A stretch of 64,000 nt of DNA. Origin: Dendrobates tinctorius. Lineage: Eukaryota. The position numbers and the translations under genes are program-made. Positions 1-64,000 of the stretch are shown here, in pieces; the first letter of the stretch is position 1; each line of letters opens with the position of its first letter. The notes below the pieces were generated by a model, which saw only the letters and a list, made by a program, of their open reading frames with translations, searched no databases and was not told the DNA's origin. The stretch spans positions 7,502,001 to 7,566,000 of the forward strand of contig NW_027361772.1 in assembly GCF_039654945.1 (NCBI RefSeq), written 5' to 3'.

Positions 1-790
1 AGAGCCACACTCCACATAGAGAATAATGGAGCCTCCAGCACCAACCTCCACCCGCAGAGCCGCACTCCACATAGAGAATAATGGGGCCTCCAGCACCGAC
101 CTCCACCCGCAGAGCCGCACTCCACATAGAGAATAATGGGGCCTCCAGCACCGACCTCCACCCGCAGAGCCGCACTCCACATAGAGAATAATGGAGCCTC
201 CGGCACCGACCTCCACCCGCAGAGCCGCACTCCACATAGAGAATAATGGAGCCTCCGACACCGACCTCCACCCGCAGAGCCACACTCCACATAGAGAATA
301 ATGGAGCCTCCAGCACCGACCTCCACCCGCAGAGCCGCACTCCACATAGAGAATAATGGAGCCTCCAGCACCGACCTCCACCCGCAGAGCCACACTCCAC
401 ATAGAGAATAATGGAGCCTCCAGCACTGACCTCCACCCGCAGAGCCACACTCCACATAGAGAATAATGGAGCCTCCAGCACCAACCTCCACCCGCAGAGC
501 CGCACTCCACATAGAGAATAATGGGGCCTCCAGCACCGACCTCCACCCGCAGAGCCGCACTCCACATAGAGAATAATGGAGCCTCCAGCACCAACCTCCA
601 CCCGCAGAGCCGCAACTCCACATAGAGAATAATGGAGCCTCCAGCACCGACCTCCACCCGCAGAGCCGCACTCCACATAGAGAATAATGGAGCCTCCAGC
701 ACCGACCTCCACCCGCAGAGCCGCACTCCACATAGAGAATAATGGAGCCTCCAGCACTGACCTCCATCCGCAGAGCCGCACTCCACATAC
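1..790. repeat. 55-bp minisatellite (AGAGCCGCACTCCACATAGAGAATAATGGAGCCTCCAGCACCGACCTCCACCCGC), about 14 copies
   Basis: Direct tandem periodicity; truncated by the window start. Confidence 0.95.
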
Positions 791-1129
791 ATGGCTGCTC
801 TCAGTGCTCTGTGCTGTGCGCACAGGACCTGTGATGAGGTCACAGGAGGGGAGGAGACAGGGGTCACATGGGGCCCTGACACCTTACCTCCTGTGATCTC
901 ATCACAAGCCTTTGCACGCTACCAGCAGCACCAGCGTTCACGCTACTTGTAGATGCTGCTGGTAGCAGAGCACATAATGCCGCCCCCACGGTCACTCACT
1001 TTTAGGTGGGGAGAAGATGGAGTGCCATTGCAGCAGCCAGCAGGAATGTGGTGGGGGCCCCCTTAGAAGCTCTTGTGGTGGGGGCCCCGGGGATGAAGCC
1101 CCGCCTGCCCTGCCTATAATCCGGCCCTG
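1..1129. mobile_element. Right end of a minisatellite-bearing non-autonomous hAT-type DNA transposon
   Basis: Ends in ...TAATCCGGCCCTG (CAGGGCCG-type TIR). Segment 812-870 is the reverse complement of 43560-43617, which lies inside the TSD-bounded hAT element at 40622-43917. Confidence 0.6.
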
Positions 1130-1131
1130 CG

Positions 1132-1238
1132 CGGTGGCGGATTATAATGGGGCAATTTACTGGCCTGGGCTGTGGGCCCCTTAACCCCACTGGGCCCGGG
1201 GCAACTGCCCAAATTGACCTCATTATAATCCGCCACTG
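1132..1238. mobile_element. Small MITE
   Basis: TIRs CGGTGGCGGATTATAATG ... CATTATAATCCGCCACTG; it interrupts the retroviral integrase 3' end. Confidence 0.75.
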
Positions 1239-2076
1239 CTTGCTGTAACCATTCATCCCTTTGCACTACGGCTTGTTGCGGACTAGGAAGTACAATGTCA
1301 CTTGGCAACTGAACAGACATCTGTCTCCCCGTCATTAATTCAAATGGGGAGATCCCGGTGGATTTTGATGCAACAGCTCGGACGGCTAACAGGATAGCCG
1401 ATAAATTACTAACCCGATCATTGCCTTTTTCTTGAATCATTTTGGACAGTTTGAACTTTAGGGTTCTGTTCATGCATTCTACCATCCTGGCAGATTGCGG
1501 ATGATAACGGACTTGAAACCAATGCTGGATCCCCAGCAGAGCACAAAGGTGCATCATAACCTGTCCCACAAAGTGAGAGCCATTGTCACTTTCAATTATT
1601 TTAGAGAAACGCTAATGTGATAAAACATTTTTCCACAAGAGTCTGGCTGTGGTAAGGGCAGTATTGTTTGTGGCCTGGAGTGCCTCTACCTATTTTGAAA
1701 AGACATCCACTAAGACCAGGGCATATCGGAAGCGACCTTTAGCAGGAGGGAAGCGGCCAATGAAATCTATTTGGATAGACTGCCAAGGACCCTCCGCTAT
1801 TTGTATTCTGCGGAGATGGGGTTTGCCTTTTCCTTTGGGATTGTTCTGTAAGCAAATAAGGCTTTCATCATGTATCTCATGGCACAAAGTTCTTAATTGG
1901 GTATGCCACATTTTGTTTTGTACAAGCTCCAGTAGAGCCTCTGGTTCTAGATGAGCGAAAACTGAATGGTTAAATTTAATCAAAGGCTTGATCATTGTTG
2001 TGGGGATGTAAGGCACCAGCCTATCATTAACCCTTTTGTAATACTGGCACTCCCCTTTTTCAATGGGCAGGAAAGC
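1239..2076 (-). pseudogene. Retroviral integrase (disrupted)
   Basis: GPWQSIQIDFIGRFPPAKGRFRYALVLVDVFSK* ... ESDNGSHFVGQ ... YHPQSARMVECMNRTLK; in-frame stops. Confidence 0.9.
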
Positions 2077-2466
2077 TGTAAGGAGTAGCAAGAGTGGACC
2101 CTCTTGGTCACGGTACCTGGATCCCTGGGGCGAGCTGGCCAGGTGGTGCGGTACCCTATACAGGGACCGTTAGGAGCAGGCCCGAAGGAGTCGAATACCG
2201 CGACAGCTGATACCAAGAGGGGCGGCTCAGGTGCGGATAAGACAAACAAGGCAGAGGGTCAGGAGCGACTGGAGTCAGGAGCGACCGGAGTCAGGAGCGA
2301 CCAGACGGGGCCAGAGTACCGTAAGGAAGGCACACGATAATAAGGTACCTCCATGAGGGGGGAGACCCCAGGAGCAGGCAGAGCGGGACCCGGCGAGACA
2401 GGTGACGCCAGCCCCGACCTGACAGGCGGCACTAGTATCCACCTGCCAGGCAGCGCCGGCGTGACA
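2077..2466. mobile_element. Solo LTR inserted into the retroviral pol between RNase H and integrase
   Basis: TGTAAGG...CGTGACA termini; 5-bp TSD AAAGC/AAATC (one mismatch). Removing it rejoins the pol frame ...NCLD|FLPIEKGE. Confidence 0.7.
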
Positions 2467-2599
2467 AAATCAAGGCAATTGAATAGGAGGTACTCAAGGG
2501 AATAGGGATGAGTCTCCGCCCTTCTCCTGTGCCTTTATGAGGTCTTGAAAAGGAGAAAAAACAAGGGGGCTCTCGGGGCTTTTTAGTGACTGCAGGGAT

Positions 2600-4900
2600 G
2601 ACCTCTTGGGGATATTTGTCATCACCTGTAAGGGCGGCTTCCTTGGCTGAGTGATCCACATATGCATTGCCAAGAGTGTGTGGGTCAGGAGTCAGCTTCT
2701 GGAGGCCTTCAATTTTACAGAAGGACCATAAGTTTGGGAATTCTTTGCCCCGCTGCACAATTTGAGAATATCTGCATGTTGTAAGAGCTTATTTTGTAAA
2801 TCTACCATCCCCTCAGGACCCAAACATTGAGATACAGAGTGAGGGAGGAAACAACATATGCACTATCACTGAAAATGTTCATAGGTTCGGTGCACACAAG
2901 AATGACCTGTAGAGCTGCTTCCAATTCAGCTCTGTGGGAATAGAGGTAACCTGGGAGTCTATACTGCAGTAGCAGTGGCTTAGCTTGGAACCACCTCGAA
3001 TCATGCAACGTAGCGCCCTTCATGCCAATATCGAGCTTCGTCAATATAAGCACAAGGGATTCACTCCTGGAAATCTGCTCAGAAGGGGGAGGGAGTGACA
3101 TTAGCCTGTTCAATTTGTCAATCGTGACTCCCCCCCGCATACTGCATCATCTGGGTTAGGTGATATTTCTCAACATCTTCGACTTGTATGTCTCTGGTCT
3201 CAAATTCAATGATCCATTGAGCCATTCTCTGTGAATTAATACCTGAAGCTTTTCCTGTCAACAAAGTTTTTAAAGTGACGTGGGGTTTGCAAAATTAAAG
3301 AAGCAAATCCCACTATGTGTCTCACTTGATTCATAGTCCAGGGCACACCTGGTAGGTGCTTCATGCACAAAGTGAATCCTTTCTCCATGGGGGTGAGCAA
3401 CCTAGAGTAGTAGCCTAGGGCATACAGATGACTAGACACTTTGGGGCTATCTTTGGGCCATTTTTGTAAAAGCACCGAGGAAATGAATATATCATCGGTG
3501 TGAGCTTGGATGGAAAAGGGTTGGGTAGGGTCAGGGTTACCCAGTGTGGTGGCTGACGTAAGGGAGAGCTTCAAACCTTCAAAAGCCTGCAAGGCGTCTC
3601 CCTCTATATTGACAGGGACAAAATCATTATTAACATCTTTTAGTAAATCATACAGTGGCTTAGCCAGATGACCAAAAAATTTGTGAGCTCAGTAATTTTA
3701 GTTGGCATGTGGACAGCTTGAATAGCTTTAACCCTATCATGCATGGGTTTCTTTCCTTCTACTGAGACAGACACACCCAAAAATTTAACCTCTGACCTCA
3801 TCAATTGTACTTTATCTAGACTTATTTTGAGTCCTGCATCTTGTAAAGCCTGGCAAACATTCTCAAGGGTCTCTTTGTGTTCACATTCATCAACAGTTTG
3901 AGTCAATAAATCATCCACATATTGTAGGACTTTGTCTCGTAGCCAAGAGGTTCTAACACCTGAGCCAATGTCTGATGGAAATACACAGGAGAACTGTGAA
4001 ATCCCATGGGCAACCGCGTAAACAAGTATTGCACATTCTCAAAAGTGAATGCGAAGCGGAGTGCAGATTCAGGTGTTAGGGGTACTGAGAAAAAGCCATT
4101 TGCAATGTCTAAACATGAAAACACAATCACTCCTCAGCTGTGACATAACTTCAGGGAAAGATGCAACAAGGTGAGCTGCTGAGGGGGTGTACTTATTTAC
4201 AAGTCTCAAGTCAACAACCATTCTAAAGCTGCCATCTTGGTTTTTTTTTTACAGGTAAAATGGGACTGTTACATGGAGAATTGCCTTTCACAACAACACC
4301 TTGTTTTTCTAATTCACTGACCGCAACCCTTATGTAATGGATTGCATCCTCGGGAATGAAATACTGGCGTGGAAATGTGGCAACCTTTCACCATCAATTT
4401 TAACTTGAGTTTGCATTAACCCGCAATCAGTTTTCTTTTAGATCCACAATTCAGGGAACCTTTGCTTCAGTTCAATTTTTAAAACATCATTGTCAACATT
4501 TTCATTAGTACATAATCCTAGACTGGCAATGGGTAATTTGTGACTCTCCTCCTCCTCTTCCTCCACAGGTACAATTACAGAACAAATAGTTGCTTCTTTG
4601 TTCCTTCACAAGACTTTGTTGCACAAATTAACAACAATCCTCATTGCTTCCAAAACATCAGTACCCAAAATAGTGGACCGCAACTGTGGATATACCCAAA
4701 AAGCACATTGAAGAACCTTTTTCTTCGATCTCCCTGCATACTGAAATCTCAGGTTCACTAGATGACTTTTTTCTGCTTGAACACAGGAGCCCTCAAATCC
4801 TACCAAAGTGGTAGTCTCAGGCAGTCCAGAGGTTGACTGCAATTTCTGTCCTGTTGCTGAAACTGAGGCTCCTGTATCGATGAGGATGTCATCTCAAGGC
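2600..4900 (-). pseudogene. Retroviral protease, RT, tether and RNase H (frameshifted)
   Basis: DTGA, YVDD, LPMGF and DSAY motifs across several frames. Confidence 0.9.
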
Positions 4901-4999
4901 AACCCCTCTACTCTCCCCCTGACCCCTGACATAAGGTCGTCCGTCCTTGCCCATGGAGAGGGGAGCAAGGATGTCAAGGGGAACAGGGGGAGCACCCCA

Positions 5000-6521
5000 T
5001 CATTCGATGTTTCCTGCAGTGGGAAGCCCAAAAAATCCATCATCTTCATCAATATGTAGCTTCCGTTCAACAACTCCAACCTCTGCCCCAGAGAAATCCT
5101 CAGTAAGATTTCGGTCCTCATGTTCCCGTAACTCCCTGATCAGAGGAGCATAGGGATGAGGAGGAGTGACCACTCCCTGAGTGGCATGGATCTTCTGGCA
5201 TGAATTATTGCAAGCTACTGGGGAGGGAGCAGGAGCAAAAGGCTCCTGAGAGACTGGGTTAACCATTTGAAAACCGTTATACTGCTGATACTGCCTAAGG
5301 TCATTCACCACTGGATACGGAGGTCTAACTCCGGAAGGAGGTTTGGAGAACTCTCGGAGATGCTGGAGGTTAAATGGAACCCGGGGTTCTTGAGGTTTAG
5401 TCCCTGGTACAAAATTGGGACAAAAACATCTAAAGTGCCCAAGCTGCCCACAAAATTAACACATAGGAGGACCCCTTGTGGGATTCTGGGGGGATCTGTC
5501 GAATGGGACCTGCCCATTCTTGCCAGCTGCGCCTAACCCCAGGAATTCCTGGTCCCCTTGAATAAGTAGATGCACCCCGAGGTGAATGGTACGCAAAAAC
5601 ATTGGACTCATCACCCTTCACCTCTGCATTGTCCTAACATTGGTCAACATAGCCTCCCAACACCTTCAATAGATTCAGCATTCTGCAAAACTCCTGATTT
5701 AAAAACCCCTTCCAAGGTACCTTTTTCACAAATTGTTCCATCATAGCAAATTTATCACCCCGGTCATAGAATCTAAGGTTTTATCGAACACAACACACCA
5801 GGCTGCAACCCATTTATCTGCTTCTATTCTGAGATCACTCCCCTTCTTAATTTTAAAGGAATCTAACAATGCCGGAGAAGGCTTCCTCCCTCTAACTTGT
5901 GTGAGATCGCAAACTTCATTCTCCCTTGGGATTCTGTTAGATCATATTGAATTCCTTGTGCTTGCTGAGCTTTAAGATGGGACATGAACTCAGGAGGCAC
6001 AAAAGACATGAAATAATGGGAAGCATCTTCCTTAGATTTAATCTGAAATTTATCCAGCCATGATTCAAAACCAAGAACATTACAAAACACTCCCTTACTT
6101 TCCTTACTTTCCTCCCAATTAGGCTGATTTTTAACAAATTTAAGATGGACCAGGGACATTTGGCCAGGGCTGTTCTAGTGGTACAAGCTGCATCAAATTT
6201 AAACTCCACCTGGGATGAATCATCTCTTTCCTCATCATCTACAAAATCTTTCCTTAACTGTGTCGTCATAACCTGCAGCTGTTGGGACACTATATCTTCT
6301 TTTCTTGTATACTCACTCACCCATTCTCCTAACTTTCTTCTCCACTCTAGAACTGTATCTACATCAGCACCACTTTTAGAAGCTTCCATGTCCATCTGTG
6401 ACATAACTGCTCTCAGCTGCTGCAGCTCACACCCATCCCGCTCTGCTTCTTCTGCTAGCTTCAGCATCTCATTCAGCTTTTCTAATCTCTCCCCATATGC
6501 TGCCCCTCCCCAGGTGATCAT
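5000..6521 (-). pseudogene. gag-like region with an N-terminal coiled-coil segment (fragmented)
   Basis: Lies upstream of the protease. ORF 5937-6521 is helical and E/L/K/Q-rich; a proline-rich C-terminal stretch lies at 5000-5500. No CCHC knuckle seen. Confidence 0.55.
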
Positions 6522-9155
6522 GTTAACATATTGTCATGTAGGCTGCCTATCAATAGCCTGATAGCCTGATCAAAAGCTACGACTGTCTTACACAAAGCCG
6601 CTACCCAGCTACTAGCTTTCTCTAGCTACTTTTTCTTATCTAGTTCCCTATTTTATTCTGTGAACCAACCCATAGTTTAACCACATGTTTGCAACATTAA
6701 CCCCCTCCAGCTGGGGTGTGCTAGCATGCTTCTTTGCCTGCTACCGTAACTACTCCATACTTAGTGGCCTACAAGGATGAGTTTTCTCTGTACTGGTATG
6801 AACCAGTGCAATTCAAGCAAAAGTTAGATACTCACACCTCTCTGTTTGGAGGACCTGCTGCAGACTTGAGTCGACCAAAAGAGGTGTGGCTGCTTTTCCA
6901 GCCTCTCTTGCTACACTTGCCAGGCGTCTCCCATCCCCTTTTAAAGCCTCTTGCTACCAGGCACAAAACTTCTCACGTCCTTGTAGATAACTCATGTAGC
7001 GGTTTCTTCTTGGTTGCGCATATATTTTTATAGTCCTTTTTTTGTACTTATCAAAATCGGACAGACTTGGAGCGATTCACGAAAGGTTCTCCTTCAGGCT
7101 GGCTTACTTTGAGCGATTTAACGCATGGCCATGCGCGATTTTTTATTTTTTTCACCCTTCCAGCCTCAAACCCTCATCTACAAATCCATCCAGTGGTTCT
7201 TCTAGAGGCAGCTCTCCAGAGCCGCTCCTCCTGGCTGGCTCACCACTTGTAAAGCAGTCCTTACTGAGAGCTGGAAGAGCCGGGAAAAATATGTAGACAA
7301 TCCTCTTATCAAGCTGAGACTGAAGTTTATTCGGAGATTTCGCAGCAGAACAGCACATGGAAAAGTCAGTGAGACGAAGCATGCAGGCACGAACAGGAGT
7401 CCAGACAGACATAGTAACGCTGGGATATCTGGCGATGGTCTGGCCCCGAACTATATCATAGGGGCTTTTTATACATGATACAGACACAGACAAAGAACGC
7501 ACATCAGCAAAAGGGCGTATACATGATAACATACAATGGTTAAGTGTAATGATTTTAAGGCTCTTTTCACCAAACTCCATTCGAACTCCTAAATCTCCAT
7601 GTTCCTCTTAGCCACTGTCATTAATCACATCACATCTTAACCCTGCCCTGTAATTATCACTATATTGACAACTATACTGTATATTTCTGTTTTCCAATAT
7701 CACTACAACAGATACACTTATTTAGTACCATATGTTGCCCTGCAGCTGATTCAGTTAACCTATGTGTATGTCCACAATACCTGCTAATGGCCATGATCTC
7801 GTCTGGTGTCTCCAGTCTGTCTAGGGCTTCCAAAAGTGCATCTTATTAACTTTTTATAAGCAAAATCAGTTGGTTTCTAACTTTGCACAAGATGGCTGCT
7901 AGAGCCAACATGGCCGCCCAGAATGCGAGGACTTCTCATTCTCTTACAGCGCCAGTTGACTTTTCCAGCACATGCTCATTCCTGTCCACCTGTTGTACCG
8001 CTCAACCATCCAATACTACTCCCCTACTCACTTAGTAAGATGGCGGAGTGGTATTGGATGGGTTATTTGTGCTATAAGAGAGCTGGGGTAAGGTTTATAT
8101 TAATCACACAACCACTTTAAAGGGAACCTGTTGCTAGTTTTTTAGGTGTGAACCAATGTCACCACCTTTTTGAGCACTTGTACTGCATTACTTAAATGTG
8201 TCCATCATCCCCTAACTTTCCATGTATGCCACCAAAAATACCTTTTTATTTTCTCCTCCACTCTATGTAAATGCTTTTGGTCTGATCCGATGAGCGTCAT
8301 TTCTCGTCTGTGCCGCCTCTTTGTCCTCAAAAGACATCTTCCGGCTTTGATTAATGTGGATGACGCATCTAGCATCATCCACATAGCATAAGAAATCTTG
8401 CGACTGCGCATTAGCATCATCGGCTAATGCAGGCGCACATTCATCTGCCCTACTGCGGGAAGAGCACAGAACATAAGTGCGCACTCACCCAACAAACGTC
8501 ATTATGGCTCCTTCTTACCGGAGCCAATTCCTCGACCACTGTTGCAGGCCACAAGAAGAAAAATAGCAAAGTGAAGACATTATATAAAAGCAATGTCTTC
8601 AGAGAGGGTGTTGGAACGATTTCTCCACCTTTGCAGGTCCACATACTTCAATACTGAAGACTGTTGGAGAAAGCCAGTTACATGTAATGTCCAAGAATGA
8701 TGTCCGCTTTCAAACTAAAATGTCCCAAAAACTTCAGCTGGTTCAAAGTGATAAAGTCCATTTATTCTCAACGAATGCTCCTCTGCTGCCTCTTTGCTGC
8801 TCCCAGTCTTTGTTGACATGGCTGCACAGGTGACTTCATGTCTACATCATGCGACCGCTACATCCAATTACTGGGCTCGACAGTCATGCTGTGGTAGACA
8901 GCATGGAACCCCCTGATTGGCTGAAGTGGTCACTGTAGACATACCGTTCACACTGCATCCATGTCAGGTAAGACTGGGGACAGCAGAGAGACAGCGCCGG
9001 AGCGGCTGTCTGTAAGAGAAATTGATTTGATCTTAGGTTACTTAAATCACTGGACTTGGCAGTCATGCTGAGGTAATTAGCATGAGACCACGGAGCCTCA
9101 TGATTAGTTGCACAAGTGGTCACAAGCTTTAGACATGAGATCACTACTGCAGCTA

Positions 9156-10042
9156 TGTCACCAATGCCTGGCAGAGAGGTGGCACTGGTTGTGGCTGTAC
9201 GTAGACCTGATTTGGGGTTAGTTTAAGTCAGCTGAAATCTTTGGAAGATTTTAGATAGGAGCCCTCACAAGGGTAGAATTTAGAATATGATGATTTGTAA
9301 TAGTGGCTGTATGCATGGTCACCTGGCAGCTCTAAATATGGCTTCCATAGACATGCTTTGTGCTAGATACTCTTGACTATCAAGTCCCAGGGTTGCCCTG
9401 ACCTTCACCCTTTAACTCCTGTTCAGGAATGTTTACTTACACAGGGACCTGGATTGAGTCCACAGAGTAGGCACTGGCTGGTGGAACAGTCTAGCAGGAA
9501 TGGTCAGGTCGCCAGGTTCAAACCAGGAGGTTAGACAAAGGACAAAATTGTTGGTCAGAAGAATTGTCGGTGAACGAACCAAGTTCAAGCTGGAAATCAA
9601 ACAGTCAAGCAGAAGGACAACTGCAGAATAAAACCAGGGCAAGACTAAACTATAACTGGCAACTCCCAGCAGTAAGCTGTGGGTTTAAATAGGGTGTGGT
9701 GCTGTTCTATTGGTCAAAGTAGGGAGCTGATTACTCCAGCTGGACAGCACATTCGCCCATACTGCCAGACTGTACAGGGCACAGCCGCCCTAGCCTGTGT
9801 GGTTGGATAAAGCATGCACCCAGAGCTCCTGGTCTTGACGTATCCTCCATCACCCACGCTGCCCACTGAATGAATACAGCAGAGTCTGGTGACAGTAGCA
9901 GAAGTCACAGGAGCAGATGCAGGAGGAGAGGTGACACTATTCCAGTGATGGTTGATATCTATTCCAGATGTCATAAAATTTCTAATGCCTGTGAATTATC
10001 ACCTGAACCACAGTTCTAATGTCTCACCTCTGCGATGTTACA
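9156..10042. mobile_element. Probable degraded solo LTR; related fragment at about 20820-21053
   Basis: TGTCA...TTACA termini, TATA-like TTTAAATAGGG, and shared sequence between 9770-9930 and 20840-20990. No clean TSD. Confidence 0.4.
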
Positions 10043-10174
10043 AAACTACACGATATGTGAGTTTACATGTGGGTATTCGTATTGTACTTTTTCATTTAAA
10101 ATTTTATGTACAAATTTAAATTTGAACCTTGATTTTCCAAAAATACACATATGTATTTTTTTAAGACGTGTTTC

Positions 10175-10180
10175 TTTAAT
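10175..10180 (-). terminator. Probable polyadenylation signal (ATTAAA) of il1b copy A after an AU-rich 3'UTR
   Basis: ATTAAA on the minus strand, conserved in copy B (about 28293-28298), close to where the paralogous 3'UTR similarity ends. Confidence 0.5.
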
Positions 10181-10712
10181 ATATCATTCTATATATTAAC
10201 ATTGTAAAGTTATCTTACTGTACAGTGCATTTTCATTTATGTTGTTTCTATTAATGCCTCCTGAAATAGCATAAAAACAAATTTTTTTCATAAAAATAAT
10301 AATTTACAAGTTATAGACAAAATACAAAACGGTAGGAAATTAAAAACTATTACGTAATATAAAACAATAATATTAAATATAGCTTTACACAACATATGAA
10401 CTCTTCATGGAGCTACTGATCTCTAACTGAGAAATTAAACTTTATGAAAGTATTGGGTATTACAACAGATTCTGTTGTTATTTCTAAGAACACTTTGTAC
10501 ATAAGAGTCAAGAGTACGGTTTTTCTCTATGAGCGAGACACTAAGGTCGGGTTTATGTAAAATTTTCATTCAAACGCTCATGATCTTCAGGACAATGTTG
10601 GGTGAAATTTACAAATGTCTCAAAATTGTGGCCAGAAGTGCTGGTATATACAGAGTGAAGGAATTAATTACAATATGTGCACGGTACATATACACAGTGG
10701 TTGGATCGCAAA

Positions 10713-13700
10713 CTATAAATTTGGATTCATTATGAAATCTTGCAGGAAGGTTTGATTGTTCTCTGGCATTAATTGCACCGGCTGCCGCTCTTGCTGAGAT
10801 GTGCTGATATAGTAGCCCGGGAAGGCGGCGGATTCAAAGGAGTTGTACCTAGTGCTGCTCGCTTTCTTGTAGAAGATGAAGGGTAACAAGTCATCGTCCT
10901 GTTTTTGTTTAATGTCGTCCACTTCCTAAAGGAAAGACACAAAAGAGAAATTTAGGAAATTCCTGGAATAAAGACATTCACCAAATATCTAAAAAAAAAT
11001 GTTATTGATGGGATCCATAATTCATATAACGAGACAGGAAGCGTAAAGCCCGCCATACACATCAGATGGTTCTGCCGATCATCCGTCCAAGGGATCGCTT
11101 GTTCACTTAAGAGCTCCTGTGTTCTCTATGAGTGCCGCCACCAGATATGAGTGGTAGAGACTTATCTCCAGGAGATACCACCAGATATGAGTGGTAGAGG
11201 CTTATCTCCAGGAGATACCACCAGATATGAGTGGTAGAGACTTATCCCAGGAGAACAAAAGGATCGGCAGTTCAGATTCAGACGTGCAGGATCCTTAGCT
11301 TCCCCGGCAATCAATTGTCTAACACGACTGTACATATTAGAGTGTTGCCCAAACCTATTGCTATTGACAGAATAGGCTATGTGTATGGAGAGGCTTAACA
11401 CCTTTGGCATTCTTTCTCATCAATCTTAGACCAACGCAGACATAGACAAACACCCAACCTGAGAAGAGTCAGACCTCCAGTCTATACTAAGTGGGGAATT
11501 TATCAAGACTGGCATTTTGGATGCCAGTCTTGAACCTAAAGCCTGCTGGAGTAAGATGCCAAATTTATTAAGAGGTACATTTTTGGGCTGCCTATGCACC
11601 ATACAATAAAATCTTGGCCAATCCTGGTCTACTGTTGATTTCAGCTACACTGTACGCTAATTTATCACATCCATTAAGGTAGTCGTGCGGAGAGATGTCA
11701 TGATACCTTTGTGAACAAGGTTCAGGGCTAGCGGAAAAGAGCAAGAAGCCACCAAAGAGCAAGTGTGGCAAATTTTGCAACCTTGGACATAATTTTTTGC
11801 TTCCTAGGTGTCCAATTTTTGACTTCAGAATATCTGATACATATTTTAATAGAGTTATTCCCAACAACAAATGTGATCACCTATCCATAGGATGGGTGAT
11901 ACTGTATTGATCATTGTGGGTCTGACCACTAGGACCTTCACCAGTTTTAAGAACAGAGCTCTGAAATGCTCCATTATAATGGAGCTATGACTGGATTTTC
12001 CCATAGACAATGAATGGAGGGATGAACTGACCTTTAGGCTTAGGACGGGATCTGTCGTCCCCTCTTCAGGAGTGCAGCACAAATAATGTTTGCGTCCCGC
12101 AATACCCAACGTGACTGGACGCTTCTCTATATCAGGTTTTGCTGAAAAGTAGGTGCCCACATTTATTTTAGCTGCAAGAGAAGCCAAAGTGTTAATATCA
12201 CGCAATATTTTAGGAGCTAAGGTCTTGTGAGCTACAGTTAATTAATTCTATATTCTAAAAAGAATGTAAGTAAAGCCTTACCTTCTTGCTGAATGTTCTG
12301 CCCTTGTAAAAACAAGGCCAAAATGCGGGCATTGCCTTGAAATTCTTGCAGAGTTAAGCATTTCTGTTTTTGATCACGAATAACGTGCACTGTCGTCTTA
12401 TTGTACAGAAATTGAGTGCTGACTGACTCTTGCGTTTCGGCTGAATTGCAAATGATGTCTTCTGTTATAAAAAAAAAAACAATTAATATTTTTTTTTCAT
12501 TTATCAGTAACTCTCAAAAGGTTATATAGACGACATCTCTCTCTGATAAGAGTTACAACTTGGTAGTGGAGAAAATGCAATATATAAGGTAATTTTTGAA
12601 TAATTGTGAATGATCTTACCATGCACAAGGATGTGATTCAACAGGTCATCATCATTGAAATAGCTCAACGCATCAATTCCTTTTATTCCTTTCAGCTTTT
12701 CCACCACTACCACAAGCATTACGACTTTCTTGAAGCAGCTCATTGGTTTTTCGGGCTTTCTTATCTCGGGCTTTATTTTAGGAAGATAAGTTGACCAACA
12801 TTCCTCGTGGTGTTTCCATTGTAGATGCTTCTTATTGGTCTGTAGAGCAAAAAAAATTACAGGTTTGTTATTGGAATGGTCCCTAAAGATCCGCTGTCTT
12901 ATTATCACACTCGTAGATGCACTTTAAGCTCTTGTACGTTCGCCACCAGCAGAATGAAAAATTTATGATGATAAATGCATAAATATCGTCTATCAAAGAG
13001 AGCATAGATGATATTATGGGATGTAGCTATACATTCATTTATCTCACAGAAATGTGCATGAACATATGCGTATTGCAATGGGGGATAATTTTCAGACCTT
13101 AGCGCATGAGAAAAGTGGAGCCGTGGTCGGTAGCAACCGATCAGATTGCGGATTTTATTTTCCAAAGGGAAATTATTATATAAGATCTCCAATGTGATTA
13201 ATTGCATTAGCTAACTGCTCCATTTTTTCCACACACTAGTTTTGATATATTTTTACTAATATCATTATACAACAAACGTGGCTTCATAAGCTTTAATACA
13301 TCAAGAGGTTGGCCGCACCCGACACCTCCACCCATCAGCTGTTACTGGTGACCGGATGTTTTCAAATGCAACCAAAACATAGCACCGCTGTCAAAACTAC
13401 AGTAGCCGTGGCTGGGTACTGCAGGTACACCCCAGGTTTAAGAATTAAAGAAGTTGTCCACTACTTATTTATTGATGACCCTTTTTTTTAGGATAGGCTA
13501 TCAACATCTGATTGGTGGGTATGCGACATCTGGCACCTCTGCTGGTCAACCGTTACAGATGGCCGAAAGTTCTCGAATGCTGCAGGAACACAGCAGCTCT
13601 GTCAAAAACTATAGTGACCACAGCTGTATACTCCAGCTCCACCCCCCTATACTTCTGAAGAAGGTCAGGATCTGCCGTACCTGGCCACAGCCTGTATAGA

Positions 13701-14461
13701 AGTCACACAGCTGCTATGTTCGGGCAACATCCTAGAACTTCTGTCTGGGGCCGGTAGCAGCTGATTGGCGAAAGTGCAGGACGTCGCACTCCTACCGATC
13801 AGATATTGATAGCCTTTCCTAAAAATAGGCCATCAATAAATAACTAGTGGCCAAACCATTAAGTCATACAAAATTGCTGCAAAAATACAAAATTTTCAGA
13901 ATCGACTTTTCGTTTCAGACACTTTTTAATGCGAAAAAATAATTATTTAACTAAAATGTATAAATCAAATGTCAATTACCTTCACTTTGATGGACAATTC
14001 ATCAGTGTAAAAGTCTTCCACATGCTCACTGCAAGGAGAAGAAATGGCATTCAAGACATGATGAAATAAAACACTGCGACGTAAGACCTAATTATTCTGT
14101 AGCCCAAAGCCTCAAAAATCCTTTAGTACTTAGCTAATATATATATATGTCTATGTAACATATATGGTACATGTAACATATTTTACATTTTTTCATCCTG
14201 TACAAATGATGGACTTTGTATTTTTTTTTATAATTTTTTAGGTTTCTATTCTTTTTATTTATTTTTTTTAATTATGTAAAGCATGTGTCTTATGTTACAT
14301 CACGGTGATATTCTCTCCTATAGTTATTACGGCAGCTCACTGAGCGCTCTTCATAGCCCAGTGCATATCCTAGTTCAAGCCCCGACCTTCTTTAGCGGGA
14401 TGGATGTAGATTATTACCTGTACTCCATTGAAATGTCATTATATTCTGGAATTTCTGCCAT
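10713..14461 (-). CDS. il1b: Interleukin-1 beta, copy A (281 aa). Coding exons 14461-14418, 14028-13980, 12839-12620, 12461-12282, 12171-12032, 10925-10713; non-coding exon 1 about 14643-14574
   Basis: Manual splicing with canonical GT-AG junctions gives an 846-nt open frame: MAEIPEYNDISMEYS/EHVEDFYTDELSIKVK/TNKKHLQW..FKKVVMLVVVVEKLK..FNDDDLL../..IRDQKQKCLTL..ALFLQGQNIQQE/AKINVGTY..PVTLGIAG..YLCC../EVDD..LLPFIFYKK..FESAAFPGYYISTS (IL-1 signature). The 7-exon layout with ATG in exon 2 matches vertebrate IL1B. Confidence 0.95.
11140..11252. repeat. 40-bp tandem repeat x3 in il1b copy A intron 6
   Basis: CCAGATATGAGTGGTAGAGACTTATCTCCAGGAGATACCA repeated; copy B has a single unit (about 29369-29400). 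Confidence 0.85.
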
Positions 14462-14668
14462 TATGTCTGTAGAGATAAATATACAACATAAATATATAGG
14501 GAATAGATCCAGACCGACACAAATATGTCTAGGTGACACATAAAACACGCAATAAAGGAAAATGATAAAATACCTTAAAAAGAAAAGCTGTAGAAAATAA
14601 GAAGTCCTGGAGACGTCCTGATCCCTGTGTGCTCGCAGCTACTGATCTGTCTGCAGACGGGCGGCTGC

Positions 14669-14825
14669 TTTTATAGACAGGCGACTGCTCAGGATCTTAC
14701 ACAATACCGGGGTTTTTCCCGACTTACTCTTTTTTTTTTTTGTGAGCGTGCTGTTCATTCTTTTCACATTTATAAAGCTGGATTTCACATGTACAAAGTA
14801 TTTAATTTCACCAGTGGGGTTTCCT
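14669..14825 (-). promoter_or_regulatory. il1b copy A proximal promoter: TATA (14669-14675), C/EBP (14696-14704), NF-kB-like sites (14709-14720, about 14815-14825)
   Basis: Minus strand TATAAAA about 100 nt upstream of the exon 1 donor; TTGTGTAAG fits the NF-IL6 consensus TKNNGNAAK; GGGGTTTTTCCC and GGGGTTTCC are kB-like. All are conserved in copy B. Confidence 0.8.
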
Positions 14826-15051
14826 TACTTTTGGGATCATGCCCTTCACAATAAATCAGGCACAGGTAGAATAACAGAGACTGATACCTAGCATGCAATT
14901 TATTTATTATGTGAATTTCCCATTTAAGTTGGAGCATTTTGCTGACATGATCGACCCTATCTTGAAATTTAAAGGGGTTTTTCATTGGTTAAAATAATTT
15001 TTAAAAGGATGATAGCAATATTTATTTAAAAAAATATGAGAATGTAAAAAA

Positions 15052-15892
15052 TCTACTATATAATCGTCTAATTCTTTCTGTCTGTCTGTAATGGAAATCC
15101 CGCGTCGCTGATTGGTTGAGCCCAGCCGAATTGGCGCGGCATTCGAACGACGCACGCCACTGCTACCGTTGGGAGATCTGCGGCGCTAGCCGCTGATCTC
15201 CCGATCATTGCCACGGGTCATCTCCTGCCGCACGGAGGTCAGCGGCGACGCAGCCGGTAGATGACCGGTGCAGCGCTCAATGTGCGGATGGTACCCAGGG
15301 TCCAGAGGAGAGGATACTCTCCTCCAGGCCCTGGGTACCATAAACCTGTAAAAAATAGAATTAAAATAAAAAATAGTGATATACTCACCTTCCGATGGCC
15401 CCGGACTCTTTCCTGCCTCTCACCACGTGCCCGGCAACTTCCGGTCCCAGTAATGCTTTGCGCAAAAGACCGCTGATGACGTAGCGCTCTCGCTGGAGTG
15501 ACATCATCTCCGGTCCTTCGCGCTAAGCATTACTGGGACCTTAAGATGCCGGGAGCGTGGAGAGGAGATCAGGGGCCGTCGAAAGGTGAGAATAAAAAAA
15601 AGTTTATTCTCACCTTCCGACAGCCCCCGATCTCCTCTCCACGCTCCCGGCATCTTCCAGTCCCATTAATGCTTAGCGCGAAGGACCGGAGATGACGTCA
15701 CTCTCGCGAGAGCGCGACGTCATCAGTGGTCTTTCGCGCAAAGCATTACTGGGACCGGAAGATGCCGGGCATGTGGTGAGAGGAGGGAAAGAGTCCGGTG
15801 GCTGTCAGAAGGTGAGTATAACCTTTTTTTTTTTTTATTTTTTTTGCCATATTCTAGAATACCCAATGTGTTAGAATCGGGCCACCATCTAG
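15052..15892 (+). mobile_element. Non-autonomous Helitron
   Basis: A|TCTACTATATAA 5' end, subterminal hairpin-like CCCAAT..ATCGGG, then CTAG|T 3' end; AT target with no TSD; CpG-rich internal repeats. Confidence 0.75.
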
Positions 15893-15926
<34 letters not shown>

Positions 15927-17533
15927 CAACAAAATATAAAATATCATCCTTGAGCCCCAGGAGCTCCTGTTCCGACACCCGTTATTTGCTGGTCTTTACT
16001 TCCAAGTTTCAACTCAAAACACTTGTTAAAATTATTTGCAGCATTTTTCCAGTGCATTTTTTTCTGCTTAAAAAAAGCTTGCATTTTACAGTCCCAGGAA
16101 AGTGAATGAGGTCTCTGAAGTCTTATGCACGTGCTGCTGTTTTTTGTTTTTTGTTACTTGCATATTTTAATCATCAATGCGGTTTTTTTTAAATATGCAC
16201 CATGTCGATTTTATCGTTTTTTTAAAACATTTTTCACCCATTCAAATGAATATCTAAAAAACCCAAGTAAAAATGTGTTCAAAATGCAAGTAAAAATGTA
16301 TGAAAAGTCCATAAAATACAAGCACATCGAGTACCACATTCATTCTGTATTTTTGCTGCACAAATATCGGCTGCAAAAGCTCAACATGTGAACTTACCCT
16401 ATAAGCATACCCTAAAAGTGGCCAGAAATCTACTTAAAGAAGCTCTCCTCATCCTCCTCCTATCAAAGTTTTTATCCTCTTAAAATATTGCAGTCATCAT
16501 ATTATATGGCACTGTGTAGTTACAATTGCTCATTTTATCTTTCTACCTAGTTAATTGTTTTCTCAAAGAAAACACTTTGAGTAATGTATCAGGGAGGCAC
16601 ATTTTGGATAAAACCATTTTTGACCTGTTACAATGAGTTCATGATTTATTTTTAATGTCCTTGTGAGCTTCAATATTTAAGAAGTAAAGACTATGAGAGA
16701 GAAAATATAGAAGCACCACAAGCTGGGAGTTTTAGTAGGGTGTGATGCAGTCCCATTGGTCAAAGCAGGTGTAGGGAAGGTGACCTGACGGACGGACGGA
16801 CTAGTCAGAGTGAAGAAAGATAGGTTTGCACAGTGTAGGTAGGAGTCAGTGATTACAGTGGGGAAACAACTAGGAAAGTGTAGTGGACGTGCAGTACCTT
16901 GGGATGACCATTAGATGGCAGGGTGGAGTGTGAGCAAAGGACTTTACAGCAGCTTAGGGCTTTAGAAACCGTTGGTCATGGGGGGCGTGGTGACAGTTAG
17001 AGTGACAGTTTCAAGGAACCGGGGGAGTTATAAATACTGAGGGAGGGTTCCAGAAAGTTCCAGTCCCCAGGGGGAGCTCAAGTGACAGGAGGACTACGAC
17101 AGTCTGTGCACTCTGAGGAGAATCCAGACCAGGGGGACTGAGGAGAGAGGACGTCAGGGGGGTGGTCCTGACAGGAAAGGACCGCAGTTGAGACGAGGTA
17201 CTGGGTGTAAGACACCATATGTGACACGACGACTGAGCAGTAGAAGCGCTGTTGGTTAATGGGCCTAAGGCGGCCACAGTGACGGAACTGTCAGGAGCGT
17301 CGACAGTAAAGGAGGGGACGGTGTGTGCAGACACGTCTCCAGTGTACGGTGTGAGAAGCGGCTCTGGAAACGGAGGGCCGCGAGGTGTGCCGTCAGTCGG
17401 ACGGCAAGTGAAGAAATAAACTTGGACCTGTTGCACCCAGAATCTGCCTCCATCTCGTCTCTGTTGTCATCTCTGCGCGGTATAAAAGTAGGACCACCCC
17501 CCCAGCTCGGCACCCCACCACCGACACTACATT

Positions 17534-17551
17534 TGGCGTAGTCGGCAGGAT
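17534..17551 (+). promoter_or_regulatory. Primer binding site for tRNA-Ser
   Basis: TGGCGTAGTCGGCAGGAT is complementary to the vertebrate tRNA-Ser 3' end (..ATCCTGCCGACTACGCCA) and starts 2 nt after the LTR. Confidence 0.9.
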
Positions 17552-17742
17552 CGCCGCCGCTAATACGCTATCTTCTGCGGCAGGCCTGCAACTGAAGGAC
17601 TGAGGAAAACTTGGACTACTCTATTTCGGATTATAAACACCTGTGGACTAAAAATTACTGACCTGTGGATTACAAATTGGGACGCTGTGTCGGATCTGTG
17701 TTGCTTGCAGAGGATCCAAGGCAGTAGCTGATTCTGCCCAAG

Positions 17743-18870
17743 ATGGCGGTATTACTTCAGCGCAGAGGAGAGGTCCGGGTGTTTGCAGTTGTTCAGAATG
17801 GACTGGGACCCCCTCCAACGTACCCCAAAAGGAAGCAATATATGCCCGGAGACCGACGTTTCCATATATTGGACCCTGGCAGATGGATGGAAAGGTCTGC
17901 CAACGCCCCACCCAGCAGGAGGAGTGGCACAGAAGAAAAACTTGGCTGCGGCTGTCTGATGCCATTCGAGTGCTGCCCAACGGACGGTATGAGATGCTGC
18001 GGGTGTCGGGGCATCGGCCGCCTAGAGTGGCAATGGCGGCGAGAGATGGAGCTGCATCAGAAGTCATCTTCAGATTTACGGGCAGGCAGCGGGATGCTGA
18101 GCCGGGGAGCGGAGCCTGAGGGGAGTCAGCGAGAACGGCTGCCACCAATACCAGCAGAGGACTTCTCAGCGGAGCCCCCGAGTCCGGAGGGAAGGCCCGC
18201 AGGACAGTGGAGCAAGGAACGGAGGCTGCGGGGGAAACTGCGTGATGATGAAACGGAGGCCGCAGCGCCGGGGAAGGTGAGAGTACCCCCGGCCCTACCA
18301 GTGCCTCCGCAAGCGGCCCCCACCATTCTGCTGCAGCACGCGGCCCCCTGCGCACCGGAAGGCCTAGTTACCACGGGCCCCGTGGTGTATGCAGAGCTGA
18401 GCGAGGTCCCCGCTCATGTCCCCGAACTACCCCGCCCGGAGTCACCAGTGCAGAGCTCACCCAAAGAAGATGCTGCTGCGCTTTCCCTGCTAATAGCAGC
18501 TGCATTGTTGAAATCGGCCGTTACTCCGACTCCGTTGGAAGTAGTGGATGCGGCCTGTCCTGAGGCCGCGGTTATGCCGCTGCTGGAGTCGGCTGCGACC
18601 GATTTAGCGGGCCCTGTGATTCCAGCCCCCGAGGACCCGGTTCTCCCCATTTGCCACCTGACCCCAGCGGCTGCTGGGCCGCAGAAATCTTCGGCCGTTT
18701 CTGTCTTGCGGTCTTTTTCAGCGGAGTCCCGCCCACCGGACTCCAGGGCCCGTGCTGTTCCCTCCGTGTGGGAAGCGGAGGTGATCAGGAAGAAAAAGGC
18801 CCGGGAGCAGGAAGTGTGGAACCTGCTCCACACTCAAGGAGAGGCCGTCATGGAAAAGAAGAGGACTTGA
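17743..18870 (+). CDS. 375-aa orphan ORF inside the LTR element (Cys-cluster N-terminal part, Pro/Ala/Glu-rich middle, basic helical end)
   Basis: Longest ORF of the internal region, in the gag position and sense to the LTRs. No recognisable gag or pol motif. Confidence 0.45.
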   Translation: MAVLLQRRGEVRVFAVVQNGLGPPPTYPKRKQYMPGDRRFHILDPGRWMERSANAPPSRRSGTEEKLGCGCLMPFECCPTDGMRCCGCRGIGRLEWQWRREMELHQKSSSDLRAGSGMLSRGAEPEGSQRERLPPIPAEDFSAEPPSPEGRPAGQWSKERRLRGKLRDDETEAAAPGKVRVPPALPVPPQAAPTILLQHAAPCAPEGLVTTGPVVYAELSEVPAHVPELPRPESPVQSSPKEDAAALSLLIAAALLKSAVTPTPLEVVDAACPEAAVMPLLESAATDLAGPVIPAPEDPVLPICHLTPAAAGPQKSSAVSVLRSFSAESRPPDSRARAVPSVWEAEVIRKKKAREQEVWNLLHTQGEAVMEKKRT

Positions 18871-20680
18871 ATGGACACCCTCAGTATCCCCGTGGAGCCC
18901 TCACCTCTATCCATTGAGAGTGGTATAGACTGTCAGGAGTTCGATGCACCGTTGTGCAGATTATAAGGACAGTTGCATTTAGAAAAAAGTTTTGTTGTTG
19001 TTTAACTGATGCAACTATTTTCTCTCTCTCTTTCTTTCTTCTTTCTATGTTCTTTATATACGAAAATATGTTTACCTGACAGAACGGGGATACGGAAAAG
19101 TGGAGGAGTGTCCAGGTCCAAGGAAGGGGGGGAGGAAGAAAGAGGAAATGCAATGTTATGTTATATTTTGGTTTTAAAAGCAAGAGAAAATGAAAAAAAA
19201 AAAATTAAAAAAAATGGGGTACTTGTGCTATTATAAAGTTGTATGATGTATAATATGCAAAGTAAAATGCAACAGGTCCGGGTTAAGGGAAGGTCTGCGG
19301 GACCAAAGGAAAGTGTGAGATCCGGTAGGGATCTAAGAGTTGAGGTCTGGGAGACCGGGACGCCGACCATGACATGTAATTGAAAGAAGGAAAATGAATG
19401 GGAAGATGTGAGAAAGACAGCCGTCCTAGGTCAGGTCCCCGACGCCACGGACACCCCTGAAGAAGGAAAGGCGGGCGCCGGCAATGATCTGGTAGGTGAG
19501 TGGCCTCGATCATGGCGTACCGGATAGTGAAAGGTAACAGTAGGGGAGAGTAGGGGAAAGATACACGCCGTAGAGAGAATACGGGTGTACCTTGCCCAAT
19601 TTGAAAGACGTTGTCATGTGGCGTGCGCGCTGGTGAGTAGCAGTAGGCTGCTCAGAGCATAGTGCTCCCAGTATAGTTCGGCCCCCGCAGATAGTGGGTT
19701 TGGCTCAACTTCTGGTCCGACAACAGAATGTAGGTGTAGATTCAGAACGACGAAGGCAGGGATGACGATTGTCGAGGACGACAATGGACAAAGGAAGGAG
19801 GAGTGTAGGGAAGGTGACCTGACGGACGGACGGACTAGTCAGAGTGAAGAAAGATAGGTTTGCACAGTGTAGGTAGGAGTCAGTGATTACAGTGGGGAAA
19901 CAACTAGGAAAGTGTAGTGGACGTGCAGTACCTTGGGATGACCATTAGATGGCAGGGTGGAGTGTGAGCAAAGGACTTTACAGCAGCTTAGGGCTTTAGA
20001 AACCGTTGGTCATGGGGGGCGTGGTGACAGTTAGAGTGACAGTTTCAAGGAACCGGGGGAGTTATAAATACTGAGGGAGGGTTCCAGAAAGTTCCAGTCC
20101 CCAGGGGGAGCTCAAGTGACAGGAGGACTACGACAGTCTGTGCACTCTGAGGAGAATCCAGACCAGGGGGACTGAGGAGAGAGGACGTCAGGGGGGTGGT
20201 CCTGACAGGAAAGGACCGCAGTTGAGACGAGGTACTGGGTGTAAGACACCATATGTGACACGACGACTGAGCAGTAGAAGCGCTGTTGGTTAATGGGCCT
20301 AAGGCGGCCACAGTGACGGAACTGTCAGGAGCGTCGACAGTAAAGGAGGGGACGGTGTGTGCAGACACGTCTCCAGTGTACGGTGTGAGAAGCGGCTCTG
20401 GAAACGGAGGGCCGCGAGGTGTGCCGTCAGTCGGACGGCAAGTGAAGAAATAAACTTGGACCTGTTGCACCCAGAATCTGCCTCCATCTCGTCTCTGTTG
20501 TCATCTCTGCGCGGTATAAAAGTAGGACCACCCCCCCAGCTCGGCACCCCACCACCGACACTACACAGGGACAGTACCACACCCTACTAAAACTTCAAAC
20601 TTGTGGTCCTTGCATAAATTCTCTCTTGTGGTCCTTCCTATGTATTGAAGCTCACATGGACAGAAAAGATATATCACAAA

Positions 20681-20790
20681 CAGGGCTGTGGAGTCAGTAA
20701 GCCAAACCTCCGACTCCTCAATTTCCATGACTCCGGCTCCACCAAAATGGGCTCCGACTCCACGTCTCCAACTCAGACTCCAGAGCCCTA
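20681..20790. mobile_element. 110-bp hAT MITE
   Basis: CAGGGCTGTGGAGTC...GACTCCAGAGCCCTA TIRs; perfect 8-bp TSD ATCACAAA. Confidence 0.9.
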
Positions 20791-21681
20791 ATCACAAACT
20801 CATTGTGACAATCACCAATACTTCCAGACTAGGTGACACTACAGGTCCCACACCCCTTAGTCTCTGTGGCTGGACAAAGCCTGCACCGCCAGAGCTTCTG
20901 GTCACAATATATCCTCCAGCACCACCTACAGAATGAATATGGCTGTGCATGGTGACAGGAGCCGATGTCGCAGGAGCAGGTCTAGGAGGAGACACCTTTG
21001 ATGGGTGTCCGGCCTGTAAGTATAGTCTGCATTTTCCCATTCAGGAGGTGACAAAATATGATGGCTTTTTTCATCACATTGCTTGTTGCCCAGGTGATGT
21101 GCGCAATAATGGTCGTTGTCAGGACATCGCGGGCAGTCATGCATCATTCTGAGATGTGCAGCAATTTTTATGTGCAGATAAGACATTATGTAAATAGTTT
21201 TCCACATACTAAATAAGCCATGTCTTTTGATATAGCCAAATGTTGGTGAAACGCACGCCGAGGTGCTTCTGCGTCACTTATCCTCCTTTTTTTTTTCTGC
21301 TGGCACACCATGTCTCTACGTCTCGTATATATTACTTATGCACAACCATGTAGTTTGTATCCAGGCACATGTGGGTCCTTTTGATATTTTGGGCATCCCT
21401 TAGGCTTATGTTGTTATGGGAGTTGTCCTTGCCATATTCTTTTGGGGTAATATTTAAGGCCTTTATACAATTACGCCCTATGTGCCACCCCAGCTGGGCC
21501 ACTGCTGTAACATTACTGGGTCACAGCCAAGTGCTTGTCGAGTCCGACTGGGGGCACGTGCCACTCTTTGTCAATTGTGGTGTTAATGATAAAAGTAATT
21601 AAAAGGTTCGTGACACCAGTTGGGATGTTCGGGCTGGTATGGCTGGGCACTAATGAGGGACCCAGGGAGTTAGGTGATGAT

Positions 21682-21988
21682 TAGTGATGAGCGAGTATAC
21701 TCGTTACTCAAGATTTCCACACATGCTCAGGTGTTCTCTGATTTTGGCGTGCTCGGAGATTTAGTTTGTGTCGCCGCAGCTGCATCATTTGCGGCTGCTA
21801 GACAGCCTGAATACATGTGGAGATTGCCTGTTTGTTAGGAAATACCCACATGTATTCAGGCTGTCTAGCAGCCGCAAATGATGCAGCTGCGGCGACACAA
21901 ACTAAATCTCCAAGCACGCCCAAAATACTCGGAGAACACCCGAGCGTGCTTGGAAATCTCGAGTAACGAGCATACTCGCTCATCACTA
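21682..21988. mobile_element. Palindromic hAT MITE
   Basis: TAGTGATGAGCGAG...CTCGCTCATCACTA with near-complete internal self-complementarity; TSD GTGATGAT/GTGGTGAT. Confidence 0.9.
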
Positions 21989-22087
21989 GTGGTGATAGAC
22001 AGTGGCAGAGGATTAACCCCTCCCAACTAGGGCTGGCTCCCAGGGGAATTGGATCAGGAATGGTACAGCAGAGAATAATCAGCGTTA

Positions 22088-22580
22088 GGGCCCCGTCACA
22101 CATAGCGACTCACCAGCGATCCCGACAACGATATCAACGTGTCAGGATCGCTGGTGAGTCGCTACATGATCGCTGGTGAGCTGTCAAACAGACAGCTTCA
22201 CCAGCGATCAGCACAGCGATGCCGAGCGCGCGTCGTCGCTGTGTTCGTTAGTTACCAGCGCGCTGATGCAGGGAGCTGGTAACTAACGCACACATCGGGT
22301 ATCTAAGGGACGCACGTCCCTTGGATACCCAATGTGTACATTAGTTACCAGCAGATCGCTGGTGTACCGCCTGTCACACGCAGCGATGCGTGCTGGCCAG
22401 CGGGAGACCAGCGACCAAAGAAAAGTCCAGAGGTTTCCCAAGAGCGAGCAGCGATACCGGGGCCGGTCGCTGATCGCTGTCACACACAGCGATCTCGCTG
22501 GTGAGATCGCTGTTGTGTCACAAAACTTGTGACTCAGCAGCGATCTCGCTAGCGAGATCGCTGTGTGTGACGTGGTCTTT
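22088..22580. mobile_element. PIF/Harbinger-type MITE (AGCGAT-rich family)
   Basis: TTA-flanked GGGCCCCGTCACAC...GTGTGACGTGGTC; same family as 33452-34266. Confidence 0.65.
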
Positions 22581-22914
22581 AGGGTAATGATCAGTTTGTA
22601 CCTTTTCCTGAAGTTCTGCAAACAGTTCCAGAAGCTTCCCTACAATTCACATACAGGGTTTTGGCCAGGTCTCACAAGGTGCGGCTGAGACATCAGTGTA
22701 TTCTGAGTGGTACACTGACTGATGTCAGCCCCGAGCTCCTGCTGGCCGCGGTCTGCGGCTTATGAGACAGACTGTGATGTGCACGCAGGCAGCGCGATGA
22801 CGTCATTGTCTCGTGCCGCTCCAGTTATCTACAGGCCAGAAGAGGGACACGGAGGCCACAGTGCCAGGAATCAAGATGAGGTGAGTATAAACTTTATTAT
22901 TTTTGATATGAACG

Positions 22915-24270
22915 GGCTGTGGGGCCATCATACTATATATATGGGGGGGAAACTGCGGCCATCCTACTATATATATGTGGGGGTATATGTGGGGGAAACT
23001 GCGGCCATCCTACTATATATATGTGGGGGTGTATGTGGGGGAAACTGCGCCCATCCTACTATATATGTGGGGCAAACTGCGGCCATCCTACTATATGTGG
23101 GGGAAACTGCGGCCATCCTACTGTATATATGTGGGGGTATATGTGGGGGGAAACTGCGGCCATTCTACTATATATATGTGGGGGAAACTGCGGCCATCCT
23201 ACTATATATGTGGGGGGAACTGCGGCCATCCTACTGTATATATGGGGGGGGGAAACTGCTGCCATCCTACTATATATATGTGGGGGAATCTGTGGCCATC
23301 CTACTATATATGGGGGGGAAACTGCAACCATCCTACTATATATATGGGGGGGAAACTGCGGCCATCCTACTGTATATATGGGGGGAAACTGCGGCCATCC
23401 TACTATATATATGTGGGGGAAACTGGGCCATCCTACTATATATGTGGGGGAAACTGCGGCCATCCTACTATATATGCAGGGGAAACTGCGGCCATCCTAC
23501 TATATATGGGGGGGAAACTGCGGCCATCCTACTATATATGCAGGGGAAACTGCGGCCATCCTACTATATATGGGGGGAAACTGCAGCCATCCTACTATAT
23601 ATGTGGGGGAAACTGTGGCCATCCTACTATATATGGGGGGGAACTGTGGCCATCCTACTATATATATGTGGGGGAAACTGCGGCCATCCTACTGTATATA
23701 TGGGGGGGGGAACTGAGGCCATCCTACTGTATATATGGGGGGGAAACTGCGGCCATCCTACTGTATATATGGGGGGGAAACTGCGGCCATCCTACTGTAT
23801 ATATGGGGGGGAAACTGCGGCCATCCTACTATATATGTGGGGGAAACTGCGGCCATCCTACTATATATATGGGGGGGAAACTGCGGCCATCCTGCTATAT
23901 ATGGGGGGGGAAACTGCGGCCATCCTACTATATATATATGGGGGGAAACTGCGGCCATCCTACTATATATATGTGGGGGAAACTGCTGCCATCCTACTAT
24001 ATATATGGGGGGGGGAAACTGCGGTCATCCTACTATATATATGTGAGGGAAACTGCGGCCATCCTACTGTATATATGGGTTGGAAACTGCGGCCATCCTA
24101 CTGTGTATATGGGGGGTGAAACTGCGGCCATCCTACTGTGTATATGGGGGGAAACTGCGGCCATCCTACTGTATATATGGGGGGGAAACTGCAGCAATCC
24201 TACTGTATATATGGGGGGAACTGCAGCCATCCTACTATCCTATATATGGGGGCTGGGGACTATATATATG
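22915..24270. repeat. About 30-33-bp minisatellite (GGGGGAAACTGCGGCCATCCTACTATATATAT); degenerate continuation to about 25440
   Basis: Tandem periodicity; accounts for the spurious long ORFs here. Confidence 0.95.
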
Positions 24271-25086
24271 AGTGTGGCCACCCTCTCCTGAGCTGGAAAT
24301 TGTATTTAAAGGCTTCCCCTGACTGGTGTCCGGTGGTCGGGACCCGGTCCTTGTCTGCCCTTATTCACACAGATGTCAACTTTGACACATGATAAGGTTA
24401 CTAATACTAGACAGTGTAGGACCTCCCCGACCACAGAGTCACCTTGTCGATGGTGGGACGGCTTTTATGCTATGTTTGATCAAATACAGTATTACTAAGA
24501 ACTCTGTATGATTTAAATGCACTTTTGCTTTTTACTTATTTAATTATAGCATGTTTTTTTTTCATTTTGTCTTTTGTAGATTTTGTATGCTTTCTGGCCA
24601 TGTGAACATGCATTTACGGTATATGCTGCATGTGTACCAACTCAAACCAAGCTCAATTTTTGTTTTTTTCTATATATATGAGGGAAATTGGGCCATCCGA
24701 CTATATATATGAGGGATCTGGGGCCATCATACTATATACAGGGGGGTCTGGGGCTATCATACTATATACAGGGGGGTCTGGGGCCATCCAACTATATATG
24801 TGGGGGAACTGGGGCCATCCTACTATATATATGAGGGAACTGGAGCCATTCTACTAATATATATATATATATATATATATATAGGAACTGGGGTCTTCAT
24901 ATATATGGGGTGAGCTGGGGAAATCTTACTATATATATATGGGGAGAACTGGTGCCTTCACACTATATATAAGGGGCTGTGGGACCATCATACTTTATAT
25001 ATGAGGGAACTGGGGTCATATTATTTATTTGGTGCAGTGGGGACCTTTATACTATATATACAGGGCAGTAGGGCCATCATACTATA

Positions 25087-25240
25087 CAGTTGAAACCAGA
25101 AGTTCCCATGCACTATATAAAAAGACACATATGACCTAAAACGGGAAAGGTTTATTCTGATTTCATGTCAGATAGAGAAAAACATGCAGATTTGTGTTTT
25201 TATACAGTATATAGTGGATGTAAACTTCTGGTTTCAACTG
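25087..25240. mobile_element. Tc1/mariner MITE
   Basis: TA|CAGTTGAAACCAGAAGT...ACTTCTGGTTTCAACTG|TA. Confidence 0.85.
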
Positions 25241-25554
25241 TATATACATAGGGGGCAGTGGGGATTTCATACTATTTACAGGGAGCAGTGGGGACCTTCA
25301 TACTATATTTATGGGCAATGGGAACATCTTATTTTATATAGGGGCTATGTAGCCATTTTACCATATATAGGGAGATCCAGGGTCCTCAATGTATAATAAA
25401 GGGCTTTGGGGACCATCGTATTGTGTTTTGTGTTATGTAGGGCCTTCATTCTATATTTTCAGAGGTTTGTGGGCAATCAGAGGACATTATTTGTTATAAA
25501 TGGGGACATTATTAGTTAGTGATAGGGGCACCCAGGTTCCATTATTTTTTCTTA

Positions 25555-27030
25555 AGGCTCGGTTCTCCTCCCATATCTCTGTAGTAAGCACCGTTCTGCT
25601 CCTATACTTCTATAGTAAGCTCGGTTATGCTCCCATATCTCTGTAGCAAGCTCCGTTCTGCTCCCATATGTCTGTAGTAAGCTCCGTTTTGCTCCTATAT
25701 TTCTGTAGTAAGCTCAGTTCTGCTCCCATATCTCTGTAGTAGGCTTGGATCTGTTCCCATATCTCTGTAGTAAGCTTGGTTCTGCTCCCATATCTCTGCA
25801 GTAAGCTCTGTTCTGCTCCAATATCTCTGTAGTAAGCTCGGTTCTGCTCCCATATCTCTGGAGTAAGCTCTGTTCTGCTCCCATATCTCTATAGTAAGCT
25901 TGGTTCTGCTCCCATATCTCTATAGTAAGCTTGGTTCTGCTCCAAATCTCTGTAGGTAGCTAGGTTCTGCTCCCTTATCTTTGTAGTAAGCTTGGTTCTG
26001 CTCCCATACCACGGTAGTAATCTCGGTTCTGCTCTCATATCTCAGTAATAAGCTCGGTTTTGCACCCATATATCTGTAGTATGCTCCTTTCTGCTCCCAT
26101 ATCTCTGGAGTATTCTCCATTCTGATCTATATCTCCGCAGTAAGCTTGGTTCTGCTCCCATATCTTTGTTGTAAGCTCAGTTCTGCTCCCATAGCTCTAT
26201 AGTAAGCACTGTTCTACTCCCATATCTCTGTAGTAAGCTCCGTTCTACTCCCATATCTCTGTAGTAAGCTCAGTTCTGCTCCTATATCTCTGTAGTAAGC
26301 TCGGTTCTGCTGCCATATCTTTGTAGTAAGCTCTGTTCTGCTCCCATATCTCTGTAGTAAGCTCGGTTCTGCTCCCATATCTCTGTAGTAAGCTCAATTC
26401 TGCTGCCATATCTCTGTAGTAAGCTTGGTTCTACTCCCATATGTCTGTAGTAAGCTCGGTTCTGCTGCCATATCTCTGTAGTAAGCTCTTTTCTGCTTCC
26501 ATATCTCTGTAGTAAGCTTGGTTCTGCTCCCATATCTCTGTAGCAAGCTCTGTTCTGCTCCCATATCTCTGTAGTAAGCTCGGTTCTGCTCCCATATCTC
26601 TGTAGTAAGCTCGGTTCTGCTTCCATATCTCTATAGTAAGCTTGGTTCTGCTCCCATATCTCTGTAGAAAGCTCGGTTCTGCTCCCATATCTCTGTAGTA
26701 AGCTTGGTTCTGCTCCCGTATCTCTGTAGTAAGCTCGGTTTTACTCCCATATCTCTGTAGTAAGCTCGGTTCTGCTCCCATATCTCTGTAGTAAGCTTGG
26801 ATCTGCTCCCATATCTCTGTAGTAAGCTTGATTATGCTCCCATATCTCTGTAGTAAGCTTGGTTCTGCTCCCATATCTCTGTAGTAAGCTCCAGTCTGTT
26901 TCCTTATCTACTTAACAATCTTGGTTCCGGTCTCGTGTCTATGTAGTCAGCTTGCTTCTGTTACAGTATCTATGTAGGCAGTAAGCTTGGTTCTGCTTCC
27001 ATATATATGAAGCTAGCTCCGTTCTGTTCC
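25555..27030. repeat. 31-bp minisatellite (CATATCTCTGTAGTAAGCTCGGTTCTGCTCC)
   Basis: More than 40 tandem units. Confidence 0.95.
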
Positions 27031-27474
27031 CATAATTATGTACCACCCTGTTTTTAAAGCCTGTTATCTCTGCTTCTTTAATGCAGCGGCCAAAGATAAG
27101 CAGGGCAAAAGCACCGCAACTGGAGGGCCACTGCCTTGTGATTGCCCCCCAGGCTGAAAAGTGCCAGCCAGCCCCTGCCCCAGTGTATGTGCTGCTGTGC
27201 TCCTGGGCAGCTCGTTACTTGAAAACGGAGCCTTCTATCAGTTTAGCATGGACCCTGGAAGTCTCTGTGCTATAGGGACTGATACCCTGCCTCATGCAGC
27301 TTGTCTTGGCAGGGAGAGCACATTCCTCTCCTATGCCTGCGGATCTCCAACATGTTACCTCTTCCTAAATGGTCTCTGCTCAGAACATTGCAACCTCTCA
27401 GAAGCACCTCCTCCCCCCTGAGGGATTGTGCACACTTTCTGGTTCAGGCAAAACTGCACAATCTTCCAGAGTAA

Positions 27475-27841
27475 GGCTGTGTGCACATGCTGCGGAATCT
27501 GCTGCGGATTGATCAGCGCGGATTTTCAAAATCTGCAGATAAATCCACAGGTCTTTTGACCTGCGGATTAGCCTGCGGTTTTGCCCTGCGGTTTTACCAT
27601 CTCCACAATGGAGGAGATGGTAAACCGCTGCGGAATCCGCAGAAAGAATTGACATGCAATTCTTTCTGCGGTTTAGAAACCGCAGCAAAATCCGCGCGGA
27701 CAATTCAGCAGCATCTGCACTGTGGTTTCCTTTTCCCATAGGGAATCATGGTACTGTACACTGCAGCAGAAACTGCTGCGGATCCGCAGGGCCAAATCCG
27801 CTGCGGATCCGCAGCAGAATCCGCAGCGTGTGCACACAGCC
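27475..27841. mobile_element. PIF/Harbinger MITE (CCGCAG family)
   Basis: TIR GGCTGTGTGCACA..TGTGCACACAGCC with TAA TSD; relative at 34555-34881 (TTA TSD). Confidence 0.85.
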
Positions 27842-28733
27842 TAAGGGATCAGGTAAAATGTGTGGATGCAGTTTTCCCATCCCTCACTATAGCTGGCAGT
27901 ACATATATAAGTATATTACACATGCAGGCACGAGTGCCACACATACAGCTAGGTATTTAGTCTAAATTTTGGACTTATTTCTTGCCAATGTTTTTCCTTA
28001 TCTAGTTTATTTTGTCATTACAATGGAGGTTGGGGGTTTCTTTTTTTGCCTTTTACATCAGTAACTTTGGTCCAATTATAGATCATAATTACTATCTATA
28101 TTTTCTGATATTTCTCTTTTAGTCTGATCTTTCCCTACTACTGTGCATTTATCTTTTGCATATATTCATAATTAAGTTTATTTATGTTTTATACTTGTTT
28201 GCCCCTATTTTTTCTTGCTTTCTATCAAATATATCACTTACATTGTTGTCATCATCTCAATTACAAACTCATTGTTTTTTTAAGTGTGTTTCTTTAATAT
28301 AACAATTCCATATATTAACACTGTACAGTATATTTTAATTAATGTTTTTATTAATGCATCCTGAAATAGTATAAAAGCAGCATTTTTTTTCATAAAATAA
28401 TAAATTACAAATTATAGACAAAATACAAAACGGAAAAAAATATAAACTTTTATGTAATATAAAATAATAATATTAAATATAGCTTTACACAATATATTAA
28501 CTCTTCATGGAGCTACTGATCTCTTCTCTCACTGAGAAATGAAACTTTATGAAAGTGTTTATTAATACAACAGATTCTGTTATTTCTAAGGACGCTTTGT
28601 ACGGTTTTTCTCTATGAGCGAGACACTAAGGTGAAATTTATGTAAAATTTTCATTCAGTCGTTCATTATTTTCAGGACGATGTTGGGGGAAATTTTACAA
28701 ATGTCTCAAAATTGTGGCCAGAAGTGTTGGTAT

Positions 28734-28872
28734 GGGCAGGGTCCTCTCTCCTCCTGTACCAGTTATGACTTGTATTGTTCAACATTATTGTACTTGTTTT
28801 TATGTATACCCCTTTCTACATGTAAAGCGCCATGGAATAAATGGCGCTATAACAATAAATAATAATAATAAT
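28734..28872 (+). mobile_element. L2 LINE 3' tail inserted antisense into the il1b copy B 3'UTR
   Basis: Absent from copy A at the matching site (about 10646). Matches the L2 3' end at 50782-50930, with stem-loop AGCGCCAT..ATGGCGCT and an (AAT)n tail. Confidence 0.85.
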
Positions 28873-28937
28873 ATACAGATTGAAAGAATTAATTACAATA
28901 TGTACACGGTACATATACACAATGGTTGGATCGCAAA

Positions 28938-31900
28938 CTATAAATTTGGATTCATTATGAAATCTTGCAGGAAGGTTTGATTGTTCTCCGGGATTAATTG
29001 CACCGGCTGCCGCTCTTGCTGAGATGTGCTGATATAGTAGCCCGGGAAGGCGGCGGATTCAAAGGAGTTGTACCTAGTGCTGCTCGCTTTCTTGTAGAAG
29101 ATGAAGGGTAACAAGTCATCGCTCTGTTTTTGTTTAATGTCGGCCACTTCCTAAAGGAAAGACACAAAAGAGAAATTTAGGAAACTCCAGGAATAAAGAC
29201 ATTCACCAAATATCTAAAAAGAAATGTAATTGAAGGGATCCCTAATTCATATAGCGAGACAGGAAGTGTAAAGTCCGCCATACACATCACATGGTTCGGC
29301 CGATCATCCGTCCACACAAGGGATCGCTTGTTCGGTTAAGAGCTCCTGTGTTCTCTGAGTCCCGCCACCAGACATGATTGTTGGAGACTTATCTCCAGGA
29401 GAACAAAAGGATCGCCAGATTGAATTCAGACGTGCCGGATCCTTAACTTTCCCGGCAATCAATTGTCTAAGACTACTGTGCATATTAGAGTGTTGACCAA
29501 AACCATTGTTATCGACAGAATAGGCTATGTGTATGGGGAGGCTCAACACCTTTGACATTTTTTTCTCCCCAATCTAATAACAATGTAGACATCACCAAAC
29601 ACCCAGCCCAAGAAGGTCAAAGCTCAAATCTAAACTAAGTTGAAATTTTATGGATTAATATTTTGCATGCTAGTCTTGAACCTAAAGCCTGTCGGAGTAA
29701 GGGTATGTTTCCATGTTCCATTTAGGCAGCACTTTGGACGCAGCTCCGTCCAAAGCGTTGCCGGCTTTTGTATGCCCGGTGATTCCGCATGTATTAATTG
29801 CACCACGCGGAATCACCGCATCCAATACATAGATGGTGATATTTAACTTGCGGAGACTGAGCGTCTCCGCACGATAAATAGACATGCTGCTGTCTATAAG
29901 GTTGCACCGCATGTCCGGTTACGCAGGTCTGCCACCTGCGTCTTTGAATGCATAGTGGAGATGGGATTTCATAAAGTCCCCTCCACTATGCTGTAACATC
30001 TGGCCGCTGCGGATTGGAAGCTGCAGCTGTACGCAGCATCCAATCCGCAGCAAATACTGAACACGGAAACATGCCCTAAGATCTGCCAAATTTGATAAGA
30101 AGTACATTTTTTGGGCTGCCCATGTGCCGTAAGATAAAATCTTTGACAATCCCAATTTGGCATTGATTTCAGCTGCAATGTACACTAATTTATGGCATTC
30201 ATTATACTAAAGTTGTCTTGCGGTGATAGGTCATGATGCCTTTTTGAACATGTTTCACTACTGGGGCCAAAGAGCAAAAAGCCACCATAGGTCAAGTGTG
30301 ACAACTTTTGCATTTTGGACATCATTTTTGTCCCCAAGTGTCCAGCTTGTGGCTCCAGAATATCTGTTACTACATTTACTAAAGCATTTTTCCCAACAAT
30401 GAATGTTATCACATATATATGGATAAGGTAATGAACTGCTGATCATTGTGAGACTGAGACCTCCACTAATCCCAAGAACAGAGCTCTGAAATGCTCCATT
30501 ATAATGAAGCCATGACTGGATTTTCCCATAGACAATGAATGGAGGGATGTACTGACCTTTAGGCTTAGGACGGGATCTGTCGTACCCTCTTCAGGAGTGC
30601 AGCACAAATAAAGTTGGCGTCCCGCAATACCCAATGTGACTGGACGCTTCTCTAGATCAGGTTTTGCTGTAAAGTAGGTGCCCACATTTATTTTTGCTGC
30701 AAGAGAAGCCAAAGTGTTAAAATCACGCAATATTTTAGACGCAAATATTTTGTGAAATACATTATTTTTTAGAATACAAAATTAATATCTGTAAGTAAAG
30801 CCTTACCTTCTTGCTGAATATTCTGCCCTTGTAAAAACAAGGCCAAAAGACGGGCATTGCCTTGGAATTCTTGCAGAGTTAAGCATTTCTGTCTTTGGTC
30901 ACGAATAACGTGCACTGTCGTCTTATTGTACAGAAATTGAGTGCTGACTGCATTTTGCGTTTCAACTGAACTGCAAGTGATGTCTTCTGTTATAAGAAAA
31001 AATGAAACAAGTATTTAATTTTATCAGTAATTCATGCACCGATATATCGACGACATCTCTCTCTGATAAGAGTTACAACTTGGTAGTGGAGAAAATGCAA
31101 CATATCAAAATGATTGTGAACTAAATACATAGCAATTGTTACTATCATAAGTATGCATTTATCTTATATGTTAACAACCTAGAATTTAAAAAAAAATACT
31201 TTTACATAGGGTGCAATGAAATCAGTTGGCAATACGTCATTATTGTTTTACCTTAATAAGACCCTTATTTATTAAAAGGGACGTGTCATTTCCCATAAAT
31301 GTGTAACTTTTTTTAACTGGAATAAATTCTGCTGTTCTCCTGAATCTGGCGATGTTCCTCTTTTGTTTCTGTGCCTCCCCATTCCTGAGATATGGCCCTC
31401 TCTTCCCTGTAGGTAAATTTAGTCTTGTTAGCTAACTGGGCGTGGTCTCCCACAGAGAAGAGTTCCTGACCACACCCACTCTGATAACAAGGCTCGATTT
31501 ACATACAAGGAAGAAGGGGCTGTATCTCAGGAATGAAGCAGCGCAGGAGCAAAGGGAAAACAACGCCGGATTCAGGGGAAAAGCGACATTTACATAAAGT
31601 AAAAAAATGACATATTATCGGTAAGGTAATTTTTGAATAATTGTGAATGATCTTACCATGCACAAGGATGTGATTCAACAGGTCATCATCATTGAAAAAG
31701 CTCAACTTATCAATTCCTTTTATTCCCTTCAGCTTTTCCACCACTACCACAAGCATTACGACTTTCTTGAAGCAGCTCATTGGTTTTTCGGGCTTTCTTA
31801 TCTCAGGCTTTATTTGAGGAAGATAAGTTGACCAACATTCCTCATGGTGTTTCCATTGTAGATGCTTCTTATTGGTCTGGAGAGAAAAAAATTACAGGTT

Positions 31901-33066
31901 TGTTATTGGAATGGTCCTTAAAGATCTGTTGTCCGCATAGGAACTGTTTTAGTTCTTGAACATTCGACACCGGCAAAATGAAAAATTTATTATGATCAAT
32001 GCAAAAATATCGTCTGTGGAAGAGAGCATAGATGATATTATTGGATGTATCTGTACATTTATTAATTTTAATAAATTGTCCATTAACATATTGCATTCTT
32101 CTCTAGGATATTTTTCAGAACCTAGTGCATGAGAAAAGTGTAGCGGTTGTCCGTAGCGGCCAATCAAATTGCCAATTTTATTTTTTCAAGGGGAAATTAA
32201 AATATGAGAGATCCAAGCTGATTCCCTATGCACTAGTGTTGATACATTTTTATTAATGGGTTATCAGAACGCAGGAACACTTTCAAAAGTACAATGGCTG
32301 TGGCCGATTACGGCAGATCCTTCCCGTATGGGTGTGGGTGTGGATCTGTAGTACCCCAACGCGGCCACTATGGAGGTAATGGAGCTGCTGTGTTTCCTCA
32401 GTCTCCGAAAACTTCCTACCGGACGTCACACCCCCATCGATCAGAGATCGATATCCTATTCTAAGGATGGTCTATCAATAAATAAATGTAGTGGCCAAAC
32501 CCTTAAATCGTCTAAAGTTTTACAAAATTGCTGCAACAATGCAAAAAATTTTTATTTTAGTATCAACTTTTCATTTCAAACACTTTTTACTCAATAAAAA
32601 ATAATCCTCAGTAAACTAAAATATAAAATCAAATGTCCATTACCTTCGCTTTGATGGATACTTCATCAGTGTAAAAGTCTTCCACATGCTCACTGCAAGG
32701 AAAAGGCAATAAAACATTGTGATGTAAGACCTGATTATTCTGTAGCCCGAAGCCTCCAAAATTCTTTAGAACTTAACTAATATTTCTCTGTGTAACATGT
32801 ATATTAGATATAACATCTTTTACATCTTTTCACCCTGTACAAATGACGGATTTTCTGTTTTTTTTTATAATTTTTTTTTTATTCTTTTTTTAAATTATGT
32901 AAAGCATGTGTGTTATGTTACATCACGGTGATATTCTCTCCTATAGTTATTACGGCAGCACACTGAGCGCTCTGCATAGCCCTGTGCATATCCTAATACA
33001 AGCCCCGACCTTCTTTTATTACCTGTACTCCATTGAAATGTCATTATATTCTGGGACTTCTGCCAT
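28938..33066 (-). CDS. il1b: Interleukin-1 beta, copy B (281 aa). Coding exons 33066-33023, 32692-32644, 31876-31657, 30986-30807, 30696-30557, 29150-28938; non-coding exon 1 ends at 33177
   Basis: Same exon sizes as copy A (44, 49, 220, 180, 140, 213 nt), GT-AG junctions, open frame MAEVPEYNDISMEYS...FESAAFPGYYISTS...MNPNL*; 20 aa differ from copy A. Confidence 0.95.
29701..30076. mobile_element. PIF/Harbinger MITE in il1b copy B intron 6
   Basis: TIR GGGTATGTTTCC..GGAAACATGCCC with TAA TSD; empty site in copy A (GGAGTAAGATGCC, about 11548-11560). Confidence 0.9.
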
Positions 33067-33271
33067 TATGTCTGTAGAGATAAATATACAACATAAATAT
33101 ATAGGGAATAGATCCAGACCGACACAAATATGTCTAGGTGACACATAAAACGCGCAATAAGGAAAAATGATAATACCTTAAAAAGAAAAGCTGTAGAAAA
33201 TAAGAAGTCCTGGAGACGTCCTGATTCCTGTGTGCTCGTAGCTACTGATCTGCCTGCAGACGGGCGGCTGC

Positions 33272-33437
33272 TTTTATAGACAGGCGACTGCTCAGGATCT
33301 TACACAATACCGGGGTTTTTCCCGGCTTCCTTTTTTTCTTTTTTGTCATTGTGCTATTTATTCTTCTCCCTTGTATTTAGAGAACTGGATTTTCAAGATA
33401 CCACATGTACATGTAGATTTCACCAGTGGGGTTTCCT
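33272..33437 (-). promoter_or_regulatory. il1b copy B proximal promoter: TATA (33272-33278), C/EBP (33299-33307), NF-kB-like sites (33312-33323, about 33427-33436), ETS/PU.1-like site (33325-33335)
   Basis: Motifs paralogous to copy A; minus strand AAAAAGGAAG carries a GGAA core. Confidence 0.8.
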
Positions 33438-33451
33438 TAGTTTCGGACTAA

Positions 33452-34266
33452 GGGTACCGTTACACTTAGGCTGGTTTCACACTTGCGTTTTTTTGCGCTG
33501 CTTTTTAGCGCAAAAAAGCAGGCGTTTTTCCCGCTATACTTTAACATATGTGCGCATACATATGCGCACGTACACGTTTGTATGCGCCTGCGTTTTTTTG
33601 CAGTGTGCGCTCGGGCGCACAAAATGCTTCCGGTTGCATTTTTTGTGCGTCCGACTTGCCCCAAAAAAACGCATGCGCACGCAATGCGTTTTTTTTTTTT
33701 TTTTTACAGCAAAACACCCATTAAAGTCTATGGGTGCACGTATGGGTGCGCGTATGCGCAAAAAAAGCATGCATTTTTTTTTAAGAAAGGCACCAAAACC
33801 CGCAAAAAATGCACACAAACGCATGATGCGTTTTTTTCATGCGTTTGTGTGTGCAAAAAGCACGCAGCAAAAAAACGCAAGTGTGAAAGTAGCCTTAGCG
33901 ATGCACCAGCGATCCCGACAACGATATGACGCGGTCAGGATCGCTGGTGCACCGCTAAGTGGTCGCTAGTGAGCTGCCACACAGGCAGATCTCACCAGCG
34001 ACATAGCAGCGGTCGGGGGTCGCTACTTACCTGTCAGACGAGACGATCCTGACGTCCTCCCGCCCGCGTCCACGCGTCGCCACAGCAGGAAGCTGACGAC
34101 GAGAAATGGTCCAGGACGTTCTCGCGCGATCAGCGATAACCAGCGGGGGAGCGGTCGGAGGTAAGTATCAGACACAGCGATATCGCTAGCAATATCGCTG
34201 CTGCGTCACAAAACCAGTGACGTTATAGAGATATTGCTAGCGATATCGCTATGTGTAACGGGCCCT
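33452..34266. mobile_element. PIF/Harbinger MITE containing a nested second MITE (33469-33894), upstream of the copy B promoter
   Basis: Outer TIR GGGTACCGTTACAC/GTGTAACGGGCCCT with TAA TSD; inner GGCTGGTTTCACACTTGCG/CGCAAGTGTGAAAGTAGCC with TTA TSD; copy A site is empty (GGGATCATGCCCTTCAC). Confidence 0.9.
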
Positions 34267-35769
34267 TAATGCCCTTCACAATAAAGCAGGCACAGGTAGA
34301 ATAATAGAGACCGATTCCCTTCACAATAAACCCTCACCCTAATTGACCTCCAGCAACTCCTAATCAGACGCGTCCCCGATCTCTGATGGTATTTACTTCC
34401 TAGCGTCATCTCAAAAGACTATGGGGCTTGTTCACGCACTGATTTTTTGCAACTGTTCTTTCAGTGTTTTTTTTCAGTGTTTTCTTTTTTAGTGGTTTTT
34501 TTTCAGTATTTTTTTTTCAGTGTGTTTTTGTACTTAAGAAAATGCAGTGTTTTAGGCTATGTGCACACGTTGCAGATTCTGCTGCAGATCCGCAGCAGCT
34601 TCTGCTGCGTTGTACAGTACCATTTAAGTCTATGGAAAATGAAAAACGCAGTGCACACGTTGCGGATTTTTCAGCGGTTTTAAATCCACAGCATGTCACT
34701 TCTTCATGCAGACTCCGCAGTGGTTTGACACCTGCTCCATTACAGGTGTCAAACCGCAGGGGAAAACCGCAGGCTAATCTGCACTAAATCCGCAGGTAAA
34801 ACGCAGGTCATTTGACCTGCGGATTTAGCCAAATCTGCGAGGAATAATCCGCAGTAGAATCCGCAACGTGTGCACACACCCTTACAGTACCAGGAAAAAT
34901 GACTGAGATTTCTGAAACCTCGTGCACATTATGCTTTTTTCTTCTTACGTTGTGTATTTTACCATGCGTCTTTTCAGATCTGCAGCATGTCGATTCTTTC
35001 AGCGTTTTTCACCCATTCAAATGAATTGCTAAAAAAATGCGCAATAAAAAAGCATAAAAAATGGAATTGAAAAATGTGTGCATTATACTCTGCGTTTTTC
35101 CTGCCAAGAGACGTGTTTTTTGAATGCAGAAATATCCACTGCAAAGACTCAACGTCTGCACATACCCAATGAGTGGCCAGAAATTTACTTAAAGGCTTTT
35201 CCCAATTGTTCTTTACTCACCCTTCCCTGGTCCAGTGACTGGTTTCCACTGCTGCTCCTGATACTGTTATTGTGTGCAGTACTGACATGAGGCTGACGGC
35301 GCTGCAGCCAATCGCTGAGCTCAGCAGCTCTAAGGGTTTGTGCCTGTGCGCTGAGCTCGGTGATTGTCTGCAGCGCTATCAACGTGATATTATTGTGTAA
35401 TCTAAATGACGGAGGAATAATAGGACTAAGGCCTCATTCAGACTTCCGATGAATACGTACTTGTTCTATCACCATAGTACATGTATGTACATAGTATTGG
35501 TATATATGTATATTCCAAAGTGTTTTTGTAGCCTCAGAAGACTTTCACCGGCACTTCACAGAAACTTTCCTACAATGTATGGGATAACTCTTGTAGTGTT
35601 TGTGTCATATGCGCGCCTGAGGAAAGAAAGGAAGAGCAGTGAGTGAGTAACCAGATTCCAGGCAGGGAGGTATTTTGCCCCAGGTAATAGAGACGCAATC
35701 CTCCTTAGTGCAGCTGTCAGTGAGGACAAAGCTTTATATTGGGCACTAAATATGGAGCACTGTATTATA

Positions 35770-36040
35770 CTACTCTTGAGGAGTGGCCCAAAATACCTGT
35801 GGAGAGGCGCAGACGTCTCATTGACAGTTACAGGAATCGTTTGATTGAAGTGATTGCCTTAAAAGGTTGTGCAACAAAAGTTAAGGGTCCCATCATTTCT
35901 GTCCTGGCCTGTTTCCTGAGTTTTATTTTTTTACAAATTCTGTGGAAGCATGGTTGAAAAGCAATGTCTGACTTTCATTTGTTCATTTTTATAGATTTTT
36001 GATTTATTATTACTTTTGTCAGATTCAAGTTATTTCTGTG
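35770..36040 (+). mobile_element. Tc1 transposase C-terminal fragment
   Basis: EEWPKIPVERRRRLIDSYRNRLIEVIALKGCATK is a typical Tc1 C-terminus. Confidence 0.75.
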
Positions 36041-36042
36041 AC

Positions 36043-36742
36043 CATATTATACTACTATTTATGGCACGACTTTATATGGAGCACTATATTATACTACTAT
36101 TTATGGCACCACTTTATATGGCGCACTATATTATACTACTATTTATGGCACCACATTATATGGAGCACTATATTATACTACTATTTATGGCACCACTTTA
36201 TATGGAGCACTATATTATACTGCTATTTACAGCACCACTTTATAAGGAGCACTATATTATACTACTATTTATGGCACCACTTTATATGGAGCACTATGTT
36301 ATACTACTATTTACGGCACCACTTTATATGGAGCACTATGTTATACTACTATTTACGGCACCACTTTATATGGAGCACTATATTATACTACTATTTATGG
36401 CACCACTTTATATGGAGCACTATGTTATACTACTATTTACGGCACCACTTTATATGGAGCACTATATTATACTACTATTTACAGCACCACTTTATATGGA
36501 GCACTATGTTATACTACTATTTACGGCACCACTTTATATGGAGCACTATATTATACTACTATTTACGGCACCACTTTATATGGAGCACTATATTATACTA
36601 CTATTTATGGCACCACTTTATAAGGAGCACTATATTATACTACTATTTATGGCACCACTTTATATGGAGCACTATGTTATACTACTATTTACGGCACCAC
36701 TTTATATGGAGCACTATATTATACAACTATTTATTGGACCAC
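36043..36742. repeat. 42-bp minisatellite (ATGGCACCACTTTATATGGAGCACTATATTATACTACTATTT)
   Basis: About 16 tandem units. Confidence 0.95.
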
Positions 36743-37484
36743 TATTTGACATTATTAAAGGGGGCTCCAGGATTTGGGTCTTGTGAACATAATCAGGATG
36801 TGCTGGGATAAAGTGGAGCCTAATATGTCTGTGCATCAAAATCCGCAAAGACAAGTCATAGGTGAAAGACGTCTTCATGATGGTCTGGGTTGGACGGAGA
36901 AGACTGGTAAAGCAAACAAAAAAATTCATTGAATCAATCACCTTTAAATCTTTGGATCTATAGGGGGTTATAATAACTTTTTTTTTTTAAGGGCTGCCTA
37001 GTATAAAAATAAAAAAAGTAACACCCTCAATGATCCCCTGCAGATCCCATCCCGACATATGTCCAGTCCTTCACTTTCTGCTCCATTTGGAAACACTGGT
37101 TGAGGCCATTTCCTGTGTCCAGATGGAACCAGAAATTAGAGACTAGTAGAGATTGACAAACATCAGAACAGAAGATGTGGGGAGTCTGAACAGAAGCAGT
37201 TGAGTCTCAAAATGATTTCTGATTTATTGGCGGAACAGCATGGTTTTTATTTTATAGAGAAAATTAAGTCTTTTCCACTTACATTACGTCACTTGTGTTT
37301 TTCCATCTAAAATTATTGCAAGTCATTGTAGATTACGCATGTTCTATGTCATTATCTTCATTGCTATCAGAAACATTACGTTATTGGTTAATCGAAACCG
37401 TCTCTCACGGATCATATCGATCTTTTGGTTGTTATAGGGAATATTAAAACTTCATTCTCTATCTAATAAAAACACAGTTAATGC

Positions 37485-39326
37485 ACACTTTGCACCCCAT
37501 CTTGACTGAAAAAAAAGAAATGTAGACATTTGTGCAAATTTATTAAAAAAGAAAAACTGAAATATCACATGTTCATAAGTATTCAGACCTTTGCTCAGAC
37601 ACTCATATTTAAGTCACATGCTGTCCATTTCCTTGTGATCCTCCTTGAGATGGTTCTACTCCTTCATTGGAGTCCAGCTGTGGTTAATGAAACTGATAGG
37701 ACTTGATTTGTAAAGGCACACACCTGTCTATATAAGTGTCACGGTCACGTGTGTCTGGACGCAGCGAGTACCGCAAGGCGAAACCATAAGACACCCGTGA
37801 CCCTGGATACAGCGCCTCCAGTGGGCCGAATTTAAATAATAAAATGTGCAGCTGGAAACGCCGCCTCCAACTGGCGAATTTAGGTATTACACGTTATACA
37901 TACAGTAGTCTGGAAACCCCGCCTCCAGTAAGGCGAATTTAAATAATAAAGGGGGAACCTGGGTAACATTAACAATGGTGGGCCCTGCAATAGGGAATAG
38001 GGAAGTGGAGACCTCCAGAACTCCGCTGAGCCAGTGTCCCTGCACTCCTAATGTTCCCTATGCCGGTTCCGCACCGGGCGACGCACAGGAACCTAAAAAC
38101 CCTAGCTCGCCCTGAACCTAAACCCTCACTAGGGAATTGGTCGGTGCAGAAACTAATCCCACCACTGCACTAAACACACACAAGGGAAAATGACAATACA
38201 GGGGAAACACCACTTAGCTTTGCTCTGTTGCGTACGCTCCTAGCAACAGAGCCCACCACCTGTGTGCATCTTCTCCTCCACCCGGATCCATCACCATAAC
38301 TGGATCCTTCACCATAGTGCAGCCTTGGAGCAGAGTCCACCACCAGTTGCAGCTGCCCAGTAAACAGAGTCCCAAAGATGAGTCCAGCTTCTGCCAAAAA
38401 GTCCAGCATGCTTGAGTCCAGTTTTCAGCAACCAAGTCCAGCATGCTGAGTGCAACTCTCACCATCGTCGCCACTCCACCAAGCCATGCCAGCACTTCCT
38501 GCCGACACCATAAACTGACTCCACTACGCCATGCCAGCCCTTCCTGCAGACCACATAGCTGCCACTCGTCCCCTCTGGCTGGGCAGCGCAGGACTCAGGT
38601 TCAGCTCCTTCCTTCACCCAGGCTTCCTTGTGAATGACTAACACACAATATCACCAACAGTGATTGAACACACCTGGCTCTCTTTTATAGAGCCTCACAC
38701 CTGAATTATAATTACATGCACTAAACCAAAGAAACTAAAGTGTACTACCGCTCACCACCACCGGGGCAACTTAGAATGAACGACACCACGTGTAATAATT
38801 CTAATGGCCACCGGGGGCAATCACATCACTTTGGCACCTAGCCAAAGGAAAAAAAGTTCACTTATCCATTTAATCTGTCAGATCCATGCTGGATCATGAC
38901 AAAAAGACCTCACAGCTCACAGTGCATGTCAGACCAAATGAGAATCATGAGGTCAAAGGAACTGGCCAAGGAGCTCAGAGACAGAATTGTGGCAAGACAG
39001 AGATCTGGCCAAGGTTACAAAAGAATTTCTGCAGTACTCAAGGTTCCTAAGATCACAGTGGCCTCCATAATACTTAAATGGAAGAAGTCTGGGACCACAA
39101 GAAGTCTTCCTAGACCTGGCCATCCAGCCAAACTGAGCAATTGTGGGAGAAGAGCCTTGGCGAGAGAAGTAAAGAAGAACCCCAAGATCACTGTGGCTGA
39201 GTGTACATTCATGGGTGCAGAGTGTACATTAATGAGAAAAAAATGAACTTTTTTGAATTTACCAAATGGCTGCAATGAAACAGAGTGAAAAATGTAAAGG
39301 GGTCTGAATACTTTCCGTACCCACTG
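37485..39326 (+). mobile_element. Internally deleted Tc1 transposon interrupted by an LTR
   Basis: Paired-like N-terminus MRSKELAKELRDRIVARQRSGQGYKRISAVLKVP..GRRALAREVKKNPKIT (about 38947-39200); right end ..GGTCTGAATACTTTCCGTACCCACTG|TA. Confidence 0.85.
37737..38901. mobile_element. Solo LTR / LTR-type insertion within the Tc1
   Basis: TGTCAC...ATGACA termini; TSD ATAAG/AAAAG. Removal restores continuous Tc1 sequence (CTATATAAG|ACCTCACAGC). Confidence 0.7.
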
Positions 39327-39456
39327 TAGTTGACAGCTAGACTGGAGGCCCATAAATCTCTTACCTATTGGTGTCACTGGTGCTGTACCTGATTTGTCAG
39401 GGTTGGTGCGCCATCATCTGTGCCACACAAATCAATCTGCTCATCTCTACACAGTA

Positions 39457-40244
39457 AACAAAGATTGAGGAACAAACGGTATACATGTGGCCAAACAGAT
39501 GGTCAGATAAATGACGAAATGTCACTCCAGGCCACATATACCTGCAGGACCAAATCGCGGACAACTGTACAATATACAGAATACTTAGGAAGGAAGGCAC
39601 AACAGTCATAAATGTCCATTAAAAACAAATATTTTTATTAATATAGATAGATAAAACATAGACCAAGAATTAGACAGGGAGGGGAGAAAAAACCAACAAT
39701 GTATGGCATACAAAAGGCAATAGCGACCAAATACGTCACCAAGATACTCCAGGAATTAGTATACAAAGGGAAAATGTCCCATAAGTGCATTCATTAGAGC
39801 ATATTCCCCTAATAAAGATGTGACATGAATCTATGTAGAGCATGCTATCAGGCTAAATAACCATGAACATGGAATGCAGATGGCTGCTGATATTGGCAAT
39901 ATATGCAACTCATTATTCCATATTTACATGTATATGCTGTGCCGTGAGTTCCCACAAGGGATGATCTTTACTACTAATGTGTTAAATCTCCCCTTCTTCG
40001 GTTTTGGCATTCCATGTTCATGGTTATTTAGCCTGATAGCATGCTCTACATAGATTCATGTATACTAATTCCTGGAGTATCTTGGTGACGTATTTGGTCG
40101 CTATTGCCTTTTGTATGCCATATATTGTTGGTTTTTTCTCCCCTCCCTGTCTAATTCTTGGTCTATGTTTTATCTATCTATATTAATAAAAATATTTGTT
40201 TTTAATGGACATTTATGACTGTTGTGCCTTCCTTCCTAAGTATT
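39457..40244. mobile_element. Retro-insertion with long inverted repeat (Penelope-like)
   Basis: Arms about 39578-39878 and 40007-40245 are inverted, with one about 60-bp indel; flanked by the 17-bp direct repeat CTCATCTCTACACAGTA (39440-39456 and 40245-40261). Confidence 0.6.
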
Positions 40245-41662
40245 CTCATCTCTACACAGTATATTGGTAATGTTTCGTATGTATCGGGGTATTATTCGGT
40301 TAAATTATTCTGGTGGTATACAGTATTGTGGTATTATTTAGTAACGTAAAGGTGGTAGTATTCATTTACAATATGGTCATAGTATTTTCTAATTGCATGG
40401 TAGTATTATTAAGTAACAGAATGTTAGTATTATTTAGTAACAGTGTGGTAGTATTTCAAATCTGATACCCCAATTTTATTGTACCACCATTAGCATAAAG
40501 TCCATTAGAATAAAATTGTGCACCACCAGCATCCCCATTATATATTTCTTTGACATACTGTATATATTCTTATCTACTGGCTAACACGGTACAAAGATAT
40601 ACATCTTTCCTGTATCGGTATCAGTGCCATATTTAGAGTTTGTGCTGCCCTAGGCACTTTTAGTGCTGCCTCCCCCATTGGTGAGTATGACTAATGCAGA
40701 CACTGTCGGCAGTGACTTAGGCTACTTTCACATCAGCGATTTTTGCCATTCGCGGAAGATCTGGCAGTTTTTCCGCATCCTATGGGACTTGCAAACATGT
40801 GCGGCACTTGCGGTTTTGCCGCCATTCGGTAAATGCTGTACTTGCAGCAACGGAAAAAAACGCTGCCAGCAGTGGTTTTTTGTTTCATTGCAAGTGCAAA
40901 ACCACAAGTGTAGCACATGTTCGCAAGTCCCATAGGGAATCAATGAGGCCGAACGCAGTGTTGTCTTAAGTGATCCATTTTGTGGCAGATGCGGAAAAAC
41001 TGCCGGATCGCTGCAACACCCATCGGACCGGACCACCCCGGGTGAGTATAATAAAACTTGTTTTTCGTCTCTTTCAGGTTAGATCGGGGGCTTATCTACA
41101 GCATTATAGAATGCTGTAGATAAGCCCCTGATGGCAGTGGCCACATCTTATAGCAGCAAAACGAGGTGACAGGTTCCTTTTGATAGCGTAATATCAATGA
41201 ATAAATATTCTTAATATTATGTCATAATACCAGGATCTGATGATCTTCTGTTTCGAGGTCAAGATCTCTCTGATGCGATGCTGCTGCTTGTCTCGCTGTC
41301 TTCCTCTTTTGACACTGCAGTGTGGTGGACAAGAAAGCATTAACTGGTTAACAACAAGAAGTATGGTGTCTGTGTACTAACTGAGCTATAAACTCTCCCC
41401 ATACCATGTCCAGCAGACATTGGAGGATTACAAGATGGATTTTATTATTCTATTACTGTCCAGTCTCTGAATAAGGCCTTATAAACATCTATTATTGTAA
41501 AGATCTTCTAAATTATTATAAAGGCCTTATAAAGATCTATAAATAAAGATCTATTATTTAACGAGAAAAATAATTGTGGTGTCATTTCTTTGTCCAACCT
41601 CTTATTTTACATACTCCAGTGAAGAATGGTTACACACACCGATAAATAATAGATAGATCTAT

Positions 41663-42092
41663 TGAGAGAAAGGAAGAACAGAGAGAGAAAGAAAAAAGAA
41701 AAGAAAGACAGATCAGAGAGCGAAAGAAAGAACAGAGAAAGAAAGAGGGGAAAGAAAAAACAGAGAGCGGAAGAAAGAAAGAGGGGAAAGAAAGAAACAG
41801 AAAGAACAGAGAGAGAGAAAGAAAGTGGGGAAAAAAAGAACAGGGAGAGAAAGAAAGAACAGAGAGAGAAAAAGGAAGAATAGAGAGAAAGAAAGAAAAC
41901 AGAAAGAAAGAGGGGAAATAAAGAACAGAGAGAGAAAGAAAGAAGAACAGAGAGAGAAAAAAGAAAGAAAGGAGAGAGAAAGAAAACAGAGAGAAAGAAC
42001 AGAGAAAGAGAGGGAAAATAAAGAAACAGAGAGAAAGATTAAAGAGGGAAAGAAAGAACACACAGAGAAAGAAAGAAACAGAGAAAGAAAGA
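41663..42092. repeat. Polypurine (GA/AAAG) low-complexity tract
   Basis: About 430 bp almost entirely A/G. Confidence 0.95.
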
Positions 42093-42499
42093 TTCTATAA
42101 AGATACAAAACAGCCCGACTTCCATTGTAGTGCCCACCTGAGCCTCCTGATGCAGGACATATCATGATCCGCTCACATGGTCAACATCCCCGATTCCAAG
42201 GCGATCTCGCTGTCCGCACTGTTGGAGGACACGGTGATGGATCTGAAGCATTCCCTGAAGTGCCTCCATGGTTCCGTCACAATCACCTCCCGAAATTACC
42301 TCATTTCCGGTCAGCTTCCAGGACGTCACTTCCGGTGGAACGTCACGTATGAATTTTAAAGTGCTCCTCAGGGCTCCGCCGTGTACTCCTGTGTCCACAG
42401 GAAAAGTAAGCTCCCAGATGGGACAGCGGAGCAGACGCTCAAAATCGGGACTGTCCTGCTCGATCTGGGACTGTTGGGAGGTATGAATGCTCCCCACCA

Positions 42500-43445
42500 T
42501 ACACCGCTCTGCACACCTCATACACACATGGTTCCACTTTGTATGCCTCGCACACACACATTGCTTCGCTCAATACACCTCGCACACACACGGCTCCACT
42601 CAGTACACACATGGCTCCCCTCCGTACACCTTGTACACACGCAGCCACGATACATACACCTCGTACACACATGGCTCCAGTCCGTAAACCTTGTTCACAT
42701 GTGGCTCTGCTCCATGTACCTCGTACTCATGCGGCTCTGCTCCGCTCCATACACACACGGCTCAGCTCTGTACACTTCGTACACACAGGGCTCTGCTCCG
42801 AATACCAAGTACACACACGGCTCCGCTCCGTACACCAAGTACACAAATGACTCTCCTGCGTACACCTTGCACACATGTGGCTCTGCACACCTCGTACCCA
42901 CACGGCTCTGCTCCACACACCTCGTACCCACGCGGCTCCACTCCGCACACCTCGCACCCATGTGGCTCCACTCTGCACACCTCATACACACGCGGCTCTG
43001 CTCACAAAGTACACACGGCTCCGCTCCACACACCTCGTACACATGCGTCTCCACTCCGTACACCTCGTACACACACGGCTCCGCTCCACACACCCTGTAC
43101 ACACGCGGCTCTACTCCGTACACCTTGTACACACGCAGCTTGACTCTACACACCTTGTAGACACACGCGGCTCCGCTTCGTACACCTCGTACACACGCAG
43201 CTCGGATCCGTACACCTCGTACACACGCAGCTTGGATCCGTACACCTTGTACACACGCAGCTCGGATCTGTACACCTTGTACACACGCAGCTCCGCTCCG
43301 TACACCTCGTACACACACGGCCCGGCTTCGTACACCTCGTACACACGCGACTCCGCTCCGTACACCCTGTACATACGTGGCTCCGCTCCGTACACCTCGT
43401 ACACACGCGGCTCGGCTCCACACACCTCGTACACATACAGCTCTG
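42500..43445. repeat. About 30-bp minisatellite (CGTACACCTCGTACACACGCGGCTCCGCTC)
   Basis: Tandem periodicity. Confidence 0.9.
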
Positions 43446-44712
43446 CTACATCCACCCTGTAGTGTAGTAAACCCCTCCTGACCCCACACAGAAACTTCCC
43501 CTCATCCAGCACCATGACAACCAGCACAGCAGAGTCCTGCATCCACTGAGGGCTCTGATCATGTGACCCCTGACTCCTCCCCTCCTGCGACCTCGTAACA
43601 GGTCCTGTGCGCACAGAGTAGTCATGTATGAGAGCAACCCAAGCAGATGTAGGAGAGGATATGCTGCCCTCTACTTGCCTCATGGTAGGTGCGCCCCTGC
43701 AGTAACTGTCTCAGTTTGTGTGTCAGCAGGGAGGAGGGACAGTCGGCACCAGCACCACGTGTACTGACTGCCGCTCTGCCGCCCCCTGTCTGCAGGGATG
43801 ATTATGGCTCCACCGGACTAAAAGAAAAAAATCCAAAAACACCGCTTAGGTGCCGCCCCCCACAGAGTCCCGCCCTAGGCACGTGCCCTCAAGTGCCTAG
43901 TGGCAAATACGGCCCTGATCGGTATGGAGTTATTGTTTGGTCACAACATGGTGATATTATTCAGTATTGTAACATTATTTAGTATCAATTTGGTGGTGGT
44001 AATTTCTCATTATTGTAATTTTGGGACTAAACTTCTGTATTTCTGTAGATTATAGTGCAGCATAGTGTTATTTTAATCACTAAAGCAGCTCTAGGCTTCT
44101 ATAGTATTTTATCCCTTCTCTACAAAGCAGTTAAAATAAAAAGTAGTATTTCATGAAATCACGAAATAAACTGTGCAGTATAAGATCAGGGGATTTGTGA
44201 CTTACTACGTTGTTGGGATGAATTCAATTACGATATTATTGTTCTGCACAGCGTTGGGGCACAAGGTGTCTTTGTCAGGTGGATTCTGGTGAACAGTCAC
44301 TCAATAAGCAATCACTGATATGATCATTGCTTCAAAGAGCTTCCACTTACACCACTTATATATCGAATTTAATAAAAAGATGCCAGTGGCAAAGACGCTG
44401 CAAAAATTTCACAAAAGAGAAGGCAGACGCTTTTTGACAATCACTGCTGGCATTTTCCAGAATGGTTTTCTGCTTAAAAAATGATGCGGGTTTACAGGTG
44501 TCTTTAAGATGTCATGTGCACAGACCCTTAGAGTTTATCTAAACACGTTTTTGATTGTTTGAATCAGACACTTAAATTGTATTGTACTGTCACTGCCATA
44601 CAGTGCATTAAAACTGTATTGCGCTCATCTAGCATTCCCTTAATAATAATGTTTATATAGTAGAAGCATTTGTGGAAAGCTGCAGGAATTTGCCACCAGC
44701 CAGTATCTATTA

Positions 44713-45942
44713 CAGGGGTCCTTAAACTTTTTAAACAGGGGGCCAGTTCACGGTCCCTCAGACCATTGGAGGGCCGGAATATATGGTAGTTTAAAAAAAA
44801 ACTATGAACAAATTCCTATGCACACTGCACATATCTTATTTTGATGTAAAAAAACAAAACAAGACAGGAACAAATACAATATTTAAAATGAAGAACAAGT
44901 AAAGCTAAATCAACAAACTTACCGGTATTTCAAGGGGAAGTATGGGCCTGCTTTTGGCTAATGAGATGATCAATGTCTGGTTCAATATTTGTCACTGCTG
45001 GTCCTAACAAGTGAAGAAATTAATTAGGGATCACAGAAGCCTAGTTCTCCAAAAAGACTCATCAAAAAAACAAACGAATCATAAAAAATTATCTTTATTA
45101 GTCACTTTTTTGTTGCACTTTTTTCTTTTGTTTTTGTGCATTATTATGTGATTTTGATCAGCAAATTGGTTGCTTGGTTTTGTCATTTTTTTCAATTTTT
45201 GATGTTTTTTTAACGTGACTAATAAAGATAATTTTTATGATTAGTTTGTTTTTTGATGAGTCGTAGCAAGTGAAGCAATTGTTCTCTTTCTTGATATCAT
45301 GGTATCCTAGGGATTCCAAATTGCTCTTAGTAAAATTCTAATATAAAATACAGTGCTACAAAAACAATATACCAGCAATAAAATTTCCCACACAGAGACA
45401 TACAGACTGCTCTGCCCATCAATGCCGTCTGATCAGTTCCCATCAATGCAGCTTTGCTAGTCCATATCATTTCAGCCTCACCAGTGCCCATATAACTGGA
45501 ACTTCTCTTTTACCTCAGGCTCAGGCTGGTGTGGTGCGAGAGTCCCAAATAGGCAGGTAATTGTCCCCAATGGGCAGCATGGTCCCCAATAGGCAGGTAA
45601 ATGTCCCCAATAGGCAGTATAGGTCTGCATGATAGACCGGATACGGCGTTAAAAAAAATTTAAAAAATACCAGAACTCACCTATGTTCCCCGCTGCACTG
45701 AAGAGGCGCCCGCTCGATTCCATCTTCTTCTGGCACAGGCGACATGATGACAATCACATGGTCTGTGCTGCATATGGAGGGTTGCGCATAGCCTTTCCTC
45801 GCTGCCTCGTCATTACGCCCGCGATTAGAGGGCTCGCCGGCATTGAACTGTAGTGAACTTCAATGTCTGCTGATCTCAGGGGCTGGATAAATGTCCTCGG
45901 TGGGCCGCATGTTGCCCGCGGGCCGTAGTTTGACGACCCCTG
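44713..45942. mobile_element. Non-autonomous hAT (Charlie-like) element
   Basis: TIR CAGGGGTC..AAACT / AGTTT..GACCCCTG; perfect TSD ATCTATTA. Confidence 0.9.
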
Positions 45943-45959
45943 ATCTATTATATACAGCC

Positions 45960-46580
45960 ATAAATTTCCACTGAGTGGGAACAGATGATAAAAGGGATCA
46001 AAAGCAGAGGATTAATCTAGGAAGGGAGAACTGAGAAAAGTTAGATTGTTGAGGAGATATGATAGGAGTGCCTAAAAGATGTATTTTAGGGCATGGTTAA
46101 AACTGTTGTTTGGGAAAGCGCATTCCGGAGAACTGGTGCAGCACAAGAAAAGTCTTGGAGATGAAAGTGGGAAGTTTGGATTATGGAGGATCATTAGCAA
46201 AATAAGGAGCAAGGGCAGGGTTGTAGACTGGATGAGGGAGACAATTTAGGGCAGTGAAGCATGGTGGAGAATTTTTGTGACTGCGATAAGTTTATGTTGT
46301 GTTCTCTAGTGGATGGAGAACCAGTGCAATGACTGGCACAGAGCCAGAGGCATTGGTGTAGCAGTTGGATAGAAATATCACTCTGGCTGCTGCATTTAGG
46401 ATAGATTGCATAGGGGCAAGTTTAAGGAGACTGGCTAGTAATGAGTTGCAGTAATTAAGACAAGAATGAATCGAACGAGTTATTACAGTTCCAAAGGTAA
46501 GAAATGGTCAGATTCTGCAGATGTTTTTGAGGTGCAGGTAATAACAGCGTGCAAGTGATTGGATATAGAGGGTGAAGTAA
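45960..46580 (-). mobile_element. Decayed L2 LINE fragment
   Basis: Minus-strand translation FTLYIQSLARCYYLHLKNICRI*PFLT resembles the L2 ORF2 C-terminal region. Confidence 0.65.
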
Positions 46581-48140
46581 GTTGCTTTCACATGTTTTGC
46601 TGCAGAGTCTCACCCGTTACATACTCCTGATTACTCTTGTGTCAAACACACTTCACATGTATAATATACTTGTCTTTCTATGGGGCAAAAGGGCTGTTAA
46701 CGACCAACCAATGGCTAGTGTAAATGGTTATCCATAGCCCACTCTCCCCTCTTCAAAATAACTTTTCTTTAAAAGAGTTTTGTAAGAATAAGTTGTTAAA
46801 GTGGTATCTTTTCTTTTGTAACCTGTGGCATTAGGCTGGAGACACAGTAGCGATTTTAAAATCGGCCCGATTTTGATGGAGGAGAGTCGGATGAATGTAA
46901 TGCATGTGTCATCTGCTGTGAATACACTGAGCATGAACTGTGGTGCCCTCATCACTGGCATATTCACATGGTCCAGAGGTCTGCGCAGTTCAGGCTGTGA
47001 GGGAGCGCAGCTTCAGTGATGTCACCGCTAGTCACTGAGGCTGCGCTCGCAGCATCTCCTCATTCACCCAGTGGTTTTCAGCTGAGGCGGTCGCATCCTG
47101 GCACTGTCTATGTTGAAAACTGTATATACCCCAGATATGGATTACTGCGTGGGACACAACAACGGACAGGTATTGTATATTTGTTGGTTTATTATTTTAC
47201 TTTTATTACAGGAGATTGAGGGCTTTGTTCGTAAGTATGGTTTAAATAAGAATATTAAAGGAGTCTTCTGTGTCTTTATTTCAATTAAAGGGTTTTTTAC
47301 TGGTTGTCTGTGTTTTCTTTATAATTTGATTATGGCTTTAGTATGGCGTCTTATTGACGCCTCTCCATTACTAACCTTGGGGCATCAACCCCACCAACTA
47401 ATATGCCACTTGCCACCGCTACAGGGCAAATGGGAAGAGCAAGGCTAAGTGCCAGAATTGGCTTATCTTAGGGATGCACCTTTTCTGGGGTGGCTGAAAG
47501 CTGATGTTTGTAGCCAGGGGGGGGAAAGGGGCAGTATCCATGGCCCCTTCCTAGCCTATTAATATCAGCCAGCAGCTGTCTGCATAGCCTTTGCTGGCTA
47601 TTAATTATAGTGGGATCCCACGTCATTTTTTTGGGGGTCCCCCATTTTAATAGCCAGAAAGGCTAAGTATACAGCTGTGAGCTGATATTAACAGCCTGGG
47701 AGGCGCCATGGGTATTACCCCCTTCCCAGGCTATAAACATCTGCCCCCAGCCGTTGGCTTACCCTCTGCTAATTATGAAAATTGCGTGGGAACCCACGCC
47801 ATTTTTTTCAGAAAAATAATCATTTATTAAATACCTGTCCAATAATTTGCACACACATTGTACTAATTGTATTTGTCACTGGCATATATATCAACCTATT
47901 CCATTTGTCTTTACTGTATGTAAACCATGTCTTCTATCCTGTCGGCTCCTGCAGTGATTTTACAGAACACGACAGATGTATTACTGGCTTTACTTCTATC
48001 TATCTCTTTATGCAATATAAATACATACTGTATATATGTGTGTGTGTCACTGACATCTATATATATATATATCTACATGTATTCTATGTGTATATATCTA
48101 TTCTATTCTACCCTGTCAGTTTGATTTTACTGTACATTGC

Positions 48141-48289
48141 NNNNNNNNNNNNNNNNNNNNNNNNNNNNNNNNNNNNNNNNNNNNNNNNNNNNNNNNNNNN
48201 NNNNNNNNNNNNNNNNNNNNNNNNNNNNNNNNNNNNNNNNNNNNNNNNNNNNNNNNNNNNNNNNNNNNNNNNNNNNNNNNNNNNNNNNN
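48141..48289. other. Assembly gap (N run)
   Basis: Run of n. Confidence 1.
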
Positions 48290-50419
48290 TATATCTATTC
48301 TATCTATTCTTTTTTAAGCTGTCAGTGTGATTTTACTGTAGCCGCACATGAATTGCCGGCTTTTCAAAGGACAGCGGTGCGTAAAAATTGGACAGCACTT
48401 GCATGGTGCGAGTGCTGTGTGATTTTTTTCTCGCACACATTGACTTTTATTGCGGGATGCAATCTGATTTCCGATTACAATCGCAGCATGCTGCGATTAT
48501 TTTTCCAGTCCGATCATGATCCGATCCGAGCTGGAAAAAAAATACGCAGATGAAGACACAATCATAGAACAATAGTGGTCTGAATTCAATCCGATTTTTT
48601 ATCGGATTGCATTCGTCCGATTTCATTGCAAGTTGGAATAAGCCCTTAAGCTGTAATGTGTGGTGACAAAATAAAGGAAATACAGATACACTGTACAAAT
48701 AAAATTCTGGATGGGTTTTTATTCTAAGAATGTATAAAAAAAAAAGCAGAAGTAAGAGCATGCAATTAATTCTCTCAATACATGATATTATAACATTTTA
48801 ACATTTCTACAGAAAGAAGAAGATTGAGTTGGATTTGGAAAGAGGAAGCATAACATTCCAACTTCTTGCGACCATAAAAACGCCAGACGCTTCTTGTATC
48901 TTCCTCCTAACAGGGTTGTCTCATTTCGATAAAACCCATTTTCAAATGGCCTACTTGTGAACAAATCATCTTCTCTCATAACATACCACTAAAACACCTT
49001 TTATTTCTGCACATTGCGCAGTTAATGCCCTGTTTTGGTACTGCTGGAGAATTAAATTACCAAAAACAAAGAAAAAGAAGATGCTATGACTAAGGACGTG
49101 ATACCCTCCAAAAAGGGATTGTAAAGAATCTGTACATTTGATCACCAGTAAAATAATTACCAAAAGATGTCATAAAGCTTATTGATGTTTATGGGCTGGG
49201 TGGTGGACCCGCTTTGCCAAAACCCAAGGAAGACCTGGAGAGGCGTGACTAGGAGCCTTCCCTTATCTGACCATGGATACACAGCAGCATACAATACCGA
49301 GATCCAAGGACAGACAAGGGAGGTGATCCAGATGCTACTCCGGGACTGACCTTGGGTAGATGGCAGCCGACCCCCTAGGAACGGGTAGCTCTGGGGTGGA
49401 GGCTCAAGGGAATGTCCAACAAACGCAGGCAGACGGAGTATGATGACAGGAACCACGGTTGTAGACTGGATCATCTGACGGAGAGATGGGCACTAGCAAA
49501 TGCAGCTGGACCAGGTGACTTAGAGGTGAGAACTCGAAGCTGCAGCAGGATCGGATGACTTTGAGATAAGCTCTGGCAGGTGCAATGGGACCAGCTGCCA
49601 TTAAGATGAGCACTGGCGGGTGCCACTGGACCGGCTGACATTGAGATGAGCTCTGGCAGGTGCATCGGGACTGGCTAGCATGGAGATAAGCTCTAGCAGC
49701 TGCAGCGTACAGGGACCCGAGAACAAACAAGAGTGTTAGGAAACAAACTCACCACATTGCACAGGCACCTCCATGTTATAGGAGGTGCCTTAAATAGTAA
49801 GTGTCCTCCAGCTATTGGCTGGGGACTCATTAGGAGAATGCACACAGCACTTTTAAGAAAGGGTAAGTGTGCGCGCGTGCCCTAAGCACAGTGTGCGGGG
49901 ACTTGTGTATTGTGCACGCACCCCGGGCAGCTGCAGACCCAGAAGGAAGAGACGGAGCAGAACAACAGGGGCTGCGACGATGAGTATGCTGGCTTCTCTG
50001 CAGGGAGAGAGGGAAAACACTCAGACGCCGGAGCTACAAATGACTTGACTCCATCAAATTTTGATCCAGATTCTGGTAAAGAAATTCTTATCTTGTCAGT
50101 ACGCTTACTTTAGTTTGGTGATTTCACTATAACATGGAGCTTTTCAACCCTATAGGTTCTCTGTAAACCCCCTATGCACATTAAATGGAAGTTGGTCTTA
50201 TCGCTGATTTTGGTGGGACCTTTTGGACTATCCCCTGTCAGATGATGTTTGGGGAGGTACGGTAAACTGGCTATGCTCGTTGGGCTGAAAGTTACCACTG
50301 ACTGTCCCATACCCAGGAGTACTCAGCTCAGGGTAGCTTATCTTGTTTGCAGCTTATCATCTCTGAAAACAGAAGATCAGCATCCAAGTTTCAACTGCAG
50401 AATCTGCCAGGGAAAAGTC

Positions 50420-50930
50420 ACATGACATACAAAGCCATCCACAACCTCAGTCCTCCATACATCTGTGACCTCGTCTCCAGGTACTTACCTACACGCAACC
50501 TCCGATCCTCACAAGATCTCCTTCTGTACTCCCCTCTTATCTCCTCTTCCCACAATCACATACAAGATTTCTCTCGCGCATCACCCCTACTCTGGAACTC
50601 TCTACAACAACATATCAGACTCTCACCTACCATGGAAACCTTCAAAAAGAACCTGAAGACCCACCTCTTCTGACAAGCCTACAACCTGCAGTAACCACCG
50701 ATCCACCAAACCGCTGCACGACCAGCTCTACCCTAGCCTACTATATCCTCACCCATCCCGTTGTAGATTGTGAGCTCTCGCGGGCAGGGTCCTCTCTCAT
50801 CCTGTACCAGTCTTGACTTGTATTGTTTAAGATTACTGTACTTGTATGTATTATGTATACCCCTCCTCACATGTAAAGCACCATGGAATAAATGGCGCTA
50901 TAATAATAAATAATAATAATAATAATAATA
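50420..50930 (+). mobile_element. L2 LINE 3' end
   Basis: TYKAIHNLSPPYICDLVSRY..RNLRSSQDLLL..FKKNLKTHLF*, then a 3' stem-loop and (AAT)n tail. Confidence 0.9.
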
Positions 50931-53559
50931 GTTCATCTAACCTGTATGAGGAACTTACGGGATCAGCCTGTTGAAATATTTATGCCCAATCCTTTCCTTT
51001 TTAGGGAAAATAAGCTTCTTCCAGAGATATCTGACAGCTGTTTTCTTCCCTTTTCCCATTAAAAGCACAAGAACGCTTGGCCAAGCCGAACATTCATGTG
51101 ACTGGGGGGAGCTGAGAGATAGCTGATGGTGGAACAAGTGATCAGTTGACAGCTATGTAAGATGTATGGCATGCTTTAGATTATAGCGATGGAGGAGAGC
51201 CGCCATGTAGAGAGATGGAAAAAATCTATATAATTTCTGGCTGTGCTGTATCTAATACACATCTAGAGTTTTCATTGGAATGAGTGTGGTTCCCCTTATA
51301 CCCCTGCCTTGTCTTCTGGGCCTAGAACCTTTGTCGATTTGATTTCTTTATTTGCATCTTTAGAGAGGAAGAGGACCTGAACTCTAGTGAAACGTATTGG
51401 AAGTAACAATCCTATAAGTCAATATCGACCTTTTAACGAGCCTTGTCACGTGACTTAGGATAAAAGTCATTAAGTCTCCTTACGCTAGCATGTCAAGAAT
51501 GTCACTCTCCACAAGGACATACGTTACCCCTTAGAGGCTTTTTTTTTGGGCGGAGGGACTTTTCCATAAAATTACAACCTGGCAACATTTTATTGCACAA
51601 GCTCAGTAACTGCATTCCTCACCCATGCCTTTGTCCAATAATGACATTTTTTTAAAATCTGAATGATTAAAAGAAGCCACATTCACCTCGTCGATCTCTT
51701 GACCCATCTTTTATTTATTTTGCTTTTCATTTGAGCCATTTGCCACCCAATTTGTTAGAGCAACCTACTTACGGATGATCTACTGATGGCAGATTTATAG
51801 ATTCATGTTTTTTTTTAACTCTTTTAATAATTGACTTTACTGCTCAATGTTCTTTTTAATTTTCCTTATACATCACCAACATAGTCCACAACACTATATA
51901 GAGATTGTCATCACTGACATTAGTCCTTGTCCCATATCGGGTCTCAAATTGGTAGGCGTTATACCACCAGCAACTTTTAACAATATGATTTATGCCCTGT
52001 AATATTTTTCCTGTATGGAAGAAACAGCCTTGAGCAATCATTACACATATTTGTTCAGTGATGCAATAAGGCAATTTAGCTTGGGTATTAGAGGGTAGGT
52101 CCGGTTGGCTCTCCACCCATGTTCTCTACAGGTGTGGATAACACTTCACCTGTGATGTGTTTTTTTTCCTGCAACTTCGTTCCTTGATCAATACAGATAA
52201 TTATATAGTTTATTCTAGGTTTTTTTTTTGCATATGTTCTATTTAAATGAAGGCGGTGGTAAATTGAAATGTGTCATTGTAATTTTTAATTAGGTAGTCT
52301 AATCTAATGAACACTTTTTTAGTCTTGCAGAGACTCAAATATTTTTTAGGGTATAGCTTAGTAACAAACGATGCAACTCAAAACTCTCATGCTTTTTTTG
52401 AAGATCCCCCATGGTCACTCATATTGAGTAGAAGTGCCGGACCGGTAGACCATTTATATTGGGTGGAATGGCCATCGAAAAAACTTACCATTAGTCACGT
52501 TTGCTGGGTTGGTTTTTTTTTTGAGACATTCCTTGTAATTGGACCACAGAGTTCGAAAGGGTTTGACTATTTTATAATAATGAGAAGTTTGTGGGCATGT
52601 GAAAGGAAAATTTGCAGTTCGATTGCCTAAAATGACTTCTGCCACTTTTAATTATGGGCTTGGCGTCATTCCAGCAGGAGACGACTCTCATGGGTACACT
52701 TACCACCCCTTGGAGACTTATCTGTACACTGCTAGACTATGTACACTTACACCTGACATCCGTTATGCATTAGGTTGCAGCTCTAAAATTTTCAGAACCA
52801 TTTTATAGGCACAGTTTTTATTTCACTTCCGTTTATTGGGTCCTCTTGATTTATTTATATGGCTGCTACATTACTTATACCAATGTTGAGTTTCCTGTAT
52901 TACTTCTCAAACGATTGGACTCGTGCTTTTATCTCGAGATATTTATGTCATAAAGATTGTGTTTTTCTCATTGTCTGTATTTATCGGCTTATTGTCAAAT
53001 TTTGCTTCCCTCTTTTTTGCATTTTAAACATTGCAGAAGATTGCATAAGCCAGAGTAGGCTCACATGTCTTTGAATGTGACTAGTTGAGGTCCTCAAAAT
53101 GCCTTGTACCTATCAAATCACATGTCATAGCACAGCCAATCAGGAGAGACTATCATAGCCTGTGTAAAAGCTGAGGCAGGGAATGCAGCAGCCATTTCAC
53201 AGGGAATTTGGATAGTGAGAGGGACAGGAGAGCAGTGAAGAATGACTGCCATCTGGTTACCTATAATTATATACCGTATGTTGGATTTACTTTCACATTA
53301 CTAGGGCTGTGTTTGCATTATAGAACTTGAAAATTGTTGAATATATTCTTAGGAGACCTCAGAGTGCTACAAATGTTTTTATGATCATTTGCAGTACTTT
53401 TGATTCCCAGAAATCGATTTGCCATGAATAAAATTTAGGAAAAGTTCAGCAAAACTTGTAAATTTTAATTTAAAAACAAAAAATTGCTAATCTCTATTAT
53501 ATGATCTTTGCAATGACAGATTTTAAAAGGTGTCAATGCATTGCACTTATTTATATTAA

Positions 53560-54240
53560 CCCCTTTCTGACATTAGACGTAATAATCCGTCCATGTAACC
53601 TGGGCCTATCTGACCATGGACGGATTATTACGTCTGTGCGATCGCCCACACACACGGGTGGTGTGCGGGCGATTACCACCGGGTGTCAGCTGATTCTGAC
53701 AGCTGACACCCAGCACTAAGTGCCAGGAGCGGTCATGCACCGCTCCCGACACTTTAACCCGCAAAATGCTGCAATAGAACGAGATTGCAGCATTCCGAGA
53801 TCCGGCAGAGGACTGACAGCCCCTCTGCCTTTGGATCGGGGAGACCCTGTGGCTTGACACGGGGTCCTGATCATTGCCATGGTGACCAGATGTCGTCATG
53901 ACGACATCCGGGTCACAAGAGCTAGGAAACATGCTGATCAGGCGCAGTGCATGATCTGAAAGTCTCTCTGTCAGTACAGATCTGACAGTTTCTACAGCAT
54001 GGGGATGCTGCTGCATATCCTTGCTGTACAAATGATCATCCTGCAAAAAATGATTGTCCCATAGTGGGGCTAAGTAAAAAAAAAGTTAAATAATTGCAAA
54101 AACATTTTTTAAAAAAAATCAAAATTAATTTAAAAAATCTAAAGATATTGTATCTATAAATAAATATTTGAATGAAAAAAATATGTAAACAATAAAAGTA
54201 CACATATTTGGAATTTCCACGTACACAACGACTCGACCTA
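53560..54240. mobile_element. piggyBac-type non-autonomous element fragment
   Basis: TTAA|CCCCTTTCTGAC left end; right end not found. Confidence 0.5.
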
Positions 54241-54460
54241 TAAGGGTATGTTTCCACGCTGCGTACTTTAAGCGCTTTGGACGCAGCAGAAACCCCGCTC
54301 TGCCCAAAGCGCGGCCCCCTGTTGTACGCGCGGTGACCTCGGTCATTGACTTGCAAACCACCCTTGAGTAGAATCATAGAATCATAGAATCATAGAATCG
54401 TAGAGTTGGAAGGGACCTCCTGGGCCATCTGGTCCAACCCCCTGCTCAAAGCAGGATTCG

Positions 54461-57391
54461 CTAAATCATCCCAGTCAGATGTCTGTCCAGCCTCTGTTTG
54501 AAGACTTCCATTGAAGGAGAACTCACCACTTCTCGTGGCAGCCTGTTCCACTCATTGATCACTCTAACTGTCAAAAAGTTTTTTCTAATATCTAATCTGT
54601 GTCTCTGCCCATTCAGTTTCATCCCATTGCTTCTAGTCTTTCCTTGTGCAAATGAGAATAAAGTTGATCCTTCTACAATGTGACAGCCCTTTAGATATTT
54701 GTAGACAGCTATTAAGTCTCCTCTCAGTCTTCTCTTTTGCAAACTAAACATTCCCAAATCCTGCAACCTTTCCTCATAAGACAGGGTTTGCAGACCGGTC
54801 ACCATTCTGGTCGCTCTTTTCTGAACTTGCTCCAGTTTGTTGATGTCTTTTTTAAAATGTGGTGCCCAAAACTGGACACAATATTCCAGATGAGGTCTGA
54901 CCAAAGAGGAGTAGAGGGAAATAATGACTTCACGTGATCTAGACTGTATGCTTCTGTTAATACATCCTAGAATTGCATTTGCCTTTTTTGCTGCTGCATC
55001 ACACTGTTGACTCATATTCAGTCTGTGATCTATTAGTATACCCAAGTCTTTTTCACATGTGCTGTCACTTAGCCCTATTCCTCCCATTCTATATATGCTT
55101 TTTTCATTTTTATTGCCCAGATGTAGTACTTTGCATTTCTCCCTGTTAAAAACCATTCTGTTAGTTGCTGCCCACTTCTCCAGTTTATTTAAATCTTTTT
55201 GAATCCTCTCTCTCTCTTCTCTAGTATTAGCTATCCCTCCTAGCTTTGTGTCATCCGCAAATTTAATCAGTTTACCCTCAATTCCTTCATCTAAATCGTT
55301 GATAAAGATGTTGAACAATACAGGGCCCAGGACAGAGCCCTGTGGTACCCCACTTGAGACATTCTTCCAACTGGATGTGCAGCCATTTACGACCACTCTT
55401 TGGGTCCGATCACTAAGCCAGTTATGAATCCACCTAACAGTTGCCTTGTCCATTCCATACTTAGTCATTTTTTCAATAAGGATTGTATGAGAGACTTTGT
55501 CAAATGCTTTGCTGAAGTCAAGATATACTATATCTACAGCATTTCCTTGATCCACCCAATCAGTGATACCGTCATAGAAGGAAATTAAGTTAGTCTGACA
55601 TGACTTATTAGTTAGAAACCCATGCTGACTCTGTTTAATCACTTCATTCTTATCCAGGTATTGACATACATGTTGTTTAATAATTTGTTCAAAGATCTTT
55701 CCTGGTATAGAAGTCAGACTCACCGGCCTATAGTTGCCTGGGTCCACCTTCTTCCCCTTTTTGAAGATAGGAACAACATTTGCTCTTCTCCAGTCTTCTG
55801 GCACTTCTCCTGTTCTCCAAGAATTTTCAAAGATTATGGAGAGGGGTTCAAAAATTTCTTCTGCTATCTCCTTCAGTACTCTGGGGTGTAATTCATCTGG
55901 ACCTGGAGACTTGAATTCATTTAGGTTAGCTAAGTGTTTCCTCACTATCTTTCTGTTTATAGATATCCTGGATTCTTCTATTCCCTTAATAGGACAGTGA
56001 ATAACAGTTGATGTTGCATTTCCTTTCTGAGAGAAAACAGATGCAAAATAGGAATTTAAAAGTTCAGCCTTCTCAACATCCTGTCTTACCATTTCATCAT
56101 TTTCATCCTGTAAAAATCCTATAGCATCTTTGACTTTTCTTTTACTTTTGACATATCCCCAAAATCCTTTATTATTGCTTTTGACATCTCTTGCAAGCCT
56201 CAGTTCATTTTCAGCTTTAGCTAATCTGATTTGTGCCCTGCAGGTTCTGCAGACAGCATTATATTCTTCTTTAGATATGCCTCCCTCTTTCCATTTTATA
56301 AACATTTTTTTCTTCCTTTTTAGCATGTGCTTAAGTTCTGTGTTCATCCATCCTGGTTTCCTTAAATGCTTCCTATTCTTCCCTCTTTTCGGAATTGTTA
56401 ACAACTGTGCTTTGAGAATTTCATTTTTCAAGATTTCCCATCCTTCCTGGACATTTTTGTCTTTAAGGATATCCAGCCATTGGATCCCTCCAATTCTCTT
56501 TCTGAATCCCTTAAAATCTGCCTTTCTGAAATCTAACCTTGACGTCTGAGTCTTCACAGGTCTTCCACCTCTAGTAATCCAAAATTCTAAAATAGCATGG
56601 TCGCTACCTCCTAGGGTCCCAGCCACTTTTACCTCCTCAACCATTTCCTCCCTGTTTATAAGGATTAGATCCAAGGTAGCAGTTCCCCTTGTTTTCTCCC
56701 TTACCTTTTGGAAGATAAAGTTGTCAGCAAGAGAGGATAAGAATTTCCTTGACCTGTTAGTTTTGCCTGAGAGAGATTCCCAACAAATGTCTGGATAGTT
56801 GAAATCTCCCATGACAACTATGTCATATTTTTTGGAGAACTTGGCCATCTGATGCATAAAGAGTTCATCTATATCTTCGGCTTGCACAGGCGGCCTGTAG
56901 TAAATGCCTAAAATGGTGTCCTTTCCATTGTTCTGTCCTTGTATTCTTACCCAAACAGTTTCCACAGAACTCCCAGTCTCTGAAGCTTCAATCTCTGTGC
57001 AGATATACGCGTTTCGAACATACAATGCGACACCCCCTCCTCGTTTATCAAGTCTGTTTCTTGCAAATAAGTTGTATCCTTCTAGTCTTGTATTCCAATC
57101 ATGTGTATTGTCCCACCAAGTTTCAGTGATTCCAATTACATCATATTTCTGTTCCTGTGTTAGTAGTTCCAATTCTCCTTGTTTGTTGCCCATGCTTTGT
57201 GCATTAGTATAGAAACATTTTAGTTTGTGATTGGTTTCTCTTTCTCCAATATTTTTATTAATTAGATTCTTTCGTCTTTGTTCTTCCTTTCCACTTCTAA
57301 TAGCAGAGTTCTCAATAGCATTTGTCAGGTGTATGGCTTTTTCTGGTCTTTTGCTTCCCTTCCCATGTTGTTCTAGTTTAAAGCTCTCCAT
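54461..57391 (-). CDS. CR1 ORF2: APE endonuclease plus reverse transcriptase (976 aa)
   Basis: YTNAQS, ITETWW, GDFNYP, LDLIL and SDH (APE); YRPVSLTS, LDFSKAFD, GVPQGSVLGP and FADD (RT). Confidence 0.97.
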   Translation of the reverse strand: MESFKLEQHGKGSKRPEKAIHLTNAIENSAIRSGKEEQRRKNLINKNIGERETNHKLKCFYTNAQSMGNKQGELELLTQEQKYDVIGITETWWDNTHDWNTRLEGYNLFARNRLDKRGGGVALYVRNAYICTEIEASETGSSVETVWVRIQGQNNGKDTILGIYYRPPVQAEDIDELFMHQMAKFSKKYDIVVMGDFNYPDICWESLSGKTNRSRKFLSSLADNFIFQKVREKTRGTATLDLILINREEMVEEVKVAGTLGGSDHAILEFWITRGGRPVKTQTSRLDFRKADFKGFRKRIGGIQWLDILKDKNVQEGWEILKNEILKAQLLTIPKRGKNRKHLRKPGWMNTELKHMLKRKKKMFIKWKEGGISKEEYNAVCRTCRAQIRLAKAENELRLARDVKSNNKGFWGYVKSKRKVKDAIGFLQDENDEMVRQDVEKAELLNSYFASVFSQKGNATSTVIHCPIKGIEESRISINRKIVRKHLANLNEFKSPGPDELHPRVLKEIAEEIFEPLSIIFENSWRTGEVPEDWRRANVVPIFKKGKKVDPGNYRPVSLTSIPGKIFEQIIKQHVCQYLDKNEVIKQSQHGFLTNKSCQTNLISFYDGITDWVDQGNAVDIVYLDFSKAFDKVSHTILIEKMTKYGMDKATVRWIHNWLSDRTQRVVVNGCTSSWKNVSSGVPQGSVLGPVLFNIFINDLDEGIEGKLIKFADDTKLGGIANTREERERIQKDLNKLEKWAATNRMVFNREKCKVLHLGNKNEKSIYRMGGIGLSDSTCEKDLGILIDHRLNMSQQCDAAAKKANAILGCINRSIQSRSREVIISLYSSLVRPHLEYCVQFWAPHFKKDINKLEQVQKRATRMVTGLQTLSYEERLQDLGMFSLQKRRLRGDLIAVYKYLKGCHIVEGSTLFSFAQGKTRSNGMKLNGQRHRLDIRKNFLTVRVINEWNRLPREVVSSPSMEVFKQRLDRHLTGMI

Positions 57392-58335
57392 ACAAGTGTA
57401 GCAAGGCGACTTCCAAATACATGCTTTCCAGTCTTCGTAAGGTGCACCCCATCTCTAGCAAGTAGTCCATCGTATAAGTAGTTCACTCCGTGATCCAGAA
57501 ATCCAAATAGTTGCTGACGGCACCATCGACGTAGCCAGTTGTTCACCTGCAGAATCTTATTCCACCTCCTTGTTCCATGGCCATCCACTGGGAGGATGGA
57601 AGAGAAGACCACCTGCGCTCCCAGTTCTTTCACTTTCTTGCCTAAGTCTTCAAAGTCTCTGCAGATGGTTTCCAGGTCGTTTCTTGCGGTGTCATTTGTC
57701 CCCACATGTAGTAGCAGGAATGGGTAGTCATCTGTAGGTCTGAAGAGTCCTGATATCCTGTCAGACACATCTTTAATTTTTGCACCTGGAAGACAGCACA
57801 TTTCTCTTGTAGTTATATCCGGTCTGCAGATAGCGGCCTCTGTTCCTCTCAACAGGGAATCCCCCATGACCACCACTCTCCGTTTCTTCTTCACAACATT
57901 TTTCTTTCTCCATCCAGGAGGACTCTGAGGGCGTACAAGGTTGCTGTTTGTTGGCAAAGTCTTATCCTGATGTATTTCTTCATCGTTTTCCTGCGTGAGA
58001 GCCTGGTACTGGTTCCTGAGCAGTATGGGTGCTGACTGCCTCCTGATCCTCCTGCTTCTCTGGGTCACATGTCTCCATTCCTCTGTTTCTTCAGGTGCAC
58101 TTCGAATTTCTTCTCTTTCTGTAACATGAAGAGATAATTCTGCTCTGTCCAAGAACTCTTCACCTTCCTTAATGATCTTCAACGTAGCTAACCTCTCTTC
58201 GAGATTTTGCAACTTTTCCTCCAACAGGGACACAAGCTTGCATTTGTGGCATGTGAAGTTTGGCTTTTCCACTGGTAAATCTGTGAACATGTAGCAAGAA
58301 ATGCAGCTCACCAAATGGCTCCTGGCCTCTTCCAT
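57373..58335 (-). CDS. CR1 ORF1: zinc finger/leucine zipper plus SGNH esterase-like domain (320 aa from ATG 58335)
   Basis: CISC..CHKC followed by a heptad zipper; GDSLLRG, GTND and DGVHL esterase motifs; overlaps the ORF2 start. Confidence 0.92.
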   Translation of the reverse strand: MEEARSHLVSCISCYMFTDLPVEKPNFTCHKCKLVSLLEEKLQNLEERLATLKIIKEGEEFLDRAELSLHVTEREEIRSAPEETEEWRHVTQRSRRIRRQSAPILLRNQYQALTQENDEEIHQDKTLPTNSNLVRPQSPPGWRKKNVVKKKRRVVVMGDSLLRGTEAAICRPDITTREMCCLPGAKIKDVSDRISGLFRPTDDYPFLLLHVGTNDTARNDLETICRDFEDLGKKVKELGAQVVFSSILPVDGHGTRRWNKILQVNNWLRRWCRQQLFGFLDHGVNYLYDGLLARDGVHLTKTGKHVFGSRLATLVWRALN

Positions 58336-58589
58336 CTTGAGATTTCTTAAAAACGATGAAAGATGAGCCAAATTTCGCGCACCTATCGGCGCGCGGTTTT
58401 TCCAATTTCCTCTTTTCAGCTGCAACGGCCAAAACCCAGTGATCGTTGAGCTCGCGGAGACTCTTCACTTATCCCAGAAGGCACTGGGAATATGCAAATG
58501 ATCTCCTCAAGACTCTTCCCCTGGTTATAAAGTATAAGTATATAGTATAAAGGGGTATAAAGGGGTTAAGACTCTTAAGAGTGGGGGGA

Positions 58590-59620
58590 TTTTACTAGAG
58601 ACTAGACAATTGGTCCTTGGTTCCGGGATTCTGTCAGAATGATATACAAGGCCCCTAGTTCTAGAATGATGATCAATAACACCCTTTCTCAGCCTTTCAA
58701 TATTCAGAGAGGCACAGAGACAGGGATGCCCCTTTTCGCCTCTCCTTTTTAACATAGCCTTTGGATCCCTTACTGAGAACACTGCAAAACCTGACAATAT
58801 ATGAGGGAACAGGGATAGGACCAGCAATGGTTAAAATTTTAGCATTTGCAGACGACATCCTAGTTTTTATCTCTAATTCATCCCAAGCAATCCCGGTTAT
58901 AATGGAGACTCTAAATAGCTTTGGGGAAATATCAGGATTTAAAATAAACTATACCAAGTCAGAAGCCCTAGCATTATTCAGGGCGGGAAAAATTGGACTA
59001 GACTCATTCCCATTTCACTGTAGAACTGATTCCATTAAATATTTGGGAGTACACCTCCCAGCTAATCCAACACAACTCTAAAGGATTAATTACAAACCCC
59101 TAATTACATCCATAATTCAGATTCTTCCTTCCTGGAAACATTTTACTTTAACATTCTTAGGCAGATGTCATCTAATTAAAATGGTAATTTTCCCCAAACG
59201 AATGTATTTGTTCCAGACACTCCCCCTGTTACTTCATAAATCGGAATTAACTTCCCAGATCTTTATAAATATAACCTAGCGGTGAACTTTCGTTATGCAA
59301 TTGACTGGATAACGGGGAAGTCCCACTTTGCTAATGTACAGGTAGAGCAACAACTTTGTCACCAAATTTCATTAGCAACCCTAATACACCTACATAATGA
59401 AGAAATTCCTAACGATGGTAAGGAACACCCAACACTCTGGTCCACAATTCTTACCTGGCGTAGGGTTCGAAAACTATGTGGGCTTGATATCTCTATATAC
59501 TCTTCCCCATTTCAGCCATTCGAGGGTCATCCTCAATTTCTGGGAGGGAAACCTTCTTTGATATACAAAGTACTAGAGACACAGGGTTGTACTAAGGCGG
59601 TAAATTTAATGAGTTATGAC
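58590..59620 (+). mobile_element. L1-clade LINE ORF2 fragment (decayed)
   Basis: RQGCPFSPLLFNIA, AFADDILV, SGFKINYTKS and IKYLGV motifs with frameshifts. Confidence 0.85.
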
Positions 59621-60270
59621 TAGAGTTGAGCGAAACGGGTCGAAAAATTTCAAAAGTCGCCGACTTTTGGCAAAGTCGGGTTTCATGAAACGAAACCCGA
59701 CCCTAGGATGAGGTCGGCCACGAGGTCGGCGACTTAAGCGCCAAAGTCGCGTTTCAAAAGTTTGTTTTGCGCTCTTTTTCAGCCAATCAGGATCCACGGA
59801 CACTGTGGGCAACGTGATGACATAGGCAGGGGTCACCAACATCTTTCAGAAAGGCATGCAAGTAATTGGCTTGCTTTGGTGGGCGTCACAGGGGTTATAA
59901 AAGGGCGTGCACGCCGACCGCCATGTTACTCATGCTGATCTCAGAATAGGGAGAGGTTGCTGCTGCTGCAGATTCTGTAGGGAGAGCGTTATGCAGGGAA
60001 GAAGACACCAAAAACTGCTTCTGCTGCTAGCGATTTTGCCTGTACAACACACCAGTCACTGTGTGTGCAGTGCAAGTGGAGGCTATATTTTGCTGGATCA
60101 GCGGTGTTGGTGGTTAGGCTGCCTTCTAAGGCTTCCTGATGGCTGCATTGCTGTTTACCCACTGCTCTGCAAACTGCTTTTTTAAAAGCAATCTCATTTT
60201 TTTTTTTGTCCTGGTGAGGTACTGAGCGTGCATTTTTTCACACCATACAGCGGTGCACACTCCTCACACA

Positions 60271-61140
60271 GTACCGTGTAACAGCTGTTATCACAGCCAC
60301 AGTGAAGCTATCTGTGTGTCACTCTGTAAGAATAAGTCGAGGACATGTTCCGTTCTTACAGACCTGCACCTTCTAGTTTTGTCTAGCTTTCAAACAGTTA
60401 AATATATTTGCTGTTTGATCACATTCAAAACTATAGAGAGACAGCGTGTGTCAGTCTGTATACTTAAAAAACACGGAGCTTGACAATTTTACGTACACCG
60501 GACAGCCGTGTACGTGCACGCTCCTCTCTCAGTACCGTGTAACGGCTGTTATCACGGCCACAGTGAAGCTATCTGTGTGTCACTCTGTAAGAATAAGTCG
60601 AGGACATGTTCCATTCTTACAAACCTGCACCTTCTAGTTTTGTCTAGCTTTCAAACAGTTAAATATATTTGCTGTTTGATCACATTCAAAACTATAGAGA
60701 GACAGCGTGTGTCAGTCCGTATACTTAAAAAACACAGAGCTTGACAATTTTACGTACAGCCGTGTACGTGCACGCTCCTCTCTCAGTACCGTGTAACGGC
60801 TGTTATCACGGCCACAGTGAAGCTATCTGTGTGTCGCTCTGTAAGGATAAGTCGAGGACATGTTCCGTTCTTACAGACCTGCACCTTCTAGTTTTGTCTA
60901 GTTTTCAAACAGTTAAATATATTTGCTGTTTGATCACATTCAAAACTATAGAGAGACAGCGTGTGTCAGTCCGTATACTTAAAAAACACAGAGCTTGACA
61001 ATTTTACGTACACCGGACAGCCGTGTACGTGCACACTCCTCTCTCAGTACCGTGTAACGGCTGTTATCACGGCCACAGTGAAGCTATCTGTGTGTCGCAC
61101 TGTAAGGATAAGTCGAGGACTTGTTCCATTCTTACAGACC
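60271..61140. repeat. About 255-261-bp tandem repeat x3.4 within the hAT
   Basis: GTACCGTGTAAC recurs at 60271, 60532, 60786 and 61047. Confidence 0.9.
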
Positions 61141-61214
61141 TACACTCTAGGGAGATTCCTATTCTGCCCAATTCTATATACACCTTGTATTTTGTCATAC
61201 ACAAGCCAATTTCT

Positions 61215-61826
61215 GCCTGTGACATAGCGCTGTGATATTCACTGGGCCTCACACAATCCAAAAGTGTCTAGTGTCCACAAGTGTGTGCTGAAATTCAAAA
61301 TCTCCGTTATCCTCTAGTCACATTTTTCACACCTGCGACATCGAGCCTGTGACATAGCGCTGTGATATTCAGTGGGCCTCACACAATCCAAAAGTGTCCA
61401 GTGTCCACAAGTGTGTGCAGAAATTCAAAATCTCCGTTATCCTCTAGTGACATTTTTCACACCTGCGACATCGAGCCAGTGACATAGCGCTGTGATATTC
61501 AGTGGGCCCTCACACAATCCAAAAGTGTCCAGTGTCTACAAGTGTGTGCAGAAATTCAAAATCTCCGTTATCCTCTAGTGACATTTTTCACACCTGTGAC
61601 ATCGAGCCTGTGACATAGCGCTGTGATATTCAGTGGGCCTCACACAATCCAAAAGTGTCCAGTGTCCACAAGTGTGTGCAGAAATTCAAAATCTCCGTTA
61701 TCCTCTAGTGACATTTTTCACACCTGCGACATCGAGCCTGTGACATAGCGCTGTGATATTCAGTGGGCCTCACACAATCCAAAAGTGTCCAGTGTCCACA
61801 AGTGTGTGCAGAAATTCAAAATCTCC
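61215..61826. repeat. About 130-bp tandem repeat x4.7 within the hAT
   Basis: GTGACATAGCGCTGTGATATTC recurs every 130 bp or so. Confidence 0.9.
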
Positions 61827-61903
61827 CCTGTCCTATAGACACCTTGTACCTTGTTTTACATTACTATATAGTTTGTTGGGTTTTGTCTACATTTCTACCA
61901 AAA

Positions 61904-64000
61904 ATGAGGAAGGCTGGTGGAAGAGGCCATGGAATTGGGCGGGGGTTGGCAGCTGGTAATGATGGTGTTGGTGGTGGATCTGATGGTAGTGGCAAAAGCA
62001 AATTAGGACCGAATGCAGGAGGTGTTGAGCCTGCGTCATCGTCTGGCTCCACAAGGCCTCGAAGGCTTAGTTTTCTAGGAGTTGGCAAACCGCTTTTAAA
62101 GCCAGAGCTTCAGGAAAAAGTTTTGTCTTACATTGCTGACTCAGCCTCCAGCTCTATCGCCTCCTCTTCTGAAGTTGTAAAAAATAAAAGCACTGAGTCG
62201 TCATTGGAGGCTCATGTTCATGAACCACACCTTTCCTTGTGTCCTTCACCCCAACCAAGATTGAAGGATGACGCGGGCCATACTACTGATTACTCCATGG
62301 AGCTGTTTTCACATACCATGCCTGGATTATCAAGTGAAATGGTGAATTACCCAGGCCAAGATGAATCTGACATGGAGTGCACTGATGCACAGCCGCTGAT
62401 GGATGATTCTGCTGGTACATTCACTCAGACCACTACATTGTCCTCGCAGTGTACAGAGCCAGATTCTGACCCTGATGAGACTCAGGTGCCCCTTCCCGCA
62501 CACTATACCACCATACACGGTGACACAGAGGAAGGTGCACATGACATTGAAGAGGAGGTGATGGATGACCCAGTTGTTGACCCAGATTGGCATCCATTGG
62601 GGGAAGAGGGTGCTGCTTCCAATAACTCAGATGAGGAGGAGCATCCACAGCAGACATCGACATCGCAACAGCTGTTATCTGGCAGGCCCGGAGCACTTCA
62701 AAGACAGGTTCCAAAAATCAAAAGAGTTGCTGGACAGCGTGTCCTGAGGGTCAAAATATCACAGAGTGCTAGGCCGCAAAATGTCTGCCAAAGTAGGAAG
62801 AGTGCAGTGTGGCACTTTTTTGAACAAAATCCTCATGATCAGGCCAAGGTTATCTGTAAGAAGTGCGCAAAGACCTTTAGCCGAGGGAAAAATCTGAAAA
62901 ATTTGAATACCAGTTGCATGCTTAGATATTTAACCAGCATGCACTTGCAAGCGTGGACACAACACCAAACCTCAAGTACCACATGTGCAACTGATCACAA
63001 AGAAGGTAGTCAGCAACGCTACATTGTTTCCCCCACTGTAAGCCCACCGGTTAGCACAGCAGCAAATGTTGAGGTGTCGTTGCAAGGCCACAGCAGTCAG
63101 GGAATCCCACTGTTATATCAACGAAATACTGAATCTAAGCCATCAGAAAGAACACCAACTCAATCACCATCATCAACTCTCTCTCAGTCCGCCCTGTCCA
63201 CCGCTACTTCCACCATATGCAGCTCTCAAGTCCAGCTCACCCTCCCAGACACTATGAGTAGGTCAAGAAAGTACTCAGTCTCTCATCCGCGTACACTGGG
63301 TTTGAACGCCCACATTGCCAAACTAATCTCGTTAGAGATGATGCCCTATCGGTTGGTGGAAAGCGCTGCTTTCCGCGAACTCATGGCCTATCCAGTACCA
63401 CGCTATGACCTACCCAGTCGCCACTTCTTCTCTCGCAAAGCCATCCCAGCCCTCCACCATCATGTGAAAGACCGCATTGTCCATGCACTCAAGCAGTCAG
63501 TGAGTGGAAAGGTGCACCTCACAACTGATGCATGGTCCAGTCGGCATGGCCAGGGCCGTTACGTGTCCATCACTGCGCACTGGGTTAATGTGGTGGATGC
63601 AGGGTCCACAGGGGACAGCGGTGGTGGGACAGTGCTGCCTAGCCCACGATATAGGAAACAGTTGGCTGTAGGCGTTCGACCCTCCTCCTCCTCCAGAAGC
63701 GAAAGCTCGTCCACAGAGCGCAGTCGTACGAGCACTCCATCTGCAGTTGCCACTGTTGCACACGAGGTGTCCCCCTATCGAGCAGGTAGTGGAAAGCGTC
63801 AGCAGGCTGTGTTGCAGATGATGTGTTTGGGCGACAGACACACCGCCGAGGTGCTGGCCGAGTACTTTCAGCGACAAACTGAGTCATGGCTGGGCAGTGT
63901 ACATCTTGAGGCAGGCAAGGTAGTTAGTGATAACGGCCGTAATTTTGTGGCAGCCATAGCCCTTTCAAAACTCAGCCACATACCTTGCTTGGCTCACACC
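61904..64000 (+). CDS. hAT transposase (ZBED4/ZBED6-like), 5' part, at least 699 aa, runs off the window
   Basis: Manual translation is open from ATG 61904 to the window end: BED finger (SAVWHFF..VICKKC..MH), PYRLVE..F..YDLPSR, LTTDAW, VSITAHW, VSDNGRN, CLAH. Confidence 0.9.
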   Translation, partial: MRKAGGRGHGIGRGLAAGNDGVGGGSDGSGKSKLGPNAGGVEPASSSGSTRPRRLSFLGVGKPLLKPELQEKVLSYIADSASSSIASSSEVVKNKSTESSLEAHVHEPHLSLCPSPQPRLKDDAGHTTDYSMELFSHTMPGLSSEMVNYPGQDESDMECTDAQPLMDDSAGTFTQTTTLSSQCTEPDSDPDETQVPLPAHYTTIHGDTEEGAHDIEEEVMDDPVVDPDWHPLGEEGAASNNSDEEEHPQQTSTSQQLLSGRPGALQRQVPKIKRVAGQRVLRVKISQSARPQNVCQSRKSAVWHFFEQNPHDQAKVICKKCAKTFSRGKNLKNLNTSCMLRYLTSMHLQAWTQHQTSSTTCATDHKEGSQQRYIVSPTVSPPVSTAANVEVSLQGHSSQGIPLLYQRNTESKPSERTPTQSPSSTLSQSALSTATSTICSSQVQLTLPDTMSRSRKYSVSHPRTLGLNAHIAKLISLEMMPYRLVESAAFRELMAYPVPRYDLPSRHFFSRKAIPALHHHVKDRIVHALKQSVSGKVHLTTDAWSSRHGQGRYVSITAHWVNVVDAGSTGDSGGGTVLPSPRYRKQLAVGVRPSSSSRSESSSTERSRTSTPSAVATVAHEVSPYRAGSGKRQQAVLQMMCLGDRHTAEVLAEYFQRQTESWLGSVHLEAGKVVSDNGRNFVAAIALSKLSHIPCLAHT

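Follow-up and report, generated by a model that had tools for sequence, protein, structure and literature searches.

Two complete head-to-tail il1b genes in Dendrobates tinctorius, very probably duplicated before the Dendrobates/Ranitomeya split

Work on frog immunity, including that on chytrid and ranavirus, routinely measures IL-1beta, the master cytokine of inflammation, as a standard read-out. The analyzed window, a stretch of 64,000 nucleotides from Dendrobates tinctorius, holds two il1b-like genes, which raises the questions of whether the pair is real, how old it is and whether both copies have been kept. We conclude that it very probably represents two genuine, complete il1b genes arranged head to tail, which were duplicated before Dendrobates and Ranitomeya split and have both been maintained by purifying selection.

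Copies A (10160-14654) and B (28283-33257) each consist of seven exons on the minus strand. Self-comparison and self-BLAST identified a single duplicated unit in the window, in which A 10217-14831 corresponds to B 28320-33443, matching parts being 18.1-19.0 kb apart, and the homology continues to an ATTAAA poly(A) signal present in both copies (near 10160 for A and 28283 for B). The DNA between the copies is 13.5 kb long, continuous and free of N. Copy A comprises the following parts:

10160 to 14831, minus strand: duplicated unit A, comprising the entire transcription unit and roughly 180 bp of proximal promoter (self-BLAST; MAFFT alignment against unit B)
14669 to 14675, minus strand: TATA box, TATAAAA (read from the sequence; same in B)
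14574 to 14654, minus strand: exon 1, non-coding, 5' end approximate (GT donor; joint 14466/14574 in a relative's spliced contig)
14418 to 14466, minus strand: exon 2, ATG at 14461 (runs X19, X1 and X5 show the 14028/14418 joint)
13980 to 14028, minus strand: exon 3 (model and spliced RNA contigs)
13263 to 13656, minus strand: intron 3 stretch of 394 bp found only in A, part of a high-copy repeat (alignment gap)
12620 to 12839, minus strand: exon 4, propeptide (model, Pfam, RNA contigs)
12282 to 12461, minus strand: exon 5, encoding the linker and the first part of the mature domain (model and RNA contigs)
12032 to 12171, minus strand: exon 6 (model and RNA contigs)
10713 to 10925, minus strand: coding part of exon 7 with stop, IL1 domain (model, Pfam, RNA contigs)
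10156 to 10712, minus strand: 3'UTR (ATTAAA at 10175-10180; RNA contig ends at 10156)

Copy B comprises the following parts:

28283 to 33443, minus strand: duplicated unit B (self-BLAST and MAFFT alignment with unit A)
33272 to 33278, minus strand: TATA box, TATAAAA (read from the sequence)
33177 to 33257, minus strand: exon 1, non-coding (homology to A)
33023 to 33071, minus strand: exon 2, ATG (model; joined model equals RefSeq XP_073444790.1)
32644 to 32692, minus strand: exon 3 (model)
31657 to 31876, minus strand: exon 4 (model)
31106 to 31622, unstranded: 517-bp insertion in intron 4, B only (alignment with A)
30807 to 30986, minus strand: exon 5 (model)
30557 to 30696, minus strand: exon 6 (model)
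29703 to 30083, unstranded: 381-bp insertion in intron 6, B only (alignment with A)
28938 to 29150, minus strand: coding part of exon 7 with stop (model)
28734 to 28872, unstranded: SINE-like insertion of 139 bp with an A/T-rich tail, within the 3'UTR, B only (alignment with A)

Exon sizes are the same in both copies (81/49/49/220/180/140/213 nt), every intron is GT-AG, and both open reading frames span 846 nt and encode 281 residues. Counted on the spliced coding models, the copies differ at 37 nucleotides (13 of them in exon 5) and 20 residues, five of which fall in the linker that immediately precedes the mature domain (linker differences at 108-117); the copies are 93% identical. The TATA box and core promoter of B are identical to those of A, and exon 1 and intron 1 are 96-97% identical; A's distal upstream DNA is absent from B. 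The earlier note had thus described the pair correctly as two complete genes about 18.5 kb apart on a shared strand, with identical exon sizes, intact splice sites, separate promoters and 20 of 281 residues different. The shared strand, left unnamed there, is the minus strand. The copied segment would be the transcription unit of about 4.7 kb, starting some 180 bp ahead of the TATA box and ending at the poly(A) signal, which would explain why the core promoter, exon 1 and intron 1 are nearly identical but the distal upstream DNA differs. Candidate NF-kB-like motifs, which we do not claim as sites, were spotted by eye in the shared 180-bp promoter. A tblastn search of the window with model A detected only these two genes, with neither a third il1 copy nor further exons of the IL-1 family. 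The long open reading frames of the window include no host genes, only transposon proteins: at 54461-58425 a LINE reverse transcriptase/endonuclease, and at 38896 a Tc1-type HTH.

The joined models are identical, residue for residue, to RefSeq XP_073444789.1 (A) and XP_073444790.1,.791.1 and.792.1 (B). The pair is therefore already annotated publicly as two "interleukin-1 beta-like" proteins, a name that is automatic only. Both full database proteins (P0036, P0037) have recorded matches to the IL-1 domain PF00340 and the N-terminal propeptide PF02394 (IL1_propep); when searched alone, exon 7 matches PF00340 (E 1.1e-11), and exon 4 gives a weak match to PF02394 (E 0.014). Among solved structures, the top hits are IL-1beta from chicken, mouse and human, with E values as low as 8e-21 over residues 121-277. 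Both genes have the layout expected for IL-1beta, seven exons of which the first is non-coding. Candidate sites for aspartate-directed (caspase-1) cleavage between propeptide and mature domain are LVHED at 102-106 and an I-R-D motif at 133-135, which both copies retain. The first 40 residues, read by eye from the models, are acidic and polar and lack any hydrophobic stretch, which indicates a leaderless protein. Each gene would thus encode a leaderless IL-1beta precursor of 281 residues, in which a linker joins the N-terminal propeptide to a C-terminal beta-trefoil cytokine domain. It has been argued that anamniote IL-1 is not assignable to IL1A or IL1B, and human caspase-1 is reported not to have cleaved Xenopus IL-1 (PMC9382457).

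Outside the exons the copies are far more divergent. Intron divergence reaches a K2P of 0.225 (about 20% difference in deep introns) against a nucleotide difference of 0.044 in the coding sequence, and identity decreases away from the exons, dropping from 0.89 to 0.75; the 110-bp intron 5, between exons 5 and 6, is 81% identical. Copy-specific insertions add to this, three in B (139, 381 and 517 bp) and one in A (394 bp). The 139-bp SINE-like element has a further copy, 90% identical, at 50782-50923, and in a relative's DNA-like run the depth over part of A intron 3 (13384-13537) reaches 1814.

Both copies have been under purifying selection since the duplication. The earlier note had named dN/dS as a check, and between A and B dN is 0.035 and dS 0.088 (omega 0.40), with synonymous changes in excess (binomial p 0.009). 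B is closer than A to every outgroup protein and is the slower-evolving copy; a rough count assigns about 10-11 changes specifically to A and 5-6 to B, an asymmetry that is suggestive but not significant. Five A/B differences are fixed between the orthologue groups (116 E/N, 136 K/R, 192 K/Q, 193 H/L and 214 D/A). By sequence comparison these five would be old and the remaining differences recent, more of them having arisen in A.

The protein tree places the duplication before the Dendrobates/Ranitomeya split. Dtinc_B clusters with XP_069622856 of R. imitator and XP_077118795 of R. variabilis, and Dtinc_A with the Ranitomeya proteins XP_069622858 and XP_077116936, although the support for the A clade is only 90/82 and the AU test against a Dtinc_A+Dtinc_B clade is marginal (delta lnL 19, p 0.043). 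Diagnostic A/B sites are common to the Ranitomeya orthologues, so the Ranitomeya copies appear to be one-to-one orthologues of A and B. The duplication would thus be older than the split, both copies having been held intact by purifying selection since then. The lineage-specific duplication proposed earlier consequently does not stand for D. tinctorius alone, since both Ranitomeya species carry orthologues of A and B.

Multiple il1b-like genes are widespread in frog annotations. A check of copy number in related frogs, also suggested in the earlier note, showed that at least nine further species have 2-3 il1b-like genes annotated on a single chromosome (Ranitomeya imitator, R. variabilis, Phyllobates terribilis, Anomaloglossus baeobatrachus, Leptodactylus fuscus, Dendropsophus ebraccatus, Pseudophryne corroboree, Hyperolius riggenbachi and Mixophyes fleayi). 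As in D. tinctorius, there are several proteins of 277-283 aa per chromosome-sized record, often with consecutive accessions. In our search, a single gene of the close il1b group was found in Bufo bufo, B. gargarizans, Rhinoderma and Eleutherodactylus coqui, the last of which has an additional divergent il1b-like gene. The statement that il1b is usually single in tetrapods agrees with the literature (PMC9382457) but not with these annotations, nor with the IL1B1/IL1B2 pair of pig. Unlike the Dendrobates and Ranitomeya copies, those of the other frogs cluster by species, which points to separate duplications or to homogenization.

It is possible, although we regard it as the less probable reading, that the pair belongs to a far older neobatrachian tandem il1b array whose copies have been kept alike within each species by gene conversion, in which case the protein tree would underestimate the age of the duplication. 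The species-clustered pairs or triples in Phyllobates, Anomaloglossus, Leptodactylus, Dendropsophus, Pseudophryne, Hyperolius and Mixophyes fit such an array, but recurrent independent duplication accounts for the tree equally well, and the single gene of the close group in the two Bufo species, Rhinoderma and E. coqui speaks against it. The dS value is 2.5 times below the intron divergence, so gene conversion between exons may blur the dating, and the decay of identity away from exons is of the same kind; however, the low identity of the short intron 5 suits selection on exons better than long conversion tracts. In Phyllobates, XP_073506985 has the derived K192/H193 and K136 of the A group and XP_073506986 has R136 and L193 of the B group, yet for the whole protein the AU test rejects a placement of the former in the A group (p 0.006). 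The duplication as traced by the tree, before the Dendrobates/Ranitomeya split, is our preferred reading.

Transcription in D. tinctorius was observed for copy A. Two studies (X19, X1) contain spliced RNA contigs that match A at 100% identity, with joints exactly at the modelled borders; five of the six joints are confirmed by D. tinctorius contigs, and the exon 1/2 joint only by a contig from a relative. No B-type contigs were found in the D. tinctorius runs X19 and X1, both chosen using the copy A sequence. The A contig is unbroken across stretches common to B, which suggests that B RNA is rare or absent in these samples. Of the earlier proposal that both copies are functional, intactness and selection are borne out for both by sequence, and transcription in D. 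tinctorius for A only. That B is intact yet silent or dying, with A alone working as il1b, nevertheless seems improbable. The exclusively A-type contigs, the SINE-like insertion in the B 3'UTR and the lack of A's distal upstream DNA would fit a silent B, but its reading frame, splice sites and core promoter are intact, its exon 1 and intron 1 nearly match those of A, it evolves more slowly and lies nearer to all outgroup proteins, and intact orthologues have been kept in two Ranitomeya species. Moreover, RefSeq has three transcript models for B, known here as a listing alone, and in run X5 of a related species two exon-5 contigs are present, one A-like at a depth of 171 and the other with B-type letters, including K136R, at a depth of 64.

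As the earlier note had argued from copy-specific TE insertions and divergent introns, the copies appear to be true tandem paralogues, and a false duplication, in which haplotypes or a mis-assembly of one il1b gene were set in tandem, is scarcely credible, since nothing positive favors it and it is opposed by intron divergence far above allelic variation, insertions of 139-517 bp private to each copy, the unbroken spacer, one orthologue of each copy in each of two Ranitomeya species, and the expression of both A-like and B-like forms in a relative.

As a genomic feature the pair is an ordinary tandem duplicate, already in RefSeq; its interest lies in the cytokine. If 2-3 il1b genes are present in many frogs, single-gene qPCR primers and RNA-seq counts mix paralogues, and the statement of one paper that amphibians have a single IL1 gene needs correction. 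The literature searched contained no published description of frog il1b duplicates. An old frog array, if true, would likewise conflict with the single-gene view. We consider it rather doubtful that such an array, homogenized by conversion, has split into differently regulated or processed copies as an anamniote parallel to IL1A/IL1B.

Pig IL1B1/IL1B2 is a close known parallel, in which il1b was likewise duplicated in tandem within one tetrapod lineage, both copies being intact and having seven exons (PMC5777074). The frog and pig duplications are independent. The frog copies may have been kept through different regulation and perhaps different processing, the latter possibly through the five differences in the linker, which would resemble the pig pair. 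In the pig, expression of the second copy is conceptus-specific, it uses an alternate exon and its knockout has a phenotype (PMC5777074), whereas differential regulation in the frog is only inferred. The frog pair offers a natural test of how duplicated cytokine genes are kept, be it by regulation or by processing of the linker between the pro and mature parts. Amniote IL1A and IL1B are also neighbors that arose by tandem duplication and diverged in expression and proteolytic processing (PMC9382457), but they are ancient and very divergent, whereas the frog copies are still so similar and both il1b-like.

Copies A and B (Dtinc_A and Dtinc_B) are two complete il1b transcription units, head to tail on the minus strand, each with a core promoter, and selection is shown to have maintained both from a time before Dendrobates and Ranitomeya diverged. 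Self-comparison of the window revealed one duplicated segment (A 10217-14831, B 28320-33443; offsets 18.1-19.0 kb). IL-1 motifs were found in open minus-strand stretches, the last coding exon matched Pfam IL1 (E 1e-11), the exon-4 stretch gave a weak IL-1 propeptide match, and a search with exon 7 returned frog IL-1beta proteins. Exon borders come from inspection of the minus strand, followed by homology:

14669-14675, minus, TATAAAA box, copy A
14574-14654, minus, copy A exon 1 (non-coding, 5' end approximate)
14418-14466, minus, copy A exon 2
13980-14028, minus, copy A exon 3
12620-12839, minus, copy A exon 4
12282-12461, minus, copy A exon 5
12032-12171, minus, copy A exon 6
10713-10925, minus, copy A exon 7
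33272-33278, minus, TATAAAA box, copy B
33177-33257, minus, copy B exon 1
33023-33071, minus, copy B exon 2
32644-32692, minus, copy B exon 3
31657-31876, minus, copy B exon 4
30807-30986, minus, copy B exon 5
30557-30696, minus, copy B exon 6
28938-29150, minus, copy B exon 7

Exon sizes are equal in the two copies (81/49/49/220/180/140/213), every intron has GT..AG ends, an ATTAAA poly(A) signal is common to both, and each ORF spans 846 nt (281 aa); the two ORFs differ at 37 nt and 20 aa. The earlier note had described two such il1b genes from the sequence alone; the rebuilt models agree with it to the residue and place both on the minus strand. The joined models are identical to database proteins P0036 (A) and P0037 (B) and to RefSeq XP_073444789.1 (A) and XP_073444790/791/792.1 (B), all titled "interleukin-1 beta-like [Dendrobates tinctorius]" and located on one 21.0 Mb record; the pair is therefore already annotated. 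The best solved-structure matches were IL-1beta of chicken, mouse and human (E down to 8e-21); the mature domain starts near residue 121.

The tandem pair is not an assembly artefact, since the differences between the copies are of a non-allelic kind and both copies occur in other species. Identity is 93-98% in exons and 81% (K2P 0.225) in those parts of introns 2-6 that lie beyond 30 nt of an exon. No N occurs in the 13.5 kb separating A and B. The copy-specific insertions and divergent introns that had earlier been held against an artefact were confirmed, with a stretch of ~390 bp, part of a high-copy repeat, present only in intron 3 of A, and three insertions present only in B:

intron 4, 517 bp
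intron 6, 381 bp
3'UTR, 139 bp, SINE-like; another copy lies at 50782-50923

Intron 6 holds a 40-bp unit three times in A (11138-11254) and once in B (29365-29402); in DNA-like contigs from a relative, varied sequence takes the place of this stretch, and the spot is thus unstable.

The Nei-Gojobori estimates between A and B are dN 0.035 and dS 0.088 (omega 0.40, with similar values of 0.44 for the pro-region and 0.35 for the mature domain), in line with the earlier reading that both intact copies appear functional. The synonymous excess is significant (14/37 where a share of 0.20 was expected, p 0.009) and, together with intact orthologues of each copy in two other species, demonstrates the maintenance of both genes. 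Of the amino acid differences, eleven lie within residues 1-120 and nine within 121-281. A cluster of five occupies residues 108-117, in the linker directly N-terminal of the mature domain; relaxed constraint may suffice to explain this cluster, as the linker is weakly conserved among vertebrates (PMC9382457).

Thirty frog relatives were listed by a word search from one frog IL-1beta protein. In protein trees, Dtinc_B grouped with R. imitator XP_069622856 and R. variabilis XP_077118795 (support 95/87), and Dtinc_A with XP_069622858 and XP_077116936 (90/82); forcing A and B together cost 19 log-likelihood units, a marginal rejection (AU p 0.043). Five of the 20 differences (116 E/N, 136 K/R, 192 K/Q, 193 H/L, 214 D/A) recur in the respective orthologues and are therefore old, the remainder being private to D. 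tinctorius (~10-11 on A, 5-6 on B); every outgroup protein is nearer to B than to A. Relative to copy A introns, a third species' DNA-like contigs show ~5% difference, as against ~20% between A and B. The duplication is thus older than the split between Dendrobates and Ranitomeya.

The pairs of Phyllobates terribilis and of Anomaloglossus baeobatrachus have consecutive accession numbers, and the il1b-like pairs or triples of Leptodactylus, Dendropsophus, Pseudophryne, Hyperolius and Mixophyes group by species. Such clustering reflects either repeated independent duplication or an ancient array whose copies gene conversion has kept alike. Conversion is hinted at by a dS of 0.088, 2.5 times below intron divergence, by A-B identity that drops with distance from exons, and by the two Phyllobates copies, one with K136/K192/H193 as in the A group and the other with R136/L193 as in the B group. 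Two hints point away from conversion: identity is just 81% in intron 5 (110 bp, flanked by exons 5 and 6), and placement of Phyllobates XP_073506985 in the A group is rejected (AU p 0.006). Another il1b-like lineage, far more divergent at ~45-50% identity to main frog il1b, is represented in Eleutherodactylus coqui, Hyla sarda and two more; these proteins (P0052, P0053, P0003, P0005) form their own well-supported clade, which points to a putative older il1 duplication in hyloid frogs. The divergent gene is absent from the window.

Other elements of the window are as follows:

16770-20565, LTR retroelement between A and B, with 763-bp LTRs (16769-17531, 19803-20565)
22938-24252, intergenic minisatellite, 34-bp units, ~37 copies
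25557-27034, intergenic minisatellite, 31-bp units, ~48 copies
36044-36743, 42-bp repeat array
38896-39246, fragment, Tc1/mariner (Sleeping Beauty-type) transposase HTH domain
48141-48289, 149-N assembly gap, not within the il1b pair
54461-58425, minus, LINE with intact 976-aa endonuclease/reverse-transcriptase ORF

The LTR element appears to be a non-autonomous element inserted very recently. Its LTRs are 100% identical and have TG..CA ends, and the element is flanked by a 4-bp target duplication, CAGG; a TGGCG primer-binding-like site lies 3' of the 5' LTR, the 3' LTR is preceded by a purine tract, and a 375-aa ORF in the 2.27-kb interior has no Pfam match. It is located within an inverted repeat. 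The LINE, in which a 350-aa ORF1 with a GDSL-esterase-like domain lies ahead (CR1/L2 type), is possibly still active.

Sequencing runs were picked with copy A as bait, and contigs of four were compared to 10150-14750 at 85% likeness. The D. tinctorius runs X19 and X1, from two studies, each yielded a single spliced contig (1394 or 1190 nt) with 0 differences from A, joints that coincide exactly with five of the six introns of the model and an end at 10156, ~20 nt beyond ATTAAA. No B-type contig was found among the contigs of these A-baited runs; as the A contig is unbroken across stretches common to B, B RNA was probably rare in these samples. RefSeq annotates three transcript models for B. 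A related species (run X5) expresses both paralogues, as its exon 5 is represented by an A-like contig (6 differences, depth 171) and another (15 differences, depth 64) that shows the B-type letter at each of 12295, 12324, 12340 and 12368 and codes for K136R. Intron 1 removal was confirmed in X5 (joint 14466/14574).

Upstream homology ends ~180 bp before the TATA box, with unrelated DNA beyond, and the interval between -64 and the end of exon 2, exon 1 and intron 1 included, is 96-98% identical in A and B. The same proximal signals would act on A and B, but with different distal enhancers, and the copies may then owe their retention to expression that is divided between them or specialised. 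Altered linker processing and altered surface residues (192-193 KH/QL, 214 D/A) possibly contribute.

Tandem duplication of a cytokine gene is of a known kind, the A/B pair is present in RefSeq, and its occurrence in frog il1b is no surprise in kind. Amphibians have been stated to possess one IL1 gene (PMC9382457), and that frog il1b is frequently multi-copy was not described in the literature searched; this is of modest relevance to comparative immunology and to any work in which frog "il1b" is measured. The nearest tetrapod precedent is pig IL1B1/IL1B2, a tandem pair with seven exons each, in which the second copy is expressed in a domain of its own and its knockout gives a phenotype (PMC5777074).
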